A DNA stretch of 32,000 nucleotides from Aquabacterium sp. CECT 9606 (GTDB lineage: Bacteria > Pseudomonadota > Gammaproteobacteria > Burkholderiales > Burkholderiaceae_C). The translations under genes and the position numbers were made by a program. Positions 1-32,000 of this stretch are shown here, piece by piece. The notes under the pieces were generated by a model. It was not told the DNA's origin and ran no database searches. It saw nothing but the letters and a program-made list of their open reading frames with translations. The stretch lies in contig NZ_CAKKNB010000003.1 of the NCBI RefSeq assembly GCF_918741295.1, forward strand, positions 652,668 to 684,667. The letters run 5' to 3'. How positions within the stretch are numbered: the first letter of the stretch is position 1; the number at the start of each line of letters is the position of its first letter.

Positions 1-280
1 TCTCGTTGAAAGCGTGCTTGAGGTACAGCAGGGCCACCATCAAACGAATGGGCAGCCTGGGTCGTCCTGCTGCACTGACGCCACCGGCCACAACCACGGC
101 CATGGGGCCGAACATGTCGGCGTCTTCACGCTGCCTGCCCATGCGCGCCTTGCGCGCAAACAGCGGCGCCAGCGACTTCTCGATCTCGACCCAGGGCATG
201 CGCCGACCCAACACTGCCAATGGATGGTTCAGGTCAATCATGCCGTCCAGCCGGGCGCGGAAGAAGTCGGGCGTACTCAT
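1..280 (-). CDS. IS5-family DDE transposase, N-terminal part (partial, continues past left window edge)
   Basis: Reverse-strand reading from ATG (280-278) gives MSTPDFFRARLDGMIDLNHPLAVLGRRMPWVEIEKSLAPLFARKARMGRQRED...GRPRLPIRLMVALLYLKHAFNE with no stop before position 1. This is the typical InsH/DUF772-type N-terminus of IS5-family transposases. It is absent from the ORF track because it is open at the edge. Confidence 0.75.
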   Translation of the reverse strand, partial: MSTPDFFRARLDGMIDLNHPLAVLGRRMPWVEIEKSLAPLFARKARMGRQREDADMFGPMAVVVAGGVSAAGRPRLPIRLMVALLYLKHAFNE

Positions 281-413
281 CAGTTTGCATCCTCAAAACT
301 CTCAGGAACTGAACGCTATTGCACCCAAATCTGAGAGTTCTGACTACCCCCAATCACACGGTTCGCCCAGTGTTCATCAGGGGTGTCGCTATTTTGCAAG
401 GCCGACACCTTAG
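1..413 (-). mobile_element. Partial IS5-family insertion sequence; outer terminus lies at about 409-413
   Basis: The transposase start at 280 is followed by ~130 nt ending in ...GGTGTCGCTATTTTGCAAGGCCGACACC|TTAG. The reverse complement (CT)AAGGTGTCGGCCTTGCAAAA resembles the GGAAGGTCTGCAAAA terminus of the second IS in the window and abuts the same TTAG tetranucleotide. The exact end is uncertain. Confidence 0.45.
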
Positions 414-874
414 CCTACCTTGACACGCGCCGGAACCCATCGTACCTTGCACGTCAAAGTGAATCTCATCTCAGCGTTATAAACAAGAAATTCGGCGCAA
501 CAAGACAAACAAGATTCATACCCGCAGCCAATTTTGAACGTTTCAAAGCATAGGTTAACTGGCGTGGTTCTTTACGTCTTACACTCAGAGCGCTTCGCAC
601 TGGCTCCGATGCAAAATTTGGAAAAGTTCGGCCTTTAGCATCTTAAGTTAAGGAACCGCTGATCAATGACCGCTTCGCGTGCACCCATCGACTGTGATGG
701 GTTTGAATGTCGCGACAGCGGTCAAATTCAGCTGGAATTCATGGTTTTTAGCCTTCTCAAAGTGATTTCAGACCCCTTTCGAGGCTCACTGGAGCCATCA
801 AGACGCACCTCGCGGGCATCAAGCGCCAACAGCTTGGAGCGAGTGATCACCAAATTGACCAAACCATTTTCATT

Positions 875-1390
875 ATGACGAAACCTTACCACCCAGCAGG
901 CAGCTCCCTTGAAAAAACATGCAAAGCTGAACCGAATTCCGCCATTCACGCGGCGAGGCAATTCTCCAACGCCGTGCCTCACAACTTCGACCTGGGCATG
1001 ATTGTGGAATCCATGAGCAGCACAGCGGCAGTAATGCGACTACCCTACCGCAACATACTCATGGGCGACTCGGAAAAAGACTGGCTCTACAGCAGCACCC
1101 TTTACAGCCTAGCGGACGCTGCGTCCGGCATGGCTGTATTTTGCGCATTGAATGAGCTGACATCCATCGCCACGCTGGACATGCGAATTGACTACTTGCG
1201 CCCCACGCCTATTGGCCGCGATCTGTTGGCCAATGCGACTTGCTACCGCTTGACCCGCCAAGTCGCTTTCACGCGCTGCTCCATTTACTTGGCCGATGAT
1301 GACGAGATATGCGCTATCGCCACAGGCACATTTTATTGTGGAAAGCGATCTGCCACGCACACCATCAAAGCCAAGAGAGACTCGATATGA
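875..1390 (+). CDS. PaaI/4HBT-type hotdog-fold thioesterase paralogue (lacks the usual HGG, has YSS)
   Basis: 171-aa ORF. FDLGMIVES...AVMRLPY...DWLYSSTLYSLADAASGMAV...TLDMRIDYLRP fits the PaaI hotdog pattern. Its stop overlaps the next start (ATGA at 1387-1390). Confidence 0.65.
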   Translation: MTKPYHPAGSSLEKTCKAEPNSAIHAARQFSNAVPHNFDLGMIVESMSSTAAVMRLPYRNILMGDSEKDWLYSSTLYSLADAASGMAVFCALNELTSIATLDMRIDYLRPTPIGRDLLANATCYRLTRQVAFTRCSIYLADDDEICAIATGTFYCGKRSATHTIKAKRDSI

Positions 1391-1890
1391 CCCAACGCAT
1401 GAACGCTGTCCTAGAGGCCCTTGCCTCTAACCGCTATCAAGACCTACTTGACGCCATTCCTTATGTTCGCCATTTGGGCATTCGTGTAGAAGGCGAGCAG
1501 GATGCCCGAAAAAGCACTCTTCTCTTCCATCTGCCATTTCGCAATGAGATCATTGGGAACCCTATGCTGCCAGCGCTGCATGGCGGCGTGGTTGGCGCAC
1601 TACTGGAAACAGCCTCGATGATCCAAGTCATTGCCTCTGAGAGGCAGTCACGCATGCCCCGGCTGATTGATTTCTCAGTAGATTACTTGCGCTCAGCGCG
1701 CACGAAAGATTGCTGGGCAGAGTGCAACGTTGTTCGCATGGGCAGCAGCATTGCTGCAGTCAGCGTGCGCTGCTGGCAAGACGATGAGACCGCCCCTATC
1801 GCCACAGCACGGGCTCATTTGTTACTGGTCGAGCCGATGCCACAGCAACACGGCGGATTGCCGATGAAACCCCAACCATTTGATATATAA
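1387..1890 (+). CDS. PaaI/4HBT-type hotdog-fold thioesterase
   Basis: Start chosen at MTQRMNAV (ATGA coupling with the upstream gene). IPYVRHLGIRVE...NPMLPALHGGVVGALLETASM...IDFSVDYLRSA is the canonical PaaI-family core including HGG. Confidence 0.75.
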   Translation: MTQRMNAVLEALASNRYQDLLDAIPYVRHLGIRVEGEQDARKSTLLFHLPFRNEIIGNPMLPALHGGVVGALLETASMIQVIASERQSRMPRLIDFSVDYLRSARTKDCWAECNVVRMGSSIAAVSVRCWQDDETAPIATARAHLLLVEPMPQQHGGLPMKPQPFDI

Positions 1891-1911
1891 ATCAATAAGC
1901 AGGAGCATATC

Positions 1912-3606
1912 ATGCAAATCATTGATATCCCAGATCGCCCCTGGGTGAACTTTCATCAATCACAGCCTGACTTCAATCAAAAAATATTGGGATTGGCCGA
2001 CTTTATCGAGCAGCATGCGAGCGAACGCCAAAAAAAGGCGGCGGCCGAATACCTCGGCGCAACCATAAGCTACGCCGAACTGAATTTTTTGGCAAATAAG
2101 CTGGCCAATGCGCTACGAGACCGTGGCGTGCAGCGCTCGGAGACCATCGGACTGCACCTACCGAATACACCAGAGTATCTTATTGCCCTTGTCGCAGCCT
2201 CTAAGTTGGGCTGCCCAGTAACTGGTGTTTCACCTCTGTTGACCACACCAGAAATTGAACACCAACTTCAGGATGCGGGCGCCCGATTTCTGATTTCAAT
2301 GGAACAAGTTTATACCACGTCCGTGGCACCTGCTGATGGGCGGCTCTCTTTGTTGCGGGGCGTGTTTGTCACCAGTCCCATTGGCATTTTGCCAAAGTGG
2401 AAGCAGCACGCGGCTTATTTTTCTGGAAAGCTGCCGCGCCCAAGTTGGAAACCAATGATCCACACTGCGACCGAAGCGTTCATGCCGGCGGTGCAAAACG
2501 CTTCGGATGCCCACGCCTACGCTTCGGTTGCCGAGGATGAAACTGTATTTATCCAGTATACAGGCGGCACCACCGGAAAGCCCAAGGGGGCAGAGCTCAC
2601 CAAGCGGAATATGTTTGCCAACGGCTTGCAGGCCATGTCCTTCATCGGGGGTGACAGCGGGGATACTTTTGCGTCTGCGTTCCCGTTGTTCCATCAGGCT
2701 GGCCTGGCGATTTCATTGATGGCGTTGCGCGCAGGAGCGCGGCAGTTACTGATTCCGAATCCGCGTGACATTGATTTTTTCATTACTCAGATGAAAAAAT
2801 TCCCTCCAACCATGCTCGGCAACGTTCCTTCTCTCTACCAGATGCTGTTGGAGAAACCAGCATTTCGTGAGATTGATTTTTCGCGGCTACGTGTCGCCTT
2901 TTCAGGGGCTGCACCGTTTGCACCAGAAGGCATCCGTCAGCTTGAGGTCGTTGTCGGTGCCGGCAAACTTTGCGAAGTCTATGGCATGACTGAAACCAGC
3001 CCACTCATCACTATCAACCCACCTGGTCGGACCAAACCCGGCACCGTGGGGATACCACTACCAGGCAGCGATGTGAAAATCATGGACGCGGAAACCGGCA
3101 ACGTTGAGATGCCGGCTGGAGAAGTCGGCGAAATCACGACCTGCGGCCCCAATGTTATGAAGGGTTATCGAGGGCACAGCGAAGCCACTGCCCAGTCAGT
3201 GCGTGAAATCAACGGTAAGCGCTGGATGTACACTGGCGATATCGGGTTTTTTGATGCCGAAGGTTACTTGACCATTTGTGATCGAGCCAAGGATATGCTC
3301 ATTGTTGGTGGGTACAAGGTCTTTTCCGTCGAAGTTGAAAGCAAACTCAAGGAGTTGCCATGCATTGAGCTTTGTGCTTTGGTTGGCCTACCCGATCCCA
3401 ACCGCCCCGGCAACGATATCGTCAAGTTGTATGTGCAGCTTTCGGCCGATTCGAGTTCAGTCAACCGGGATGTTTTGATGGTGCAGATTCTTGACTTCTG
3501 TCGGCAGAACATGGCTCCTTACAAGGTGCCCAAGCACATCGAGTTCATGGCAACGCTGCCACTGACACCTATTGGCAAGCTGGATAAAAAGGCCTTGCGC
3601 AATTGA
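1912..3606 (+). CDS. Medium/long-chain acyl-CoA synthetase (AMP-dependent ligase, AlkK/FadD-like)
   Basis: 564 aa with RBS AGGAG 7 nt upstream. AMP-binding motifs YTGGTTGKPKGA, YGMTE, YTGDIG, GGYKV and the C-terminal PLTPIGKLDKKAL. Confidence 0.9.
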   Translation: MQIIDIPDRPWVNFHQSQPDFNQKILGLADFIEQHASERQKKAAAEYLGATISYAELNFLANKLANALRDRGVQRSETIGLHLPNTPEYLIALVAASKLGCPVTGVSPLLTTPEIEHQLQDAGARFLISMEQVYTTSVAPADGRLSLLRGVFVTSPIGILPKWKQHAAYFSGKLPRPSWKPMIHTATEAFMPAVQNASDAHAYASVAEDETVFIQYTGGTTGKPKGAELTKRNMFANGLQAMSFIGGDSGDTFASAFPLFHQAGLAISLMALRAGARQLLIPNPRDIDFFITQMKKFPPTMLGNVPSLYQMLLEKPAFREIDFSRLRVAFSGAAPFAPEGIRQLEVVVGAGKLCEVYGMTETSPLITINPPGRTKPGTVGIPLPGSDVKIMDAETGNVEMPAGEVGEITTCGPNVMKGYRGHSEATAQSVREINGKRWMYTGDIGFFDAEGYLTICDRAKDMLIVGGYKVFSVEVESKLKELPCIELCALVGLPDPNRPGNDIVKLYVQLSADSSSVNRDVLMVQILDFCRQNMAPYKVPKHIEFMATLPLTPIGKLDKKALRN

Positions 3607-3689
3607 CGAACCAGCGAAGGTGCCCGTACCCAAACACCTGCGTGGTGCGGGTGGCCTTGCTGATTGAAATATGGACCGGAGAAAACCCA

Positions 3690-4364
3690 ATGAATGAACA
3701 CCCGAACTTGGGCACGCTAGCCCCGACGCCACTGATTGACAGCGACCATCCCGATGTGCTCGCTTTCGCAGAACGTCACGCCAAAGGTGCTAACGACCGT
3801 GAGCGAGCTATCGCTCTGTACTATGCGGTACGCGACGGTTTCAAGTACGATCCTTACCGAATTGATCTGTCATCCGACGGGATGAGGGCCAGCCGGGTGA
3901 TCAAGCTGGGTGTCGGCTGGTGTGTGACAAAAGCGACGCTGCTGGCTGCTGCGTCGCGCGCGGCTAGGATCCCGGCGCGTTTGGGCTATTCTGACGTGCG
4001 CAACCACCTGTCGACCGAGCGCATGCGGCAGACGATGAAAACCGACTTGTTTGTATGGCACGGCTATGCCGAAATTTGGCTAGAAGGTGCTTGGGTCAAA
4101 ACCACCCCGGCGTTCAACATAGAGCTTTGTGAGCGATTCGGTCTGCTACCGCTCGATTGGGACGGTCACGCCGATTCGCTCTACCACCCGTTTGATCGAG
4201 AGGGCAACCGTCACATGGAGTATGTACGTCAGCATGGCAGCTTTGACGATGTCCCGTTGGCGGAGATCTCAGCCGCCATTACTAGCACTTACCCTGATTT
4301 GCATGCACTGTCGGTACCAGAAACGAGCTTTGAAGCTGACGTTCTGCGCGAACAATCTCGATGA
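3690..4364 (+). CDS. Transglutaminase-like (papain-fold) domain protein
   Basis: Start at MNEHPNLG behind GGAGA. The core GVGWCVTKATLLAAASRAARIPARLGY...VWHGYAEIWLEGAWVKTTP matches the transglutaminase-core Cys and His positions. The usual Asp of the D-P-T element reads T-T-P here. Confidence 0.7.
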   Translation: MNEHPNLGTLAPTPLIDSDHPDVLAFAERHAKGANDRERAIALYYAVRDGFKYDPYRIDLSSDGMRASRVIKLGVGWCVTKATLLAAASRAARIPARLGYSDVRNHLSTERMRQTMKTDLFVWHGYAEIWLEGAWVKTTPAFNIELCERFGLLPLDWDGHADSLYHPFDREGNRHMEYVRQHGSFDDVPLAEISAAITSTYPDLHALSVPETSFEADVLREQSR

Positions 4365-4418
4365 GTGCGTAAAGCCCGCACAGGATGATTTCGACGACGG
4401 GCCGGAGGCAAATTAGTA

Positions 4419-4449
4419 GCTCAAGAGAGTCAACGTTCTGCTCTTGAGC
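4419..4449. terminator. Hairpin between convergent genes (possible bidirectional terminator)
   Basis: GCTCAAGAG (4419-4427) pairs with CTCTTGAGC (4441-4449) around a 13-nt loop, between the stops at 4364 (+) and 4459 (-). There is no clear U-tract. Confidence 0.35.
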
Positions 4450-4458
4450 CGGGGGCGA

Positions 4459-4884
4459 TCACTCCACAGTCAACAGGACCTTCACCGAAGGGTCCACTGC
4501 GCTTTTTTCGATGTAGCCAACTGCATCTGGATTGGAAGCCAAGAGCTTTTTCACTTCGGCGCTGTTAGCAAGCTCCTTGGGCGGCAGCGCCTTACCCGAA
4601 AAGACCAGACGCGACCATATTGCCTTCACTTGTGCGGCCGACTTTCCGGCTACTTTAGTGTAGAACTGTTCCCGGATAGTGGTTGATTCGGATTGATCTA
4701 CCAACACCGCGCTGCCAGCACCAGGGAGTTGAGCATTTTTGCCAAGAAAGAGGCCAGCGGTTTGTTCGGCATTGAGTGCGGTAGCCGGGCTCTTGGCCCC
4801 AACCACGATGGCGACTTGAGCGTGCGCGGCATGAACAGAGCAAACCACTCCAGCTGCGAGCAGCCAATGATTGATTGATTTCAT
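4459..4884 (-). CDS. Small secreted periplasmic-binding-protein-like protein (PstS-like single lobe)
   Basis: 141 aa with signal peptide MKSINHWLLAAGVVCSVHAAHA. IVVGAKSP...LFLGK...IWSRLVFSGK...VGYIE is the pattern of short proteins usually annotated as phosphate ABC substrate-binding-like. Confidence 0.65.
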   Translation of the reverse strand: MKSINHWLLAAGVVCSVHAAHAQVAIVVGAKSPATALNAEQTAGLFLGKNAQLPGAGSAVLVDQSESTTIREQFYTKVAGKSAAQVKAIWSRLVFSGKALPPKELANSAEVKKLLASNPDAVGYIEKSAVDPSVKVLLTVE

Positions 4885-4897
4885 GATAGACCTCAGC

Positions 4898-6127
4898 TCA
4901 GAAGACGAAGTCCACAGCTAAGCTGTAGACATTGACAGGATTGGCACCAAACCCGGGTTTGACATCGGTGAACAGGCCGACGCCACCGGTGTCAACCTTG
5001 ATTCGATCGAATTGCGCTTTTACAGCAAGATTTTTGCGAGCATCCCAGCGTAAACCGACGGCAGCGGTCTTTTGACCAACAGACGCCAGTAAAGTGTTCA
5101 CACCCCCAGCAAGTTGGTCAAGTCCGGGGTCGATACCTGTGGGGATGACTGACGACGAGATCGGGCTATCCTGAGAGAGTCGAGAGATCGTGACATAAGG
5201 CGTCCATACACCATACCGACGCCCAAGCGTCACGTACCAGCCCGTGGTGTCAGCAAAGAAGGCATCGACTCGGCGCTTGGTGTATTCCGCAGTGCCCACG
5301 AAGTCATTCCAGTCAATCGCGAGGCCTATTCCGGAGAAGGATGCGGCCTTGTCACTGGTGTCCAACTCTTCCGCCAAAGGGACAAGGGCCTCCAAACCCG
5401 GGCTTTGGCCTGCTTGACGCAGCCCGGCAAACAAGCCGTCCAAGCCTGAATTGCCACTCAAGTTGAGCTTGCCTTGCATATGTCCCAACCGCAGCGTCAC
5501 GGGCCCATATTCGGCTGAGGCGTTGAAACCTACCCCACTCTTTAGCTTAGCCTCACCCCCGAACATCTTGCCGGAGGTGCTACCCGTAAATACTTGAGCA
5601 TTCACGTTAGTATCGCCAATGCTGCCTTGATAGGAAACATCCACACCATCGAGATGGCTAAACGGAATCTGACCGTAAACATCAACGGGGGGGCGAAGCC
5701 AGGTGTTGGCATAACCGACGTCACGGAAATCGCTGACGAGGAAGTAAGGCGTGCCTGTCCGGCCCACTCGCGCGCTGAAGCCCTTTCCGAGTTTTATCTT
5801 GGCAAAACCCCACTCGAGTTCCGGGTTCCAGTTACCCTCACCGTTGCGTTTGGTGAGTATCTGAGCGGTTAGCGAAAACACGCTGTTCGGGGTGGCTGAG
5901 ACTTGCAAACCAAGCTTGGAGTCAACACCGTAATCGACTTTCTTTCTTGCCCCCCCCTCCTGAGGAAAGATGCCATAGGCTCCAAGATCTGTGTTGGTCT
6001 TGACGGCTCCCACGGTGCCAAAACCGGAGAAGCTGACCATGGATGGTTCAGTGGTTTCTTCGGCATGAACACCACTTGCATGGACGGCAAAGACCGCAAG
6101 TACTAGGGCACTGGACATAATTCGCAT
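4898..6127 (-). CDS. Outer-membrane beta-barrel porin
   Basis: 409 aa with signal peptide ...AVHASGVHA|EE, alternating beta-strand pattern, Gly/aromatic richness, and the C-terminal signature VYSLAVDFVF ending in Phe. Confidence 0.8.
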   Translation of the reverse strand: MRIMSSALVLAVFAVHASGVHAEETTEPSMVSFSGFGTVGAVKTNTDLGAYGIFPQEGGARKKVDYGVDSKLGLQVSATPNSVFSLTAQILTKRNGEGNWNPELEWGFAKIKLGKGFSARVGRTGTPYFLVSDFRDVGYANTWLRPPVDVYGQIPFSHLDGVDVSYQGSIGDTNVNAQVFTGSTSGKMFGGEAKLKSGVGFNASAEYGPVTLRLGHMQGKLNLSGNSGLDGLFAGLRQAGQSPGLEALVPLAEELDTSDKAASFSGIGLAIDWNDFVGTAEYTKRRVDAFFADTTGWYVTLGRRYGVWTPYVTISRLSQDSPISSSVIPTGIDPGLDQLAGGVNTLLASVGQKTAAVGLRWDARKNLAVKAQFDRIKVDTGGVGLFTDVKPGFGANPVNVYSLAVDFVF

Positions 6128-6303
6128 GAGTGATTCCTTCTAAAAGAGGTAGCGCATGGGATTAACGAACTACTTCGCCACGCAACGAAATTTACTATCG
6201 GCCAATCGACTGCTATCTTCAGAACAATCTGTGATAAAGACCCTTCAAAATTGTTTCACACTGCGACAAACTCACGCGATTGCTCGCTCCCACCGCTAGA
6301 GAC

Positions 6304-6798
6304 TCAAGGCTGGACACCATCCTCCACCATCACGCTGACTTTCTGGAGGGTGGATACGATAGGTCTGTGTGCCCCATCCGACCAATAAACCTTCAGCGTA
6401 TGAGGGCCTATATTGACAGGCAAGTCGAAGACGAAAAGGTACCGATGGTGCCCGAGCCGTATAAGCTGCTCATTCGATGGCATCAAAGACTTGCTGTCTA
6501 CTTCGACATGCAGGTGCGTCCTAACGGCCTGCGAACTCATCGTCAACCGCCGCATGTCGCCAGATGTTTCAAATATCATGGCGAGTTGTTTGCCGACCCT
6601 GGCACCATCCGAAGGCATGAGAATGCGTAGCGGCGGAACCACCATCCCTGCGCTGCCAGTCGCCTGACCTTGACCTAGACGTTCCTTGGTAGGGTGGCTG
6701 TGGTCATGCACATGCAGTTGGTCGGCAGCACCGCCATGCACAAGGGGAGGGGCCAGCATCAGGGCACCAAGCACGACTGCAAACTGGAAGGTCTTCAT
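6304..6798 (-). CDS. Secreted His-rich protein, last gene of the CuMMO operon (DUF4399-like by recollection)
   Basis: 164 aa with a signal peptide ending PPLVHG. The mature N-terminus is GAADQLHVHDHSHP. Later residues RILMPSDGARVG...THLHVEVD...IRLGHHRYLF...GPHTLKVYWSDGAH suggest an Ig-like beta domain with clustered His. It lies 36 nt downstream of copD on the same strand. Confidence 0.6.
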   Translation of the reverse strand: MKTFQFAVVLGALMLAPPLVHGGAADQLHVHDHSHPTKERLGQGQATGSAGMVVPPLRILMPSDGARVGKQLAMIFETSGDMRRLTMSSQAVRTHLHVEVDSKSLMPSNEQLIRLGHHRYLFVFDLPVNIGPHTLKVYWSDGAHRPIVSTLQKVSVMVEDGVQP

Positions 6799-6834
6799 AT
6801 GGATTGAGTCCTTGAACGGCGAGCTGAAATTGAG

Positions 6835-8808
6835 TCAATGAACATGATCGTCAGGGGAAGGTTTGAGCTGAGGTTCAGCATTAAGCTGAACCAGTTCCGG
6901 GAATAATCGATCCAAGTCATCCCAGCCAGACCGATCTTCTTCTGGGATCCAACGTGCCCGGACATAGCCGAAACGGTCAATCAAGAACTCCGCCCTTGCC
7001 CAGTCCATTCCCAGGCGGTCAGGAGCTCCGCGATTGGAAGCGGTGCGCGACAAAAGTTCGTACGCGTCCCAGATTTCCTTGCTTGAACTGCCAAGAACAG
7101 GGAACGGCAGATCTGATGGGGGTGTTACGCCCACCATTGGCACCACCAATAGAACGGCCGTGCGCAGGCTTTGCAAGCGCGGATAACCCGCCACGAGCCT
7201 GCGAATCCGCTCAGCCGACCGCTCATCTCTGTCAAGGAATACCAACAAGACATTGCTGCCCCCCCGGTAGTTCTTGAGTTCGCTGATTTCCGCACTGCCT
7301 TCAATGTAGAAGTTTGGCGCACCTAACCAAGCTTGACCGGAAACAACGCGTGAACTGAGTAACCGCCCTTCAAAGCCCTGAGAAAACGCGCGCAAAAAAT
7401 TGATCAAGTCCCATCGTTCCGAGGTCGACAGCACCTTGCCAAAGCCAGGCATCCCGCTCTCTTGAATACCGTGCGTCAGCCACCAATACACATCGCCTAC
7501 AGTGTGCAGCGCCGTGTGCGGTTGGGTGAGGTTTGCCGGAATTTTGGGAAGCGAAGAGGCTAACGGTCCATCACCGAGACCGCCGCCACCGTGGCAGTGG
7601 ATACAATGCGCCTGAAAAAGCGCTCGTCCCTCCGCAATAGATGCAGTGAGATAAGGAGATTCCGAGCGCCTGTAACTGTCCGGGTAGGCCTTGACGGCCA
7701 GTATCCATGCGAGTGCTACAGCGCTGGTCACGAAGACAAACAAACCTGATTGGCGCAAGGTACGATGGCGACCAAATGTCGTTGTCAACAGACCTACAGC
7801 AAGACAGGCTGCTGCGGTGAGTATCCAAGGGCGTTGCGTAGTCACGATCCATGCCGCATCCAGAGCCCAACGAAATGGCAACCACCAGAACGACGCATCA
7901 TGCAGCGCTGGCGTTGTCTGACCAAGCCACGCCGCGCACCCAAGCACCCCAATTGCAGCAACGAATTCCATCGCAACATGACGTGCAGCCAAACGCGAAG
8001 CCATGGCCAAATTACCGGCCACGCGCAACTGCGGGAGAAAGCCCCTGCGAACACCATTGGCCAGCAATAAAACAACCGCCAAGATGCAAAATTTGGCGAC
8101 CAGCAAGCCACCATATAGCGTACCAAGCAGGTCTCCGGCATTGTTAATGTAAGTGTCGGCTAGTAACGCACCACTCAATACGATGGTGCACATGGCACCT
8201 ATTGCCAGCCAAGAAAAGCGTGTCAGCGCATCCTCAAGCTGGGAGCAAGAAAGACCAGATTGTCCATTTGCAAATGCGCGCACGGTCAGCACCCACAACG
8301 GTAAGGCGCCCATCCAAATGGCCACAGCCAAGACGTGAGCAATATTCAGAACCAGTGTCCAAGACAGTGCTCCGGCTCCGGCTGCGTGCCCCCCCAGTGG
8401 ACCAAGAACCAAGTAAAGGGCAGCAAAGCCCGCACTGATTCGCAAAAAAGATCCATGTAATTGTTCGCGCCGTATTATGAGTATTGACGCCAGCAGCAGA
8501 CAGGAAATAATAGCCCGATAAACCCAAACACGACCAACATGTGTATCGCTCAAAAGCTGATACCAAGCGTTCGTGTTGCCAACAAAACCCCCTAAAATAG
8601 AGATTTGCGCTGTCAGCTTACCAAGATGCGCAAAGACCAATAGAAAGCCGGGCAGCACATACAACAAGACATCGACTCTCTTAAATCGAGAGTTAGGCAG
8701 GCACGTTGCGCTGGGCAAGCATATGTGACGGAAAACTGTCGTGCCGACGACAACTGAGCCAGCCGCCAAGGTCAACCATTGACACAAGGCGGAGATGAAG
8801 CTAATCAA
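6835..8808 (-). CDS. copD: CopD-family polytopic membrane protein fused to a class-I cytochrome c and a Cys-free thioredoxin-fold domain
   Basis: 657 aa. Residues ~1-390 are hydrophobic multi-helix CopD-like. The heme motif CIHCH sits at codons 402-406 (nt 7591-7605), with the distal SGMPGFG Met. Residues ~495-625 (NVLLVFLDRD...FLIDRFGYVRARW) look like a redoxin fold but contain no Cys at all. The start overlaps the copC stop by 8 nt. Confidence 0.85.
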   Translation of the reverse strand: MISFISALCQWLTLAAGSVVVGTTVFRHICLPSATCLPNSRFKRVDVLLYVLPGFLLVFAHLGKLTAQISILGGFVGNTNAWYQLLSDTHVGRVWVYRAIISCLLLASILIIRREQLHGSFLRISAGFAALYLVLGPLGGHAAGAGALSWTLVLNIAHVLAVAIWMGALPLWVLTVRAFANGQSGLSCSQLEDALTRFSWLAIGAMCTIVLSGALLADTYINNAGDLLGTLYGGLLVAKFCILAVVLLLANGVRRGFLPQLRVAGNLAMASRLAARHVAMEFVAAIGVLGCAAWLGQTTPALHDASFWWLPFRWALDAAWIVTTQRPWILTAAACLAVGLLTTTFGRHRTLRQSGLFVFVTSAVALAWILAVKAYPDSYRRSESPYLTASIAEGRALFQAHCIHCHGGGGLGDGPLASSLPKIPANLTQPHTALHTVGDVYWWLTHGIQESGMPGFGKVLSTSERWDLINFLRAFSQGFEGRLLSSRVVSGQAWLGAPNFYIEGSAEISELKNYRGGSNVLLVFLDRDERSAERIRRLVAGYPRLQSLRTAVLLVVPMVGVTPPSDLPFPVLGSSSKEIWDAYELLSRTASNRGAPDRLGMDWARAEFLIDRFGYVRARWIPEEDRSGWDDLDRLFPELVQLNAEPQLKPSPDDHVH

Positions 8809-9202
8809 CGGCCTTCTCGTGGGCGTTCAAACGAAATCCATACCCATATTCCACTACATGCCCATCCACAGAAAGGACACGATATTTAACCGTGTATGCA
8901 CCATTACTCAACAAAGGCAGCGGAACATAGATACAACTGGGCTTTTTGGGATCCTTTGCCGGGACTGACAATGGCACCAGCTTGCCCTTCGCGTCTTCAA
9001 TCGTGACCGTCGAGAAACTAGCCTCTACGTCTTCGTTAAAACACAAACGGATTTCTTTGGGCACCATCGTCAGCACCGCACGGCGCCCCGGTTCGGAGCT
9101 AATCATTCCCGCATGAGCCATGGCAATAGAGGGACAAAGTGCAACGCTCAGCACTGTCAGCCCCACTGACGAACGGACTATTTGCCGGATGAAAACAATC
9201 AT
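8801..9202 (-). CDS. copC: CopC periplasmic copper-binding protein
   Basis: 133 aa with signal peptide ...PSIAMA|HAGMISSEPG (mature N-terminal His). YTVKYRVLSVDGHVVEYGYGF is the CopC C-terminal signature. ATGA overlap with the upstream gene. Confidence 0.85.
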   Translation of the reverse strand: MIVFIRQIVRSSVGLTVLSVALCPSIAMAHAGMISSEPGRRAVLTMVPKEIRLCFNEDVEASFSTVTIEDAKGKLVPLSVPAKDPKKPSCIYVPLPLLSNGAYTVKYRVLSVDGHVVEYGYGFRLNAHEKAVD

Positions 9203-9804
9203 AAATTACCGCCCGAGGCTTGCTTGCCCGACGCTCGGTATTTACGCGAAGTCAGGTAATAGGCCAAGCCTGCCAATCCAAAGGAAAACAGAAAGGCGAT
9301 GACATAACGACCGTACTGAAGGACGCCGACTTTGAAGGGAAAAACAGAGTGATGTACAACACCGGTTTTCAGGTCTGTAGCCGTCAACATGCCGATATAC
9401 CACCCCGGCTGGACAAATTGGTGATCGAAGGTGACGGTTCCACGAGGATAGACTGATGGCGCCATTTTGACAACTGTTGCCGCATCAATTTCCTGCTGGG
9501 TACCCAAGTCCTCATAACGTCCAGCAGCCTCCCGATTTTTGACATCCCTCAGAACCCGAACCTCGACATTCATTTGACGTAATTCAGACGAAATATAGTC
9601 AATCACAATGATTGCGCGCCCGAGCTCTGGGATGTCCTCACAGAACTGCTGTGTGGCACGCACCTCTGGCTGATAGCCGGTAAAGTGCGCCGTCATGTTG
9701 GATACCTTCATGATGCACTTATCGTCCTCAATAGACACTCCGCCGTGCGCAAAGACCAGCGAAGGCGACAAGGTAACGAGCAACATGGCAAGTAGCTTTT
9801 TCAT
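9199..9804 (-). CDS. PmoD/AmoD-like periplasmic protein with C-terminal membrane anchor
   Basis: 201 aa with signal peptide ...PSLVFA|HGG, a ~150-aa soluble domain and a C-terminal TM helix YVIAFLFSFGLAGLAYYLT. Its position directly after xmoB matches pmoD/amoD in xmoCABD clusters. The family assignment rests on architecture and position only. Confidence 0.5.
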   Translation of the reverse strand: MKKLLAMLLVTLSPSLVFAHGGVSIEDDKCIMKVSNMTAHFTGYQPEVRATQQFCEDIPELGRAIIVIDYISSELRQMNVEVRVLRDVKNREAAGRYEDLGTQQEIDAATVVKMAPSVYPRGTVTFDHQFVQPGWYIGMLTATDLKTGVVHHSVFPFKVGVLQYGRYVIAFLFSFGLAGLAYYLTSRKYRASGKQASGGNL

Positions 9805-9814
9805 TACTCACCAT

Positions 9815-11044
9815 TCAACGAAATACTGGGATCATTGGGCCGCCAAATTCAGCCAGATAACGCTGACCACGGTCAGTGTAGAAGAACAGCATGCCGGCCA
9901 CCACCGCATCGGGTGATGCGATCATCGTGGTCATCCTTTCGGTTTCCCACATGGCATCATCAGCGTAGAGCACCACGCGCTTGGTTTCACCTGCTGCCAC
10001 TGGGCCACCTTCAACGCGTAGAGCATCAGGTGCGACCAGATCACTCTCGTCGAGAGGCTTGACCTTGCGCACAGCCGAGTTGATGAAACGCAGACTCCCA
10101 GCATCAAACTCGCCAATGGAGACGGGTTCATTGCCACGATTGGTGACTTCAATTTCCAGACGAAAACTTCGTCCAGGAATGCGATAACGGGCCTCGATCA
10201 GCTTGATCGACACTGGGTTTGGCTCCCGCTCAAGCGAAGGAACCTCCACCCGGCCAGTCTGCAGGGGCGTCGTGATCGGATATTGGTCTTGGGCGTGGAG
10301 ATAACTGCCTCCGATCAGACTCAAGGTCAGAAGCAGAAACACGGCGGCCATGACGCGATCTATTGGCGTAATCATCTTGTCCGCATCTGCACCCAGCTCC
10401 TGCGCACGCTTGAAGCGCGGCACGATGATCGGGCACTTCGTGAGCCAGTAAGCGAACCAAGCTAGACCAACGGCAAACCACAAAATAGACCAGAACTTGA
10501 CATTATCAAACCCATAGGTCTCCATATCAATGACCTTACCCAGCAGCGTGGTCGCGTTATTCTCGAAATCTGCTGCATTACCGGTAACCTCAACCCAGAT
10601 TCCGGGGCCGATTATAGGACCCGTGCCCTCAACGTTGATGACTGGGTGGACGTGATAGCGACCAGGTTTACGGGCTTTCAGCTTGACTTCGAAATCATAT
10701 AGCTCACCCTTGTTGAAGGACGTCGATCGAATCATCGGCGTGCCGTTGACACGAGAGTCGAGTCGAACAAATGAAGGGCCTGGAACACCAATATTAAGAA
10801 ATGCCGTCCCCTCAATTGAATTCACGTGGTGCGGCCAATATTCAGATGGCATGAACTGCCCCTTGACCATGACCAACTCATTCACCGCCAACTTCGTTGT
10901 CGACACCTGCACGTCCATCCAGTGCACGGTTCTCATGCGCAATTGGGGCATCTGTGCGCGTTCGCCATGCGCAAAAGCGGACGAAGAAATGAAGGCACCC
11001 ATCAGCGCAAACAGCGCAATGCACATTGCAATGATTCTTTTCAT
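9815..11044 (-). CDS. xmoB: Copper membrane monooxygenase subunit B (PmoB/AmoB homologue)
   Basis: 409 aa with signal peptide ...SSSAFA|HGERAQMPQLRMRTVHWMD, GRYHVHPVINVEG (the His plus HxH copper ligand set of PmoB), two central TM helices (FWSILWFAVGLAWFAYWL and VMAAVFLLLTLSLIGG) and a C-terminal cupredoxin-like half. RBS GAGGAGG. Confidence 0.93.
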   Translation of the reverse strand: MKRIIAMCIALFALMGAFISSSAFAHGERAQMPQLRMRTVHWMDVQVSTTKLAVNELVMVKGQFMPSEYWPHHVNSIEGTAFLNIGVPGPSFVRLDSRVNGTPMIRSTSFNKGELYDFEVKLKARKPGRYHVHPVINVEGTGPIIGPGIWVEVTGNAADFENNATTLLGKVIDMETYGFDNVKFWSILWFAVGLAWFAYWLTKCPIIVPRFKRAQELGADADKMITPIDRVMAAVFLLLTLSLIGGSYLHAQDQYPITTPLQTGRVEVPSLEREPNPVSIKLIEARYRIPGRSFRLEIEVTNRGNEPVSIGEFDAGSLRFINSAVRKVKPLDESDLVAPDALRVEGGPVAAGETKRVVLYADDAMWETERMTTMIASPDAVVAGMLFFYTDRGQRYLAEFGGPMIPVFR

Positions 11045-11053
11045 ATTACCTCC

Positions 11054-11818
11054 TCAAACAATTTTCCGGATCCAGATCGCCTTCGACCCCAAGTAACCAA
11101 TCCATATCCAGAACCACAAATTAAGGATATTTAGAAAGCCTGCAAAAACTGCCGTCAACGGCGTCACCGCCTCACCAAAGGTACGAAGCGTTGACTGCTC
11201 AATGATGCGCACATATTCAGGAATTGCCGTGCGGATGTATTCATAACCAATTAAATCAGCCACAGTGAGCATCGTGCCATGCAGATTCACTGGCACCATG
11301 AAAGGCGCGAGCAAAGCCCAATTGAGTGGATAAATCAGCACACCAAAAGCGAATCCACCAAATAGGCCCGTCCAAAAAAAACTACCCGTCAACAGTAACA
11401 AACAGTCCAGTATCAAGCCTAGCCCTATATAGGTTGAAGGCCAGACAAAATTCATCGGAAAATCCGCGAACAGATGAAAATTGAGGTAGCGACTGATCCA
11501 AGCGGCGAAGGTCAGGCACAAGATAGACAAGGTTCCACCAAGTGGCAGCCGCAGCTTTGCCCAAAATACATAGGAGAAGACACCTGGCAGAACAGTCAGT
11601 GCCAGAGGGGTTACCAGAGGCCACCAACGACGATCACGCCAATCGACCCAATAATCCCAATCACCAACCAGCAAGGCAAAGTGAAAGCTGAAGATACCCG
11701 CAAACAGCAAGACAACCAGCGGGATGACAAACAAATCCACCTGGATATATGCCCGTTTTTGCTCCTCGGGTGAAATCATACCCGATTGGGCCAATACCGT
11801 ATCCGAATCGCTTGTCAT
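11054..11818 (-). CDS. xmoA: Copper membrane monooxygenase subunit A (PmoA/AmoA homologue)
   Basis: 254 aa. GDWDYWVDWRDRRWWPLVTPL, NFVWPS, YPLNWALLAPFMVPVN and IPEYVRIIEQSTLRTFGEAVTP align with the conserved PmoA/AmoA blocks. RBS AAGGAA. Confidence 0.93.
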   Translation of the reverse strand: MTSDSDTVLAQSGMISPEEQKRAYIQVDLFVIPLVVLLFAGIFSFHFALLVGDWDYWVDWRDRRWWPLVTPLALTVLPGVFSYVFWAKLRLPLGGTLSILCLTFAAWISRYLNFHLFADFPMNFVWPSTYIGLGLILDCLLLLTGSFFWTGLFGGFAFGVLIYPLNWALLAPFMVPVNLHGTMLTVADLIGYEYIRTAIPEYVRIIEQSTLRTFGEAVTPLTAVFAGFLNILNLWFWIWIGYLGSKAIWIRKIV

Positions 11819-11985
11819 TTGTTATTTCCTTAAAACACCGAATGCTCATCAGCTGGTGATTTTGGCAGTTTGGAAAAAAACATCCCGAGCACCAGCCAAA
11901 TCATTTTATTTTGTAATGTAAACAGCAAAGCGCTTCACTCGGCTTCAGCACTTGCTCAAAGAAAACTAGTGTGCTCAGCTTGCAG

Positions 11986-12018
11986 AAAACGGCATGCGCA
12001 TCTCGCGCATGCCGTTTT
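11986..12018 (-). terminator. Perfect 14-bp stem-loop 33 nt downstream of the xmoC stop (attenuator, terminator or mRNA-stability hairpin)
   Basis: AAAACGGCATGCGC (11986-11999) pairs with GCGCATGCCGTTTT (12005-12018) around a 5-nt loop. On the transcribed strand the stem ends in UUUU. Confidence 0.5.
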
Positions 12019-12050
12019 TAGGTAGAAAGGCCAGAGCCGTCAAATCACAT

Positions 12051-12821
12051 TCAATTGACTGTTTGCAATTTCTTGGCAGTATCGTCATCGCCATGACCGA
12101 TAACTCTAGTCAACTCGACGATGCGGGTCAACATTTGCACCAGCAAACCTCCAGCCGCGAACGCGGACCACCCAAGCAACACGAATCCCCAGTGGATAGG
12201 CGCCGCGAACAACTCTTCAGCATAAAAAAAAGTGTGCCCCCATTCATTCAATCCGAGATTGGGCATGATCATGATCGGGCCAGCCACCAACAATCCAAAT
12301 GGCAGTGAAATTCGGTTGGCAAACTGCGGCAGTCTTGTGCGCGCATAGATGAAGGCCGAGACGCCAGCGATGATGAACATCGGAATGCCAAAGTAAAATA
12401 GCACTATGTGTGTCGGCGTGAAATCGGTATCGCGCACCGTCACCTGGTGCCAAGCGGCATCAGCTTCCGTGAACACCGAAGCCACGAGGTAAGCGATGAC
12501 AGAGAACAGCAAAATCTGGGCCAGCAGTACAAAATAGCGTCTCAACTCATCCACCGGCTTTAACTGGTCAAGTCGGCGGTCACGCGTCATCAAAAGCCAC
12601 ACACCAATGCTGCACCCCACAAGAGCAAGTACTGGTAGTTGGATATAGAGCAGCCTCATCCAATATTGCTGGAACTCAGGCGAGAAATAGTCTAGCCCGA
12701 CAGTGAATGCAGTTGCATGCTGGTAAATGCGATAACTGCCAAAAACAACAGCAACCACTAAAAGTCCCAAGAAGAATTTAGCCCAAGGGGCCTTCGGTGA
12801 TTTGTAGGCTGATGAATTCAT
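12051..12821 (-). CDS. xmoC: Copper membrane monooxygenase subunit C (PmoC/AmoC homologue)
   Basis: Start chosen at MNSSAYKSPKAPW (ATG 12821) behind AAGGAG, giving 256 aa. VRDTDFTPTHIV and PNLGLNEWGHTFFYAEELFAAPIHWG are the hallmark PmoC/AmoC metal-site blocks. Confidence 0.92.
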   Translation of the reverse strand: MNSSAYKSPKAPWAKFFLGLLVVAVVFGSYRIYQHATAFTVGLDYFSPEFQQYWMRLLYIQLPVLALVGCSIGVWLLMTRDRRLDQLKPVDELRRYFVLLAQILLFSVIAYLVASVFTEADAAWHQVTVRDTDFTPTHIVLFYFGIPMFIIAGVSAFIYARTRLPQFANRISLPFGLLVAGPIMIMPNLGLNEWGHTFFYAEELFAAPIHWGFVLLGWSAFAAGGLLVQMLTRIVELTRVIGHGDDDTAKKLQTVN

Positions 12822-13059
12822 TGCGCAACTCCTTTTGAACGAAAGTGCCCGCCTGCACCAGAGCAAACCATGGCGACAGATGCTTTCGTATGTTGCAGAA
12901 CCCACGTCATCGTTGCTATTAGTAAAATCACTTATGTACTTACCCAGCATTGACGACATCATCGTTACGCCCGAACCTTAAAAGTTACGCGTCACCGCTC
13001 TTTTTTTATTGGGTTCAAATCGTGTATCGCAGATGCATCTATCTTTCATGCTCAACAGC

Positions 13060-14116
13060 ACACCTGGCGACGTTCAGCGTTCCTGAACGTCCTCATCAGG
13101 CCTACGCCGTCTATGGCGACTCGACTTGCGGGCAACGCGCGCGCTATCCCGTCGGGATGAGCGGCATCCCGGTCACCAATGCCTACGACAACTGCTCAAC
13201 AGGCTCTACAGCGCTGTTTTTGGCGCGTCAAGCAGTTGAAGGCGATGCTGCGGATTGTGTACAGGCACTAGGCTTCGAACAAATGAAGCCTAGCGCGCTC
13301 GGCAGCTACTACAACGACAACCCCCTACCTACCCCCGTCGCGCCGTTTGAAAGCGCCCGTGCGGCGCTAGTGGGCTAGCCTGATGTGTGTGTGCCCCTAT
13401 ATGGTCATCTCTTTTGGCGGCGCTGGCATCGCTCACATGGAGAAATACGGCACCAAGGCCATTCGCCATGCTGCAAATAGTCCCGTGGCACTGTTTCGGA
13501 AGGAGGTAACCATGGAAGAAGTCATGAGTTCACCCGCTTTGATTGGGCCTCTGGCCCGTCTGATGGTCTGCCCCCCCACCGGCTGCGGCGCCGCAGTCAT
13601 CGTTTGCTCGGAAGAATTCGCCAGGGCCAACGGACTAGCCCATCGGGTGAAGATCGTCGCCCGGTTCATGACCACCGACACACCCAGCACCTTTGAAGCG
13701 CGGAGCATGATCCAGTTGGTTGGCGGCTATATGACAAGCGCGGCCGCCACCCAGGTTTACACGGTGGCAGGCATTGGCCCAAAAGATGTGAATGTGGTAG
13801 AGCTGCACGACTGCTTTGCCACTAATGAGCCACTGACCTACGAGGCATTTGAACTTGAAATAGCACCAGAGGGTGGCGGCGAAAAAATGGTAGCAGATTG
13901 TGACAACACTTACGGCTGCCGCGTGGTCACCGATCCTCAAGTGGCTTGTTGTCAAAAGGACACCTTCTTTGAGCCACTGGTCTGGCTCAATGCGCCGAGC
14001 TGGTTCAGCAACTCCGGGGAGAAGCAGGCGCTCGCCAAGTGCATGGCGCCAGGGTGGCCTCACAACACAACCTGGGGCTGGGCGGGGCCGGCGTTGTCAC
14101 GCTCGACCAAGCCTGA
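13060..14116 (+). pseudogene. SCP2/Ltp-type thiolase, N-terminally truncated with frameshifts and an internal stop
   Basis: Homology (YGDSTCGQRA...NCSTGSTALFLARQAVE...GFEQM) starts without the first ~60 codons and stops at 13376-13378. It resumes in another frame (FGGAGIAHMEKYGTK...VVELHDCFATNE...DNTYG). The conserved tail is readable only after a further shift near 13930, and it carries an in-frame TGA at 13970-13972: [29 protein letters not shown]...[16 protein letters not shown]. Confidence 0.8.
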
Positions 14117-14127
14117 GGTGCGCACCA

Positions 14128-14586
14128 ATGATTGATCCCAAACATATTGGTAGGCAATTGCCGCCTGTGGTCTTTGAAGTGGAAAAAGGCCGATTGCGTT
14201 TCTTCGCCAAAGCCACGGGAGAAACCCGACCGGAATATCTCGACGAAACGGCAGCGCGAGTTGCGGGCCACTCTAGCCTGCCTGCCCCCCCTACATTTGT
14301 CTTCAGTGCCGAGCTTGATGCCGGCAGCATGTTCTCACTGCTCGAAGAATTGCAGGTTCCTTTAACCCAGATCCTTCACGGCGAGCAGGAGTTCACCTAC
14401 CACGCCCCCATCCACGCAGGAGATCTGCTAACCGTGCAATCGTCCATTGCTGACATCTATGCCAAAAAGGGCGGCGAACTCGAATTCATCGTCAAGGACT
14501 CCACGGTTAGCAACCAGCACGGCGGCAAGGTGGTCTCGACCCGTAGCGTCATCGTCGTCCGTCATCCCAGGAAGAAAACGACATGA
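14128..14586 (+). CDS. MaoC-family dehydratase, N-terminal-type hotdog subunit
   Basis: Start at MIDPKHIG, 152 aa. RLRFFAKATGE...LPAPPTFVF...ILHGEQEFTYHAPIHAGD is the pattern of the non-catalytic partner of heteromeric (R)-enoyl-CoA hydratases. Its stop overlaps the next start (ATGA at 14583-14586). Confidence 0.8.
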   Translation: MIDPKHIGRQLPPVVFEVEKGRLRFFAKATGETRPEYLDETAARVAGHSSLPAPPTFVFSAELDAGSMFSLLEELQVPLTQILHGEQEFTYHAPIHAGDLLTVQSSIADIYAKKGGELEFIVKDSTVSNQHGGKVVSTRSVIVVRHPRKKTT

Positions 14587-15002
14587 ACGCTGCACGACTT
14601 GATACTGTGAAGGTTGGAGATGACCTACCTCCGCTGACACTACCTGCCATCACGCGCACGACATTGGCATTGTTCGCTGGGGCCTCAGGTGACCACAACC
14701 CCATCCACATTGACTTCGATTATGCCAAAGCCTTCGGCATGCCCGATGTGTTTGCGCAAGGCATGTTGCCCATGGCCTATCTTGGTCGCCTTCTCACTAT
14801 CTGGTCACCGCAGTCGCAACTGCGCCAGTTCAAGGTGCGTTTCTCCGCGATGACGCCCGTGGGCGCAAGGCTGACCTGCTTCGGCAAAGTGGTAGAGAAA
14901 CTGGAGCTCGACAGCGAAGTGCTCGCCAGATTGGAGATTGCCGTAAGCGATGAGCACGGCGTCACCAAACTTGTCGGTGAGGCGCTGGTCGCTCTAGCAT
15001 GA
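14583..15002 (+). CDS. MaoC-like (R)-specific enoyl-CoA hydratase subunit
   Basis: 139 aa with the hydratase-2 motif GASGDHNPIHID followed by FAQGML. Confidence 0.85.
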   Translation: MNAARLDTVKVGDDLPPLTLPAITRTTLALFAGASGDHNPIHIDFDYAKAFGMPDVFAQGMLPMAYLGRLLTIWSPQSQLRQFKVRFSAMTPVGARLTCFGKVVEKLELDSEVLARLEIAVSDEHGVTKLVGEALVALA

Positions 15003-15060
15003 AACCTTCAATAAAGAACACAGGACACACCAAAATGAAACTTGCTGGCAAACGACGAAC

Positions 15061-15091
15061 GCCACCAGATTGAACCCTGGTGGCGTTTTTG
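15061..15091 (+). terminator. Rho-independent terminator after the MaoC pair
   Basis: GCCACCAG (15061-15068) pairs with CTGGTGGC (15077-15084) around an 8-nt loop, followed by GTTTTTG. Confidence 0.6.
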
Positions 15092-15126
15092 TTCAGGCCA
15101 TTGAGGGCCGTATTGGTGGCCAGATT

Positions 15127-15336
15127 TGACCATCACCAAACCTGATCATCAGTCCATCGAATTGGCTGCTCACACTCATTAACCCTGACCTGATGAAAAT
15201 GATGGAAGCCACCGTGCCGCTGGGTCGCGCCGGCACCCCCACCGAGGCAGCAGGCGCAGTCTATCTGATGTGCATACCCGAATCCGACTACGTCAGCGGC
15301 CAGGTACTGGTCTGCGGCGGCGGCTTTTCGATGTAG
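15127..15336 (+). pseudogene. C-terminal remnant of a short-chain dehydrogenase/reductase (FabG-like)
   Basis: The frame ending at TAG 15334-15336 reads ...NPDLMKMMEATVPLGRAGTPTEAAGAVYLMCIPESDYVSGQVLVCGGGFSM*, a classical SDR C-terminus. There is no Rossmann or catalytic part upstream (stop at 15127). Confidence 0.7.
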
Positions 15337-15347
15337 GACCGCGCCCA

Positions 15348-16259
15348 ATGATCTCCAAAGGCCTGCACTGCGCCCGCCACCAAACCAGCAACTGGCACGA
15401 ACACCGCTTTACCGGTGAGGGCGGCATCAGCCTCGCTTACGATGAAGCAGGCGATCCCACTGCCTCACCAGTCATTCTGCTACACGGCGGTGGACAAACA
15501 CGCCACTCTTGGCATCAGACCATGGTGCGTCTTGCCGACGCAGGCTATCATGCCTTAGCTTATGACGCCCGTGGACATGGTGACAGCGACTGGTCAAGTA
15601 CCGGTGATTACAGCCCGGACGCGTTTGTTGCCGACCTGCGGCAGATCATTGCCAGGCTACCTCAACAACCAGCGCTGGTTGGCGCCTCAATGGGCGGACT
15701 AACCTCTTTGGTGGCAATCGGTGAATCTGCAACACCCATCGCCGCAGCCTTGGTTCTGGTGGACATTGCAACCCGGCTGGAGTCCTCTGGCGTGGGGCGG
15801 GTGCTGGACTTCATGCACTCGCATACCGATGGCTTTGCGGCACTGGAAGATGCAGCAGTTGCCATTGCCGCCTACAACCCTCAACGCCCCCCACCAAGCG
15901 ACCTAGAGGGCCTCAAAAGAAATCTTCGCCAGCGAGCCAATGGTCGCTGGTATTGGCATTGGGATCCCCGCCTGCTTGACCACGCGCCACGCAACACCGA
16001 TGGCGAGGCTTTGCTACTTCAAAATCGCCGCGAAGCTGCTGCCCGTCGAGTCCGCACACCCTCCCTGCTTGTGCGTGGCATGCAAAGCGATGTGGTCAGC
16101 GTCGAAGGGGTGCTCGCTTTGCAGGCTCTGATTCCGCAGGCTGAACTGGTACATGTGCCTCGGGCTGGTCACATGGTGGCCGGTGACCGCAACGATGTTT
16201 TCGCAGAAGCTGTCATCGCCTTTCTTTGCCGACATTGCCCAACCCTCAGTGCTTCGTGA
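15348..16259 (+). CDS. Alpha/beta-fold serine hydrolase
   Basis: Start at MISKGLH, 303 aa. VILLHGGGQTRHSW (oxyanion region), the nucleophile elbow GASMGG, and the late AGHMVAGD His. Confidence 0.85.
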   Translation: MISKGLHCARHQTSNWHEHRFTGEGGISLAYDEAGDPTASPVILLHGGGQTRHSWHQTMVRLADAGYHALAYDARGHGDSDWSSTGDYSPDAFVADLRQIIARLPQQPALVGASMGGLTSLVAIGESATPIAAALVLVDIATRLESSGVGRVLDFMHSHTDGFAALEDAAVAIAAYNPQRPPPSDLEGLKRNLRQRANGRWYWHWDPRLLDHAPRNTDGEALLLQNRREAAARRVRTPSLLVRGMQSDVVSVEGVLALQALIPQAELVHVPRAGHMVAGDRNDVFAEAVIAFLCRHCPTLSAS

Positions 16260-16435
16260 CGTGCCCTACCTCAAGTATTCATTGTATTCCGCGCCCGCAT
16301 CGGTGCGCGTGAGCGCCATCAAGAAGCGGGAAGGGTCATCGAGCACATCGCAACCTATCCCGGAGCCATTCTTCTCAACCCGCCATCAATACAAAGTGAT
16401 CGGTCAATTTTGACCGCGCCGACTGGAGACCACCA

Positions 16436-17878
16436 ATGAAGAACGATATAGCGCCCGAGCAACTGATCAATGTCAACGCCGAACACGCCGAAATCGAACG
16501 TGTGTTCGAACGTCAATTGGCTTCGGCGTTGCGACTGCGCTCTTCCACTGCGCATGATCGCTTGGTCAAGATAGAGCAACTCAAGCGTGCTGTGTTGCGA
16601 CGGCGCGAAGAAATCCAGCACGCTGGCGCGCTGGATTTTGGCAAACCTGCGGCAGAAGTCGATCTGACCGAAATTTTGCCGGTGGTAGCCGAGGCGAATG
16701 ACGCACGCCGCCATCTCCGCAAGTGGATGCGCCCTCACCGGGTATTGCCCACTTTGCTGATGTTTGGCACCAGCAGCCATGTGCGGTATGAGCCCAAGGG
16801 GCGCTGTCTGATCATCTCGCCCTGGAATTATCCAGTCAACCTGACTTTGGGGCCGCTAGTGTCAGCCATCGCGGCGGGCAACACAGCGATCATCAAGCCT
16901 TCGGAAATGACGCCGCACCTCTCCGCAGTGATCGTGGAGATTGTGCGGGAAGTGTTCTCTGAGGATGAGGTCGCCATCTTCGAGGGCGATGCCTCGGTGT
17001 CGCAGGTTCTGCTCGATCTCCCCTTCGACCACATTTTCTTCACCGGTTCTCCAGCGATCGGAAAGGTGGTGATGGCGGCTGCAGCCAGACATCTCACCAG
17101 CGTCACATTGGAACTTGGTGGCAAAAGCCCAACCGTGATCGACGAAACAGCTAACCTTGACGCAGCCGCATCGAACCTGATGTGGTCCAAGTTCGTCAAT
17201 AACGGACAGACCTGCATTGCGCCAGACCACGTGTACGTGCATGACTCGGTGAAAGACAAGTTCGTGCAGAGTTGCAAGAAGGCTCTAGAAAAAGCCTTTG
17301 GCGACGCGACGGGCCCGAACTCGGCCCATCGGGCATGCATCGTCAATCAGCGCCATACCGAGCGCATCGTGCGGTTGCTTGATGACGCCAAGGCGCGTGG
17401 CGCGCGCACCCTTGTTGGTGGTGCCTATAACCTGGCTGAACGCTACATTGCGCCAACCCTGCTAGACAACCTGCCTTCCGACGCTGCGATCATGGAGGAG
17501 GAGATATTCGGGCCAGTACTTCCGATCTTTGGCTATCGCGATCTCGACGCAGTGATCGCCGCCATCAATGCTGGCCCGAAACCATTGGCGCTCTACCTTT
17601 GGAGCCATGACAACGCCAGCATCAACAAGGTGTTGCGCGAAACATCATCCGGTGGCGTGTGCATCAACCACAGCGTCGTGCAGGCCCTGCATGGGCGGCT
17701 ACCTTTCGGCGGGGTCAACAACTCCGGCATTGGCAATTCACACGGCGCGTATGGCTTCAAGGCTTTCAGCCACGAGCGAGCTGTCGTGAGAGCACGGCTG
17801 ATGCTAGCTTCCGTTTTCTATCCACCTTACAGCAAACTGTCACGCAGGTTGATCTCAATGGCGTTTCACATAGTGTAG
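16436..17878 (+). CDS. NAD(P)-dependent aldehyde dehydrogenase, class-3/AlkH-like
   Basis: 480 aa. WNYP, ELGGKSP, NNGQTCIAPD (catalytic Cys), EEIFGPVLP and a hydrophobic C-terminal tail. RBS GGAGA. Confidence 0.92.
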   Translation: MKNDIAPEQLINVNAEHAEIERVFERQLASALRLRSSTAHDRLVKIEQLKRAVLRRREEIQHAGALDFGKPAAEVDLTEILPVVAEANDARRHLRKWMRPHRVLPTLLMFGTSSHVRYEPKGRCLIISPWNYPVNLTLGPLVSAIAAGNTAIIKPSEMTPHLSAVIVEIVREVFSEDEVAIFEGDASVSQVLLDLPFDHIFFTGSPAIGKVVMAAAARHLTSVTLELGGKSPTVIDETANLDAAASNLMWSKFVNNGQTCIAPDHVYVHDSVKDKFVQSCKKALEKAFGDATGPNSAHRACIVNQRHTERIVRLLDDAKARGARTLVGGAYNLAERYIAPTLLDNLPSDAAIMEEEIFGPVLPIFGYRDLDAVIAAINAGPKPLALYLWSHDNASINKVLRETSSGGVCINHSVVQALHGRLPFGGVNNSGIGNSHGAYGFKAFSHERAVVRARLMLASVFYPPYSKLSRRLISMAFHIV

Positions 17879-18007
17879 AGAGCGGCTCAGCTCGCTTGAG
17901 TGGGTAAATTCGTGTCTACGCGAACGCAATAGCGGGGCGCCAAATGCCGGACTTGAAATCAGTACGGAAAGACTCTTTTCACATTCAATTTTTCAGGAGA
18001 AAAATCC

Positions 18008-19645
18008 ATGGAATTTGACTACGTTATCGTAGGGGCCGGTTCGGCTGGTTGCGTGTTAGCAAATCGACTTAGTGCAGACCCCGGTGTGCGGGTCTGCCTG
18101 CTCGAAGCGGGCCCATCAGACAACTCGGCGCTGATTCGCACACCGATGGGCGTTTTGGGACTGCTGACCACGCGCTGGTACAACTGGTACTTTAATACTG
18201 AACCCGATGCGCAACTCAATGGTCGCCGCCTGTACTGGCCGCGCGGCAAGACGCTGGGCGGCAGTAGCTCCATCAACGCAATGGTGTACATGCGCGGTAA
18301 CCCCGCAGACTATGACGCATGGGCTGCACAGGGCAACACGGGCTGGAGTTACCAGGATCTGCTGCCACTGTTCAAGGAGCACGAGAACAATGAGCGCGGC
18401 GGCTCGGCCTTCCACGGCACAGGCGGGCCGCTGAACGTGGCAGAAGTGCGCTCGCGCAACCCGCTGTCTACGATGTTTATTGAAGCCGCTCACCAGTGCG
18501 GGATTCCCAAAAACACCGATTTCAACGGAGCGATTCAAGAAGGCGTGGGTTTTCATCAGGTCACACAGAAGAACGGCGAACGCTGGAGCAGTGCGCGAGC
18601 ATTCCTTCACCCTGTCATGCAACGCCCCAATCTCAAGGTATTCACAGATGCCCGCGCGACACGCCTGCTATTCGATGACAAGTGCATCAAGGGTATTGAG
18701 TACGTACGGGATGGTCGCACCGAACGCCTTGAGATCACGAAGGAAGTGATCCTGTCTGGTGGAGCCATTAACTCGCCACATTTGCTGCTGCTCTCAGGCG
18801 TGGGCCCCGAGGCCGAACTGAGCAAGCACGGTATTCCGCAGGTTCACGAGTTGCCTGGCGTTGGGAAAAATCTGCAGGATCATCTGGACATCACCGTCAT
18901 GATCCGGGATCGCAAAAAGCTCGGTATTGGCGTGGCGCTCTCCTTCCTGCCACGTGCGGTGTCCGGTGTTTGGCAATACCTGCGGCGGCGCGAAGGCCTT
19001 CTAGCCAGCAATGTGGCGGAGGTTGGCGGCTTCGCCAAACTGGCACCAGACTCGACGCTGCCCGAAATCCAGTTCCACTTCCTGCCGACGTATCTACGCA
19101 ACCATGGCCGGGATCTCGCCCCAGGCTACGGGGCCACCCTGCACGTATGTCAACTGCGCCCTAAAAGCCGCGGGTTCATCGGGCTCAAAAGTGCCGACCC
19201 AGTGGCTGACCCACTGATCCAGTCAAACTACCTGACTCACCCTGAAGACTGGAGCGAAATGATCGCTGGGCTCAAGTTAGCCAGGAAGATCTTGGCCGCG
19301 CCCGCATTTCGAGACATCAACGATGGCGAAGTGGCACCCGGGTCCGAAGCACAAAGCGATGAGTCATTACGCGCCTACATTCGCGACAAGGCCGAAACCA
19401 TTTATCACCCAGTTGGCACCTGCAAGATGGGTAACGACGCACTTGCCGTTGTCGATGCGCAACTGCGTGTTCATGGTTTGATCGGTGTTCGCGTTGCGGA
19501 TGCATCGATCATGCCCAGCTTGATTGGAGGCAACACGAACGCGCCGACCATGGTCATCGGCGAGAAGTGCGCTCGGGCGATTCTCTCTTCAGTTTCCGTA
19601 TTAGGCCTCGCGCAGGACCTCAACGCAACTGCACGGGGTATTTAG
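18008..19645 (+). CDS. GMC-family flavoprotein alcohol/choline dehydrogenase (AlkJ-like)
   Basis: 545 aa. FDYVIVGAGSAGCVLANRLS (FAD Rossmann), GGSSSINAMVYMRG, HPVGTCKMG and ADASIMPSLIGGNTNAP. RBS AGGAGA. Confidence 0.92.
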   Translation: MEFDYVIVGAGSAGCVLANRLSADPGVRVCLLEAGPSDNSALIRTPMGVLGLLTTRWYNWYFNTEPDAQLNGRRLYWPRGKTLGGSSSINAMVYMRGNPADYDAWAAQGNTGWSYQDLLPLFKEHENNERGGSAFHGTGGPLNVAEVRSRNPLSTMFIEAAHQCGIPKNTDFNGAIQEGVGFHQVTQKNGERWSSARAFLHPVMQRPNLKVFTDARATRLLFDDKCIKGIEYVRDGRTERLEITKEVILSGGAINSPHLLLLSGVGPEAELSKHGIPQVHELPGVGKNLQDHLDITVMIRDRKKLGIGVALSFLPRAVSGVWQYLRRREGLLASNVAEVGGFAKLAPDSTLPEIQFHFLPTYLRNHGRDLAPGYGATLHVCQLRPKSRGFIGLKSADPVADPLIQSNYLTHPEDWSEMIAGLKLARKILAAPAFRDINDGEVAPGSEAQSDESLRAYIRDKAETIYHPVGTCKMGNDALAVVDAQLRVHGLIGVRVADASIMPSLIGGNTNAPTMVIGEKCARAILSSVSVLGLAQDLNATARGI

Positions 19646-20572
19646 CACTGATCGAGGGGGCCCTCCAAATGCTGGAACAAGCAATGACAGCTAGGCTCAT
19701 CCCGAAGAAACAATTGAGGCAGTTTTCGTGATAATTCATCCAACCACTCTGTCAAGCTCATCCATAAACTGCCGAAGAACATTCATAGCTGAGCAATGGC
19801 ATCAGTTTTGTTCAGTGATCCGCCCACAAACATGAAACAAGGAGTTTCCATGCGCCCTAAACTGCATTGCCTGCCACTTGTGTCAAGGCCCTCTACCTTA
19901 ACGAGACGTGGGAGCATGTGCTTTGCCCGTCTAGGCAGCTCGCTCGCCATTGTCATCAGTGTGGCTCGCATTGCCAATGCGACAGAGAACTTCGATGTTC
20001 GGTATGCTCCAGGCCTTGGCGGCGCAGACATGTCGGCCCCGGTCGATCCTGGTTGGTATTTTCAGGCGCCATCGTATGCGTACGATGGCAAAATATCGCT
20101 GTCCTTGACAGATGATGTCGATCTCACGGATTTCGGGGCCCCCGGGGCCATCGCCACCGTGCCCACGCAGAGCCAAGTTCGTGTCAAGGTGGGTGGTATC
20201 GCTCCGCGCCTGACCTTCATGAGCACAACCCAGTGGCTGGGGGCCACACTTGGTGCGACCGCGCAATTGCCGCTGGTCGAGAAGAAGGCGGGAGTTTCTG
20301 TTTTGGTCGGGTCAGCGACCTTCAATACACCATTGGGCCAAGCGGCCGAGGACCAAATCGCCAGCGGAATCGGTGCTTCGATTCGGCAGCAGGCTGCCGC
20401 ACTAACCAGCTCCAGGTTCGGTGTTGGTGATCTCGAAATCGCGCCGATCCTGCGTTGGGCCCGTGACCCTGAACAAATCTTGCTTGCAATGTTCTTATCA
20501 CTGCCTACTGGCGAATACAACAAGAATCGCACGGCCAATCCAGGTGCGGGCAATTTCTACACGGTACGTCCC

Positions 20573-20576
20573 TTAG
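20573..20576. repeat. Target-site duplication TTAG (left copy)
   Basis: TTAG lies immediately outside the IS left terminus GGATGGTCTGAATAACTGG. Confidence 0.8.
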
Positions 20577-21773
20577 GGATGGTCTGAATAACTGGTTTGC
20601 GAAGCACTTGGTGGCGTGATGACATCGGCGAATGCACCGACCGCATCGAGAACGAGCTCAATGGGGCTCCAAAGCGACTTCAAGCGGTGCTCTGGCCCTG
20701 CAAAAGTCACCGCAGCCTAGGTTTTGGGCGCACTCATGCCCCACCAGCCATCAGTTTGCCCCGCACCATCCATAGGTTGCTGAGCATGAACAGGGTCTTG
20801 AGTTGTGCGGTGTTTTTCTCCAGCCCACGGTAGCGAACCTTCACATGGCCGAACTGCTTCTTGATGACCCGAAACGGATGTTCGACCTTGGCGCGGATGC
20901 TCGCCTTGACGCGCTCAATCTTGTCGGTGATGGCTTGCGCCGGGTCATTCAAATCCAGCGCCTTGCGCTTGCCCGGCCGCATGGCCACATGCCAGCTCAC
21001 ATCCCCCTTGGCCTCTGGGCGTTTGTGTGCGCCCTGGTAGCCCGCGTCAGCAAAGGCATCGACTTCTTTGCCGTGCAGCAGCTTGTGCGCCTGGGTCACG
21101 TCATTGACGTTGGCAGCCGTGCCCTCAACGCTGTGCACCAGACCAGAATCGGCATCCACGCCAATGTGCGCCTTCATGCCGAAGTACCACTGGTTGCCCT
21201 TCTTGGTTTGATGCATCTGCGGATCACGCTTGCCTTCGGCATTCTTGGTCGAGCTTGGCGCCGAGATCAACGTGGCGTCCACCGCCGTGCCCGACTTCAG
21301 CAGCAGCCCCTTGTAGGCCAGCAGGTCGTTGACGATGCGCAGCATGTCGGTGGCCAGGTCATGCTTCTCCAGCAAATGCCGAAACCGCAGGATCGTGCTC
21401 TCATCTGGCAAACGATCGAGCACGCCATCGAGCTTGGCAAATTCGCGGTACACCGGCATGTCATGCAGCGCTTCTTCCATCGCCGGATCACTCAGGCCAA
21501 ACCACTGCTGCAGGTAATGAATGCGCAGCATCGTCTCAATGGCAAAAGGTGGGCGGCCGGTCTTGGACTTGGGCCAGTGGGGCTCAACCACGCCGACCAA
21601 CACATCCCACGGCACGACCTTGTTCATCTGTTCCAGGAACTCACGCTTGCGCGTCTTCTTGGTCGACAGGTTCAATCCCAGGCTGACTTGCTTCATGTTC
21701 GTGCGCCACGCATCAACTTGACGAAATCATCATGCAAGACCCGCGCCCTGCGACGGAGTTTTGCAGACCTTCC
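20577..21773 (-). mobile_element. Complete IS5-group insertion sequence (1197 bp)
   Basis: Terminal inverted repeats are GGATGGTCTGAATAACTGG (20577-) and the reverse complement of the right end, GGAAGGTCTGCAAAACTCC (-21773). There is a single transposase ORF, flanking 4-bp TTAG repeats, and the interrupted host ORF is restored exactly. Confidence 0.9.
20734..21696 (-). CDS. IS5-group DDE transposase (InsH-like)
   Basis: 320 aa, collinear with E. coli IS5 InsH as I recall it: TMLRIHYLQQWFGLSD, KRDPQMHQTKKGNQWYFGMKAHIGVD, ADAGYQG, IRAKVEHPFRVIKKQFG, GLEKNTAQL. Confidence 0.93.
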   Translation of the reverse strand: MKQVSLGLNLSTKKTRKREFLEQMNKVVPWDVLVGVVEPHWPKSKTGRPPFAIETMLRIHYLQQWFGLSDPAMEEALHDMPVYREFAKLDGVLDRLPDESTILRFRHLLEKHDLATDMLRIVNDLLAYKGLLLKSGTAVDATLISAPSSTKNAEGKRDPQMHQTKKGNQWYFGMKAHIGVDADSGLVHSVEGTAANVNDVTQAHKLLHGKEVDAFADAGYQGAHKRPEAKGDVSWHVAMRPGKRKALDLNDPAQAITDKIERVKASIRAKVEHPFRVIKKQFGHVKVRYRGLEKNTAQLKTLFMLSNLWMVRGKLMAGGA

Positions 21774-21777
21774 TTAG
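21774..21777. repeat. Target-site duplication TTAG (right copy)
   Basis: TTAG lies immediately outside the IS right terminus ...GCAGACCTTCC. Confidence 0.8.
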
Positions 21778-22254
21778 TACAGTACAGTTATATAGGAGAC
21801 GGGTGGGACGTAGCCGGGCGTGCAGCGTACTCAATGAATTCGCGCAACAAGGACACCAAATACCGTTCCGGCAACTACCTCAACGTCGATGTATCTTTGA
21901 TGAAATCGCTGTCAGACTCGCTGCGCGTGGGTGCTGCTGGATACGCGCTAGTTCAGACGACGGAAGACACAGCCGAGGGTACGCCGACCCTCGCACAACG
22001 GCTGACAGTCGGCAAGAAAGGCCAGGTTTTCGGCATCGGTCCATCCCTTGCTTGGATCAAGGGGGCCGGCGATTGGCTCGTTGATGCTCGCTTACTCAAG
22101 GAGTTTTCGGCGCAGGACCGGCCGGAAGGCGCGAGTTTTTGGCTCAACTGGACGCTGCCGATTCGCTAAGGTATGGCGGTTTCAAGCTTGAAACCATCGG
22201 CGCGAAAATTAGTGCCGCAGGCGTGCGGCTGTTATGGTTTTGATGGAGATTGAA

Positions 22255-22881
22255 ATGCATCGAATATTGCTCGGAATATGGTGTTTTGCCTTCATGTCAT
22301 CGATTGCCCAGGCTGTGGCTATCGAAGTGGAAGGTGTTCCCTTGAGCGCCACAGCAATGGTCGCAGGTCAGCAACTCGTCCTCAATGGCGCTGGTTTTCA
22401 CAAGCGGGGCTATTTCAAGGCTAATGCCACCGCCTTGTACCTTCCCGAAAAACGCACATCGCTGGATGCCATCAACAAACTGAGCGGCCCGAAACGCATC
22501 GCCATCCATGTACTCAGGGAGATTCCAGGCTCGACGATCTCACGCTATTTTTTGAATGACTTCAAGTTAGTGGCAACCGACGCCGAGTTTCGTAATTTGA
22601 TCAACGAGGTTGCGTCAGTGGGTGCCATATACAGTGCCTTGCCGCGGGTACGCAAGGGTGACGTGGTCTTGATAGACTGGGTGCCTGGCAAGGGGCTGAT
22701 CGTTACTTACAACGGCAATCCCATGGAGCAAGGCTTGTTCACACCCTACCTAACCACCCCGAATAGCGAGTTGTTGTACCAGATATTTCTGCGCATCTAT
22801 GCTGGCGCAGCTATCCCCGAGGAGTTGCAGCGTAATCTGCTTGGTCAGTCGGTAAGCATGACCAACCAAACCGAGCACTGA
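22255..22881 (+). CDS. Secreted chalcone-isomerase-like family protein
   Basis: Start at MHRILLG behind GGAG. Signal peptide ...SIAQAVA. VEGVPL...LVLNGAGFHKRGYFKANATALYLPEK...GPKRIAIHVLR...KGDVVLIDWVPGKG...LLGQ fits the bacterial Chalcone_3-type pattern. Confidence 0.7.
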   Translation: MHRILLGIWCFAFMSSIAQAVAIEVEGVPLSATAMVAGQQLVLNGAGFHKRGYFKANATALYLPEKRTSLDAINKLSGPKRIAIHVLREIPGSTISRYFLNDFKLVATDAEFRNLINEVASVGAIYSALPRVRKGDVVLIDWVPGKGLIVTYNGNPMEQGLFTPYLTTPNSELLYQIFLRIYAGAAIPEELQRNLLGQSVSMTNQTEH

Positions 22882-23154
22882 TGAGTATTCGGCGCCAACA
22901 ATATGAAATTCGACTTGAAAATGCGATGCGCGCCGGTCTGAATGGTGCTCTACGGAATGACCACCAACAAACTTCAGCCACCACGCAAAAGCGCCCAACT
23001 TCATCGTCAATTCGCCATGGCGTCTGCGAAAGTGCAGCCACGCCCCCCTTGAGCACCGCTGCCCACCCTGGCCATACTGCGATGGCTACCTGTGGACATC
23101 GCGTCCACGAAGCCTTCAATGGAGATTTCGGTCTCCCTGAAGTCCAGCATCGCT

Positions 23155-23177
23155 GGCGTCGCAGTCGTGACCTGCCT
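23155..23177 (+). repeat. Repeat box 1, copy A (GGCGTCGCAGTCGTGACCTGCCT)
   Basis: 22 of 23 nt are identical to 25870-25892. Both copies lie upstream of a + strand ORF start. Confidence 0.8.
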
Positions 23178-23322
23178 TGTAGACGCGGAACTCCGGTTCA
23201 GCCTGGCCATTTCGGTGGCCATGTGTTTTGTTCTGCCCTCGGGCTGAACCTTCTGCTGTCGGCACACCTTGCGGTGTTGCCACCGAGCCGCTTCATCCAT
23301 CAAGACTGAAGCATCCCAAGCT

Positions 23323-23385
23323 GGGGAACCATGTTCCCCACTGGGAAGGTGCGTTCCCCTTCACTTCCAGAAGGAGAACGCCATG
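23323..23385 (+). promoter_or_regulatory. Repeat box 2, copy A: conserved structured leader ending in the RBS/start of a small ORF
   Basis: GGGGAACCATGTTCCCCACTGGGAAGGTGCGTTCCCCTTCACTTCCAGAAGGAGAACGCCATG aligns with 25930-25995. It contains the 7-bp palindrome GGGGAAC-CAT-GTTCCCC. Confidence 0.6.
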
Positions 23386-23559
23386 TTCGCATCTCAAGCG
23401 ACGATGGATGCGCGCGCCATCAGCGTGCTGATGGGAGGCTCCGGGCGTGCCCGCGAGCCTGTGATCCGCCAAGCAGTGCTACCCGCACTGTTGATGCCTC
23501 GACCTCCGATTTTACCACCGGCTGAACGGGCATTTGAGTACATCGCAGCGGCAGCGTGA
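23383..23559 (+). CDS. Small hypothetical protein (58 aa)
   Basis: A strong RBS AAGGAGA lies 6 nt before the ATG. The product MFASQATMDARAISVLMGG... has no recognisable family. Confidence 0.45.
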   Translation: MFASQATMDARAISVLMGGSGRAREPVIRQAVLPALLMPRPPILPPAERAFEYIAAAA

Positions 23560-23664
23560 CCTCCATGGCTCACGCCACCCTGCTGCATCAGCATTTCAAC
23601 CCCTGGGGAGTCCACCATCTTCCCACCGGGACAGGTGTGCCCTCCGTTTTCTGGAGATCACACC

Positions 23665-24192
23665 ATGTCCTATGAGAAATCGCGTGTTCGCCCCAAGCGG
23701 ACCTGCATCGAGATCGAAGAAGCACGCGCCTGGGTTGGCTTTTACCGACGTGTCAGCAGCGACCCCGCTGTTGCCACCGAAGTGATGGCCCAACTTGAGG
23801 CCGTGCCCGAGATGAAGCGCGCCCACCTGGCCCTGTACCTGTGTTGCAAGGAATCCTTGCGCACGCACAAGGCCACGCAAGCTCGCAACAAGCGGATCGG
23901 CCAGTTCGTGCGCTGGCTGGCCCATGGTTTGGTGATCGTGCCTGCGCAAAGCATGCTCAGGGCGCTCCACCAGGGCAGAGAGATGGCTGTCGAATGCCTG
24001 CCCATGATCGACACCAAAGCAGGCAAAGAGCCTGGCGTGCCTCAGGTTCGCCGCCTGAGGCAAGAGGCTGAGTTCGCCCAGGCCCAGGCATCGTTTGATG
24101 CGCAAGCCGGGGCCCCATCCAGCGAGCCCGCATCCACACCCGCTGTGAACAAGGCTTCGCCCCAGCCCAAGGCTGCGCCCACCGCAGCTTGA
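23665..24192 (+). CDS. Hypothetical protein (175 aa) with Ala/Pro/Gln-rich tail
   Basis: Start at MSYEKSRVRPKRT behind GGAGA. The third-position G/C bias favours this strand over the overlapping minus-strand ORF. Confidence 0.6.
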   Translation: MSYEKSRVRPKRTCIEIEEARAWVGFYRRVSSDPAVATEVMAQLEAVPEMKRAHLALYLCCKESLRTHKATQARNKRIGQFVRWLAHGLVIVPAQSMLRALHQGREMAVECLPMIDTKAGKEPGVPQVRRLRQEAEFAQAQASFDAQAGAPSSEPASTPAVNKASPQPKAAPTAA

Positions 24193-24376
24193 GCTTGCAG
24201 CACGTCATGGACTTGCTGTCCTGACGGTGGCTCACCGACACCACCCCTGGTGAGCCCAGATCGTCGAACGCGCATGCCCACCCCAGCGGTGGTGCATGCC
24301 GCGTTCGCCCCCTCCCAACGTCGCCCGCCTCGATTTGCCATTGGCAGATCGGCGCCCCCTTATGAAAGGACTCCCC

Positions 24377-24607
24377 ATGGCCACCGTTGCCGAAACCCTG
24401 CATGCCATTGAGGTGCGTGCCGATCGCGCCATCGTCCAGGAACTGCGCTTGCTGATCAAGGAAGTGCAGGCGCTCCAGCCCTCACTGCTGGGGGACGACC
24501 GCGCGCATGCCCATGCGCTGTTGCTTAAGCTCGATCACCTGCGCCAAAGCCAGGTGGTGGACAGCATCGGCGATCAAGCATTTTTCTTGTTGTCAGCCCA
24601 AGGCTGA
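24377..24607 (+). CDS. Small helical hypothetical protein (76 aa)
   Basis: Start at MATVAETL behind AAGGA. Codon bias is consistent with the neighbouring genes. Confidence 0.5.
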   Translation: MATVAETLHAIEVRADRAIVQELRLLIKEVQALQPSLLGDDRAHAHALLLKLDHLRQSQVVDSIGDQAFFLLSAQG

Positions 24608-24682
24608 TACCCATTCATCACGCCTGCGGGGCCCACGGCCCTGGCGGCGGTGCGTCCCCAGGTTTCCACCGAAGGAACCCTC

Positions 24683-25354
24683 ATGGACAAGGTCACACTC
24701 AACCCTGAGCAAAAGCTCTACGTCATCGCGGCTGAATCAGGCTACAGCTGCTTTGGCTTTGACAACGCCCGCGATCATGCCAACCAGATCGCGCGACAAC
24801 TTGGCAGAAGCGATCTGGCCTTCACGGCAGACGACTACGCCGCGCTGGCGGGCTATCAGAAATACCTGGATGCAACAGCCGAATGGGGATGCTCGCCACT
24901 GAGCCAAGGCACCTACTTTGCGCCCAGGACGGACCCCAAAGCGGCCAAGGTGCTGGAGGCCTATCGCCGAAGTGGCCAGACGATCCGCTTGATATTGGGT
25001 GACCTCACCACAGGCGAATCCTGGCTTGATGAGCACGGTGTGGTCGGCCGCATCGGTCGTTCTGGCGGCTGGCTCAAAGTCCCATTGCTGGTCGAGCCTG
25101 GTGAGTCGGGTGGTGGTGCCATCCTGACCAATTGCATCCTGTGCCTGGTTGACTGGCACACAGGCAAAACACCGTATCGACATCCAGCTTACCGCGAAGC
25201 CAACCTGAGCCTATCGCCCAACGAAGAACACACCCTGCCATGGGCGGTGAAGCGTGGGGATGAGGCCATCGCCTGCTTCAAGGACATCGGCAAGGCTGCG
25301 GCCTACCTGGCCTTCATGCGTGGCGCCACCATCGAGCCGAGCGTCTTTGCCTGA
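24683..25354 (+). CDS. Hypothetical protein (223 aa)
   Basis: Start at MDKVTLNPEQ behind AAGGAA. The composition looks globular and I recognise no motif. Confidence 0.65.
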   Translation: MDKVTLNPEQKLYVIAAESGYSCFGFDNARDHANQIARQLGRSDLAFTADDYAALAGYQKYLDATAEWGCSPLSQGTYFAPRTDPKAAKVLEAYRRSGQTIRLILGDLTTGESWLDEHGVVGRIGRSGGWLKVPLLVEPGESGGGAILTNCILCLVDWHTGKTPYRHPAYREANLSLSPNEEHTLPWAVKRGDEAIACFKDIGKAAAYLAFMRGATIEPSVFA

Positions 25355-25384
25355 AGACCTGCGCGCCTGTTGGTCGTTGAGGCT

Positions 25385-25600
25385 CTAAGCCGCCTCACGG
25401 CACCGCTGGTACTCGCGGTCAATCAGCCAGTGCAAGAACTGCGTCTCCTTGGAGACGCCCCAGTAATGGGCCTTGCACAGCGCAATGTAGGCCGCCAGGT
25501 CGCTGAGTGATCGAATGCCGACGGGCTCCAGGTCGGTGATCTTCTTGAAGCGTTCGATCTCTCGCCGTGTCAGTCGAATGTGTTGGCCAAAACGAATCAT
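25385..25600 (-). CDS. Small hypothetical protein (71 aa), the only minus-strand gene in the array
   Basis: MIRFGQHIRLTRREIERFKKI... has good third-position G/C bias and is convergent with the 223-aa gene. The RBS is weak. Confidence 0.4.
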   Translation of the reverse strand: MIRFGQHIRLTRREIERFKKITDLEPVGIRSLSDLAAYIALCKAHYWGVSKETQFLHWLIDREYQRCREAA

Positions 25601-25869
25601 GGTCGTGCTCGCTGCATCGATTCAATGAGCACATCTTGTTCAAATCTCCGCCCCTTGTCACTGGTTTTGGCCAGAGATGGATGAAGATTTTTCCATTGCA
25701 AATTCAGTGACAGTCCGTTGTCACAGCACTGTGCCGCACGCAATCCCCCGGGTCGCCGGGCTGTTGGCGGTGGCATCGCCCGGCCAGCGCTTGAACACCC
25801 CGGGCAGGCCGACCACACTGCGCCATGCCTCCCGCATTCCATCGCGGAATGCCCTCCCGACCTTGCGTC

Positions 25870-25892
25870 GGCGTCGCAGTCGTCACCTGCCT
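25870..25892 (+). repeat. Repeat box 1, copy B (GGCGTCGCAGTCGTCACCTGCCT)
   Basis: See 23155-23177. Confidence 0.8.
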
Positions 25893-25929
25893 CATCAACC
25901 GTGCTGGCCTCGCGTCAGCACCTCCTGAG

Positions 25930-25995
25930 CGGGAACCTCCTTCCCCTCGGGGTTGGACGTTCCCGCTTTTCCTTTTTGTGAAGGAGAAATCCGTG
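25930..25995 (+). promoter_or_regulatory. Repeat box 2, copy B: conserved leader ending in the RBS/start of radC
   Basis: CGGGAACCTCCTTCCCCTCGGGGTTGGACGTTCCCGCTTTTCCTTTTTGTGAAGGAGAAATCCGTG aligns with 23323-23385. Confidence 0.6.
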
Positions 25996-26574
25996 AATGT
26001 CACTCATATGTCCAACACCGAACTGGTCAGCGAACTGCTCGCTGCACCTACTCGCCTTGAATCCCCCCATGCGCCCTGTGCCTGCAACCCAGCAGCCGCC
26101 TACCGGGCCGTTGATCAGGATCTGCCCGAACTGGCTCACAAGCTCAGCGTCGCGCGTGAACTGCTGTTGCGCAAGCTGCGCGCCAAGATGCTGGAGGGGC
26201 CCATCATGGCTTCACCCAGTGCCGTTAAAGACTGGTTGTGCCTGTACTGCGCCGGATTGCAGCACGAGGTTTTCCTTGTGATGTACCTGGACTCGCAGCA
26301 GGTCCTGATTGAGGCCGAAGAGCTCTTTCGGGGCACGCTGACCCAGACCTCGGTCTACCCACGCGAAGTGGTCAAAGGCGCGCTGGCACGCAATGCAGCA
26401 GCTGTGCTGTTGGCACACAACCACCCGAGCGGCCAAGTAGACCCCAGCCCGGCAGACGAGCTCTTGACCCAGACTCTGAAATCATCTTTGATGCTGGTTG
26501 ACGTGCGCGTGCTCGACCACTTCATCGTGGGCGGTGACCGGGTCACGTCATTTGCAGAAAGGGGCTTGCTGTGA
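25993..26574 (+). CDS. radC: RadC-like JAB/MPN domain protein
   Basis: Start at GTG 25993 (6 nt after AAGGAG) or ATG 26008. EVFLVMYLDSQ...VYPREVVKGALARNAAAVLLAHNHPSG...PSPADELLT...VRVLDHFIVG contains the JAMM HNHPSG motif. Confidence 0.9.
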   Translation: MNVTHMSNTELVSELLAAPTRLESPHAPCACNPAAAYRAVDQDLPELAHKLSVARELLLRKLRAKMLEGPIMASPSAVKDWLCLYCAGLQHEVFLVMYLDSQQVLIEAEELFRGTLTQTSVYPREVVKGALARNAAAVLLAHNHPSGQVDPSPADELLTQTLKSSLMLVDVRVLDHFIVGGDRVTSFAERGLL

Positions 26575-26634
26575 TCAGTCCGTCCACCCTGGCCTGCATG
26601 GCACCGCCCTCATTCTTGCCAAGAGGAGTCCGCC

Positions 26635-26943
26635 TTGGATAACATCATCGTGACCAGGTTGTTGGAACTGGTCGAGCCTCTGGCCGCCTTGTCGATCTGC
26701 CACCTGACGGCCACCACGCGCCAGAAGCTGGCCAATGACGACCTGTCGGTCAACGTGTACCCGAACGACTATGGTGGTTTCGTCTATGTGGGCTCGCCGC
26801 CCTACACGGTGCCCGCTGAAAGCGACATGGCCATGATCTTCGAATTGGCCAGATTGGCAGGCATCGTCTGGCTCAAGTTCGACAGCGATGCGGCCATCTT
26901 GGAAGGCCTGCCCGTCTTTGACGACCTCGACCAGGGCCATTGA
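26635..26943 (+). CDS. Hypothetical protein (102 aa) immediately after radC
   Basis: TTG start behind AGAGGAG. LSICHLTATTRQKL...YGGFVYVG...IVWLKFDSDAAILEGLPVFD. A good terminator follows. Confidence 0.6.
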   Translation: MDNIIVTRLLELVEPLAALSICHLTATTRQKLANDDLSVNVYPNDYGGFVYVGSPPYTVPAESDMAMIFELARLAGIVWLKFDSDAAILEGLPVFDDLDQGH

Positions 26944-26979
26944 CACACCGACAGATACCAACAGTCCATACGCCCTCAC

Positions 26980-27014
26980 AGAGCGCCGCACCTCATGGTC
27001 GGCGCTCTTTCTTT
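26980..27014 (+). terminator. Rho-independent terminator
   Basis: AGAGCGCCG (26980-26988) pairs with CGGCGCTCT (27000-27008), followed by TTCTTT. Confidence 0.6.
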
Positions 27015-27095
27015 GGCTGCTGCATCTTTATCGTTGACCCGGTGAAGATCGTCCGTCTTCCTTGTTAACCTCGGGCCGCCAATTCTGGCCAAAAA

Positions 27096-27497
27096 ATGAA
27101 AGTACAAATCCCCATGAAGTTGCGAATCAAAGAAATCAAGGCAGACATCGAACTCAAGAACAACGGGATGGAAATTGAAGTCCGCGAAGAAAAGGAAGAC
27201 GGCGCCAGACTGGGTGACATCATCATTGCCCGCGCTGGCATCACCTGGTGCAAGGGCAAGGTCGGCGCGGCCAACGGCATCAAGCTGAGCTGGAAAGAAT
27301 TCATCGCCGCAGTCGAAGCCATCCAGCTGAGCCGCGCGCCAGCCGGCAAGAAGGCCAAGGTCGCCAAGAAGGCACCCGCTGTGAAGAAGGCCGCCAAGCC
27401 AGAAAAGACAGCCGCCAAGCCGCTGGTCTCGGTTGAGCCGGAAGCGACAACCAAAACGCCGAAGCGTCAGGCCAAGGCCAAGCCCAAGGCTGCGTAA
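27096..27497 (+). CDS. Small protein with histone-H1-like Lys/Ala/Pro-rich C-terminal tail (candidate nucleoid-associated protein)
   Basis: 133 aa. The N-terminal ~75 aa look globular (ARAGITWCKGKVGAANGIKLSWKEFIAAVEA). The tail is APAGKKAKVAKKAPAVKKAAKPEKTAAKP...PKRQAKAKPKAA. AAG/GCC codon usage supports the + strand. Confidence 0.65.
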   Translation: MKVQIPMKLRIKEIKADIELKNNGMEIEVREEKEDGARLGDIIIARAGITWCKGKVGAANGIKLSWKEFIAAVEAIQLSRAPAGKKAKVAKKAPAVKKAAKPEKTAAKPLVSVEPEATTKTPKRQAKAKPKAA

Positions 27498-27509
27498 TGT
27501 GATCGTCCG

Positions 27510-27539
27510 AGGAAGGGTTGGTTGCCCCACCCCTTCCTT
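27510..27539 (+). terminator. Possible terminator hairpin after the Lys/Ala-tail gene
   Basis: GGAAGGG (27510-27516) pairs with CCCTTCC (27530-27536), with an inner TGG/CCA extension, followed by TTT. Confidence 0.4.
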
Positions 27540-27590
27540 TGCCAGCAGGACGCACCACAAGCCATGCTCATGCCTCTTGGTGCGCCCAGG

Positions 27591-30098
27591 CTACGCTGCG
27601 GCCTGTCTCGCAGTGGCACCCTCTGATCTGGCGCCATGCTCAATGATTGAGCCATCAGAGACCATCGCATCCAGATCGATCACCACATCGGCCATGGCGG
27701 TCAACTCCGGGGTCTGCGACACGTAGAACTCGCGCCGGTAGCCACCCAGGCGCAAGACCTCGCGCTTCATGGCCATGAACATCCGCTTGCGCTCAGGATC
27801 GAGCGCGCCATCGGCCTCGTCAGAGAACAAGGTGTCGTAGCACCGGCCCGAATGCTGCGCCAGGTAGAGCGCCACAGCACGGGTCAGGCACTCGTTGACC
27901 CAGACCCGTTCGCCGCCACTCATCAGCCCGACGCTCTTGCTGTCGCCCGACTCGCCGTCATGCACCAGGATGTCGAAGCCTTCGCGCTGCTCTCCCTTGC
28001 CGGTCTCCACCAGTGTGAGGATGGACACCGTGAAGCGCGGGCCGTAGCAGGCCAGCAGCAGGTCATTGGCCAGGCCCGACAAGGCCGGTCCCGCATCATC
28101 AATGGCCAGGGCGATCAGGCCATCGTTGCTCATGCAGCGTGCGAACAGGTTCCAGGCGCCCAGGCTGTCCTCGACGCGGGACATGCGCGCCTCGATTAGC
28201 GCCCGCCGGGCCACCAGTGCTTGGGCCTGCTCCGTCAAGCCGACCAGCGTCTGGGCGTCTCGCTCAGCGACCAGATGGGACTGCTCCGCAGCCGTCACGG
28301 CCAGGCCGGAGCGGGTCAGTATCTGGGCGGCCGCTTCCAACTGAGGCGAGTCAAAGGGCGCGGGCAATGCCGCCAGCACACCATCGAGGCGATTCAGCGC
28401 GTCCCGGAAATGCTGTGCCTGCTGGGCCAACTGTTCGGTGATGTGCTGCCGTCCCGACATAATCTGCTGGCGTTCCGACTGTTCGTCGGCCGTCTCCGAC
28501 CTATGGGTGCCCTCAGGATCTGGTCCGAGGGCCGCCAGTTCCGCTTCAATCGCCAGCAAGGACGAAAGCGCTTGGTCGATCTGAACGGACTTGGCCGCCA
28601 GTATCGCAAACCGAGACGCCCGAGTCCGGGCCGCCGCCACGCGGTGCTCGGCCCAGATCAGGGCCTGCGGTGCCGATGACAACGCATCGCGCTGCTTGCG
28701 GATCGCATCAAGCTCTTGCAGCACGATGGCCTTGTCAGCCGCCAAGCCCGCAATCTGAGCCCTCGCGCTGGGAATCAGCGCCCGGGCTTCCCGGGCATCG
28801 CCCAGCAGTTTGCACTGGCCTTGCAGATCGGTGCCGACGCAAGGCACCTCGCCCACCAGGCCGAAGCGATGGGCCAACTCCTGCGCCCTGAGCACCGCCC
28901 TGCCCGCTTCCTGCTCGATGTTCGCCAGCTTTTGCATCAACAGCCGCTCAGCCCCCTGACAATGGGTCAGTTGCGCCACGCGCTGGCGACAAGCGGCGAT
29001 CCTCGCGTCACGCAAGGCCAGCATCTGCTCGGCCAGTGGCAGACGGACGCCTGCCCGCCGCACGGCATCCCTCACGGCGAGCGTCGCCAGGCAGTCGCGG
29101 CGTGATGCGGCCAGAACGGCACGCCGGTTGCGCTCTTGCGCCAACCGTGTCGTCACGCGTTGGTCAAGCCGATCAAGCCGCTGCACCTCGCCTTGCTCCT
29201 GCGTCTTGAGCGCGTTGATGGTTTGTGTGCCCGTGTCGATCAGGGCCTTGCGCTCGGTCAGCAACTGCGCGCGTCGCGCATCGGTGGACTGGGCCTGGCC
29301 CCGCTCTGCCACCAGGCGGGCGTGGTGAGACCGGTCGGCATCCAGCGCCACCTGTGCCGATTGGCGGTCGGCCAGCGCCTGCCGCACGCGGGCCGAGGCG
29401 CCATGCAAGCGCTGCTGCCCTGCAGCAATGCGTGCTTGCTCGGCGTCCAGCCCGGCCAGTTCCTGCCGGATCACCAGCAGCCCGGCCTTGAGCAGCTTGG
29501 CCGTCTCGCTGGCCTTCTGGCCCAGGGCCCGGATCTCGTCCTGGCCCAGCAGGTCGGACAACAGCGTTTTGATCTCGGCGTTGCGGTAGGTGCTGAGTTG
29601 ACGCTTGCCTTGCGCCGAGAAGACCGAGGTGAAAAAGGTGTCGGCGCTGCCGCAAATGGCTTCAACGCAACGGTCGTAGGTCTCGACCTTGCCGTCGGAC
29701 ACCAGGCCATCATCCAGGCGAACGGGCGACCATCGGCCCGCGTCATCGAGCACATGGAGGTAAGCCTCCGTCTTGCGCCGACCGTTGAGGCGGATCACCA
29801 CCTGGGAGCGATAGCAGCGGCTGCCATGTGCCCAGGTCAGGTGCTTTTCGTTCTCCGGCAGGCAGACATGGTCGTAGTAGGAAAAGCCACCAGGGCCGCC
29901 CAAGGCCGCGCGTGATGGCATCGTGAGGTAGGGATGCATGTTGTCCATCACGGTGGTTTTGCCACGCCCGTTGGCACCCGCGATGGCGATCAGTTCAGCG
30001 TCGTCGGCCAAGCGTTCAAAGTCCAGCGAGAGGACATCCCGCCCGAGGCCATTGCGGATGCCGCGAAAGCCCTTGAGGGTCAGCGATAGTGGTTGCAT
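27591..30098 (-). CDS. SbcC/Rad50-like SMC-type ATPase
   Basis: Start at MQPLSLTLKGFRG (ATG 30098, GGAG upstream), 835 aa. Walker A GANGRGKTT, Q-loop FSAQGK, a long Ala/Gln/Arg coiled coil, signature LMSGGERVW and Walker B LFSDEADGALD. At the exact midpoint sits VPCVGTDLQGQC (Cys codons at 28839-28841 and 28812-28814). Confidence 0.85.
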   Translation of the reverse strand: MQPLSLTLKGFRGIRNGLGRDVLSLDFERLADDAELIAIAGANGRGKTTVMDNMHPYLTMPSRAALGGPGGFSYYDHVCLPENEKHLTWAHGSRCYRSQVVIRLNGRRKTEAYLHVLDDAGRWSPVRLDDGLVSDGKVETYDRCVEAICGSADTFFTSVFSAQGKRQLSTYRNAEIKTLLSDLLGQDEIRALGQKASETAKLLKAGLLVIRQELAGLDAEQARIAAGQQRLHGASARVRQALADRQSAQVALDADRSHHARLVAERGQAQSTDARRAQLLTERKALIDTGTQTINALKTQEQGEVQRLDRLDQRVTTRLAQERNRRAVLAASRRDCLATLAVRDAVRRAGVRLPLAEQMLALRDARIAACRQRVAQLTHCQGAERLLMQKLANIEQEAGRAVLRAQELAHRFGLVGEVPCVGTDLQGQCKLLGDAREARALIPSARAQIAGLAADKAIVLQELDAIRKQRDALSSAPQALIWAEHRVAAARTRASRFAILAAKSVQIDQALSSLLAIEAELAALGPDPEGTHRSETADEQSERQQIMSGRQHITEQLAQQAQHFRDALNRLDGVLAALPAPFDSPQLEAAAQILTRSGLAVTAAEQSHLVAERDAQTLVGLTEQAQALVARRALIEARMSRVEDSLGAWNLFARCMSNDGLIALAIDDAGPALSGLANDLLLACYGPRFTVSILTLVETGKGEQREGFDILVHDGESGDSKSVGLMSGGERVWVNECLTRAVALYLAQHSGRCYDTLFSDEADGALDPERKRMFMAMKREVLRLGGYRREFYVSQTPELTAMADVVIDLDAMVSDGSIIEHGARSEGATARQAAA

Positions 30099-30150
30099 GG
30101 TGATGCTCCAGCGAGAGATTGATACCAGTCTCCGGCACGACCGGGCCCTG

Positions 30151-31431
30151 TCAAGCCAGGACCTCATCGGTCTGTCGAGACAGGTCCTCATCCAGCGGTG
30201 CCGACACCACCGGACAAAGCACCCGGTCGGCAATCTCAACGGGCTGAGCACTGCTCAGGTCGGCCAGACACGCCAACAAGGGCTCGCAATGAGCCTGCGT
30301 CACGTGCGCCCAAGCGGTGACCTTCTGCGCCAGACTGGTCAACTGTGAAATGCCCGCCGCACGCGTTCGCATGACAGGCACGATGCGCCCCTCCAGCTTG
30401 ATGTCCACCGCATCGGCCAGCGCTTGCTGGATGGCCTCGCGGTTGACCCCATGCCGATCCTCGTCCGCCACGGTCCACCGCACCCGCACATGCGCCCCGG
30501 CAATGCTCTGCTCGACGATGGCCTTGCGCAGCGCGTCTAGGTCGGGCTTGCCTTCGAAGAAGATGTCCACCGTTCGGCGAGCAGGCGTTGCATGCAGGGT
30601 GCTGAGTGCCGACGCGGCATCCACCTCCCACAGCAGGAAGCCCTTCTCTCCATCCTCCCCATGGTGGAAGCGACCAATGGAGCCCGCGTAGGCAATGCGC
30701 TGTCGCCCTGCTCGGCTTTCACCATCCCAGACCTGATTCCGATGGATGTGCCCCAACAGGAAGGCCTGGGCCTCTGCGCCGAACAACGCACCCGTCGTGA
30801 ACTCATGATCGAACCCAGCCATTGGCACGCCATGCTCGCTGAGGCAGCCAAACACCGTGCCATGCGACACACCGATGGACGGCACACCCAGCGCCTTGGC
30901 CCTTCGATGGTTGGGCGCCAAGCCTGCGAGCAAGGCCGACAGTTGCTCGCCCACGGCCTCGGCCGCAGCGCAGGCCCCGACCGTGACCGCCACAGCCGCC
31001 TTATTCACCGTGGGAATGCAACTGAACAAGGCCAGCATGCCCTGGGGTAATCCGTCGAACGCCCAACCGCTGGATGCCTGCCACCGGCCCTGCGGCATCA
31101 AGCCGACCTGCCCGATCCGGTCTGCGACATGCACGGGATAGCGGCCACCCAGCAGCTTGAAGATGGATAAGGTGCCGGGCGGCTCATGCGAGAACGTGCC
31201 TTGCAACATCAGCACGGGGCAGTGATCGGCCAGCCGCCGTACCTGCGCGACCAAGCGTTCAGCAGCGGGCGAGTGCAGGTCCAGCGCGTGGTCGGTTGAG
31301 TCGCCCGACAGCACGGCGGCCTGCACGCCCAGTGCGATGGCCTGGTCGATGGCCGCACCGAAGCAGCGGTCGGCCTCGGCCAGGTTCTTGGGTCCGTAGT
31401 GCAGGTCGGAGAAATGGGCGATGCGGATCAT
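30151..31431 (-). CDS. SbcD/Mre11-like calcineurin-fold metallophosphoesterase
   Basis: 426 aa with RBS AGGAGA. Motifs are IAHFSDLHYG (DxH), VLSGDSTDH (GDxxDH), GVSHGTV and LLGHIHRNQ (GHxH). The GNHE motif is replaced by QGTFSHE. ATGA overlap with the upstream gene. Confidence 0.85.
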   Translation of the reverse strand: MIRIAHFSDLHYGPKNLAEADRCFGAAIDQAIALGVQAAVLSGDSTDHALDLHSPAAERLVAQVRRLADHCPVLMLQGTFSHEPPGTLSIFKLLGGRYPVHVADRIGQVGLMPQGRWQASSGWAFDGLPQGMLALFSCIPTVNKAAVAVTVGACAAAEAVGEQLSALLAGLAPNHRRAKALGVPSIGVSHGTVFGCLSEHGVPMAGFDHEFTTGALFGAEAQAFLLGHIHRNQVWDGESRAGRQRIAYAGSIGRFHHGEDGEKGFLLWEVDAASALSTLHATPARRTVDIFFEGKPDLDALRKAIVEQSIAGAHVRVRWTVADEDRHGVNREAIQQALADAVDIKLEGRIVPVMRTRAAGISQLTSLAQKVTAWAHVTQAHCEPLLACLADLSSAQPVEIADRVLCPVVSAPLDEDLSRQTDEVLA

Positions 31432-32000
31432 GGCCGTTCTCCTGCTCGGGTCAGGTGCAGTTCGCTCTCGATCTTGTCGAGGTAGCCCTGCGGGTCATTG
31501 CAGTAACGCTCCAGTTCATCCCATGCCCGGCGTCGGCCATGGGGGTTGATCTTCCAGCCCAGGCCCCAGCGTTGATCGGCGTATGCCAGGTACTGGTCGG
31601 GCGCGATCTCATAGTCCTGCGCCCTGGCCAGCAACTTGTCCAGGTTGGGCTCGCCCTCCTTCATGCGCACTTCAACCGGCGCCACCTGCGTGGCAGGTTG
31701 ATCCGGGCCGCTGCCCGCATCCAGGCTCGCGCGGGGCAAACCTTCCAGCACCTGACTGGCCAGTTGGGCATGAACGATGGTGGTGTCCTCGTCCTCCCTG
31801 TCACGCAGGAGCGCGGTCACATCGACCGGGGCTTCCAGTTCGATGATCCACTGGGAGACGCGGGTCGGCTGGCCGTTTTCGTCGATGTGCGCCACGTCCA
31901 TCAAGCGTTTGGTCAAGTAGAACGGCGTGCGCTCTCGGTCCAGGAAGCCGGAGATGCGGCCACCTCGCAAAAAGCCGATGGTTTCGAACCGCTGGATCGC
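31428..32000 (-). CDS. Unknown protein, first visible gene of the SbcCD-like operon (partial, open at right edge)
   Basis: The reading frame is open from the window edge (...AIQRFETIGFLRGGRISGFLDRERTPFYLTK...) to TGA at 31428. It has an acidic, Pro-rich linker and the C-terminal YADQRWGLGWKINPHGRRRAWDELERY. I recognise no family. Confidence 0.6.
   Translation of the reverse strand, partial: AIQRFETIGFLRGGRISGFLDRERTPFYLTKRLMDVAHIDENGQPTRVSQWIIELEAPVDVTALLRDREDEDTTIVHAQLASQVLEGLPRASLDAGSGPDQPATQVAPVEVRMKEGEPNLDKLLARAQDYEIAPDQYLAYADQRWGLGWKINPHGRRRAWDELERYCNDPQGYLDKIESELHLTRAGERP

Follow-up and report, generated by a model that had tools for sequence, protein, structure and literature searches.

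In the 32,000-nucleotide stretch of Aquabacterium sp. CECT 9606 analysed here (the window), a copper monooxygenase (CuMMO) operon lies among genes for handling alcohols, aldehydes and fatty acids. The question is whether these genes form one alkane pathway laid out like the Pseudomonas alk operon, with the CuMMO in the place of AlkB, as a preliminary description of the sequence had proposed. All the genes it named were found where it had placed them, and no AlkB, rubredoxin or P450 is encoded inside the window. On balance, we favour the view that a low-GC island (47–58% against about 63% for the genome) carries this stretch as cargo, and that three or more modules which already existed were joined in it into an alkane-to-acyl-CoA route. 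The first would be a Nevskiales-type xmoCAB–pmoD–copC–copD operon that still has beside it the decayed remains of the divergent operon native to it; the second, a pair of aldehyde dehydrogenase (ALDH) and GMC dehydrogenase genes such as lies next to xmoC in Polaromonas and Rhodoferax, and next to CYP153 on a plasmid of Polaromonas JS666; and the third, two thioesterases with an acyl-CoA synthetase (TE1–TE2–ACS). The features, by coordinates and strand, are:

875–1390, plus: TE1, hotdog 4HBT/PaaI-like thioesterase family, 171 aa (PF03061, E=1.2e-11)
1387–1890, plus: TE2, second hotdog thioesterase family, ORF opening at 1309 (PF03061/PF13622)
1912–3606, plus: ACS, AMP-binding, fatty-acid-CoA-ligase-like (PF00501, E=2e-83)
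3603–4364, plus: transglutaminase-core protein, overlapping the ACS stop (PF01841)
4459–4884, minus: small PBP-like ORF (PF12849, 21.2 bits, below the cut-off of 27)
4898–6127, minus: putative outer-membrane porin (Porin_4, 22.9 bits against a cut-off of 27)
6304–6798, minus: hyp164, CuMMO accessory
6835–8808, minus: CopD–cytochrome c (Pfam CopD/Cytochrom_C)
8801–9202, minus: CopC (Pfam CopC)
9199–9804, minus: PmoD-like, CuMMO accessory
9815–11044, minus: xmoB (Pfam set PF04744, PF02461 and PF04896 across xmoCAB, E=1e-76 to 1e-122)
11054–11818, minus: xmoA (same set)
12051–12962, minus: xmoC, probable start about 12821 (same set)
13088–14110, plus: SCPx-type thiolase pseudogene (tblastn with the intact Stagnimonas thiolase)
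14128–14586, plus: MaoC_N hydratase, intact (PF13452/PF01575 pair; homologues 152 aa)
14583–15002, plus: MaoC_C hydratase, intact (same pair; homologues 139 aa)
15178–15333, plus: SDR stub, last 52 codons only (86.5% to Stagnimonas SDR residues 256–307)
15348–16259, plus: alpha/beta hydrolase, 303 aa (PF00561)
16436–17878, plus: class-3 ALDH, AlkH-like (top PDB matches are class 3/fatty aldehyde dehydrogenases)
18008–19645, plus: GMC flavoprotein alcohol dehydrogenase, AlkJ-like (PF00732/PF05199; above the PRK02106 cut-off)
19796–22169, plus: MetA-family (PF13557) outer-membrane barrel, IS-split (halves match profile positions 14–121 and 124–241)
20734–21696, minus: IS5-family transposase splitting the barrel

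The xmoCAB genes (9815–12962) encode a CuMMO that is intact and belongs to the Nevskiales-type clade, and a start of xmoC near 12821 is probable because its homologues are 256 aa long. XmoA is 84–88% identical to the proteins of Stagnimonas, Panacagrimonas and their kin, and 70–72% to those of Polaromonas and Rhodoferax. The accessory order pmoD–copC–copD/cyt c–hyp164 is common to the Nevskiales loci L014–L020, L077 and L110. The three same-genus genomes have no xmoA. CuMMOs of this clade are listed as being of unknown function (PMC8630023), and the literature surveyed shows no biochemically characterised member of exactly the window's clade, a point against the pathway reading. The host genome encodes no PQQ dehydrogenase, which is compatible with a non-methane substrate.

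Decay is evident in the genes divergent from xmoC. The thiolase pseudogene lies in three pieces (frames 2/3/2), lacks its first ~50 residues in the tblastn alignment and is matched by NCBIfam PRK08256 in fragments only. The SDR stub recurs in L127 and L128, and the acyl-CoA dehydrogenase (ACAD) and methyltransferase that lie 3' of the SDR in relatives have no match in the window and were deleted. The MaoC pair had been assigned to acyl-CoA handling; both genes are intact (homologues indicate the later MaoC_N start at 14128), but they are the leftover of a decayed Nevskiales beta-oxidation operon, 54–78% identical to xmoC neighbours in L014–L020 and L077. The alpha/beta hydrolase, whose later start at 15348 is also indicated by homologues, is 65–74% identical in the same loci and is a conserved member of this xmo-flanking operon, which is present in its intact ancestral form in metagenome contigs L110 and L111.

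Compared over their full lengths, the window ALDH and AlkH are 51.7% identical, the GMC protein and AlkJ 55.1%, and the genes follow the same H–J order, so that their earlier equation with AlkH and AlkJ holds as far as true homology goes. However, it does not extend to a specific sister placement: AlkH branches outside a group to which ALDH paralogues of the host belong, and the trees do not fix the place of AlkJ. Descent from the alk operon was rejected: the cluster is a look-alike made of the same enzyme subfamilies, and it shares subfamily membership, not operon ancestry, with the alk system. The C-terminal FxPPY...RLI tail common to the window ALDH and AlkH is conserved, but the hydrophobicity claimed for it is weak (maximum 19-residue Kyte-Doolittle mean 0.69). 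Much nearer are the cassette enzymes of Comamonadaceae: the ALDH is 72% identical to that of the Polaromonas/JS666 cassettes and sister to their clade, and the GMC is 75% identical to the JS666/Polaromonas protein and sister to the xmo/CYP153-linked clade (support 100/99 in each tree). A search of 400 same-family genomes met no member of this close GMC clade (best 56%). The host genome encodes no AlkJ-type enzyme other than the window GMC, the next-best AlkJ match reaching 39.6%.

Linkage of these genes to xmoA is conserved in relatives. We compared 38 loci whose XmoA shares 65% identity or more with that of the window and 42 loci below 65%, counting genes within 10 kb of xmoA. Among the close loci, 15 of 38 carried the ALDH (at least 50%), 11 the GMC (at least 60%), 8 an AlkK-type ligase, 16 a PQQ alcohol dehydrogenase and 7–8 thiolase/MaoC genes, while all of these were almost absent from the 42 distant CuMMO loci. 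ALDH, GMC and beta-oxidation homologues beside xmoCAB recur only in the close XmoA clade, and the clustering exceeds chance. The comparison thus supports the main idea of the preliminary description. In Polaromonas, Rhodoferax, Hydrogenophaga and Acidovorax, all Comamonadaceae, the closest ALDH and GMC relatives (72–76%) lie divergent beside xmoC. Moreover, the JS666 plasmid and Rhodoferax contig L034 share ALDH–GMC–ligase at 94.2% over 5.1 kb and PQQ-ADH at 93.4%. Two indels, each present in a different one of the two, set them apart: xmoCABD (3.45 kb) and the CYP153 operon (3.7 kb). A single ~94%-identical cassette thus bears either xmoCABD or CYP153 in relatives.

As for the third module, TE1 is 75% identical to its counterpart in the TE1–TE2–ACS–ALDH operons L124–L126 and 92% in metagenome contig L129. 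The likely TE2 start is the ATG at 1387, overlapping the TE1 stop, given homologues of 156–167 aa and the 4-nt overlap with TE1. The ACS is 78% identical to that of the TE–TE–ACS–ALDH operons and 59% to the Stagnimonas ACS, and is orthologous to the ACS directly flanking xmoC in Nevskiales-type loci. Its proposed match to AlkK fails at 24.8% identity; the ACS would fill the role of AlkK without being AlkK-type. The Comamonadaceae cassettes carry an AlkK-type ligase (53% to AlkK) that the window lacks. In L129, 95–97% identical to the window, ALDH–GMC–TE1–TE2–ACS are contiguous and co-directional. The transglutaminase has a 45% homologue in L108, four genes from a 74% ACS homologue, and a 44% homologue near xmo in L035; its tie to the pathway is uncertain.

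The outer-membrane genes do not sustain the AlkL-like uptake role once given to them, since neither the porin nor the MetA barrel is conserved with xmoCAB or related to AlkL/OmpW, and the barrel is broken. The putative porin, a weak call, has a signal peptide and a C-terminal Phe, lacks a PDB match, is absent from 80 of 80 related loci and is a local addition. The PBP-like gene, likewise absent from all 80 and not conserved with xmoCAB, is also unrelated to AlkL/OmpW. The IS5-family element is single-copy; a relative at 73% lies close to the C1 alkB cluster.

In the route we propose, the CuMMO would convert n-alkane to primary alcohol, the AlkJ-like GMC flavoprotein would pass electrons to quinone in oxidising the alcohol to aldehyde, and the AlkH-like ALDH would yield the fatty acid. 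AlkJ is known to reduce ubiquinone and AlkH to act as an aldehyde dehydrogenase (PMC5404194). The ACS would then form acyl-CoA, perhaps tuned by the hotdog pair, and the host's own beta-oxidation would complete the route, the thiolase, SDR and ACAD of the island being broken or lost. Gene identities, levels of homology, the linkage in relatives, the mosaic origin and the decay are observed; substrate, chain length, co-regulation and any service of the back end to AlkB enzymes of the host are inferred.

Several observations count against a pathway reading. IS elements bound and interrupt the patchwork cluster, in which three genes are broken or deleted and the channel is disrupted; it contains no regulator, and the AlkS/MalT-type regulator and AlkK-type ligase of the Comamonadaceae cassettes are absent from the window, in which TE–TE–ACS sits across the xmo operon from ALDH–GMC. 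The earlier claim of a single candidate hydroxylase, the CuMMO, does not hold beyond the window. An AlkB-like/Fer2-FNR reductase/AraC set lies ~2.3–5 kb to the left with an IS between (its AlkB-like protein matches PDB AlkB 8F6T, E=9e-38); it is one of three AlkB-like/reductase/AraC sets in the genome, all with XylA-like reductases, and there are two canonical alkB genes (C2:697143, followed by rubredoxin, and C1:1208634), the latter 3.6 kb from a TE1/TE2-like pair. Any of these could be the real user of the genome's only AlkJ-type dehydrogenase. The clustering might then be an accident of island assembly, its joins marked by IS elements and pseudogenes, with ALDH–GMC and TE–TE–ACS mainly serving the host's di-iron AlkB-type enzymes, and the CuMMO having a different or unknown substrate or merely co-oxidising. 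We consider this unlikely, though it is the most serious rival: against it stand the divergent ALDH–GMC genes beside xmoC in four genera, the pairing of ALDH and ACS with xmoC in Nevskiales, the lack of any AlkB within 10 kb of xmoA in the 80 related loci, and a hybrid layout identical to the window's in two independent metagenome contigs (99.97%).

That persistence in other samples also bears on the idea that the locus, as cargo of a conjugative island, is in decay and mostly silent, with no current physiological role in its host. The low GC, the thiolase pseudogene, SDR stub and IS-split channel, and the deleted ACAD and methyltransferase would agree with it; yet xmoCAB, pmoD, copC, copD, ALDH, GMC, TE1, TE2, ACS, the MaoC pair and the hydrolase are full-length relative to homologues, and the host can supply the lost functions, so that we hold it to be improbable. 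A natural substrate other than n-alkane, such as an alkene, a ketone (e.g. acetone) or another small hydrophobic compound whose product the flanking genes process, seems equally improbable. CuMMOs are promiscuous, and some oxidise ethylene or acetone (PMC6215863, PMC8630023). In its native form the Nevskiales operon has a methyltransferase, alpha/beta hydrolase and MAPEG protein unneeded for plain alkane oxidation, but the flanks showed no epoxide, CoM or Baeyer-Villiger genes. Related Betaproteobacteria reportedly assimilated ethane and propane, with xmoA transcribed on propane. The back end is, in addition, interchangeable with that of CYP153, a characterised terminal alkane hydroxylase (PMC8479775).

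The modular alkane route can be set beside four known systems. With alkBFGHJKL/alkST, for which the OCT-type Pseudomonas plasmid pCP7-41 (NZ_CP089552.1) served as reference, the window shares pathway logic and H–J order, but its cluster lacks AlkB, rubredoxin, an AlkK-type ligase, an OmpW-type AlkL, AlkS and AlkT. A second comparison is with the xmoCABD clusters of alkane-utilising Betaproteobacteria (Polaromonas sp. AER18D-145 and AET17H-212, Rhodoferax OTU1, and Hydrogenophaga and Acidovorax MAGs; Rochman et al. 2020, through PMC8630023 and PMC9213486). There too, the AlkH-like ALDH and, after it, the AlkJ-like GMC diverge from xmoCAB and its pmoD-like gene (72% and 74–76% to the window's, sister clade). 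In contrast to them, the window has a more distant, Nevskiales-type operon and beta-oxidation remnants between xmoC and ALDH, and is without the AlkK-type ligase, MalT/AlkS-type regulator and PQQ alcohol dehydrogenase. The Nevskiales-type loci (Stagnimonas, Panacagrimonas, Polycyclovorans and Nevskia MAGs, contigs L110/L111) match it in XmoA, accessory tail, ACS and the divergent thiolase–MaoC–MaoC–SDR...hydrolase genes (65–78%). Their intact operon, ACS–ALDH–thiolase–MaoC–MaoC–SDR–ACAD–methyltransferase–hydrolase–MAPEG–ACAD–ACAD, has no GMC, whereas in the window thiolase and SDR are broken, ACAD and methyltransferase gone, the ACS placed elsewhere and the native ALDH replaced by the Comamonadaceae-type ALDH–GMC. 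Finally, the CYP153 cluster of Polaromonas sp. JS666 (NC_007950.1), on a conjugative Burkholderiales element, sets similar ALDH and GMC genes beside a terminal alkane hydroxylase, although this is a P450 with ferredoxin and reductase, and its cassette also bears an AlkK-type ligase, PQQ-ADH and LuxR-type regulator; JS666 CYP153 hydroxylates octane, and a mutant butane (PMC8479775). What is new here is the mosaic itself, a Nevskiales/Comamonadaceae hybrid.

All genes named in the preliminary description were present in the window by ORF listing and Pfam/NCBIfam scans, with the following coordinates, strands, and assignments.

Features of the window
875-1390, +, TE1, 4HBT hotdog protein
ORF opening at 1309 (likely start 1387), +, TE2, 4HBT hotdog protein
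1912-3606, +, ACS, AMP-binding acyl-CoA synthetase (Pfam/NCBIfam scan)
3603-4364, +, transglutaminase-core protein (Pfam/NCBIfam scan)
4459-4884, -, PBP-like ORF (Pfam score under the cut-off)
4898-6127, -, putative porin (weak Porin_4 match; signal peptide and C-terminal Phe)
6304-12962, -, hyp164, CopD-cytochrome c, CopC, PmoD-like, xmoB, xmoA, xmoC (Pfam)
between xmoC and MaoC_N, +, thiolase fragments (profile scan)
14128-14586, +, MaoC_N (Pfam)
14583-15002, +, MaoC_C (Pfam)
15348-16259, +, alpha/beta hydrolase (Pfam)
16436-17878, +, ALDH (Pfam; best PDB matches are class 3 / fatty aldehyde dehydrogenases)
18008-19645, +, GMC flavoprotein (PF00732, E=2e-58; PF05199, E=2.7e-40)
flanking an IS5-family transposase, +, PF13557 outer-membrane barrel in two halves (profile positions 14-121 and 124-241)

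The xmoC, xmoA, and xmoB genes and the pmoD-like gene were intact, with full-length Pfam matches. The GMC flavoprotein had both its N- and C-terminal domains, and its FAD-binding GxGxxG motif lay in DYVIVGAGSAGCVLANRLS at residues 4-22. An 11-nt imperfect inverted repeat (20698-20708 and 21756-21766) was the sole end signal seen for the IS5-family element in the barrel. The GC content of the first 23 kb of the window was 47-58%, versus about 63% in the 5.1-Mb genome, and a scan of the window for consensus promoters and terminators gave fewer sites than in shuffled sequence.

XmoA homologues were gathered, and 80 genomic loci with 10-kb flanks were searched by tblastn with all window and comparator proteins; the comparator plasmids, pCP7-41 and that of Polaromonas JS666, had been found by tblastn of the window GMC against plasmids. 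The loci were split into 38 with an XmoA identity of at least 65% and 42 below 65%, and neighbours were counted within 10 kb of xmoA. The co-occurrence with xmoCAB that had been proposed as a check was borne out in the closer group, where we found ALDH at 50% identity or more in 15 of 38 loci, GMC at 60% or more in 11, an AlkK-type ligase in 8, a PQQ alcohol dehydrogenase in 16, thiolase and MaoC in 7-8, and the alpha/beta hydrolase in 11, versus 0 of 42 for each in the distant group. The sole related match among the distant loci was one GMC at 47%. In the Nevskiales type (L014, L110, and L111), xmoCAB-pmoD-copC-copD is divergent from ACS-ALDH-thiolase-MaoC-MaoC-SDR-ACAD-methyltransferase-hydrolase-MAPEG-ACAD-ACAD. 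In the Comamonadaceae type (Polaromonas, Rhodoferax, Hydrogenophaga, and Acidovorax), the genes divergent to xmoCAB-pmoD, which has PQQ-ADH in some, are ALDH-GMC-AlkK-type ligase plus a MalT/AlkS-like regulator. Multicopper oxidase genes replaced copC/copD a few kilobases downstream of the pmoD-like gene in Sinimarinibacterium (L021:12642-14225) and Oceanococcus (L025:16016-17560). In L118 (G371:C1:1034000-1054000), from a genome of the same family whose xmoCAB belongs to another lineage (XmoA 41%), genes upstream of xmoC encoded a MalT/AlkS-like regulator, 50% identical to that of Polaromonas, and an OmpW/AlkL-like protein, 29% identical to AlkL; ALDH and GMC were absent near this xmoCAB.

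On sequence comparison, the window is a hybrid of these Nevskiales- and Comamonadaceae-type neighbourhoods. Its XmoA was 85-88% identical to the Nevskiales type versus 70-72% to the Comamonadaceae type (Polaromonas/Rhodoferax), and the divergent alcohol/aldehyde/acyl-CoA operon beside its xmoCAB combined both neighbour types. The Nevskiales operon was reduced to a stump, followed by the Comamonadaceae-type ALDH-GMC: the thiolase was split over three frames and had lost roughly 50 residues at its N terminus, the SDR was down to its final 52 codons, and the ACAD and methyltransferase had been lost. An assembly artefact was considered as the origin of this layout and rejected, because two independent metagenome contigs carried the same layout at 99.97% identity.

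The preliminary description placed the CuMMO where AlkB would be. The strongest support for this was provided by relatives rather than by the window, in the form of a hydroxylase swap. On the JS666 plasmid (NC_007950.1), Fdx-FdR-CYP153 and PQQ-ADH are divergent from ALDH-GMC-ligase. By blastn against the Rhodoferax OTU1 locus (L034), the ALDH-GMC-ligase block was 94.2% identical over 5.1 kb and the PQQ-ADH 93.4% over 2.3 kb. Between these two blocks Rhodoferax carried xmoCAB-pmoD (3.45 kb), where JS666 had 86 bp, while the CYP153 operon (3.7 kb) was present in JS666 only and absent from the Rhodoferax locus. Thus, xmoCAB-pmoD and Fdx-FdR-CYP153 were clean 3.5-3.7-kb indels around one PQQ-ADH / ALDH-GMC-ligase cassette. 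Along its whole length of 418 aa, the JS666 P450 aligned with PDB 7ANT (E=2.7e-290); as a terminal alkane hydroxylase it has been characterised (PMC8479775; Scheps et al., 2011, as cited in PMC5187867). In a Polycyclovorans MAG (L019), a Nevskiales-type xmoCAB had a homologue of CYP153, 72% identical to the JS666 P450, at a distance of no more than 10 kb, so one neighbourhood can house both hydroxylase types.

The acyl-CoA synthetase of the window was 59% identical to the ACS directly beside xmoC in Stagnimonas-type loci. Its nearest relatives (78%) stood in TE1-TE2-ACS-ALDH operons on short contigs, and relatives at 73-74% formed ACS-ALDH pairs without xmo. A 7.1-kb Logan contig (L129, SRR24975957), which matched the window at 95-97% identity in both blocks, had ALDH-GMC, a 686-bp spacer, and TE1-TE2-ACS contiguous and co-directional. 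Therefore, the hotdog pair and ACS are tied to the ALDH-GMC unit. That contig had a different gene upstream of ALDH and no transglutaminase gene after ACS; the transglutaminase-like gene recurred loosely with the window ACS family. The PBP-like ORF, the porin, the MetA barrel, and a CHI-like gene occurred in no related locus among the 80. Elsewhere in the host, a pair of hotdog genes resembling TE1 (35%) and TE2 (28%) (L120:4346-5199, contig C1 at about 1204.3-1205.2 kb) preceded the chromosomal alkB by 3.6 kb, and a relative of the window IS5 element (73%) lay at the opposite end of this alkB cluster.

The CuMMO had also been taken as the only candidate hydroxylase, a view that did not survive inspection of the whole genome. 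Among 14 FA_desaturase-family genes, two encoded canonical AlkB homologues (49% and 46% to the plasmid AlkB), with loci at C1:1208634 and at C2:697143, the latter followed by a rubredoxin, and three encoded AlkB-like proteins (32% to AlkB and 69-74% among themselves), each accompanied by a Fer2-FNR reductase and an AraC regulator. No NCBIfam model put a name on these AlkB-like proteins. One such set (L010:15015-18409, host contig C3:647682-651076) lay about 2.3-5 kb left of the window with an IS between, the right end of the quoted stretch being some 1.6 kb from window base 1, and had IS elements and an integrase fragment at its borders. It comprised a 443-aa AlkB-like membrane hydroxylase, a XylA-like reductase of the Fer2-FNR kind, and, in divergent orientation, an AraC regulator, an architecture that seems more like xylene monooxygenase XylMA/XylS than AlkB/rubredoxin. 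The paralogous sets (66-74%) were at C1:1210746-1214055, directly beside a canonical alkB, and at C2:545784-549156. An IS5/IS1182-like transposase gene (window 2-280, minus strand, with L010:18823-19965) spanned the left edge of the window, between the AlkB-like set and TE1. The host genome contained no CYP153 and no PQQ dehydrogenase (the positive control for the latter was detected); a multi-haem/HAO search gave zero matches, its control being likewise silent. The window GMC was the sole AlkJ-type enzyme of the genome, the next best reaching 39.6%, and therefore the back end of the window may serve the di-iron hydroxylases of the host too.

Of 400 same-family genomes, two carried an xmoA, in each case from another lineage (XmoA 39-41%), and none of three same-genus genomes did. 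The best GMC among the 400 was 56% identical, and two same-genus genomes had none at E <=1e-100. Close homologues of the flanking genes at this locus in relatives lacking xmoCAB, which would have counted against the preliminary description, were thus not encountered in these genomes, and the flanking genes are therefore not resident chromosomal genes of xmoCAB-less relatives. JS666, where the cassette accompanies another alkane hydroxylase, is the exception. The right part of the window fits a conjugative-element backbone, as suggested by plasmid homologues of its SbcC/Rad50-like protein. Burkholderiales plasmids with a homologue of this protein (27591-30251) numbered 77, of which 42 were typed as conjugative, with two Polaromonas records included; the best match was on a Piscinibacter gummiphilus plasmid (47%).

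By analogy with AlkJ and AlkH, the encoded enzymes would lead from alkane through alcohol, aldehyde, and acid to acyl-CoA. A cassette of this type serves a medium-chain CYP153 and, as Rochman et al. (2020) reportedly described, also CuMMOs of ethane- and propane-assimilating bacteria. AlkJ is known to reduce ubiquinone, AlkH being an aldehyde dehydrogenase (PMC5404194); CuMMOs of the present kind are listed as of unknown function in PMC8630023. A tentative and rather doubtful reading is that hydroxylase plug-and-play is in progress here: a Nevskiales CuMMO operon would have been joined to a Comamonadaceae back end of AlkH/AlkJ-like enzymes and to TE-TE-ACS on a conjugative island, with redundant beta-oxidation genes being shed. 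As the host already has AlkB enzymes, the copper enzyme would then widen its alkane range (e.g., to gaseous C2-C4), sharing the alcohol-to-acyl-CoA back end with di-iron enzymes.

CuMMOs outside methanotrophs and nitrifiers are widespread, and their substrates are mostly unproven. Gene context is a usable functional predictor for this clade, because alcohol, aldehyde, and acyl-CoA enzymes are linked to its members time and again, because the place of the CuMMO can be taken by a characterised CYP153 alkane hydroxylase in a near-identical back-end cassette, and because the Nevskiales/Comamonadaceae hybrid circulates on mobile DNA. Concrete gene sets can thereby be named for expression toward gaseous- or medium-chain-alkane bioconversion. 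The core idea is not new, since CuMMO-bearing Betaproteobacteria using alkanes have already been published.

The likeness to the alk operon held for part of the back end. On pCP7-41 (Pseudomonas sp. 7-41), a textbook cluster comprises alkB, two rubredoxins, ALDH, GMC, ligase, and an OmpW-family gene, with alkS and alkT. The window ALDH was 51.7% identical to its AlkH and the GMC 55.1% to its AlkJ, both over the full length, and GMC and AlkJ were reciprocal best matches within the host genome. The proposed matches of ALDH to AlkH and of GMC to AlkJ agree as to subfamily (class 3 for the former, a common well-supported subfamily for the latter), but a specific kinship is doubtful. In the trees, the window ALDH and GMC were each sister to a clade of xmo-/CYP153-linked Comamonadaceae proteins (100/99 support), whereas AlkH fell outside the group holding the window ALDH and three host ALDH paralogues, and AlkJ shared a polytomy with a GMC clade that is widespread in Comamonadaceae. 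The supposed hydrophobic tail of the ALDH was a C-terminal extension conserved with AlkH but weakly hydrophobic. An alk operon with AlkB replaced was rejected, as neither AlkH nor AlkJ came out as the specific sister in the trees. The equation of ACS with AlkK failed at 24.8% identity to the pCP7-41 protein; true AlkK-type ligases occur in the Comamonadaceae cassettes and elsewhere in the host (54%, C1:963521), and ACS, by its linkage to ALDH-GMC, stands in the alkK position though it is no AlkK homologue. Nor could the porin or the MetA barrel be the AlkL equivalent by homology, these Porin_4-like and PF13557 channels having no OmpW similarity and being unconserved with xmoCAB. The window contained no homologues of OmpW, MalT/LuxR, or rubredoxin reductase, and no FA_desaturase/AlkB or rubredoxin; the OCT-type operon carries AlkB, rubredoxin(s), an AlkK-type ligase, an OmpW-family AlkL, and AlkS/AlkT, whereas the window is without all of them. 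Therefore, the likeness probably amounts to the same enzyme subfamilies in H-J order, with descent from the alk operon unsupported. What is specific to the window is that it is a Nevskiales/Comamonadaceae chimera, that its native beta-oxidation operon has decayed, that TE-TE-ACS replaces AlkK, and that AlkB systems coexist with it.

What the first reader, a model, noticed from the sequence alone, without database searches (positions are those of the whole stretch)
6304..12821. Divergent copper membrane monooxygenase operon (xmoCAB, pmoD-like, copC, copD/cytochrome c, His-rich protein) outside any C1 or nitrifier context
Seven tightly packed minus-strand genes. Spacers are 9-10 nt for A-B and B-D, with ATGA and 8-nt overlaps for D-copC and copC-copD. 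Homology to PmoCAB/AmoCAB is clear from motifs: XmoB has the mature N-terminus HGERAQ...MRTVHWMD plus GRYHVHP; XmoA has WDYWVDWRDRRWW and PEYVRIIEQSTLRTFG; XmoC has RDTDFTPTH and LNEWGHTFF..APIHWG. All three are visibly diverged from the methanotroph and nitrifier sequences I can recall. Nothing in the 32 kb belongs to methane or ammonia metabolism (no hao/cycAB, no mxaF/xoxF). Established context, as I recall Rochman et al., ISME J 2020: xmoCABD clusters were found in non-nitrifying Rhodoferax and Polaromonas and linked to C2-C4 alkane use by SIP and transcripts. To my knowledge no such enzyme has been purified or had its substrate range or copper sites defined. The accessory set here goes beyond xmoCABD and looks like a self-contained, horizontally movable copper-enzyme module.
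Basis: partly seen in the sequence, partly recalled or inferred. Interest (0 to 1): 0.8.

Follow-up and report, generated by a model that had tools for sequence, protein, structure and literature searches.

The report
Alkane-type copper monooxygenase operon in Aquabacterium
This is an intact seven-gene operon for a membrane copper monooxygenase and its copper-handling helpers, of the type linked to short-chain alkane rather than methane or ammonia oxidation; it sits in a foreign-looking island of a cultured Aquabacterium strain and is a new member of an already described group.

Summary
Seven intact minus-strand genes occupy 6304-12821: xmoC, xmoA, xmoB, pmoD, copC, a copD-cytochrome c fusion, and a His-rich protein. 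The window comes from Aquabacterium sp. CECT 9606, a betaproteobacterium.

XmoA is only 40% identical to the AmoA and PmoA sequences of solved structures. It is 70-72% identical to the Rhodoferax and Polaromonas sequences, and 79-85% identical to Nevskiales sequences. It nests among the Nevskiales sequences with 100% bootstrap support. All CuB, CuC and CuD ligands are conserved.

The accessory set is not special to this window:
- The same seven genes recur in Polaromonas, in a Paraburkholderia MAG and on a Sphingobium plasmid.
- The trio of copC, the copD fusion and the His-rich gene also occurs without any xmo genes in Bradyrhizobium.
- Extended pmo/amo operons with pmoD-copCD were already published in 2018.

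A GMC alcohol dehydrogenase and an aldehyde dehydrogenase are conserved neighbours. This supports an alkane to alcohol to aldehyde to acid route.

Low GC, the conflict between host and gene tree, and an IS element point to horizontal acquisition.

Verdict: a real operon, correctly interpreted, and a new member of a known kind. Its function is inferred, not shown. Interest is moderate.

The parts
12051..12821 (-). xmoC, CuMMO subunit C (256 aa)
   Evidence: Pfam AmoC scores E 7.6e-83. The CuC ligands D/H/H (EADAAWH...TPTH) and the CuD ligands N/H/H (LNEWGH...APIH) align to the PmoC and AmoC sequences of solved structures. An AAGGAG ribosome-binding site lies upstream of the ATG at 12821.
11986..12018 (-). 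14-bp GC-rich hairpin followed by a U-tract, about 30 nt after the xmoC stop, in the 232-nt xmoC-xmoA spacer. It is terminator-like or an RNA-stabilising element.
   Evidence: The sequence was read. The hairpin appears in both the MFE and the centroid fold. Its function is inferred.
11054..11818 (-). xmoA, CuMMO subunit A (254 aa)
   Evidence: Pfam AMO scores E 6.2e-76. Identity is 85% to a Stagnimonas MAG, 70-72% to Rhodoferax and Polaromonas, and 40% to N. briensis AmoA and to M. capsulatus Bath PmoA.
9815..11044 (-). xmoB, CuMMO subunit B (409 aa)
   Evidence: Pfam Monooxygenase_B scores E 6.6e-122. The CuB ligands are kept: the mature N-terminal His (HGERAQ) and YHVHP, aligned to PmoB His33, His137 and His139.
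9199..9804 (-). pmoD/amoD-family protein (201 aa), with a signal peptide, a cupredoxin-like domain and a C-terminal transmembrane helix
   Evidence: phmmer to PmoD structure 6CPD scores E 3.5e-13. The motif is C30-x9-H40...C55, conserved across hydrocarbon-type operons. It is not the CuA-forming Cx7MxH class described in PMC6189053.
8801..9202 (-). copC, periplasmic Cu(II)-binding protein (133 aa)
   Evidence: Pfam CopC scores E 6.3e-20, and profile position 1 falls on His30, directly after the predicted signal peptide. The sequence has a DGH motif and no Met-rich Cu(I) loop (read).
6835..8808 (-). Three-domain fusion (657 aa): CopD membrane domain, class I cytochrome c, and a Cys-less peroxiredoxin-like fold, ending in an invariant DDHVH tail
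   Evidence: Pfam hits CopD, Cytochrome_CBB3 and Cytochrom_C, with a weak AhpC-TSA hit. The AF2 model has pLDDT 84.6. Foldseek matches cytochrome c552 (TM 0.73) and peroxiredoxins (TM about 0.6). Invariant residues are C402, C405, H406, M453, H141, H158, H655 and H657.
6304..6798 (-). His-rich periplasmic Ig-like beta-sandwich protein (164 aa), the fixed partner of this CopC/CopD-cytochrome c subtype
   Evidence: No Pfam hit passes threshold; DUF4399 is weak. The AF2 domain at residues 55-160 has pLDDT of about 80-95, and the N-terminal His-rich part is disordered. H95, H97 and W139 are invariant. The family has 146 cluster representatives. The gene is co-located with copCD-cytochrome c in Nevskiales, Polaromonas, Paraburkholderia, Sphingobium and Bradyrhizobium.
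16436..17878 (+). Aldehyde dehydrogenase, a conserved neighbour and putative second downstream step
   Evidence: Pfam Aldedh scores E 3.4e-98. Homologues of 70-72% identity lie next to xmoC in Acidovorax, Rhodoferax and Polaromonas.
18008..19645 (+). GMC flavoprotein oxidoreductase, a putative alcohol dehydrogenase and a conserved neighbour
   Evidence: Pfam hits GMC_oxred_N and GMC_oxred_C. Homologues of 64-75% identity lie next to xmo operons in seven clade loci and in the Paraburkholderia locus.
1912..3606 (+). AMP-forming acyl-CoA synthetase, a putative activation step. Its link to the operon is weaker.
   Evidence: Pfam AMP-binding scores E 2.2e-83. The best NCBIfam matches are long-chain-fatty-acid-CoA ligase models, all below cut-off. 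A 59% homologue sits next to the Stagnimonas operon.

Best explanation
The locus encodes a complete hydrocarbon-type copper membrane monooxygenase, (XmoCAB)3, which most likely hydroxylates short or medium n-alkanes to primary alcohols in the inner membrane, using O2 and membrane-derived electrons.

Four co-transcribed helpers probably acquire copper for the enzyme, possibly reduce it, and deliver it:
- a membrane-anchored PmoD-family cupredoxin-like protein
- a Cu(II)-type CopC
- a fusion of CopD, cytochrome c and a peroxiredoxin-like fold
- a His-rich Ig-like periplasmic protein

The alcohol would then be oxidised by the neighbouring GMC oxidoreductase and aldehyde dehydrogenase, and activated by an acyl-CoA synthetase.

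The module lies in a low-GC island that the Aquabacterium host acquired horizontally. Its closest sampled relatives are in Nevskiaceae.

Shown here: gene identities, conserved metal ligands, clade placement, conserved neighbourhood, compositional anomaly and purifying selection.

Inferred: the substrate, the roles of the helper proteins and expression in this host.
For: Subunits and copper sites:
- Three CuMMO subunits score Pfam E 1e-76 to 1e-122.
- The CuB, CuC and CuD ligands are all conserved against solved pMMO and AMO structures.

Phylogeny:
- XmoA is 40% identical to the AmoA and PmoA sequences of solved structures.
- It is 70-75% identical to the Acidovorax, Rhodoferax and Polaromonas sequences and 79-85% to Nevskiales.
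- In a concatenated XmoCAB neighbour-joining tree, the window plus Stagnimonas, the combined Nevskiales-type plus betaproteobacterial clade, and the betaproteobacterial subclade that excludes the window each have 100% bootstrap support.
- CuMMOs are described in the literature as C2-C4 alkane oxidisers in diverse bacteria, citing Rochman 2020 (PMC8941013).

Neighbours and accessory genes:
- GMC and aldehyde dehydrogenase homologues (64-75% identity) sit next to xmo operons across the clade.
- The accessory genes are co-inherited with xmoCAB: the accessory-gene tree shows the same pairing.
- The PmoD assignment rests on a match to structure 6CPD, E 3.5e-13.
- The domains of the CopD fusion were confirmed by structure prediction and fold search.

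Selection and origin:
- Non-synonymous differences (pN 0.09-0.44) are far below saturated synonymous differences (pS 0.70-0.87) for all six genes tested, including pmoD and the His-rich gene.
- Operon GC is 48-54% and GC3 54-62%. The genes at 27.6-32 kb have 64-66% GC and 78-80% GC3.
- The source organism was identified.
Against: - No experiment exists for this strain, or for any Nevskiales-type member, in the searched literature.
- The substrate cannot be read from the sequence.
- The MerR-family regulator found upstream of xmoC in eight related loci is absent from the window, and no sigma-54 site lies upstream.
- The surroundings are decaying. There is a broken thiolase, an SDR remnant, and an outer-membrane channel gene split by an IS5 element. 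The island may not be fully functional.
- The PmoD lacks the Cx7MxH motif needed for a CuA site (PMC6189053), so an electron-transfer role for it is unsupported.
- The trees are distance-based, with few functional reference sequences.
- Rochman 2020 could not be read here.
Confidence: 0.68

Rival explanations
1. The enzyme targets another small substrate rather than n-alkanes. Candidates are alkenes such as ethylene or propylene, acetone, or cyclic alkanes, as reported for other non-canonical CuMMOs.
For: CuMMOs are promiscuous. Relatives have been linked to ethylene (Haliea; PMC6215863), acetone (PMC8630023) and methylated cycloalkanes (bioRxiv 10.1101/2022.11.07.515388). Nothing in the sequence fixes the substrate.
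Against: The conserved neighbours are a GMC alcohol oxidoreductase and an aldehyde dehydrogenase, which fit a primary-alcohol product. The window holds no epoxide-handling, Baeyer-Villiger or acetone-carboxylase genes. The adjacent alpha/beta hydrolase has a GxSxG serine nucleophile, not an epoxide-hydrolase Asp (read).
Confidence: 0.14
2. The operon is passenger cargo of a decaying genomic island. It is silent or non-functional in Aquabacterium sp. CECT 9606.
For: Neighbouring genes are pseudogenes, and an IS5 element has split another gene. The cis MerR regulator seen in relatives is missing. The composition is foreign.
Against: All seven ORFs are intact and every metal ligand is conserved. 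The operon is 99.95-100% identical in four independent sequencing runs. Comparison with relatives shows strong purifying selection, although that reflects history before the transfer as well.
Confidence: 0.1
3. It is a true ammonia monooxygenase, used for heterotrophic or cometabolic ammonia oxidation, as the public annotation of XmoB suggests.
For: XmoB exceeds the NCBIfam AmoB_BACT cut-off (522.8 bits against 336) and is named 'bacterial ammonia monooxygenase, subunit AmoB' in NCBI. CuMMOs often co-oxidise ammonia.
Against: AmoA_BACT (265.9 bits against a cut-off of 290) and AmoC_BACT (304.9 against 319) fall below their cut-offs. XmoA is 40% identical to N. briensis AmoA and is not placed near it in the tree. 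The 32 kb holds no hao or cycAB. The host genus is not a nitrifier (established knowledge).
Confidence: 0.05
4. It is a particulate methane monooxygenase that supports methanotrophy.
For: The best matches among solved structures for XmoB are gammaproteobacterial pMMOs, at 355 bits.
Against: All three TIGR CH4/NH3 monooxygenase equivalog models score below cut-off. XmoA is 40% identical to Bath PmoA. The window has no methanol dehydrogenase or C1-assimilation genes. As I recall from Rochman 2020, organisms of the sister clade did not assimilate methane; that paper could not be read here.
Confidence: 0.03

Closest known systems
xmoCABD operons of Rhodoferax and Polaromonas (Rochman et al., ISME J 2020; loci L020-L022 here)
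   Same: The gene order is xmoC-A-B-pmoD. XmoA is 70-72% identical, and the two groups share a clade with 100% support. Adjacent GMC oxidoreductase and aldehyde dehydrogenase homologues are 70-75% identical. The Polaromonas loci also carry the His-rich gene, copC and the copD-cytochrome c fusion.
   Different: The window belongs to the sister, Nevskiales-type subclade. In Polaromonas the accessory order is pmoD, His-rich, copC, copD; here it is pmoD, copC, copD, His-rich. The alkane evidence (SIP and transcripts, recalled from memory) exists only for the betaproteobacterial lineages.
Nevskiales CuMMO operons (Solimonas aquatica, Panacagrimonas, Sinimarinibacterium, Stagnimonas), listed as 'unknown function' in Khadka et al. 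2018 (PMC6215863)
   Same: These are the closest sequences: XmoA 79-85%, XmoB 65-80%. They have the same seven-gene set, and the subgroup nearest the window has the same upstream alpha/beta hydrolase and MaoC genes.
   Different: The host here is a betaproteobacterium, Aquabacterium. The operon has the lowest GC in the clade. Several Nevskiales loci have a divergent MerR regulator that is absent here.
Extended pmo/amo operons of alpha-methanotrophs and beta-ammonia oxidisers (pmoCAB-pmoD-copC-copD(-PCuAC); amoCABED-copCD), Fisher et al. 2018 (PMC6189053)
   Same: The logic is the same: CuMMO structural genes are followed by a PmoD-family protein and CopC/CopD copper-homeostasis genes.
   Different: The structural subunits are only about 40% identical. 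The PmoD here is of the Cx9HxnC class, not the CuA-forming Cx7MxHxnC class. The CopD is fused to cytochrome c and a peroxiredoxin-like fold and is followed by a His-rich Ig-like protein. No PCuAC or amoE is present.
CopC / CopD-cytochrome c / His-rich protein cassette in Bradyrhizobium diazoefficiens (locus L085)
   Same: The three genes are in the same order, at 50%, 40% and 44% identity.
   Different: It has no xmoCAB or pmoD and lies next to a PQQ dehydrogenase and a cytochrome c. This shows that the copper cassette is an autonomous unit recruited by CuMMO operons.
Sphingobium sp. SCG-1 plasmid CP026373.1 (locus L089)
   Same: It has the identical seven-gene order: xmoC-A-B, pmoD-like, copC, copD-cytochrome c, His-rich.
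   Different: XmoCAB are only 40-47% identical, so this is a different CuMMO lineage. It is plasmid-borne and is followed by acyl-CoA dehydrogenase and CoA-transferase genes rather than GMC and aldehyde dehydrogenase.

Membership tests
Copper membrane monooxygenase (CuMMO, xmoCAB) | Three subunits homologous to AmoC/PmoC, AmoA/PmoA and AmoB/PmoB, encoded in the order C-A-B | tested here: met
   Pfam PF04896, PF02461 and PF04744 all score far above their gathering thresholds. The gene order was read.
Copper membrane monooxygenase (CuMMO, xmoCAB) | Conserved copper ligands: CuB (N-terminal His plus HxH in subunit B), CuC (Asp/His/His) and CuD (Asn/His/His) in subunit C | tested here: met
   Alignments to solved pMMO and AMO chains show H26 (HGE) and H131/H133 (YHVHP) in XmoB. 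In XmoC they show EADAAWH...TPTH and LNEWGH...APIH.
Alkane-associated Xmo clade (Rochman 2020 type) | Phylogenetic grouping with the Rhodoferax and Polaromonas xmoCABD, apart from amo, pmo and pxm | tested here: met
   The combined clade has 100% bootstrap support on concatenated XmoCAB. The window lies in the sister Nevskiales-type subclade. The trees are neighbour-joining only.
Alkane-associated Xmo clade (Rochman 2020 type) | Growth, label incorporation or xmoA transcription on C2-C4 alkanes | not testable with these tools
   This needs culture work on CECT 9606.
Alkane-associated Xmo clade (Rochman 2020 type) | Host lacks the hao/cycAB and methanol-dehydrogenase pathways | tested here: inconclusive
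   None is present in the 32 kb. The rest of the genome was not available.
Bacterial ammonia monooxygenase (AmoCAB) | All three subunits reach the NCBIfam equivalog cut-offs | tested here: not met
   AmoA_BACT scores 265.9 against a cut-off of 290, and AmoC_BACT 304.9 against 319. Only AmoB_BACT passes, at 522.8 against 336.
Bacterial ammonia monooxygenase (AmoCAB) | Nesting within the beta- or gamma-AOB AmoA clades | tested here: not met
   Identity to N. briensis AmoA is 40%, and the two are distant in the tree. No ammonia oxidiser is among the 80 best genome loci.
Particulate methane monooxygenase (PmoCAB) | Reaches the TIGR03078/03079/03080 equivalog cut-offs and groups with PmoA | tested here: not met
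   Scores are 266.1 against 280.6, 392.9 against 394.9 and 241.8 against 318.15. Identity to Bath PmoA is 40%.
PmoD/AmoD | Homology to the PmoD cupredoxin-like domain, with a signal peptide, a C-terminal transmembrane helix and two conserved Cys | tested here: met
   The match to 6CPD scores E 3.5e-13 and covers residues 30-160. C30 and C55 align to Cys41 and Cys65. The N-terminal signal sequence and the C-terminal hydrophobic helix were read from the sequence.
PmoD/AmoD, CuA-forming subclass | Cx7MxHxnC ligand motif (Cys41, Met49, His51) | tested here: not met
   The window has C30-x9-H40 with Thr at the Met49 position. The whole clade shares Cx9H. Fisher 2018 found that Cx9HxnC proteins bind copper but form no CuA site (PMC6189053).
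CopC | CopC fold with a Cu(II) site made of the mature N-terminal His plus DxH | tested here: met
   PF04234 scores 72.4 bits against a cut-off of 23.3, and profile position 1 falls on His30. The DGH motif was read from the sequence. The NCBIfam equivalog is below cut-off, at 68.7 against 95.
CopD | CopD membrane domain | tested here: met
   PF05425 scores 59 bits against a cut-off of 32.1. The NCBIfam copper_CopD equivalog is below cut-off, at 90.1 against 195, so this is a divergent, fused subtype. The AF2 model shows a multi-helix membrane domain at residues 1-370.
DUF4399 | Pfam PF14347 at the gathering threshold (tested on the His-rich protein) | tested here: not met
   The window protein scores E 0.048 and 14.5 bits against a cut-off of 28. 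Only 10 of 58 family members hit weakly. At most it is a remote relative.

The most novel reading that the evidence does not exclude
The trio of copC, the copD-cytochrome c-peroxiredoxin-like fusion and the His-rich Ig-like gene is an uncharacterised, autonomous system for reducing and importing periplasmic copper. Several CuMMO lineages have recruited it to metallate the enzyme. The His-rich protein (invariant H95, H97 and W139) would then be a new family of periplasmic copper chaperones, and the Cx9H PmoD would be the membrane-anchored hand-off point to XmoC/XmoB.
Probability: 0.3. Interest if true: 0.55.

Novelty: new member of a known kind. Interest (0 to 1): 0.35.

Why it matters
CuMMOs that oxidise neither methane nor ammonia are widespread, but biochemically they are almost untouched. 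This locus places one, with its full copper-handling set and likely downstream dehydrogenases, in a cultured strain held in a culture collection (Aquabacterium sp. CECT 9606). Substrate range, inhibitor profile and the roles of PmoD, CopCD and the His-rich protein could therefore be tested directly.

It also documents transfer of the whole module between proteobacterial orders. It flags a systematic mis-annotation ('ammonia monooxygenase subunit AmoB') that could inflate counts of nitrifiers in metagenome surveys. Other cultured carriers exist (Polaromonas, Solimonas, Panacagrimonas), so the opportunity is not unique to this strain.

Tried and rejected
- Rochman 2020 (PMC7031514) is not held. 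Its content is cited from memory and through papers that cite it.
- No paper mentions CECT 9606. No functional study of Nevskiales-type CuMMOs was found.
- The first bootstrap script timed out. I replaced it with a faster distance implementation.
- Foldseek of the His-rich model gave only generic Ig-like and CopC-like folds, so no specific assignment was possible.
- The word-based homologue search found only 4 relatives of the His-rich protein. The exhaustive profile search was needed.
- A tblastn search of the plasmid collection with XmoB found no close relative; the best hit was 40%, on a Methylomagnum plasmid. The Sphingobium plasmid emerged only through the CopD homologue.
- No tRNA, Rfam family or sigma-54 site marks the island or the operon. 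The promoter and terminator scan found no more sites than shuffled sequence.
- dN/dS could not be computed properly because synonymous sites are saturated. Only pN far below pS is reported.
- I considered the adjacent alpha/beta hydrolase as an epoxide hydrolase, which would fit an alkene route. I rejected this on its GxSxG serine motif.

Full report
**1. Observation**

| Gene | Coordinates |
|---|---|
| xmoC | 12051-12821 |
| xmoA | 11054-11818 |
| xmoB | 9815-11044 |
| 201-aa ORF (pmoD-like) | 9199-9804 |
| copC | 8801-9202 |
| 657-aa copD/cytochrome c fusion | 6835-8808 |
| 164-aa His-rich ORF | 6304-6798 |

The longest xmoC ORF runs to 12962. The ATG at 12821 is the likely start for three reasons. 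It is preceded by AAGGAG. It is the start used by gene callers on identical contigs. It also coincides with the start of homology.

The junctions are 9 nt (A-B), 10 nt (B-D), an ATGA overlap (D-copC), an 8-nt overlap (copC-copD) and 36 nt (copD-His). The xmoC-xmoA spacer is 232 nt. It holds a 14-bp hairpin plus U-tract about 30 nt after the xmoC stop.

Pfam E-values of 1e-76 to 1e-122 for the three structural genes exclude chance.

**2. Source organism**

Every protein tested is 100% identical to a RefSeq or GenBank protein of Aquabacterium sp. CECT 9606 (Betaproteobacteria, Burkholderiales, Sphaerotilaceae), on a 988-kb contig. In that record XmoA is annotated 'methane monooxygenase/ammonia monooxygenase subunit A' and XmoB 'bacterial ammonia monooxygenase, subunit AmoB'. 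PmoD and the His-rich protein are annotated 'hypothetical'.

The operon is 99.95-100% identical on contigs assembled from four separate sequencing runs.

**3. The enzyme**

Alignments to solved pMMO and AMO chains show that every copper ligand is kept:
- CuB: the mature N-terminal His of XmoB (HGERAQ) plus YHVHP.
- CuC: Asp/His/His in XmoC (EADAAWH...TPTH).
- CuD: Asn/His/His in XmoC (LNEWGH...APIH).

XmoA is 40% identical both to Nitrosospira briensis AmoA (9PXF) and to M. capsulatus Bath PmoA (PDB identities from PMC13058606). The NCBIfam equivalog cut-offs are missed by AmoA_BACT, AmoC_BACT and all three TIGR CH4/NH3 models. Only AmoB_BACT passes, which explains the misleading public name.

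**4. Phylogenetic position**

A scan of one genome per species returned 80 loci, which fall into tiers by XmoA identity:

| Group | XmoA identity |
|---|---|
| Nevskiales (Stagnimonas, Panacagrimonas, Sinimarinibacterium, Oceanococcus) | 79-85% |
| Acidovorax, Rhodoferax and Polaromonas | 70-75% |
| Next tier (Macondimonas and marine gammaproteobacteria) | 55-58% |
| Porticoccaceae and Cycloclasticus | 46-53% |
| Pxm, USC-alpha and Methylocystis | 42-47% |

In bootstrapped neighbour-joining trees of concatenated XmoCAB (862 columns), four groupings each have 100% support:
- the window pairs with a Stagnimonas MAG;
- that pair sits inside a Nevskiaceae group;
- the betaproteobacterial subclade is monophyletic and excludes the window;
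- the two subclades together form one clade.

So a betaproteobacterial host carries a Nevskiales-type operon.

Synonymous sites are saturated against even the closest relative (pS 0.70-0.87), while pN is 0.09-0.44. The genes have therefore been under purifying selection, and the actual donor has not been sampled.

**5. Evidence for horizontal acquisition**

- The xmo genes have 48-54% GC (GC3 54-60%), the lowest in the clade. Relatives' operons track their hosts at 54-67%.
- Everything from position 1 to about 27 kb has GC3 of 55-69%, apart from the IS5 transposase at 78%. The genes at 27.6-32 kb have 64-66% GC and 78-80% GC3.
- An IS5-family element (20734-21696) splits an outer-membrane channel gene.
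- A thiolase next to xmoC is broken and 5'-truncated, and a 47-aa SDR remnant follows the MaoC genes.
- RadC and small ORFs lie at 24-27 kb.
- No tRNA or integrase is in the window. The left boundary lies outside it.

**6. Accessory genes**

*PmoD.* The 201-aa protein is a true PmoD/AmoD homologue (6CPD, E 3.5e-13). It has a signal peptide, a mature HGGVS N-terminus and a C-terminal transmembrane helix. Its motif is C30-x9-H40...C55, shared by all hydrocarbon-type operons examined. Fisher et al. showed that only Cx7MxHxnC PmoDs form the CuA site, and that Cx9HxnC proteins bind copper without forming it (PMC6189053).

*CopC.* The mature N-terminal His and a DGH motif are present, and there is no Met-rich loop. 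This is the Cu(II)-only type.

*CopD fusion.* The 657-aa protein models well (pLDDT 84.6). It consists of:
- a multi-helix CopD membrane domain;
- a class I cytochrome c (CIHCH; Foldseek match to c552, TM 0.73);
- a peroxiredoxin-like fold without cysteines (TM about 0.6);
- an invariant C-terminal DDHVH.

*His-rich protein.* It has a disordered His-rich N-terminal stretch and a confident Ig-like beta-sandwich. H95, H97 and W139 are invariant, and H144 and M106 nearly so. The family is small: 146 cluster representatives at E <= 1e-3 among 1.84 billion. It is at best remotely related to DUF4399.

**7. The accessory set is not specific to this window**

- pmoD, copC, the copD-cytochrome c fusion and the His-rich gene follow xmoCAB in most Nevskiales loci. 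They also accompany xmoCAB, in a different arrangement, in both Polaromonas genomes, in L023 and in a Bordetella MAG.
- The same seven genes, followed by a GMC oxidoreductase, occur in a Paraburkholderia fungorum MAG (XmoA 79%).
- The same seven-gene order occurs on the Sphingobium sp. SCG-1 plasmid CP026373.1, with a much more distant XmoCAB (40-47% identity).
- The trio of copC, the copD fusion and the His-rich gene occurs alone, without xmo genes, next to a PQQ dehydrogenase in Bradyrhizobium diazoefficiens.
- Extended pmo/amo operons with pmoD, copC and copD were already described in 2018 (PMC6189053).

The accessory-gene tree repeats the window-Stagnimonas pairing, so the module has travelled as a unit.

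**8. Functional context**

To the right of the operon lie two MaoC-type hydratase genes, a serine alpha/beta hydrolase, an aldehyde dehydrogenase (16436-17878) and a GMC oxidoreductase (18008-19645). To the left lie two 4HBT thioesterases and an AMP-forming acyl-CoA synthetase.

GMC and aldehyde dehydrogenase homologues of 64-75% identity sit next to xmo operons in seven and nine of the clade loci respectively, including Rhodoferax, Polaromonas and Acidovorax. That conserved linkage is the best sequence-level argument for a primary alcohol as the product.

The downstream porin and the small PBP-like gene are not conserved with the operon. A MerR-family regulator upstream of xmoC in eight related loci is missing here.

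**9. Mechanism**

Shown:
- a complete CuMMO with intact copper sites;
- four co-inherited periplasmic or membrane copper-related proteins;
- conserved alcohol and aldehyde dehydrogenase neighbours;
- no C1 or nitrification genes in the 32 kb.

Inferred:
- n-alkane hydroxylation, with the chain length unknown. C2-C4 is reported for the sister clade (Rochman 2020, recalled from memory and cited in PMC8941013 and PMC8630023).
- Copper capture by CopC and the His-rich protein, import through CopD, possibly with Cu(II) reduction by the fused cytochrome c.
- A copper hand-off or assembly role for PmoD, rather than CuA electron transfer.

**10. Comparison and verdict**

The locus is a member of the CuMMO family. 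It belongs to the clade that contains the alkane-linked Rhodoferax and Polaromonas operons and the 'unknown function' Solimonas operon (PMC6215863, PMC8630023). It fails the membership tests for AMO and pMMO.

It is a new member of a known kind. The new points are modest:
- the host genus;
- the evidence for transfer between orders;
- the recognition that the trio of copC, the copD-cytochrome c-peroxiredoxin-like fusion and the His-rich gene is an autonomous cassette recruited by several CuMMO lineages.

Interest: 0.35.

Noticed in passing
window 9815-11044 (xmoB): The public annotation calls this protein 'bacterial ammonia monooxygenase, subunit AmoB'. The NCBIfam equivalog NF041640 scores it 522.8 bits against a cut-off of 336, although the A and C subunits miss their cut-offs and the host is not a nitrifier. 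The model probably over-calls AmoB across hydrocarbon-type CuMMOs.
   Followed up: partly
window 19796-20587, 20734-21696, 21732-22169: An IS5-family transposase (NF033581, 336.6 bits) sits inside a gene for a 'MetA-pathway of phenol degradation'-type outer-membrane channel. The two halves of that gene lie on either side of the element.
   Followed up: partly
window 12950-14135 and 15193-15336: An SCP2-type thiolase-like gene directly upstream of xmoC is split across frames and lacks its 5' end. A 47-aa C-terminal remnant of an SDR lies after the MaoC genes. Both are signs of decay around the operon.
   Followed up: partly
window 11986-12018 (minus strand): A perfect 14-bp hairpin (ACGGCAUGCGC...GCGCAUGCCGU) plus U-tract lies just after xmoC, inside a 232-nt spacer. 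It suggests partial termination or transcript stabilisation and a separate xmoA promoter. The consensus terminator scan did not flag it.
   Followed up: partly
loci L006, L007, L009, L012, L013, L015, L016, L087 (upstream of xmoC): A roughly 255-aa MerR-family regulator lies upstream of xmoC in eight related loci. It has no homologue anywhere in this window.
   Followed up: partly
locus L085 (Bradyrhizobium diazoefficiens, 5633-8489): The trio of copC, the copD-cytochrome c fusion and a His-rich homologue (44% identity) occurs without any xmo genes. It lies beside a PQQ-dependent dehydrogenase, a cytochrome c and a response regulator.
   Followed up: partly
locus L089 (Sphingobium sp. SCG-1 plasmid CP026373.1, 1843-8540): A distant CuMMO (XmoA 44% identical) has the same seven-gene order on a 237-kb plasmid. 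It is followed by acyl-CoA dehydrogenase and CoA-transferase genes and an IS66 transposase. The search of the plasmid collection did not find it.
   Followed up: partly
window about 27.5 kb; genes 27591-31970: Composition steps up sharply here, from GC3 of about 58-69% to about 78-80%. An SbcC-like AAA protein (886 aa, weak PADLOC 'mad3' hit at E 1.9e-09) and a metallophosphatase (426 aa) overlap there. This may be the island edge or a separate system.
   Followed up: no
window 4459-6127 (minus strand): A porin-like protein (409 aa, weak Porin_4 hit) and a 141-aa PBP-like periplasmic protein follow the operon after a 176-nt gap. They are not conserved next to xmo operons in other genomes.
   Followed up: partly
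loci L001-L004: Contigs from four different public sequencing runs carry this operon with 0-3 mismatches over 5.5-6.5 kb. In L001 the same IS5 insertion and flanks are present. Either the strain or the island is present in several datasets.
   Followed up: partly
window 22234-22881 and 24650-26574: A secreted chalcone-isomerase-like protein, a 234-aa ORF with no family hit, and a RadC-like JAB protein lie between the IS and the GC step. RadC often travels with integrative or conjugative elements.
   Followed up: no

Follow-up and report, generated by a model that had tools for sequence, protein, structure and literature searches.

The window analysed in this study, a 32,000-nucleotide stretch of DNA from Aquabacterium sp. 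CECT 9606, carries on its minus strand the genes xmoCAB (positions 9815..12962), whose products match the Pfam families AmoC, AMO and Monooxygenase_B with E-values of 1e-76 to 1e-122. The reading frames for subunits C (12051-12962), A (11054-11818) and B (9815-11044) encode the only copper monooxygenase (CuMMO) in this genome. They are followed on the same strand by a PmoD/AmoD-like gene (9199..9804) for a 201-aa protein with a signal peptide, a cluster of Cys, Met and His residues and a C-terminal membrane helix, for which no match was found in Pfam or NCBIfam. Next lies copC (8801..9202, minus strand; Pfam CopC, 72 bits), whose product contains a DGH motif and has the predicted mature N-terminus HAGM. 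For the PmoD-like protein, too, a histidine is predicted at the mature N-terminus.

The copC stop codon overlaps by 8 nt the start of the gene that is the subject of this report (6835..8808, minus strand). According to the ORF list and its translation, this gene encodes a 657-aa fusion of a CopD domain, a cytochrome c and a thioredoxin-like domain, reading from a TTG start codon at 8808 to a stop codon at 6835-6837. The start lines up with that of homologues beginning MIE, and a database protein search retrieved an identical 657-aa protein already on record. The frame is not a chance ORF, because a search with residues 380-657 retrieves 1369 database proteins at E ≤ 0.001. The limits of the gene, and its placement in a monooxygenase operon, agree with a preliminary description of this DNA made from the letters alone. 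Downstream of the fusion, a gene on the minus strand (6304..6798) encodes a secreted, His-rich protein of 164 aa with the sequence HVHDHSH after its signal peptide and only a weak hint of DUF4399 in Pfam. Consensus scans for promoters and terminators within the operon gave no more sites than did shuffled sequence.

A CopD membrane domain with an intact histidine pair

Residues 1-372 (7693..8808, minus strand) constitute the membrane domain. Ten hydrophobic helices are predicted from hydropathy, comprising the eight helices of CopD and a two-helix hairpin at approximately residues 328-372. Pfam CopD (PF05425) matches residues 194-295 with 59 bits against a gathering cut-off of 32.1, and the NCBIfam model copper_CopD (NF033808) aligns over its full length to positions 5-300 with 90.1 bits, which is below its equivalog cut-off of 195. 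The Pfam match and the helix prediction bear out the earlier proposal of a polytopic CopD-like domain. Loops rich in lysine and arginine all fall on one side of the membrane, such that the positive-inside rule predicts a periplasmic location for the N-terminus and for residues 373-657. This charge distribution thus puts the haem and thioredoxin-like domains in the predicted periplasm, as had been supposed. An AlphaFold model of the full-length fusion has a pLDDT of 88.3 and a pTM of 0.81.

Two periplasm-facing histidines of this domain, H141 in GHAAG and H158 in IAHVL (8329..8391, minus strand), align with H135 and H154 of Escherichia coli YebZ, and occur in 182 and 184 of the 184 family members, respectively. 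Copper uptake depends on both YebZ residues, and a model places H135 within 5 Å of a CopC-type copper site (PMC11923076). The fusion therefore retains the histidine pair of YebZ and CopD/PcoD, the 8-helix putative copper importers that partner with YobA/CopC, and also shares with them the Pfam CopD domain and a copC-type gene directly upstream. In contrast to these proteins, with which it shares about 23% identity in the core, the fusion falls short of the NCBIfam equivalog level, has two more membrane helices and extends by a further 285 residues in the periplasm.

A haem domain whose nearest solved relative is CytC552

The second domain, residues 373-474 (7387..7692, minus strand), matches Cytochrome_CBB3 (PF13442) and Cytochrom_C (PF00034) over residues 390-473, in both cases above the Pfam cut-offs (for PF00034, 45.8 bits versus 21.3). 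It contains a single haem attachment motif, C402-I-H-C-H406 (7591..7605), and a distal methionine, M453, within SGMPGFG (residues 451-457; 7438..7458), which aligns with Met103 of the cytochrome CytC552. These motifs and the Pfam matches lead us to predict a class I c-type cytochrome. The mono-haem assignment and the position of CIHCH had been given exactly in the preliminary description. All 184 members have H406; C402, C405 and M453 are each found in 183. The host genome encodes CcmE and ResB, and attachment of haem in the periplasm is therefore possible.

The closest relatives of this domain in the PDB are CytC552 structures from Thioalkalivibrio (7O9U and 9VR0; E 3e-14 to 7e-14), and CytC552 of Thioalkalivibrio paradoxus is its best characterised sequence relative. 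The two share CxxCH, the pattern H..xH..GD, MPGFG and WDL(V/I)NF. In the fusion, the second of these patterns is formed by PHTALHT (7501..7521, minus strand), with H431 and H435 each present in 183 of 184 members, followed by G438-D439; H431 and H435 correspond to His83 and His87 of CytC552. CytC552 is the electron acceptor of a trinuclear-copper thiocyanate dehydrogenase whose gene cluster includes copCD. It has a midpoint potential of about +160 mV and disordered, His-rich tails, and its His83, hydrogen-bonded to the haem 7-propionate, is one of the residues along the route that electrons are modelled to take from the dehydrogenase copper. Thus, His-rich flexible ends and a link to a copper enzyme are features that CytC552 has in common with the fusion. 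Unlike the fusion, however, CytC552 is a free soluble protein that lacks a CopD domain and a thioredoxin fold, and it serves a different enzyme. We also considered H431 and H435 as a second copper site, but the alignment to His83 of CytC552 gives better support to an electron port at the haem propionate.

A thioredoxin fold without cysteines and with a histidine tail

Residues 475-657 (6838..7386, minus strand) correspond to a Cys-free thioredoxin fold, as judged by Pfam, profile and AlphaFold/Foldseek comparisons. The match to Pfam AhpC-TSA (PF00578) is weak (E 0.006; 17 bits against a cut-off of 26), yet it spans the full length of the model. A profile built from the family matches Mycobacterium tuberculosis AhpE (E 1e-6), ResA and TlpA in the PDB, and an AlphaFold model of the domain (pLDDT 83.9, pTM 0.85) matches ResA, DsbE and Bcp in Foldseek (E ~1e-7; target-normalised TM-scores of 0.70-0.76). 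The redoxin-like fold proposed earlier is therefore real, but it occupies about 150-180 residues rather than the approximately 130 first suggested.

Cysteines occur in the fusion only at positions 9, 30, 36, 103, 188, 207, 241, 291, 335, 402 and 405, and thus none follows the haem motif in the 657-aa translation. In the profile alignment to AhpE, the peroxidatic cysteine column is occupied by S531 within LLVFLDRDERS (7216..7248, minus strand), a strand and loop at the position of the former CxxC or peroxidatic cysteine. These features, and the terminal sequence PDDHVH, are as the preliminary description had them. The fold is that of ResA, CcmG and TlpA and of the peroxiredoxins Bcp and AhpE. 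Unlike the first group, the domain has no CxxC despite its thioredoxin fold, and unlike the second it has no peroxidatic cysteine and scores below the AhpC-TSA threshold; we therefore do not regard it as a functional thiol-disulfide oxidoreductase or peroxiredoxin. The region is devoid of cysteine in 162 of 184 family members. Identity with Sco1/SenC was also considered and rejected, given the lack of cysteines and the absence of any Sco protein among PDB profile matches at E ≤ 1 or the top 50 Foldseek matches.

A search of 1.84 billion representative sequences with this domain returned 265 clusters at E ≤ 0.001, and all those inspected contained the same fusion or its fragments. Matches of ~205-220 aa initially resembled stand-alone versions of the domain, but every one begins at the axial methionine motif (MPGF or MPAF), and we conclude that they are shortened gene calls and not separate proteins. 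Among the clusters inspected, the domain is therefore found only in the CopD-haem fusion.

The protein ends with the tail PDDHVH (residues 652-657; 6838..6855, minus strand), in which H655 and H657 form an H-x-H terminus that is present in 181 of 185 full-length members. Two members from Nitrosomonadaceae carry M-x-H instead, and across 40 loci the sole substitution of H655 is by methionine, which is another copper ligand. The motif is absent from one Nitrosomonas member. Low confidence in this segment of both the full-length and C-terminal AlphaFold models suggests that the tail is probably flexible.

The fusion as the typical CopD of many CuMMO clusters

Contrary to what the preliminary description had implied, this architecture is not new. 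One sentence of a published study (PMC11923076) already notes a CopD subgroup in which a cytochrome cbb3-type domain and a Sco1/thioredoxin-like C-terminal domain follow the CopD core; it accounts for ~4% of the CopD sequences in that analysis, and the CopD of Methylosinus trichosporium OB3b belongs to it. With its CopD core, cytochrome and thioredoxin-like C-terminus, the Aquabacterium fusion belongs to this subgroup and has the same domain order and length. The Sco1 likeness given for the subgroup was not reproduced, since the C-terminal domain is nearer to ResA, TlpA, Bcp and AhpE. The same order and length also characterise the 'copD' of the amoCABED-copCD clusters in beta-proteobacterial nitrifiers and comammox Nitrospira, and full-length matches of 33-37% identity come from Nitrosomonas, Nitrosospira and comammox Nitrospira. 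As in Aquabacterium, the nitrifier gene follows copC and a PmoD/AmoD-like gene. The Aquabacterium host differs from these nitrifier and methanotroph carriers in belonging to neither group, and its CuMMO is of the xmo type, with a subunit A that is 82-88% identical to that of Nevskiales genomes.

A scan of genomes from about 185,000 species yielded 197 stretches matching the fusion. Despite a median identity of 39% among members, seven histidines outside the haem motif (H141, H158, H303, H431, H435, H655 and H657) are each present in at least 182 of 184, and at least 98% of members keep each of CXXCH, M453, H431/H435 and the terminal HxH. This pattern bears on the proposal that the protein is an ordinary CopD importer whose haem and thioredoxin-like domains serve regulatory or structural ends, such as a redox or oxygen gate or a docking platform, and take no part in copper chemistry. 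The intact CopD core and histidine pair would fit such a protein, as would the loss of catalytic cysteines from most thioredoxin-like domains and the mild phenotype of a copCD mutant of strain OB3b, in which, by the second-hand account of a review, the mutation was not critical for either copper uptake or the copper switch. We nevertheless consider this proposal rather improbable, because so strict a conservation of haem and histidine sites in so divergent a family points to a redox and metal site that functions, and because, among the clusters inspected, the C-terminal domain occurs nowhere outside the fusion.

The neighborhood of the fusion is similarly stable. A copC homologue adjoins it in 76 of 80 related loci and a PmoD/AmoD-like homologue lies beside it in 62, nitrifiers among them. 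Where at least 6 kb of upstream sequence was available, xmoCAB falls within the fetched flank at 41 of 52 loci, and the cluster with the fusion persists across four different gene orders. A homologue of the 164-aa His-rich protein is clustered with the fusion in 33 of 47 CuMMO-holding loci, and occupies the same position in 25.

Co-occurrence was examined in 573 genomes from three orders, where 15 of the 18 carriers of the fusion also have a CuMMO and only three of 474 CuMMO-free genomes carry the fusion. The Bradyrhizobium order, from which 250 genomes were sampled evenly with 13 candidates scored per genome, served as a negative background, and no CuMMO genome was found in that sample. The fusion is therefore rare and concentrated in CuMMO-bearing genomes, which disposes of the earlier concern that it might be common in copCD loci unrelated to these enzymes. 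By operon location and co-occurrence, it is part of the CuMMO accessory gene set (pmoD/amoD-copC-copD), and the 'copD' of many copper monooxygenase gene clusters is usually of this kind.

Given these associations, the haem domain might be an electron conduit that leads from the cytochrome c pool to the CuA-type PmoD-like protein or to XmoB/XmoC, with CopD acting as an anchor. The position of the gene within xmo and amo clusters, commonly next to a PmoD/AmoD-like gene, is compatible with such a conduit, as is the part that CytC552, the nearest cytochrome to have been characterised, plays as catalytic redox partner to a copper enzyme. CuA sites in oxidases receive electrons from cytochrome c. 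PmoD forms a CuA-like site (PMC6189053). However, within one methanotroph-rich order, the fusion is absent from 84 of 92 CuMMO-positive genomes (of the gammaproteobacterial methanotroph type) and, where present, does not adjoin the enzyme genes, making a universal role as electron donor unlikely. Moreover, three genomes have the fusion and no CuMMO; these retain copC and the HxH tail, and copper handling thus fits better than an enzyme-specific role. The second-hand account of the OB3b mutant includes no loss of a pMMO-based phenotype, and a conduit would leave unexplained why the full CopD core and the uptake histidines are strictly retained. We accordingly assign this possibility a low probability. 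Whereas the domain reading of the preliminary description was correct throughout, its suggestion of an electron entry point for the enzyme is weakened by these same absences, the CuMMO-less carriers and the OB3b mutant.

A possible haem-assisted step in copper handling

The other role suggested at the outset, reduction of Cu(II) to Cu(I) coupled to copper handling, is a plausible candidate. From the domain architecture, residue conservation, predicted topology and genomic linkage described above, we infer a redox step, a direction of electron flow, a role for the tail and an identity for the client. Our best reading, which we favor tentatively and would not yet call probable, is that the fusion is a specialised CopD with its own one-electron centre on the periplasmic face of the inner membrane, where it would assist the Cu(II)/Cu(I) handling of copper delivered by CopC. 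In this scheme, CopC would bind Cu(II) at its N-terminal histidine site and dock at the CopD pair H141/H158. The fused haem c, supplied by the periplasmic cytochrome c pool, would donate an electron through the port formed by H431 and the haem propionate, and thereby convert tightly held Cu(II) to Cu(I), leading to its release. The copper could then pass through CopD, or could be handed on by the flexible H-x-H tail on its Cys-less thioredoxin-like scaffold. In the Aquabacterium genome, the main client would be the copper monooxygenase encoded alongside, together with its PmoD-like partner.

A more specific proposal is that the protein is a built-in periplasmic cupric reductase, wherein electrons from respiration would enter the haem and pass by way of the H431 port to Cu(II) held between CopC and the CopD histidine pair, and the HxH arm would carry Cu(I) to the monooxygenase or the PmoD-like partner. 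We judge this version unlikely, albeit worth retaining as a candidate. Cupric reductases that serve copper delivery include bacterial CcoG, in cbb3 oxidase assembly, and the eukaryotic Fre/STEAP proteins that act ahead of Ctr1. Their folds and cofactors are unrelated to those of the fusion, and the likeness is limited to the logic of reducing Cu(II) to Cu(I) before transport or insertion.

Electrons might also flow in the opposite direction, with the haem oxidising periplasmic Cu(I) to Cu(II), either for protection or for loading Cu(II)-specific histidine-brace sites such as those of CopC, the PmoD-like protein or XmoB. Such a direction has a precedent in the CytC552/thiocyanate dehydrogenase pair, where electrons pass from Cu(I) to haem, and would suit the N-terminal histidines predicted for mature CopC and the PmoD-like protein. 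However, periplasmic Cu(I) oxidation is normally carried out by multicopper oxidases, and this alternative offers no reason to tether an oxidase to an uptake-type permease. We consider it very unlikely.

Several observations count against the haem-assisted handling that we prefer. The Cu(II)-CopC couple may be too low for a haem at +150-250 mV, except where a Cu(I) acceptor of high affinity draws the reaction forward. We also counted against it the OB3b copCD mutant, the CuMMO genomes that do without the fusion (84 of 92) and the single Nitrosomonas member without HxH. M. trichosporium OB3b has methanobactin as a second route of copper uptake.

Implications for copper monooxygenase biology

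Two questions in the field on which the fusion bears are the route by which copper reaches the membrane sites of methane, ammonia and alkane monooxygenases, and the nature of the reductant of those sites. The literature still lists the gene as a generic 'CopD copper importer'. Our findings instead describe a distinct predicted haem protein, found almost exclusively in genomes with a CuMMO, whose seven strictly conserved histidines and haem domain, kin to a cytochrome that is redox partner to another copper enzyme, make it a candidate redox step in the copper supply of nitrifiers and hydrocarbon oxidisers. Since the fusion is absent from most genomes of the gammaproteobacterial methanotroph type, any such step would be lineage-specific. 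If the cupric reductase reading is true, then the fusion would represent the missing metallation route for a single large branch of the copper membrane monooxygenases, which takes in the AMO of nitrifiers, the pMMO of alphaproteobacteria and the xmo-type alkane enzymes.

Architecture and genomic setting of the fusion

The fusion is encoded by a single 657-aa open reading frame that begins with a TTG codon, runs from 8808 to 6835 on the minus strand, and overlaps the copC stop by 8 nt. The gene stands sixth in a compact cluster on that strand, which comprises xmoC (12051-12962), xmoA (11054-11818), xmoB (9815-11044), a 201-aa PmoD/AmoD-like gene (9199-9804), copC (8801-9202), the fusion (6835-8808), and a gene for a secreted, His-rich protein of 164 aa (6304-6798). 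The host genome carries one copper membrane monooxygenase (CuMMO) and one fusion. Pfam searches return CopD above the cut-off and likewise two cytochrome c models, and the C-terminal region matches ResA, DsbE and Bcp folds, in keeping with the CopD-cytochrome c-thioredoxin-fold architecture of the preliminary description. That account stands in every particular except for the strand, since the gene lies on the minus strand, and for the size of the redoxin domain, which is somewhat larger.

Two neighboring genes have features of their own. The PmoD-like protein (9199-9804, minus strand) carries C-x6-M-x2-H (CIMKVSNMTAH) where the published CuA motif is Cx7MxH, and is predicted to have an N-terminal His once its signal is cleaved. 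The protein encoded at 6304-6798 (minus strand), which ends the operon, displays HVHDHSH immediately after its signal peptide and yields a weak hint of DUF4399 and nothing else. Its homologues (35-65% identity) occupy the same post-fusion slot in Nevskiales-type, Bradyrhizobium-type and other xmo clusters, and are not in that slot in nitrifiers.

The G+C content of the xmo cluster region (window 1-14000) is 50-55%, versus 60-67% at the far end (24000-32000), and neither a CuMMO nor the fusion occurs in the four genomes sampled from the host's family. Moreover, subunit A is 82-88% identical to that of Nevskiales genomes, although the host shares its order with Nitrosomonas. In combination, these observations suggest that the whole cluster was horizontally acquired as a unit.

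Membrane and haem domains

Hydropathy analysis reveals ten helices, eight of them those of CopD and the other two forming a hairpin near residues 328-372. Because all Arg/Lys-rich loops share one side, the N-terminus and everything beyond residue 372, including the haem and thioredoxin-like domains, are predicted to be periplasmic. A divergent relative without the hairpin nonetheless retains the same orientation. Alignment with E. coli YebZ equates H141 and H158 with YebZ H135 and H154, which are both required for copper uptake, and the copper site of the CopC-type partner YobA has been modelled within 5 Å of H135 (PMC11923076).

The haem motif C402-I-H-C-H406 (nt 7591-7605, minus strand) and the distal ligand M453 within SGMPGFG are as originally described, and the host genome encodes CcmE and ResB, so periplasmic haem attachment is possible. 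The nearest characterized relatives with solved structures are 7O9U and 9VR0 (E 3e-14 to 7e-14), which represent the 'unusual' CytC552 of Thioalkalivibrio paradoxus; an uncharacterized dihaem protein, 6H5L, scores better (E 5e-18). CytC552 serves as redox partner to a trinuclear-copper thiocyanate dehydrogenase, and has an Em of approximately +160 mV, a solvent-exposed haem, and disordered, His-rich ends. Its His83, hydrogen-bonded to the haem 7-propionate, is part of the path along which electrons were modelled to pass from copper to haem. With the CytC552 numbering matched to its paper (Cys55/Cys58/His59/Met103), H431, H435 and M453 of the fusion align with His83, His87 and Met103, respectively. 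[quoted passage not shown] There, the same components are found unfused.

A cysteine-free C-terminal domain

The domain at residues 475-657 contains no cysteines, and none occurs anywhere beyond C405. Examined alone, it matches Pfam AhpC-TSA over its full length at a score below threshold. A profile built from 41 fusion-family members from the fetched loci (alignment A2) matches M. tuberculosis AhpE (E 1e-6), and also Bcp peroxiredoxins, ResA and TlpA. The AhpE peroxidatic cysteine column falls on S531 of LLVFLDRDERS, the segment to which a former cysteine site had been assigned. An AlphaFold model of the domain (pLDDT 83.9, pTM 0.85) matches ResA, DsbE and Bcp structures (E ~1e-7, TM-scores 0.70-0.76), and the confident full-length model (pLDDT 88.3, pTM 0.81) recovers the same folds. 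A conserved cluster of Arg, Tyr, Trp and Asp residues (R515, R534, Y583, R588, D611, R612, Y615, R617, R619 and W620) suggests, from alignment, a specific binding surface.

A search of 1.84 billion representatives with this domain returned 265 clusters, those inspected being 600-750-aa fusions or fragments. Apparent 205-aa stand-alone versions were rejected as truncated calls because every one begins at the MPGF methionine.

Residues 380-657 match 1369 database proteins, and nearly all of the best 120 of these are 595-673 aa long with the same Pfam content; the few that are shorter resemble truncated calls. Among 184 aligned full-length members (26-53% identity to the window's fusion, median 39%), H158 and H406 are kept in all, H303, C402, C405, H431, H435 and M453 in 183 each, H141 in 182, and D439 in 180. 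Cysteines are absent downstream of the haem motif in 162 of the 184. The C-terminal end is H-x-H in 181 of 185 members. Among 40 loci, H655 is replaced only by methionine, in two Nitrosomonadaceae. One Nitrosomonas copy is missing the tail. Both AlphaFold models assign the tail low confidence, and it is therefore probably a flexible arm.

Association with copper monooxygenases

Scanning a single genome for each species yielded 197 matching stretches, of which 80 loci were kept for neighborhood analysis. These derive from Nevskiales-type gammaproteobacteria, Bradyrhizobium and other alphaproteobacteria, Nitrosomonas, Nitrosospira, Nitrosovibrio, and comammox Nitrospira. The fusion adjoins copC in 76 of the 80 and a PmoD/AmoD-like gene in 62, and the set stays together across four gene orders. 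Where at least 6 kb of upstream sequence was available, xmo/amoCAB lies inside the fetched flank in 41 of 52 loci. The other 11 are from nitrifiers, comammox organisms, one Bradyrhizobium and one gammaproteobacterium, and all five of these genomes that were tested encode subunit A elsewhere.

Eight loci (L015, L016, L018, L023, L027, L031, L034 and L038) exhibit three other arrangements of the accessory genes and xmoCAB, with copC-fusion first or xmoCAB inverted. Fusion identity correlates loosely with XmoA identity (Spearman 0.49), and Bradyrhizobium-type fusions are nearer to the window's fusion than expected from their XmoA. These modules may have been reshuffled.

We also sampled genomes evenly in three orders, each centred on a genome picked as a fusion carrier. 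In the window's own order, which includes Nitrosomonas-like genomes, nine of 201 genomes carry the fusion and six show evidence of a CuMMO (five by subunit A, one by a partial AmoB at the edge of a contig); none has a CuMMO without the fusion, and three have the fusion without a CuMMO. In the methanotroph-rich order of genome G002, 92 of 121 genomes have subunit A, 84 of them without the fusion. All eight carriers there have subunit A, in no case adjacent to the fusion, which is absent from the 29 CuMMO-negative genomes. The 250 other genomes sampled in the Bradyrhizobium order have neither fusion nor CuMMO, in a domain search that scored 13 candidates per genome. Overall, a CuMMO is present in 15 of 18 fusion carriers and the fusion in three of 474 CuMMO-free genomes and only 15 of 99 CuMMO genomes, counts in which relatives are not independent and assemblies are incomplete.

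The eight carriers of the methanotroph-rich order are small in genome size (1.6-2.5 Mb), and most also encode a subunit A of divergent type, at E 1e-82 to 1e-97 where the canonical type gives ~1e-125. In that order, the presence of the fusion may follow one particular CuMMO lineage.

All three CuMMO-less carriers retain copC and the HxH end. One locus, L085 (G018:C2, 9535-13071), encodes a divergent 613-aa fusion in a 100%-complete genome; the two extra membrane helices are absent and the C-terminus is NLHAH. Its copC-fusion pair sits amid unrelated amidohydrolase, ABC-binding-protein and EamA genes, and the CopC domain upstream makes up the last part of an open frame of 553 aa, which in this high-G+C DNA may have been called too long. 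Another locus, L086 (G198:C28, 7430-10383), has consecutive PmoD/AmoD-like, copC and fusion genes in a 94%-complete genome in which CuMMO subunits A and B were not detected. PmoD homologues have been reported solely from CuMMO-bearing species (PMC6189053).

One of the two roles initially proposed, that the haem would supply electrons to the monooxygenase, may hold in this lineage but is weakened by the 84 genomes that have a CuMMO without the fusion, by the existence of carriers without a CuMMO, and by the mild phenotype of a Methylosinus trichosporium OB3b copCD mutant, as related in a review.

A possible role in copper reduction

The layout of the fusion is already in print. Approximately 4% of CopD sequences analyzed in one study, including that of M. 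trichosporium OB3b, were noted in a single sentence to carry a cytochrome cbb3 domain and a Sco1- or thioredoxin-like C-terminal domain (PMC11923076), and papers on nitrifiers and methanotrophs have handled the gene as a generic CopD. This kind of fusion is thus known yet uncharacterized. New here, as far as we have seen, are the match of individual residues to YebZ and to CytC552, the observation that the C-terminal domain was found only in the fusion and is nearer to ResA, TlpA and peroxiredoxins than to Sco1, the conservation figures, and the two-sided phyletic count.

That copC and the CopD uptake histidines are so strictly kept argues for the handling of copper on the periplasmic side as the central task of the protein. 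For the extra module, electron transfer between haem and copper is the most economical function, because the module combines a haem domain of the kind that partners a copper centre, an invariant electron-port His, and a flexible end that is invariant as two His, or Met and His. The Cys-free domain carries this tail. We tentatively favor a form of the other initial proposal, at somewhat short of even chances: the fused haem would reduce CopC-bound Cu(II) to Cu(I), and this reduction would release the metal, which could next undergo transport or be passed on to the monooxygenase system.

Follow-up and report, generated by a model that had tools for sequence, protein, structure and literature searches.

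Repeated boxes upstream of radC and a small-ORF operon in a conjugative island as probable modules of a cis-regulatory leader RNA

The window, a stretch of 32,000 nucleotides of Aquabacterium sp. CECT 9606 DNA, belongs to a conjugative element with a MobH relaxase, an SXT-type TraD and an F-type T4SS, which also encodes a ParB-like protein and a primase-like protein. An FlhC-like ORF of this element scored 34 bits in NCBIfam, below the cut-off of 216, and the copy in a second element of the genome matched Pfam FlhC with 35 bits. Two boxes recurred in the window, upstream of an operon starting with a 58-aa ORF (leader A, class A) and upstream of radC (leader B). The features of leader A were as follows.

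23010-23022, + strand: 'Box U' ATTCGCCATGGCG, candidate operator ~27 nt upstream of the leader A -35 element, low confidence
23049-23078, + strand: predicted sigma-70-type promoter (-35 TTGAGC at 23049-23054, 18-nt spacer, -10 CATACT at 23073-23078)
23092-23108, + strand: predicted 5' hairpin GUGGAC-AUCGC-GUCCAC, 99% paired in 41 sequences
23114-23142, + strand: predicted extended helix CUUCA..GGAGAU-UUCG-GUCUCC..UGAAG, UNCG-type tetraloop, strong covariation
23144-23156, + strand: predicted hairpin CCAGC-AUC-GCUGG adjoining Box 1
23157-23176, + strand: Box 1 core (CGUC; stem GCAG 23161-23164 / CUGC 23172-23175; loop UCGUGAC)
23177-23312, + strand: variable hairpin-rich spacer with a terminator-like hairpin at 23204-23221, then UGUGUUUUGU
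23313-23362, + strand: Box 2 (segment 0 AUCCC, segment 1 GGGGAAC, segment 2 GUUCCCC, segment 3 GGGAAG, segment 4 GUUCCCCUUC)
23353-23379, + strand: anti-SD GUUCCCCUUC, predicted to pair with the SD region GAAGGAGAAC (9/10 complementary)
23383-23559, + strand: conserved 58-aa ORF (MFA..VLLGGSG.AR..PALLKP; protein alignment of 15 loci), gene 1 of the class-A operon

The following features were annotated in leader B.

25732-25744, - strand: 'Box U' reversed, TGCCGCACGCAAT, ~47 nt upstream of the leader B -35 element, low confidence
25791-25819, + strand: predicted promoter (-35 TTGAAC at 25791-25796, 17-nt spacer, -10 CACACT at 25814-25819)
25834-25852, + strand: predicted 5' hairpin GCAUUCC-AUCGC-GGAAUGC, stem covarying across radC leaders with 13 G-U vs 2 A-C
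25857-25871, + strand: predicted hairpin CCGAC-CUUGC-GUCGG adjoining Box 1 (CCGGCC-nnn-GGCCGG in relatives)
25872-25891, + strand: Box 1 core, copy B, loop UCGUCAC
25901-25921, + strand: predicted class-specific hairpin GUGCUG...CAGCAC
25929-25979, + strand: Box 2, with a long terminator-like hairpin GCGGGAAC...GUUCCCGC at 25929-25966, then UUUUCCUUUUUGU
25980-26574, + strand: SD GAAGGAGAAA at 25980-25989 and radC (GTG at 25993), RadC-like JAB domain, Pfam PF04002, E = 7e-41

The two Box 1 copies (23155-23177 and 25870-25892) agreed in 22 of 23 nt, as given in the preliminary description, and the chance expectation for such a pair was zero matches (100 shuffles). A search for further copies, which that description had recommended for the element and its relatives, was performed by a genome-wide PWM scan, and a total of 8 sites was obtained, four in each of two diverged islands. 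These sites scored 33-42, when the next best site reached only 18. The two elements are 70-85% identical, and the orthologous copies are kept in the second one. Outside this genome, the Box 1 core in its exact 18-of-20 form was present in at least 119 genome stretches from dozens of genera, as well as in many metagenome contigs. Approximately 60 class-A leaders were gathered from metagenomes through a neighbouring anchor, with Box 1 not used in the search; a fixed Box 1 position was altered in only 2 of them, whereas the flanks showed a majority frequency of 59-74%. The conjugative islands that bear these leaders form a family widely distributed among Betaproteobacteria. Four sites per element were counted in four of the five complete genomes (the fifth held three, which were scattered), and a MobH relaxase gene was present in all five.

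The genes downstream of the Box 1 leaders are int, alpA, radC and the operon of the 58-aa ORF. Every copy of Box 1 has the orientation of its gene; here, as well as in four further complete genomes, the alpA copy runs opposite to the remaining three. The likeness of the boxes could have been a chance match or a recent functionless local duplication, as the window itself shows two copies only. This explanation was refuted by the absence of expected matches, by the orthologous copies in the second element (75% identical) and in dozens of genera, and by the unrelated ORFs. A local duplication that also included coding sequence, considered in the preliminary description, was likewise dismissed, since the likeness stops before the ORFs and the coding sequences of the 58-aa ORF and radC are unrelated.

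Further, the class alignments revealed a conserved TTGAnn-N17-nAnACT motif that three classes of leaders (class A, radC and int) have upstream of Box 1. In class A, TTGA and A.ACT were (nearly) invariant with a fixed spacing among 21 leaders of different genera, and CTTGAA / nAnACT was conserved among 15 radC-type leaders. The -10 elements of the leaders are weak, and a consensus scan called no promoter; that of leader A was missed because it scored below 9 of 12. From the position of this promoter, we infer a start of leader A near 23085. The distance from the conserved -10 down to Box 1 is 52-78 nt, with no -10-like element after the box, and Box 1 lies ~45-70 nt into the predicted transcript of the class-A, radC and int leaders. 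Since the conserved sigma-70-like promoter is upstream, Box 1 was placed inside the predicted transcript, and its transcription is predicted from promoter conservation.

As an RNA, Box 1 takes the form of CGUC followed by GCAG-UCGWNAC-CUGC, a 4-bp stem with a 7-nt loop, thus combining a conserved hairpin with a linear element as nut-type sites do. The stem was 100% paired in 48 leaders, and its third pair was A-U in 41 and G-C in 7; one G-U was also recorded. The A-U to G-C double change was recorded seven times in different leaders with zero one-sided changes, and both versions were met side by side in one element; half-changed sites were absent. The G-C variants may stem from few events, and a symmetric change of this kind would equally keep a DNA dyad.

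The helices flanking Box 1 in class A were 98% paired with two-sided changes at 11 pairs; none of 500 shuffles equaled this, and slid controls reached 32-43%. On the sense strand these helices contained 69 G-U vs 6 A-C appositions (109 vs 26 for all leaders together). Within them, the hairpin at 23092-23108 showed two-sided changes at four of its six pairs with 36 G-U vs 1 A-C, and the helix at 23114-23142 had as many as 6 pair types at a single position, its loops being mainly UUCG, UCCG and CUCG. The hairpin at 23144-23156 is invariant in class A, so this class yields no covariation evidence for it. The palindrome GCATTCC-ATCGC-GGAATGC at 25834-25852 was confirmed as a hairpin; however, its earlier placement between the boxes was not, as it lies upstream of Box 1 copy B. 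Among the non-redundant leaders, 69% had a hairpin ending 0-4 nt before CGUCGCAG, compared with 34% of control positions. The leader regions of the window folded strongly as single strands (z = -5.5 to -6.1), with both strands equally good by single-sequence folding energy. Because the hairpins flanking Box 1 covary and G-U greatly exceeds A-C, it was concluded that the leader structure forms on the sense strand.

The conservation of Box 1 raised the question whether it is an operator in double-stranded DNA, bound by a transcription factor that the element encodes and that would switch int, alpA and the early genes on or off together. The candidate proteins would be an FlhC-like master activator of the SetCD/AcaCD type or a repressor blocking elongation at +45 to +70. 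In favor of an operator, the element has an FlhC-like gene and is of the MobH/F-type lineage that includes SXT/R391 and IncC, and in SXT the int and xis genes are preceded by SetCD boxes (PMC4344509). Box 1 is also conserved as DNA, with four copies per element, and its GCAG/CTGC dyad, together with a symmetric GCGG/CCGC variant, would suit a dimeric protein. However, SetCD/AcaCD boxes lie directly 5' of the -35, when Box 1 is downstream of the -35/-10 with no -10 after it; the genome-wide scan returned the 8 leader sites only, none before a tra gene, and all copies are gene-oriented. Moreover, the hairpins around Box 1, which covary on the sense strand, are at a fixed distance from it; the third pair of Box 1 is kept by double changes, and one G-U variant is seen. 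Hence, the suggestion of an operator for an element regulator, made in the preliminary description, was judged unlikely for Box 1. A better candidate, of low confidence, may be 'Box U', which precedes the promoters and occurs in both orientations. The class A and int leaders have a related motif, (C)GnTTGCGGGTGGCA or ATTGATCATGGCG, 5' of the -35, and the radC leaders have it reversed; a genome-wide scan for 'Box U' with 3 mismatches allowed gave the background level.

The strand polarity also bore on another proposal of that description, by which the boxes were Frpo/ssi-type single-stranded DNA promoters or priming sites used on the transferred strand after entry into the recipient. The regions are indeed hairpin-rich with strong single-strand folds, radC and small ORFs of this sort are the kind of genes found in leading regions, and a primase-like protein is encoded. 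Nevertheless, the wobble pairs point to the sense strand and not to the template, and an ordinary duplex promoter is conserved upstream. The four copies could not share one transferred strand in a usable orientation, because all genomes examined have the alpA copy in inverted orientation. A long imperfect hairpin rebuilding the -35/-10 was not found, the leaders containing short local hairpins only. This proposal was considered highly improbable.

The leaders were compared with the covariance models of Rfam 15. The window had no match at gathering thresholds, the region 22900-26100 gave noise only at E <= 10, and at E <= 1 the leaders of int, alpA and radC from 9 loci yielded nothing except an unrelated nhaA-I riboswitch. 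By this comparison, the leader RNA is outside the catalogued RNA families. It would be conceivable that Box 1 and its flanking helices made up a self-contained functional RNA, which would sense a ligand as an aptamer or mark a site of self-cleavage or processing instead of being recognized by a protein or the polymerase, as invariant nucleotides between covarying helices are the usual signature of an aptamer or ribozyme and Box 2 resembles an expression platform. Alternative pairing does not link the two boxes, however, because their spacing varies and the int and alpA leaders are without Box 2. Also, a core of only a 4-bp hairpin and a 4-nt tail is small for an aptamer, and no Rfam ribozyme or riboswitch matched; this possibility was therefore regarded as improbable.

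The positions of Box 2 (23323-23385 and 25930-25995) and the layout shared by both copies were verified as previously described, including the GAAGGAGAA Shine-Dalgarno sequence and the start codon at the end, and so were the spacers of 145 and 37 nt that separate the two boxes. The common layout was GGGGAAC / GTTCCCC / GTTCCC with spacings of 10 and 19-20 nt. The distance from Box 1 varies from 37 to 145 nt or more, and Box 2 is confined to the radC and small-ORF leaders, whereas Box 1 is the only one of the two in the leaders of int and alpA. The segments of Box 2 in leader A are mutually complementary, and in the minimum-free-energy fold segments 0 and 3 enclose the hairpin of segments 1 and 2. 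An anti-SD:SD pairing appeared in such folds of most class-A leaders, so that the SD would be sequestered. The predicted accessibility of the SD in class A was 0.21 vs 0.37 in 300 control genes (p ~1e-6, with the leader sequences being related to each other).

In leader B, a GC-rich terminator-like hairpin was called within Box 2 at 25948-25965, followed by the U tract of CUUUUCCUUU, and the CU tract can alternatively pair with the SD in the predicted folds. The Box 2 helix displayed G-U/A-U/G-C variation by RNAalifold, and the terminator-like feature was shared by most of the 16 radC-type leaders. Overall, terminator-like hairpins 3' of Box 1 were detected on the sense strand in 31 of 72 leaders, when the antisense strand gave 3/72 and the upstream regions 7/72. 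The U tracts are weak in many leaders. In class A the hairpin at 23204-23221 is kept and its U tract is not, and such poor conservation of U tracts makes true termination doubtful in this class. Based on the modeled folds, Box 2 is a separate four-segment GGGRAC/GUYCCC module, the last segment of which is an anti-SD. A translational control structure, another option of the preliminary description, was upheld for Box 2 by the anti-SD pairing and the terminator-like hairpin.

We proposed that both boxes belong, as modules, to a new cis-regulatory leader RNA by which integration, excision and the early genes of the island are coordinated, a reading to which a probability of roughly 0.6 was assigned. 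The leaders would be heavily folded 5' RNAs of ~100-600 nt heading four transcription units, namely the integrase, alpA, radC and the operon of the 58-aa ORF. Each would begin at its own predicted sigma-70-like promoter with one or two covarying hairpins, followed by Box 1. The leader RNA probably acts after transcription has started, with Box 1 probably serving as a recognition hairpin, possibly a nut-like one. One trans-acting factor, encoded by the element or by the host, would read this hairpin on the nascent RNA or the elongating polymerase, and the common factor would tie the four units together. Box 2 would be a switch adjoining the ribosome-binding site, in which the last segment and a CU-rich tract pair with the SD or form a hairpin-plus-U-tract terminator. 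Since either state would block the SD or terminate transcription, the gene may be held off by default.

Antitermination of the nut/put kind is the most economical guess for Box 1, because the distance from Box 1 to the gene varies and terminator-like hairpins follow. Tentatively, Box 1 might be the nut-like site at which a new system of processive antitermination, or of RNA-hairpin binding, is loaded. No NusG paralog was found in the element, and a search of the element and the genome for RNA complementary to Box 1 gave only chance 9-12-mers. The 58-aa ORF had no match in Pfam and NCBIfam, and the small proteins of the class-A operon were without a family match. If Box 1 is nut-like, the decision on excision and establishment would fall after the initiation of transcription and not at the promoters, and one invariant hairpin would couple the integrase, alpA, radC and the early operon across a large family of betaproteobacterial islands.

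Lambdoid nut sites consist of boxA plus a boxB hairpin, and the put sites of HK022 are cis-acting antiterminator RNAs. The Box 1 leaders resemble both in having a short invariant hairpin with a linear tail in the predicted leader transcripts of several operons that belong to a single mobile element, at a variable distance from the gene and with terminator-like hairpins downstream. The resemblance to antitermination sites is one of analogy, as Box 1 shows no sequence similarity to nut, its loop is of 7 nt instead of 5, and no N-like protein or NusG paralog was identified; four sites per element head int, alpA and radC units rather than early phage operons.

Frpo and ssi elements are single-stranded promoters of F and IncI plasmids, and Frpo folds the template strand. 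Like them, the present leaders are hairpin-rich non-coding DNA before early-type genes of a conjugative element, but their structure is on the other strand, one copy is inverted and no -35/-10 is rebuilt. Among the leader motifs of mobile elements in Rfam are radC, int-alpA and STAXI. These are also conserved structured non-coding elements located 5' of radC, integrase, alpA and similar genes on mobile DNA; for the leaders described here, by contrast, no Rfam 15 model matched, neither in the window nor in the leaders of int, alpA and radC, with cut-offs as loose as E <= 1-10.

The AlpA binding element of Pseudomonas aeruginosa is duplex DNA between the -35 and -10 (GGGACG-N5-GGTA), and the target leaders of AlpA hold intrinsic terminators to be bypassed (PMC7969949). 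An alpA-named gene is involved in both cases, but the promoter spacers of the present leaders are not conserved across classes and Box 1 is far downstream. In ICEclc, the transfer-competence promoters share a 27-bp MEME motif associated with BisDC/bisS, which is treated as a DNA-binding site (PMC9286271 S3 Fig; PMC12409273). That motif is found 59-274 bp 5' of int, alpA and further core genes, a shared motif likewise precedes int and alpA here, and a ParB-like protein is encoded in the present element too. The published ICEclc sites do not align with Box 1, and the ICE family differs, because ICEclc is without the MobH/F-type set found here. Finally, the SetCD/AcaCD boxes are degenerate 19-bp DNA sites just 5' of the -35, present also before tra operons (PMC4344509, PMC4207636), whereas Box 1 is an invariant sequence 3' of the promoter that has the behavior of an RNA hairpin and does not occur before tra genes. 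The island nevertheless shares with SXT/R391 and IncC the same conjugation lineage and a repeated motif before int and an excision-type gene.

It was firmly concluded that a conserved, modular and structured leader RNA headed four units of the island within which the window sits (G000:C3:652668-684667, source genome and contig). The leader consisted of two modules, Box 1 and Box 2, and the window held copy A before a 58-aa ORF and copy B before radC. The Box 1 repeat (GGCGTCGCAGTCGT[G/C]ACCTGCCT) noticed in the preliminary description was real, being located at 23155-23177 and 25870-25892 with no matches in 100 dinucleotide shuffles. The layout described for Box 2 was also found in both copies, that is, GGGGAAC/GTTCCCC/GTTCCC-type segments with spacings of 10 and 19-20 nt, followed by GAAGGAGAA and the start codon. 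The hairpin at 25834-25852, previously placed between the boxes, lay upstream of Box 1 of copy B instead. A local duplication that included coding sequence had been named as another source of the similarity; it was ruled out, since the two copies preceded unrelated coding sequences, the 58-aa ORF and one for a RadC-like JAB protein.

The search for further copies proposed in the same description was productive. A whole-genome PWM scan recorded exactly eight Box 1 sites, four in each of two related elements, with scores of 33-42 when the next best site scored 18. The following units were preceded by Box 1:

integrase gene, encoding Phage_int_SAM_2 and Integrase_1 domains
AlpA-family gene, in inverted orientation
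operon starting with the 58-aa ORF (class A), window copy A
radC, window copy B

The 18 fixed bases occurred exactly in at least 119 genome stretches (one genome per species); most were from Burkholderiales and Rhodocyclales, and about a dozen were obvious chance matches from unrelated phyla. Cultured carriers included Aquabacterium commune DSM 11901, Thauera butanivorans NBRC 103042, Dechloromonas agitata and Piscinibacter sakaiensis 201-F6. Relatives had Box 1 in front of the same kinds of gene: int, alpA, radC-like genes and the small-ORF operon. Four sites per element in a three-plus-one orientation pattern were observed in four of the five complete genomes examined, and three scattered sites in the fifth; a MobH gene was found in all five. 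Box 1 was absent from 72,556 PLSDB plasmids and 2.9 million viral contigs, and allowing two mismatches across 300 genomes from the order gave mostly noise, at the level of the reversed-pattern control. Some relatives (loci L043, L132, L153 and L037) also contained a fifth class of leader, in which Box 1 had a GCGG/CCGC form preceded by ACGCCC-tat-GGGCGT and CCCGA..TCGGG hairpins.

The two elements of the genome, C3:~629-820 kb (holding the window) and C1:~1216-1372 kb, shared 70-85% nucleotide identity. These islands belonged to the same family, with opposite orientations and different cargo, and a tRNA-His gene was situated ~2 kb past the tra end of the C3 copy. The elements encoded a MobH relaxase, an SXT-type TraD and F-type TraC/U/N/H/G/V/K, as well as a ParM-like actin, a ParB-like protein, an SF1 helicase, a primase-like protein, DUF932 and DUF1173 proteins and an FlhC-like protein. 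The conjugation lineage is SXT/R391-IncC, not ICEclc. Cargo of the family in this genome comprised alkane-oxidation and metal-resistance genes, and the window left of ~22.9 kb was cargo that included catabolic genes and an IS5-family insertion. The gene after radC (26635-26943, plus strand) matched DUF5983 (PF19419, E = 3e-18). The first ORF of class A (23383-23559 and 15 related loci) encoded 57-61 conserved residues (MFA.P.TRE.R..VLLGGSG.AR...PALLKP) with no family match. Elsewhere on C1, two FlhC matches of identical score (279.8 bits) were noted 3.4 kb apart on the minus strand (718652-719164 and 722106-722618); either the flagellar master regulator is duplicated or the assembly contains a repeat.

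Class-specific alignments revealed a promoter-like motif (TTGAnn, 17±1 nt, nAnACT) conserved upstream of Box 1, together with a further motif, Box U, upstream of the leader -35:

23049-23054 / 23073-23078, predicted class A promoter, TTGAGC ... CATACT
25791-25796 / 25814-25819, predicted radC-class promoter, class consensus CTTGAA ... CACACT or GAAACT
int leaders, predicted promoter, TTGACC ... TCAACT
23010-23022 (plus strand) and 25732-25744 (minus strand), Box U, related to (C)GnTTGCGGGTGGCA

The positions of these elements predict starts near 23085 and 25826, which would place Box 1 at ~+72 in copy A and ~+46 in copy B, probably inside the predicted transcript. A simple consensus scan called no promoter. 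Nothing resembling a -10 element was conserved downstream of Box 1 in the class alignments, and a sigma-54 or second promoter within or after Box 1 was rejected by inspection because of the spacing misfit and the lack of a conserved -10. Box U was oriented one way in the int leaders (L006 and relatives) and class A leaders and was reversed in the radC leaders. Such independence of orientation is expected of a DNA-binding regulator, thus Box U was considered a candidate site of the transcription factor of the island and, as a lead drawn from sequence, a better operator candidate than Box 1. Box U was degenerate, and a genome scan with three mismatches remained at the background level. A possible local operator was also observed: a perfect inverted repeat, GTGACA-gtccgt-TGTCAC (25707-25724), in the AT-richer stretch that separates the radC leader promoter from a divergent 71-aa ORF on the minus strand (25385-25600).

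A hairpin, GCAG-UCGWNAC-CUGC, was proposed for Box 1 by RNAalifold. Class A leaders were also sampled independently of Box 1 by using the neighboring anchor CCTGAAGTCCAGC..GCTGG. A fixed position was altered in only two of ~60 leaders obtained this way, and one of these carried both A7G and U17C, which are the changes at the two sides of the third (A-U) stem pair. When all fetched loci were re-scanned with up to three mismatches, 14 variants were recorded among 176 distinct contexts; eight of them had the exact A7G and U17C double change, one had G-U at the outer pair, and in none of the variants was the A-U pair altered on one side only. All four pairs were 100% paired in an alignment of 48 sequences, with the third pair being A-U in 41 and G-C in 7, and the two-sided cell count was not reached by any of 500 shuffles. 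Both versions coexisted on single contigs, e.g., L043, L061, L077, L132 and L153. As caveats, few events may underlie the G-C variants, and a symmetric change would also spare a dyad-symmetric DNA site. However, if a DNA site tolerated both pairs, half-changed sites would be expected, and their absence counted against a DNA site and left the RNA hairpin as the preferred reading.

The helices flanking the Box 1 hairpin were scored in 41 non-redundant class A leaders from genomes and metagenomes. From the predicted start up to Box 1, they were 98% paired, compared to 32-43% in slid controls, with two-sided changes at 11 of the 26 pairs; the observed values were reached by none of 500 shuffles. 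Apical loops were mainly UUCG, UCCG or CUCG, and a hairpin ended 0-4 nt ahead of CGUCGCAG in 69% of the non-redundant leaders versus 34% of control positions. G-U pairs outnumbered A-C mismatches by 69 to 6 in the class A helices and by 109 to 26 over all helices scored, the latter count including some poorly aligned ones. This excess indicated that the sense strand was the folded one. Hence, the polarity fitted an mRNA leader and did not fit a template-strand Frpo element, the single-stranded promoter of Frpo/ssi type suggested earlier. In Dechloromonas sp. CZR5, a nhaA-I (Na+) riboswitch match (L099:3871-3930, minus strand; 43.8 bits, above the gathering score) adjoined a class A leader on the opposite strand and was unrelated to the leader finding.

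The radC and small-ORF leaders carried Box 2, which was absent from those of int and alpA; overall, about half of the true Box 1 leaders had it. Box 2 contained four or five segments (AUCCC, GGGGAC, GUCCCC, GGGAnn and GUUCCC), which were mutually complementary, so several folds were possible and covariation could not select one of them. The last segment, GUUCCCCUUC, was an anti-SD: 9 of its 10 positions could pair with the conserved Shine-Dalgarno (SD) region, GAAGGAGAAC, and this pairing was present in most minimum-free-energy folds of class A. In the radC leaders, an outer helix, GCGGGAAC/GUUCCCGC, closed a long hairpin with a U/C-rich tract directly 3' of it; this hairpin was called terminator-like in the window, and the same feature occurred in most radC-type leaders. 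Across all classes, terminator-like hairpins followed Box 1 in 31 of 72 cases on the sense strand; the antisense strand of that stretch gave 3 of 72, and the upstream side gave 7 of 72. The predicted SD accessibility was 0.21, whereas 300 control genes from this genome gave 0.37; the leaders are interrelated, so the significance is overstated. Anti-SD pairing, low accessibility and the terminator-like hairpin of the radC leaders together supported, for Box 2, the earlier suggestion of a translational control structure. An element resembling Box 2 but with no Box 1 lay inside an operon, between the primase-like and DUF932 genes (C3:776592-776660, L016:12592-12660; also C1:1269469, minus strand); it read GGGGAU..AUCCCC..GGG..GUCCCCG and was followed by CUUUUCUUUU and an SD.

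We proposed that a single factor could recognize the Box 1 hairpin and act on the polymerase or the growing RNA, either through nut/put-like antitermination or as an RNA-binding regulator. This function, inferred from the leaders, required the fewest assumptions, since Box 1 was invariant, stood at a variable distance from the gene (37 to >500 nt), was not tied to Box 2 through alternative pairing, was followed by terminator-like structures and was common to int, alpA, radC and the early operon. An RfaH/ops-like site was rejected, as the island carried no NusG paralog. A leader peptide over Box 1 was rejected as well: although the variable base was a wobble base in one of the frames, leaders of different classes did not preserve this frame, and no variation was seen at its other wobble positions. 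The class A operon proteins gave no family match, and the search for a complementary or host RNA partner of Box 1 returned chance-level 9-12-mers only.

What is understood of the control of ICE excision and transfer concerns mainly promoters (SetCD, AcaCD, BisDC). A BisDC-type (ICEclc) promoter motif was rejected because the conjugation genes were of the MobH/F type and the motifs did not align, and a SetCD/AcaCD box because of its wrong position and the absence of Box 1 from the tra genes. None of the features tested for Frpo/ssi elements, SetCD/AcaCD boxes, the ICEclc motif or any Rfam model gave a clear match, the Rfam search giving no matching model, and a literature search for the motif string returned unrelated eukaryotic matches only. 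Pseudomonas AlpA (PMC7969949) provides a precedent for an alpA-named factor that bypasses leader terminators; however, its binding element is promoter DNA, and the promoter spacers of the island leaders were not conserved. In this widespread island family, which is rich in cargo, the integration, excision and early genes are marked by a well-defined RNA hairpin in four copies and by a switch at the ribosome site. The leader opens the control of island mobility after initiation to direct testing and is a candidate new RNA family for curation. Its precise 20-nt signature can be used to find these islands, with their four regulatory units, in genome and metagenome sequences. The leader would work like nut-type sites, attenuators and SD-sequestering switches, while being homologous to none of them.

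Follow-up and report, generated by a model that had tools for sequence, protein, structure and literature searches.

What is a Mre11-Rad50-like gene pair, joined by a third gene, doing in the backbone of mobile elements? Few DNA-repair machines have been studied as thoroughly as Mre11-Rad50/SbcCD, whose CxxC zinc hook is held to be one of its hallmarks. The pair described here lies at the end of a 32,000-nucleotide stretch of DNA from Aquabacterium sp. CECT 9606 (the window), together with a gene for a Gp3-like protein. This trio departs from the canonical machine by an invariant PC-x8-C loop, an altered nuclease motif III and a constant partner of the family PF18897. It raises the questions whether the job of the zinc hook can be done by another apex, what the primary function of gp3-type recombination directionality factor (RDF) proteins is, and why an element-borne end-processing complex is carried when at least one host, C. 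metallidurans CH34, in which a homologue is found on the megaplasmid pMOL28, has canonical chromosomal sbcCD too (PMC2864759). The explanation which we favour, tentatively, is that the trio is a DNA-end-processing and recombination-repair module in the backbone of betaproteobacterial conjugative islands and megaplasmids.

All three genes are on the minus strand. The 3' part of the Gp3-like gene (31428-32000), encoding the C-terminal 190 amino acids, is open at the window edge and is followed by the gene for a Mre11/SbcD-type nuclease of 426 amino acids (30151-31431) and by that for a Rad50/SbcC-like ABC ATPase of 835 amino acids with a long, presumably helical central region (27591-30098). The TGA of the Gp3-like gene overlaps the ATG of the nuclease gene in ggccATGAtcc (31428-31431), an arrangement indicating coupling of the two, and a GGAG is located 8 nucleotides upstream of the nuclease start. 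The nuclease stop codon (30153-30151) is separated by a 52-nucleotide spacer from the ATPase ATG (30098-30096), which is preceded by a GGAG at 30109-30106. An 886 amino acid version of the ATPase with a GTG start, proposed by the ORF finder, proved to be an over-extension, as the homologues begin at MQPLSL. An earlier note, made from the sequence of the window, had described the three minus-strand genes, the ATGA overlap and the 52-nucleotide gap; all were confirmed at the coordinates given there, and every motif quoted for nuclease and ATPase was found where it had been placed. Over the region from 23 to 32 kb the GC content goes up from 0.47-0.58 to 0.60-0.67. A search for tRNA and Rfam elements found none, and megablast against plasmids returned a single short match.

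The nuclease is predicted from its structural model to have a calcineurin-like phosphoesterase fold with a Mre11-type capping domain. The AF2 model is of moderate confidence only (pLDDT 62.7, pTM 0.65). The best 40 matches to it in a Foldseek search of the PDB were all Mre11 or SbcD (3tho_B at 8.4e-9, 6s6v_B at 1.2e-8), with alignments of about 340-460 columns in which the capping domain and the C-terminal helices were matched. In this architecture the protein resembles E. coli SbcD and the Mre11 proteins of Thermotoga and archaea, whereas the sequence similarity is marginal, with weak profile matches to TIGR00619 sbcd (E 0.038) and to the PHROG SbcD family. The canonical form is kept in motifs I, II, IV and V (DLH at residue 9, GDSTDH at 43, SHG at 189, GHIH at 227). 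Motif III, QGTFSHE at residue 77, reads G-T-FS-H-E instead of GNH[DE]; in an hhalign comparison with gp75 of phage LE1 it pairs with G-N-H-D, the histidine being retained, the asparagine replaced by threonine and two residues inserted. QGTFSHE is invariant in alignments of 10 and 25 sequences, which include a plasmid homologue of 51% identity, and so are D9, H11, D44, D47, H48, H82, E83, H190, H228 and H230. The earlier assignment to the Mre11/SbcD type with a non-canonical motif III is thus borne out. As the metal-binding asparagine of motif III is missing, nuclease activity is not guaranteed. Within the region no other gene is as well conserved as that of the nuclease. Gp47 of phage Bxb1, an RDF of another type which is itself a Mre11-like phosphoesterase, was considered as a specific relative of the nuclease, but hhalign gave an E-value of only 0.18; that a single operon unites two RDF families is therefore true at the superfamily level only.

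The ATPase has the bipartite ABC head of Rad50 and SbcC, with Walker A (GANGRGKTT, residues 41-49), Q-loop (FSAQGK, 160-165), signature (MSGGE, 726-730) and Walker B/D-loop (DEADGALD, 760-767), and these motifs are invariant in the alignment of the family. Its profile retrieved ten matches from PDB sequences, all of them Rad50 chains (best 5f3w_B at 3.3e-6, a marginal similarity), so that the Rad50/SbcC-like character proposed earlier is upheld; matches to Pfam AAA_23 and SbcC_Walker_B remained below the cut-offs. Nearly all of the listed representatives are about 800-835 amino acids long, in contrast to the 1048 amino acids of E. coli SbcC. Residues from about 185 to 650 are rich in A, L, E, Q, R and K and poor in proline and glycine, which on composition only suggests coiled coil, with a break at 412-433. 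Within this Pro/Gly-rich break, which separates two Ala/Leu/Glu/Gln/Arg-rich stretches, lies PCVGTDLQGQC (residues 419-429, positions 28812-28844), next to the protein midpoint at 417.5. The canonical proteins also have a cysteine pair at the midpoint, but as CxxC, whereas here it is C-x8-C. The C-x8-C apex pointed out in the earlier note was confirmed and extends through the family: 58 of 58 ATPases from integrative conjugative elements (ICEs) and plasmids share VPC-x8-C-xLL without variation, and [VILMA]PC-x8/9-C-x-LL is found at the midpoint of 132 out of 135 full-length distant representatives, most of which are 33-52% identical to the ATPase of the window.

The first gene of the trio had been noted to match nothing recognisable, and the 190 amino acid fragment alone indeed has no Pfam match. 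The fragment is, however, 75% identical to the C-terminal 190 amino acids of a 431 amino acid protein encoded in one of the two closest relatives, L003 (6332-7627), and full-length orthologues place the truncated gene in PF18897: the proteins from L003 and pBMC401 match this family with E-values of 2.6e-30 and 1.6e-37 (106.2 and 129.7 bits; gathering cut-off 23.6). Four cysteines are invariant in the alignment of the full-length proteins, which are about 430 amino acids long. In the fragment the conserved N-terminal domain comes to its end and is followed by an acidic and variable linker and a helical C-terminal domain of about 70 amino acids. Structure prediction had to rely on a shallow alignment with N-terminally truncated homologues; it yielded a model of the C-terminal domain with a pLDDT of 96-98 and a poor model elsewhere. 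Fold searches gave no result, and the family profile found no match among PDB sequences. A distant PF18897 member from phage TG1 has been predicted on a structural basis to be a zinc-bearing OB-fold single-stranded DNA binding protein like gp32 of phage T4, and the RDF activity of gp3-type proteins has been argued to be moonlighting (PMC11795197). A canonical single-stranded DNA binding protein is also encoded elsewhere on these elements, as seen on pMOL28.

Pfam names PF18897, the family of phiC31 gp3, "Recombination directionality factor-like", and one source labels a homologue as recombination directionality factor. One might therefore propose that the Gp3-like protein is the RDF of a large serine integrase of the element and stands next to nuclease and ATPase by accident. 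The proteins share the family match of phiC31 gp3 and TG1 gp25 and, as judged by eye, a cysteine cluster with a strand-helix segment of similar form, F-x-[FL]-x-T-x-S-[WF], behind it. A direct comparison of the family with phiC31 gp3 gave E 0.3 in hhalign and no match in hmmsearch, and with 244 amino acids phiC31 gp3 is about 190 shorter, the trio protein having the linker and C-terminal helical domain in addition. No serine integrase was noticed among the annotated conserved families flanking the trio, where the recombinase-like genes are of the tyrosine type only. Nor does the arrangement look accidental, with the Gp3-like gene immediately upstream of the nuclease gene in all 68 loci with enough sequence and an ATGA or GTGA overlap between the two in 62 of 70 related loci. 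Together with the moonlighting argument this makes a plain RDF role very improbable.

The ATPase is located within 10 kb in 42 out of 45 loci, and the trio is conserved together in 360 species-level genomes, almost all of those listed being Betaproteobacteria; with such linkage the association is far beyond chance. The family is large, with 970 representatives of 50% identity clusters for the ATPase (E<=1e-30), and the trio occurs on 73 Burkholderiales megaplasmids including the model plasmids pMOL28, which is typed MOBH, and pHG1. Literature on PF18897, DUF1173 ICEs, SbcC of pMOL28 and pHG1, and SbcCD in leading regions or anti-defence yielded no description of it. In the window, conserved backbone with the same gene order as in related loci extends from 23635 to 27497, downstream of the ATPase gene: a Lys/Ala-rich 133 amino acid ORF (27096-27497, plus strand), DUF5983 (26635-26943, plus), RadC/JAB (25825-26574, plus; Pfam RadC E 1.4e-40) and four conserved ORFs without family match (25385-25600, minus; 24650-25354, 24296-24607 and 23635-24192, plus). 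Depending on the gene, this order is kept in 17-37 related loci. ICE-type loci have integrase-like and DUF1173 genes upstream of the trio and DUF5983, RadC and conserved unknowns downstream, whereas on megaplasmids of the pMOL28/pHG1 type it is found near PRTRC, DUF932, antirestriction and methylase genes. Divergence of the trio correlates with that of the backbone genes, with Spearman coefficients mostly of 0.5-0.8. The trio is therefore a syntenic backbone feature of betaproteobacterial conjugative islands and megaplasmids, and the view that it is mobile-element-borne and outside the housekeeping sbcCD context proved correct. For a related phn island an SXT-like mobilisation system has been described (PMC3318190). 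Compared with L003, identity is 90-98% for the ATPase and the genes downstream of it, 80% for the nuclease and 75% for the Gp3-like gene; by these values the window is mosaic exactly at the trio locus.

Nuclease and Gp3-like protein were compared by tblastn with 50,697 phage records. No match was found, and a close origin from a phage replication module was therefore rejected. More distantly, the ATPase resembles the SbcCD-like pairs of phages (PHROG 77/100), PHROG_77 matching it at 2.5e-20. Its only fairly close phage relative is in the temperate Leptospira phage LE1; about 176 other matches, to Staphylococcus phages, are weak. Phage LE1 has a distant Mre11/Rad50 pair in an operon which adjoins the CI repressor and is followed by ParB, helicase and methylase genes, and its ATPase gp74 shows the apex as VPC-x13-C-LLL. 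Gp76, encoded upstream of this pair, was considered as a counterpart of the Gp3-like protein but is not Gp3-like.

The nuclease and ATPase genes are adjacent in the window, as they are in sbcCD, but the trio differs in that the third gene is obligatory, the pair is often split by cargo and the ATPase gene appears to have a promoter-like element of its own. This putative element (30127-30154, minus strand) consists of TTGACA (30154-30149), which holds the nuclease stop codon, a 16-nucleotide spacer and GAGACT (30132-30127). It escaped a simple sigma-70 scan, but TTGNNN-N16-GA[GA]ACT is present at a fixed 27-34 nucleotides from the ATPase ATG in 58 of 73 ICE-type loci (0.135 expected from shuffles), and it is kept with or without inserted cargo. 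It argues against the single three-gene operon that had been assumed. Cargo lies between nuclease and ATPase genes in 30 of 76 loci. In relatives this slot holds defence genes (Gabija, AbiE, AbiH with HNH, HNH, GmrSD) but also an antiporter, a P-type ATPase and trehalose genes.

The defence cargo brings up a further possibility, that the trio itself is an SMC-like nuclease system of immunity or competition which, like Wadjet (JetABCD) or Lamassu (LmuABC), would detect incoming DNA of phages or competing plasmids and degrade it; its effector would be of the Mre11 type, and the Gp3-like protein would serve as the sensor or as an adaptor. The trio has in common with these systems the combination of an ABC/SMC-like ATPase, here with a presumed long coiled coil, with a nuclease on mobile DNA, neighbouring loci contain TIR and AAA_15/21 genes, and host SbcCD has been reported to hinder conjugation (bioRxiv 10.64898/2026.07.06.735840). 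The ATPase weakly matches defence models of PADLOC-DB v2 (mad3 at 1.4e-9; PtuA, AriA/AriAB and PbeC at 1e-3 to 0.03; LmuB at 0.064), but JetC not at all, and these matches are generic ABC-head similarity. Nuclease and Gp3-like fragment match no PADLOC model, no Wadjet, Lamassu, Gabija, PARIS, Septu or MADS system was matched by the trio, and with PADLOC, NCBIfam and Pfam taken together the three window proteins gave sub-threshold or generic matches only. As far as PADLOC goes, the earlier statement that no named defence system is known with this composition therefore stands. In contrast to Wadjet and Lamassu the effector would be Mre11 and not Toprim or Cap4-like, and kleisin- or KITE-like partners are absent. 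In hotspots of the SXT type the flanking core genes are commonly not defence genes, and the trio is fixed in its position and co-diverges with the backbone, unlike the patchy cargo adjoining it. The non-defence genes in the slot and the position of the related LE1 pair beside the CI repressor speak against immunity as well. We regard this reading as unlikely. The earlier note had left the choice between end processing or recombination and defence or plasmid exclusion; the former is favoured because of the fixed, co-diverging backbone position and the predicted single-stranded DNA binding of the partner family (PMC11795197), while the latter is unsupported by profile matches or phenotype and draws indirectly on architecture and on the defence cargo inserted in relatives.

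Closer to the repair module is a function in establishment or anti-defence early in the recipient, where the trio might process the incoming strand, with its relaxase-blocked ends or hairpins, or repair breaks made by restriction or CRISPR and so counter host barriers. E. coli SbcCD cleaves hairpins and protein-blocked ends, and the genes which surround the trio in a block are typical of establishment (antirestriction, N6 methylase, DUF932, RadC/JAB, PRTRC). However, oriT and the leading region were not located, and a survey of leading regions lists no such proteins (PMC11541004). This reading, which we judge unlikely, overlaps with that of a repair module, the main differences being timing and target.

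In favour of the end-processing and recombination-repair module count the fold and family of nuclease and ATPase with their conserved motifs, the strict linkage, the backbone status, the PF18897 partner with its four cysteines, the LE1 pair, the mosaicism at the locus and the lack of PADLOC matches for nuclease and Gp3-like protein. The following mechanism may be envisaged for it. Nuclease and ATPase would form a complex of the Mre11-Rad50/SbcCD type, with a nuclease dimer, two ATPase heads and long coiled coils; at the apex two PC-x8-C loops would hold the coiled coils together through their four cysteines, which presumably coordinate a metal ion. Its substrate would be DNA of the element itself, in which it would recognise and cleave ends, hairpins or ends blocked by protein. 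Coupled in translation to the nuclease, the Gp3-like protein might bind the resulting single-stranded DNA by its four-cysteine domain or bring the complex there, with the helical domain behind the acidic linker as adaptor. The element would probably benefit by repair and recombination in transfer, establishment or replication, mosaic elements being a by-product. The logic would be like that of T4 gp46/gp47 and gp32, also a Rad50/Mre11 pair of a mobile element beside a zinc-containing single-stranded DNA binding protein, a property which for the Gp3-like protein is predicted; the partner here is, however, a PF18897 protein and not gp32, and any equivalence to gp32 goes back to a structure-based prediction that was published for a distant member of the family. 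A functional analogy can also be drawn to ssb-bet-exo, the backbone recombination module of SXT/R391 ICEs and IncA/C plasmids which promotes mosaic elements: both modules belong to the backbone of MOBH-type elements and stand beside cargo hotspots. As ssb-bet-exo is of the lambda Red type and the trio of the Mre11/Rad50 type, no homology is expected. The backbone position would also be compatible with a role in defence or competition, and the gathering of defence genes in the slot was counted against the repair module, as were the missing asparagine of motif III, the canonical single-stranded DNA binding protein carried elsewhere on the elements, the poor model of the Gp3-like protein outside its C-terminal domain and the lack of significance in its comparison with phiC31 gp3.

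A bolder version, which we consider quite unlikely, sees in the trio a novel SMC-like nuclease machine in which a Mre11-Rad50 complex with a variant hook is loaded or licensed by the Gp3-like protein. If true, the ancestral "day job" behind the RDFs of the phiC31 type would come to light, and the trio might be an element-borne system of immunity or exclusion, placed at the defence-gene hotspot and perhaps servicing it. Irrespective of this, the locus is a previously undescribed hotspot for cargo and defence genes which can be mined. An extra gene between the nuclease and ATPase genes of the closest relatives L003 and L004 had been considered as a lost fourth subunit, but it shows no relation to the middle gene that is conserved in the plasmid versions and was therefore assigned to the cargo.

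Between 27591 and 32000 the minus strand of the window carries three open reading frames, and all the motifs quoted for them in the earlier note were found where it had placed them, so that its observation is confirmed. The frames comprise the 3' part of a Gp3-like gene (31428–32000, 190 codons, open at the window edge), the gene of a 426-aa Mre11/SbcD-type nuclease (30151–31431) and the gene of an 835-aa Rad50/SbcC-like ATPase (27591–30098). An ATGA overlap preceded by GGAG joins the Gp3-like and nuclease genes, and a spacer of 52 nt separates nuclease and ATPase. An 886-aa frame starting from GTG was also considered for the ATPase and rejected as an over-extension, as the ATG at 30098 is where every homologue begins. 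Across 23–32 kb the GC content climbs from about 0.5–0.58 to 0.60–0.67.

The nuclease stayed below the cut-off of Pfam Metallophos and matched TIGR00619 (sbcd) at E 0.038 and an SbcD-like PHROG family at 1.3e-4. A structural model calculated with AlphaFold2 from a 25-sequence alignment (pLDDT 62.7, pTM 0.65) retrieved with Foldseek exclusively Mre11 or SbcD chains among the first 40 PDB hits, aligned over essentially the whole length, with Thermotoga maritima Mre11:Rad50 (3tho_B, 8.4e-9) and Escherichia coli SbcCD (6s6v_B, 1.2e-8) among them. Invariant in the family are D9, H11, D44, D47, H48, H82, E83, H190, H228 and H230, and the catalytic residues are kept even in a plasmid homologue of 51% identity. 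The sole exception to the canonical set is motif III, invariably QGTFSHE, which retains the histidine and is devoid of the metal-binding asparagine.

For the ATPase, Pfam AAA_23 and SbcC_Walker_B remained below their cut-offs, an SbcC-like PHROG family matched at 2.5e-20, and a profile of 18 ATPases found only Rad50 ATPases in the PDB (n = 10, best 3.3e-6). At its midpoint (residues 419–429 of 835) the sequence PCVGTDLQGQC falls where a region rich in Pro and Gly parts two long stretches of helix-favouring composition. All 58 ATPases compared from chromosomal islands and plasmids share the pattern VPC-x8-C-x-LL without change, the plasmid proteins being only 37–47% identical overall. A HMMER scan of 1.84 billion cluster representatives with the ATPase yielded 970 proteins at E<=1e-30, and nearly all relatives among the matches listed have 800–835 aa and align end to end. 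Among the best 150 of these 970 there are 135 full-length representatives, most of them 33–52% identical to the query; [VILMA]PC-x8-C-x-LL stands at the midpoint of 124, an x9 form in eight, and near variants of the motif in the remaining three. As the canonical Rad50 hook is CxxC (PMC6969161) and the apex here is C-x8-C, the family fails the defining feature of the hook, which, judged from the alignments, is replaced by an equally conserved two-cysteine loop. Two such apex loops could together supply four ligands, as in the zinc hook.

The first gene had matched nothing recognised in the earlier note, a view that changed once full-length orthologues were consulted. In the closely related locus L003 there is a 431-aa gene whose final 190 residues show 75% identity to the fragment in the window; this gene matches Pfam PF18897 at E 2.6e-30, and the orthologue on plasmid pBMC401 matches the same family at 1.6e-37. 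The family is named "Gp3-like, recombination directionality factor-like". The full-length orthologues begin with a conserved domain in which four cysteines never vary (C162, C196, C201 and C209 of the L003 protein); a variable linker of acidic character comes next, and then a helical C-terminal domain of about 70 aa modelled at pLDDT 96–98. Fold searches with the model, in which the N-terminal part was poorly resolved, came back empty, comparison of the family with PDB sequences gave no match, and phiC31 gp3, compared directly, showed no significant similarity. Inspected by eye, phiC31 gp3 and the Gp3-like proteins do correspond in the cysteine cluster and in the F-x-F-x-T-x-S-W segment that follows it. 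In phiC31 an exonuclease gene stands two places ahead of gp3, which belongs to the early replication block. Recombination directionality factors of large serine integrases have been argued to be scavenged phage proteins, and for that of TG1, of the gp3 type, the prediction is an OB-fold protein that carries zinc and binds ssDNA in the manner of T4 gp32 (PMC11795197). The Gp3-like partner of the nuclease and ATPase is probably ssDNA-binding; that it acts as a directionality factor, as the family name would have it, is very improbable.

Relatives of the nuclease were found in 360 genomes in a scan with one genome per species, and the best 80 of these loci are almost all from Burkholderiales and Rhodocyclales, with genera such as Aquabacterium, Dechloromonas, Rhodoferax, Acidovorax and Thauera. 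With tblastn the nuclease was found on 73 plasmids, all of Burkholderiales and including pMOL28, pHG1 and pBMC401; 42 of the 73 are typed as conjugative. The three genes travel together: in 68 of 68 loci the Gp3-like gene immediately precedes that of the nuclease, the two overlap by ATGA or GTGA in 62 of 70, and the ATPase gene follows within 10 kb downstream in 42 of 45. The flanks are syntenic as well, with a GHKL-type ATPase, an AcaB-like protein (weak match), AlpA, a tyrosine-recombinase-like protein and DUF1173 upstream, and DUF5983, RadC/JAB and a series of conserved unknowns downstream, these downstream backbone genes being present in the window at 23635–27497. Identity of the trio to the window copies correlates with that of RadC, DUF5983 and other backbone genes (Spearman mostly 0.5–0.8), which on these sequence comparisons is as expected of core genes and unlike cargo. 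Between window and L003 the ATPase and everything downstream are 90–98% identical, the nuclease 80% and the Gp3-like gene 75%, by which measure the window is mosaic at this locus.

On plasmids the block is accompanied by PRTRC-system genes, DUF932, an antirestriction protein, an N6 methylase and a PAPS-reductase-family gene. The plasmid versions also carry a conserved gene of 171–218 aa overlapping the ATPase start (17598–18113 in L086, the pMOL28 locus, and 8233–8889 in L001, the pBMC401 locus; 35% identity between the two), which the window is without. In pBMC401 a DUF7696 gene upstream of the Gp3-like gene and the PAPS-reductase-family gene downstream were seen, both absent from the window. 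Islands of this type with PRTRC genes have been described as a class of ICEs, that of the phn island, whose mobilisation system is SXT-like (PMC3318190). The backbone conserved in relatives ends near 23000–23600 of the window, and the antirestriction, methylase and PRTRC genes expected beyond are absent on that side, so that the element may be truncated there. Canonical sbcCD is present besides in C. metallidurans CH34, the host of pMOL28 (PMC2864759). In two loci, L025 (at about 11.4–16.5 kb) and L029, one nuclease gene is followed by two full-length tandem ATPase paralogues, each with the apex motif intact, which may represent a junction of two elements or a duplication. In L003 (1–4964) and L004 (1–3866) a T6SS VgrG, a PLD-type effector and a Tli4-like immunity gene occur few genes upstream of the Gp3-like gene, and a TIR_2 protein and an AAA_15/AAA_21 pair further downstream of RadC.

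The earlier description of a single three-gene operon has to be modified. Of 76 loci, 46 have the nuclease and ATPase genes side by side, as does the window, and in the other 30 the two are 0.4 to 8.8 kb apart; three further loci have an insert of more than 10 kb or have lost the ATPase. The slot, empty in the window (30099–30150, 52 nt), is in these relatives a cargo hotspot, filled in L011, L017, L018, L019, L026, L051, L072, L075, L078 and others. In 58 of 73 loci of the conjugative-island type, with or without cargo, TTGNNN-N16-GA[GA]ACT precedes the ATPase ATG by 27–34 nt; the spacer is always 16 nt and shuffles expect 0.135 occurrences, a count not to be taken as a probability because the loci are related. 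In the window this element lies at 30127–30154 on the minus strand, with TTGACA (30154–30149) enclosing the nuclease stop codon and GAGACT at 30132–30127. By its sequence it looks like a dedicated ATPase promoter, and the tolerance of the pair to being split would then be understandable; owing to its weak second hexamer it was missed by a standard promoter scan.

Among the inserts are Gabija (GajA 4.5e-278, GajB 1.3e-241), AbiEi/AbiEii, AbiH with an HNH protein, lone HNH nucleases and GmrSD, and also an antiporter, a P-type ATPase, trehalose genes and a sigma factor. This association with defence cargo, together with the architecture of the trio, would fit a defence system, but the cargo is inserted beside the trio and is not part of it, and PADLOC matches neither the nuclease nor the Gp3-like protein and finds generic similarity only in the ATPase head, in agreement with the earlier statement that no named system was recognised. 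A defence role is doubtful.

No phage replication module was found to conserve the trio, apart from a distant nuclease–ATPase pair in the temperate Leptospira phage LE1; a tblastn search of 50,697 phage records with nuclease and Gp3-like protein gave no match. In LE1 the operon beside the CI repressor contains a metallophosphoesterase (gp75) and an SMC-family ATPase (gp74), and genes for ParB, a helicase and a methylase come after them. An hhalign comparison of gp75 with the nuclease family covers 347 columns (probability 95.6%, E 1.2e-8) and pairs its retained canonical GNHD with the G-T-FS-H-E of the window family. Gp74 shows 32% identity in the C-terminal half of the head (E 7e-30), its midpoint reads VPC-x13-C-LLL, and the gene upstream of gp75 is not Gp3-like.

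Tentatively, the trio is best read as an element-encoded Mre11-Rad50-type end-processing complex with a dedicated partner, serving the element's own repair or recombination. Backbone status, strict three-way linkage, establishment-type neighbours and local mosaicism were counted in its favour. Its substrate would be the DNA of the element itself while that is transferred, established or replicated. T4 gp32 with gp46/47 follows a comparable logic, as does the ssb-bet-exo module of SXT-type elements. An establishment or anti-defence function, a close variant of this end-processing reading, is unlikely. Database annotations of the three proteins range over "DNA repair exonuclease", "metallophosphatase", "DNA repair protein", "AAA family ATPase" and "hypothetical", and no paper describing the module, the apex, the partner or the hotspot was found.

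Convergent with the ATPase gene is a 133-aa frame (27096–27497, plus strand) whose C-terminal tail is rich in Lys, Ala and Pro and resembles histone H1; besides the window only its closest relatives L003–L005 have this frame (94–95% identical), and the wider family does not. A DDE_Tnp_1/DUF772 transposase of an insertion sequence (20734–21696, minus strand) separates the element-like block from metabolic genes. These include a copper membrane monooxygenase operon on the minus strand within 6835–12962, with AmoC/PmoC (12051–12962), AMO/PmoA (11054–11818) and Monooxygenase_B (9815–11044), followed after two frames without family match by a CopD-cytochrome c fusion (6835–8808), all on the minus strand. 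An aldehyde dehydrogenase and a GMC oxidoreductase are nearby, and the site also covers 16436–19645 on the plus strand. The cluster, which may encode a hydrocarbon or ammonia monooxygenase, has a GC content of 0.47–0.52, below that of its surroundings.
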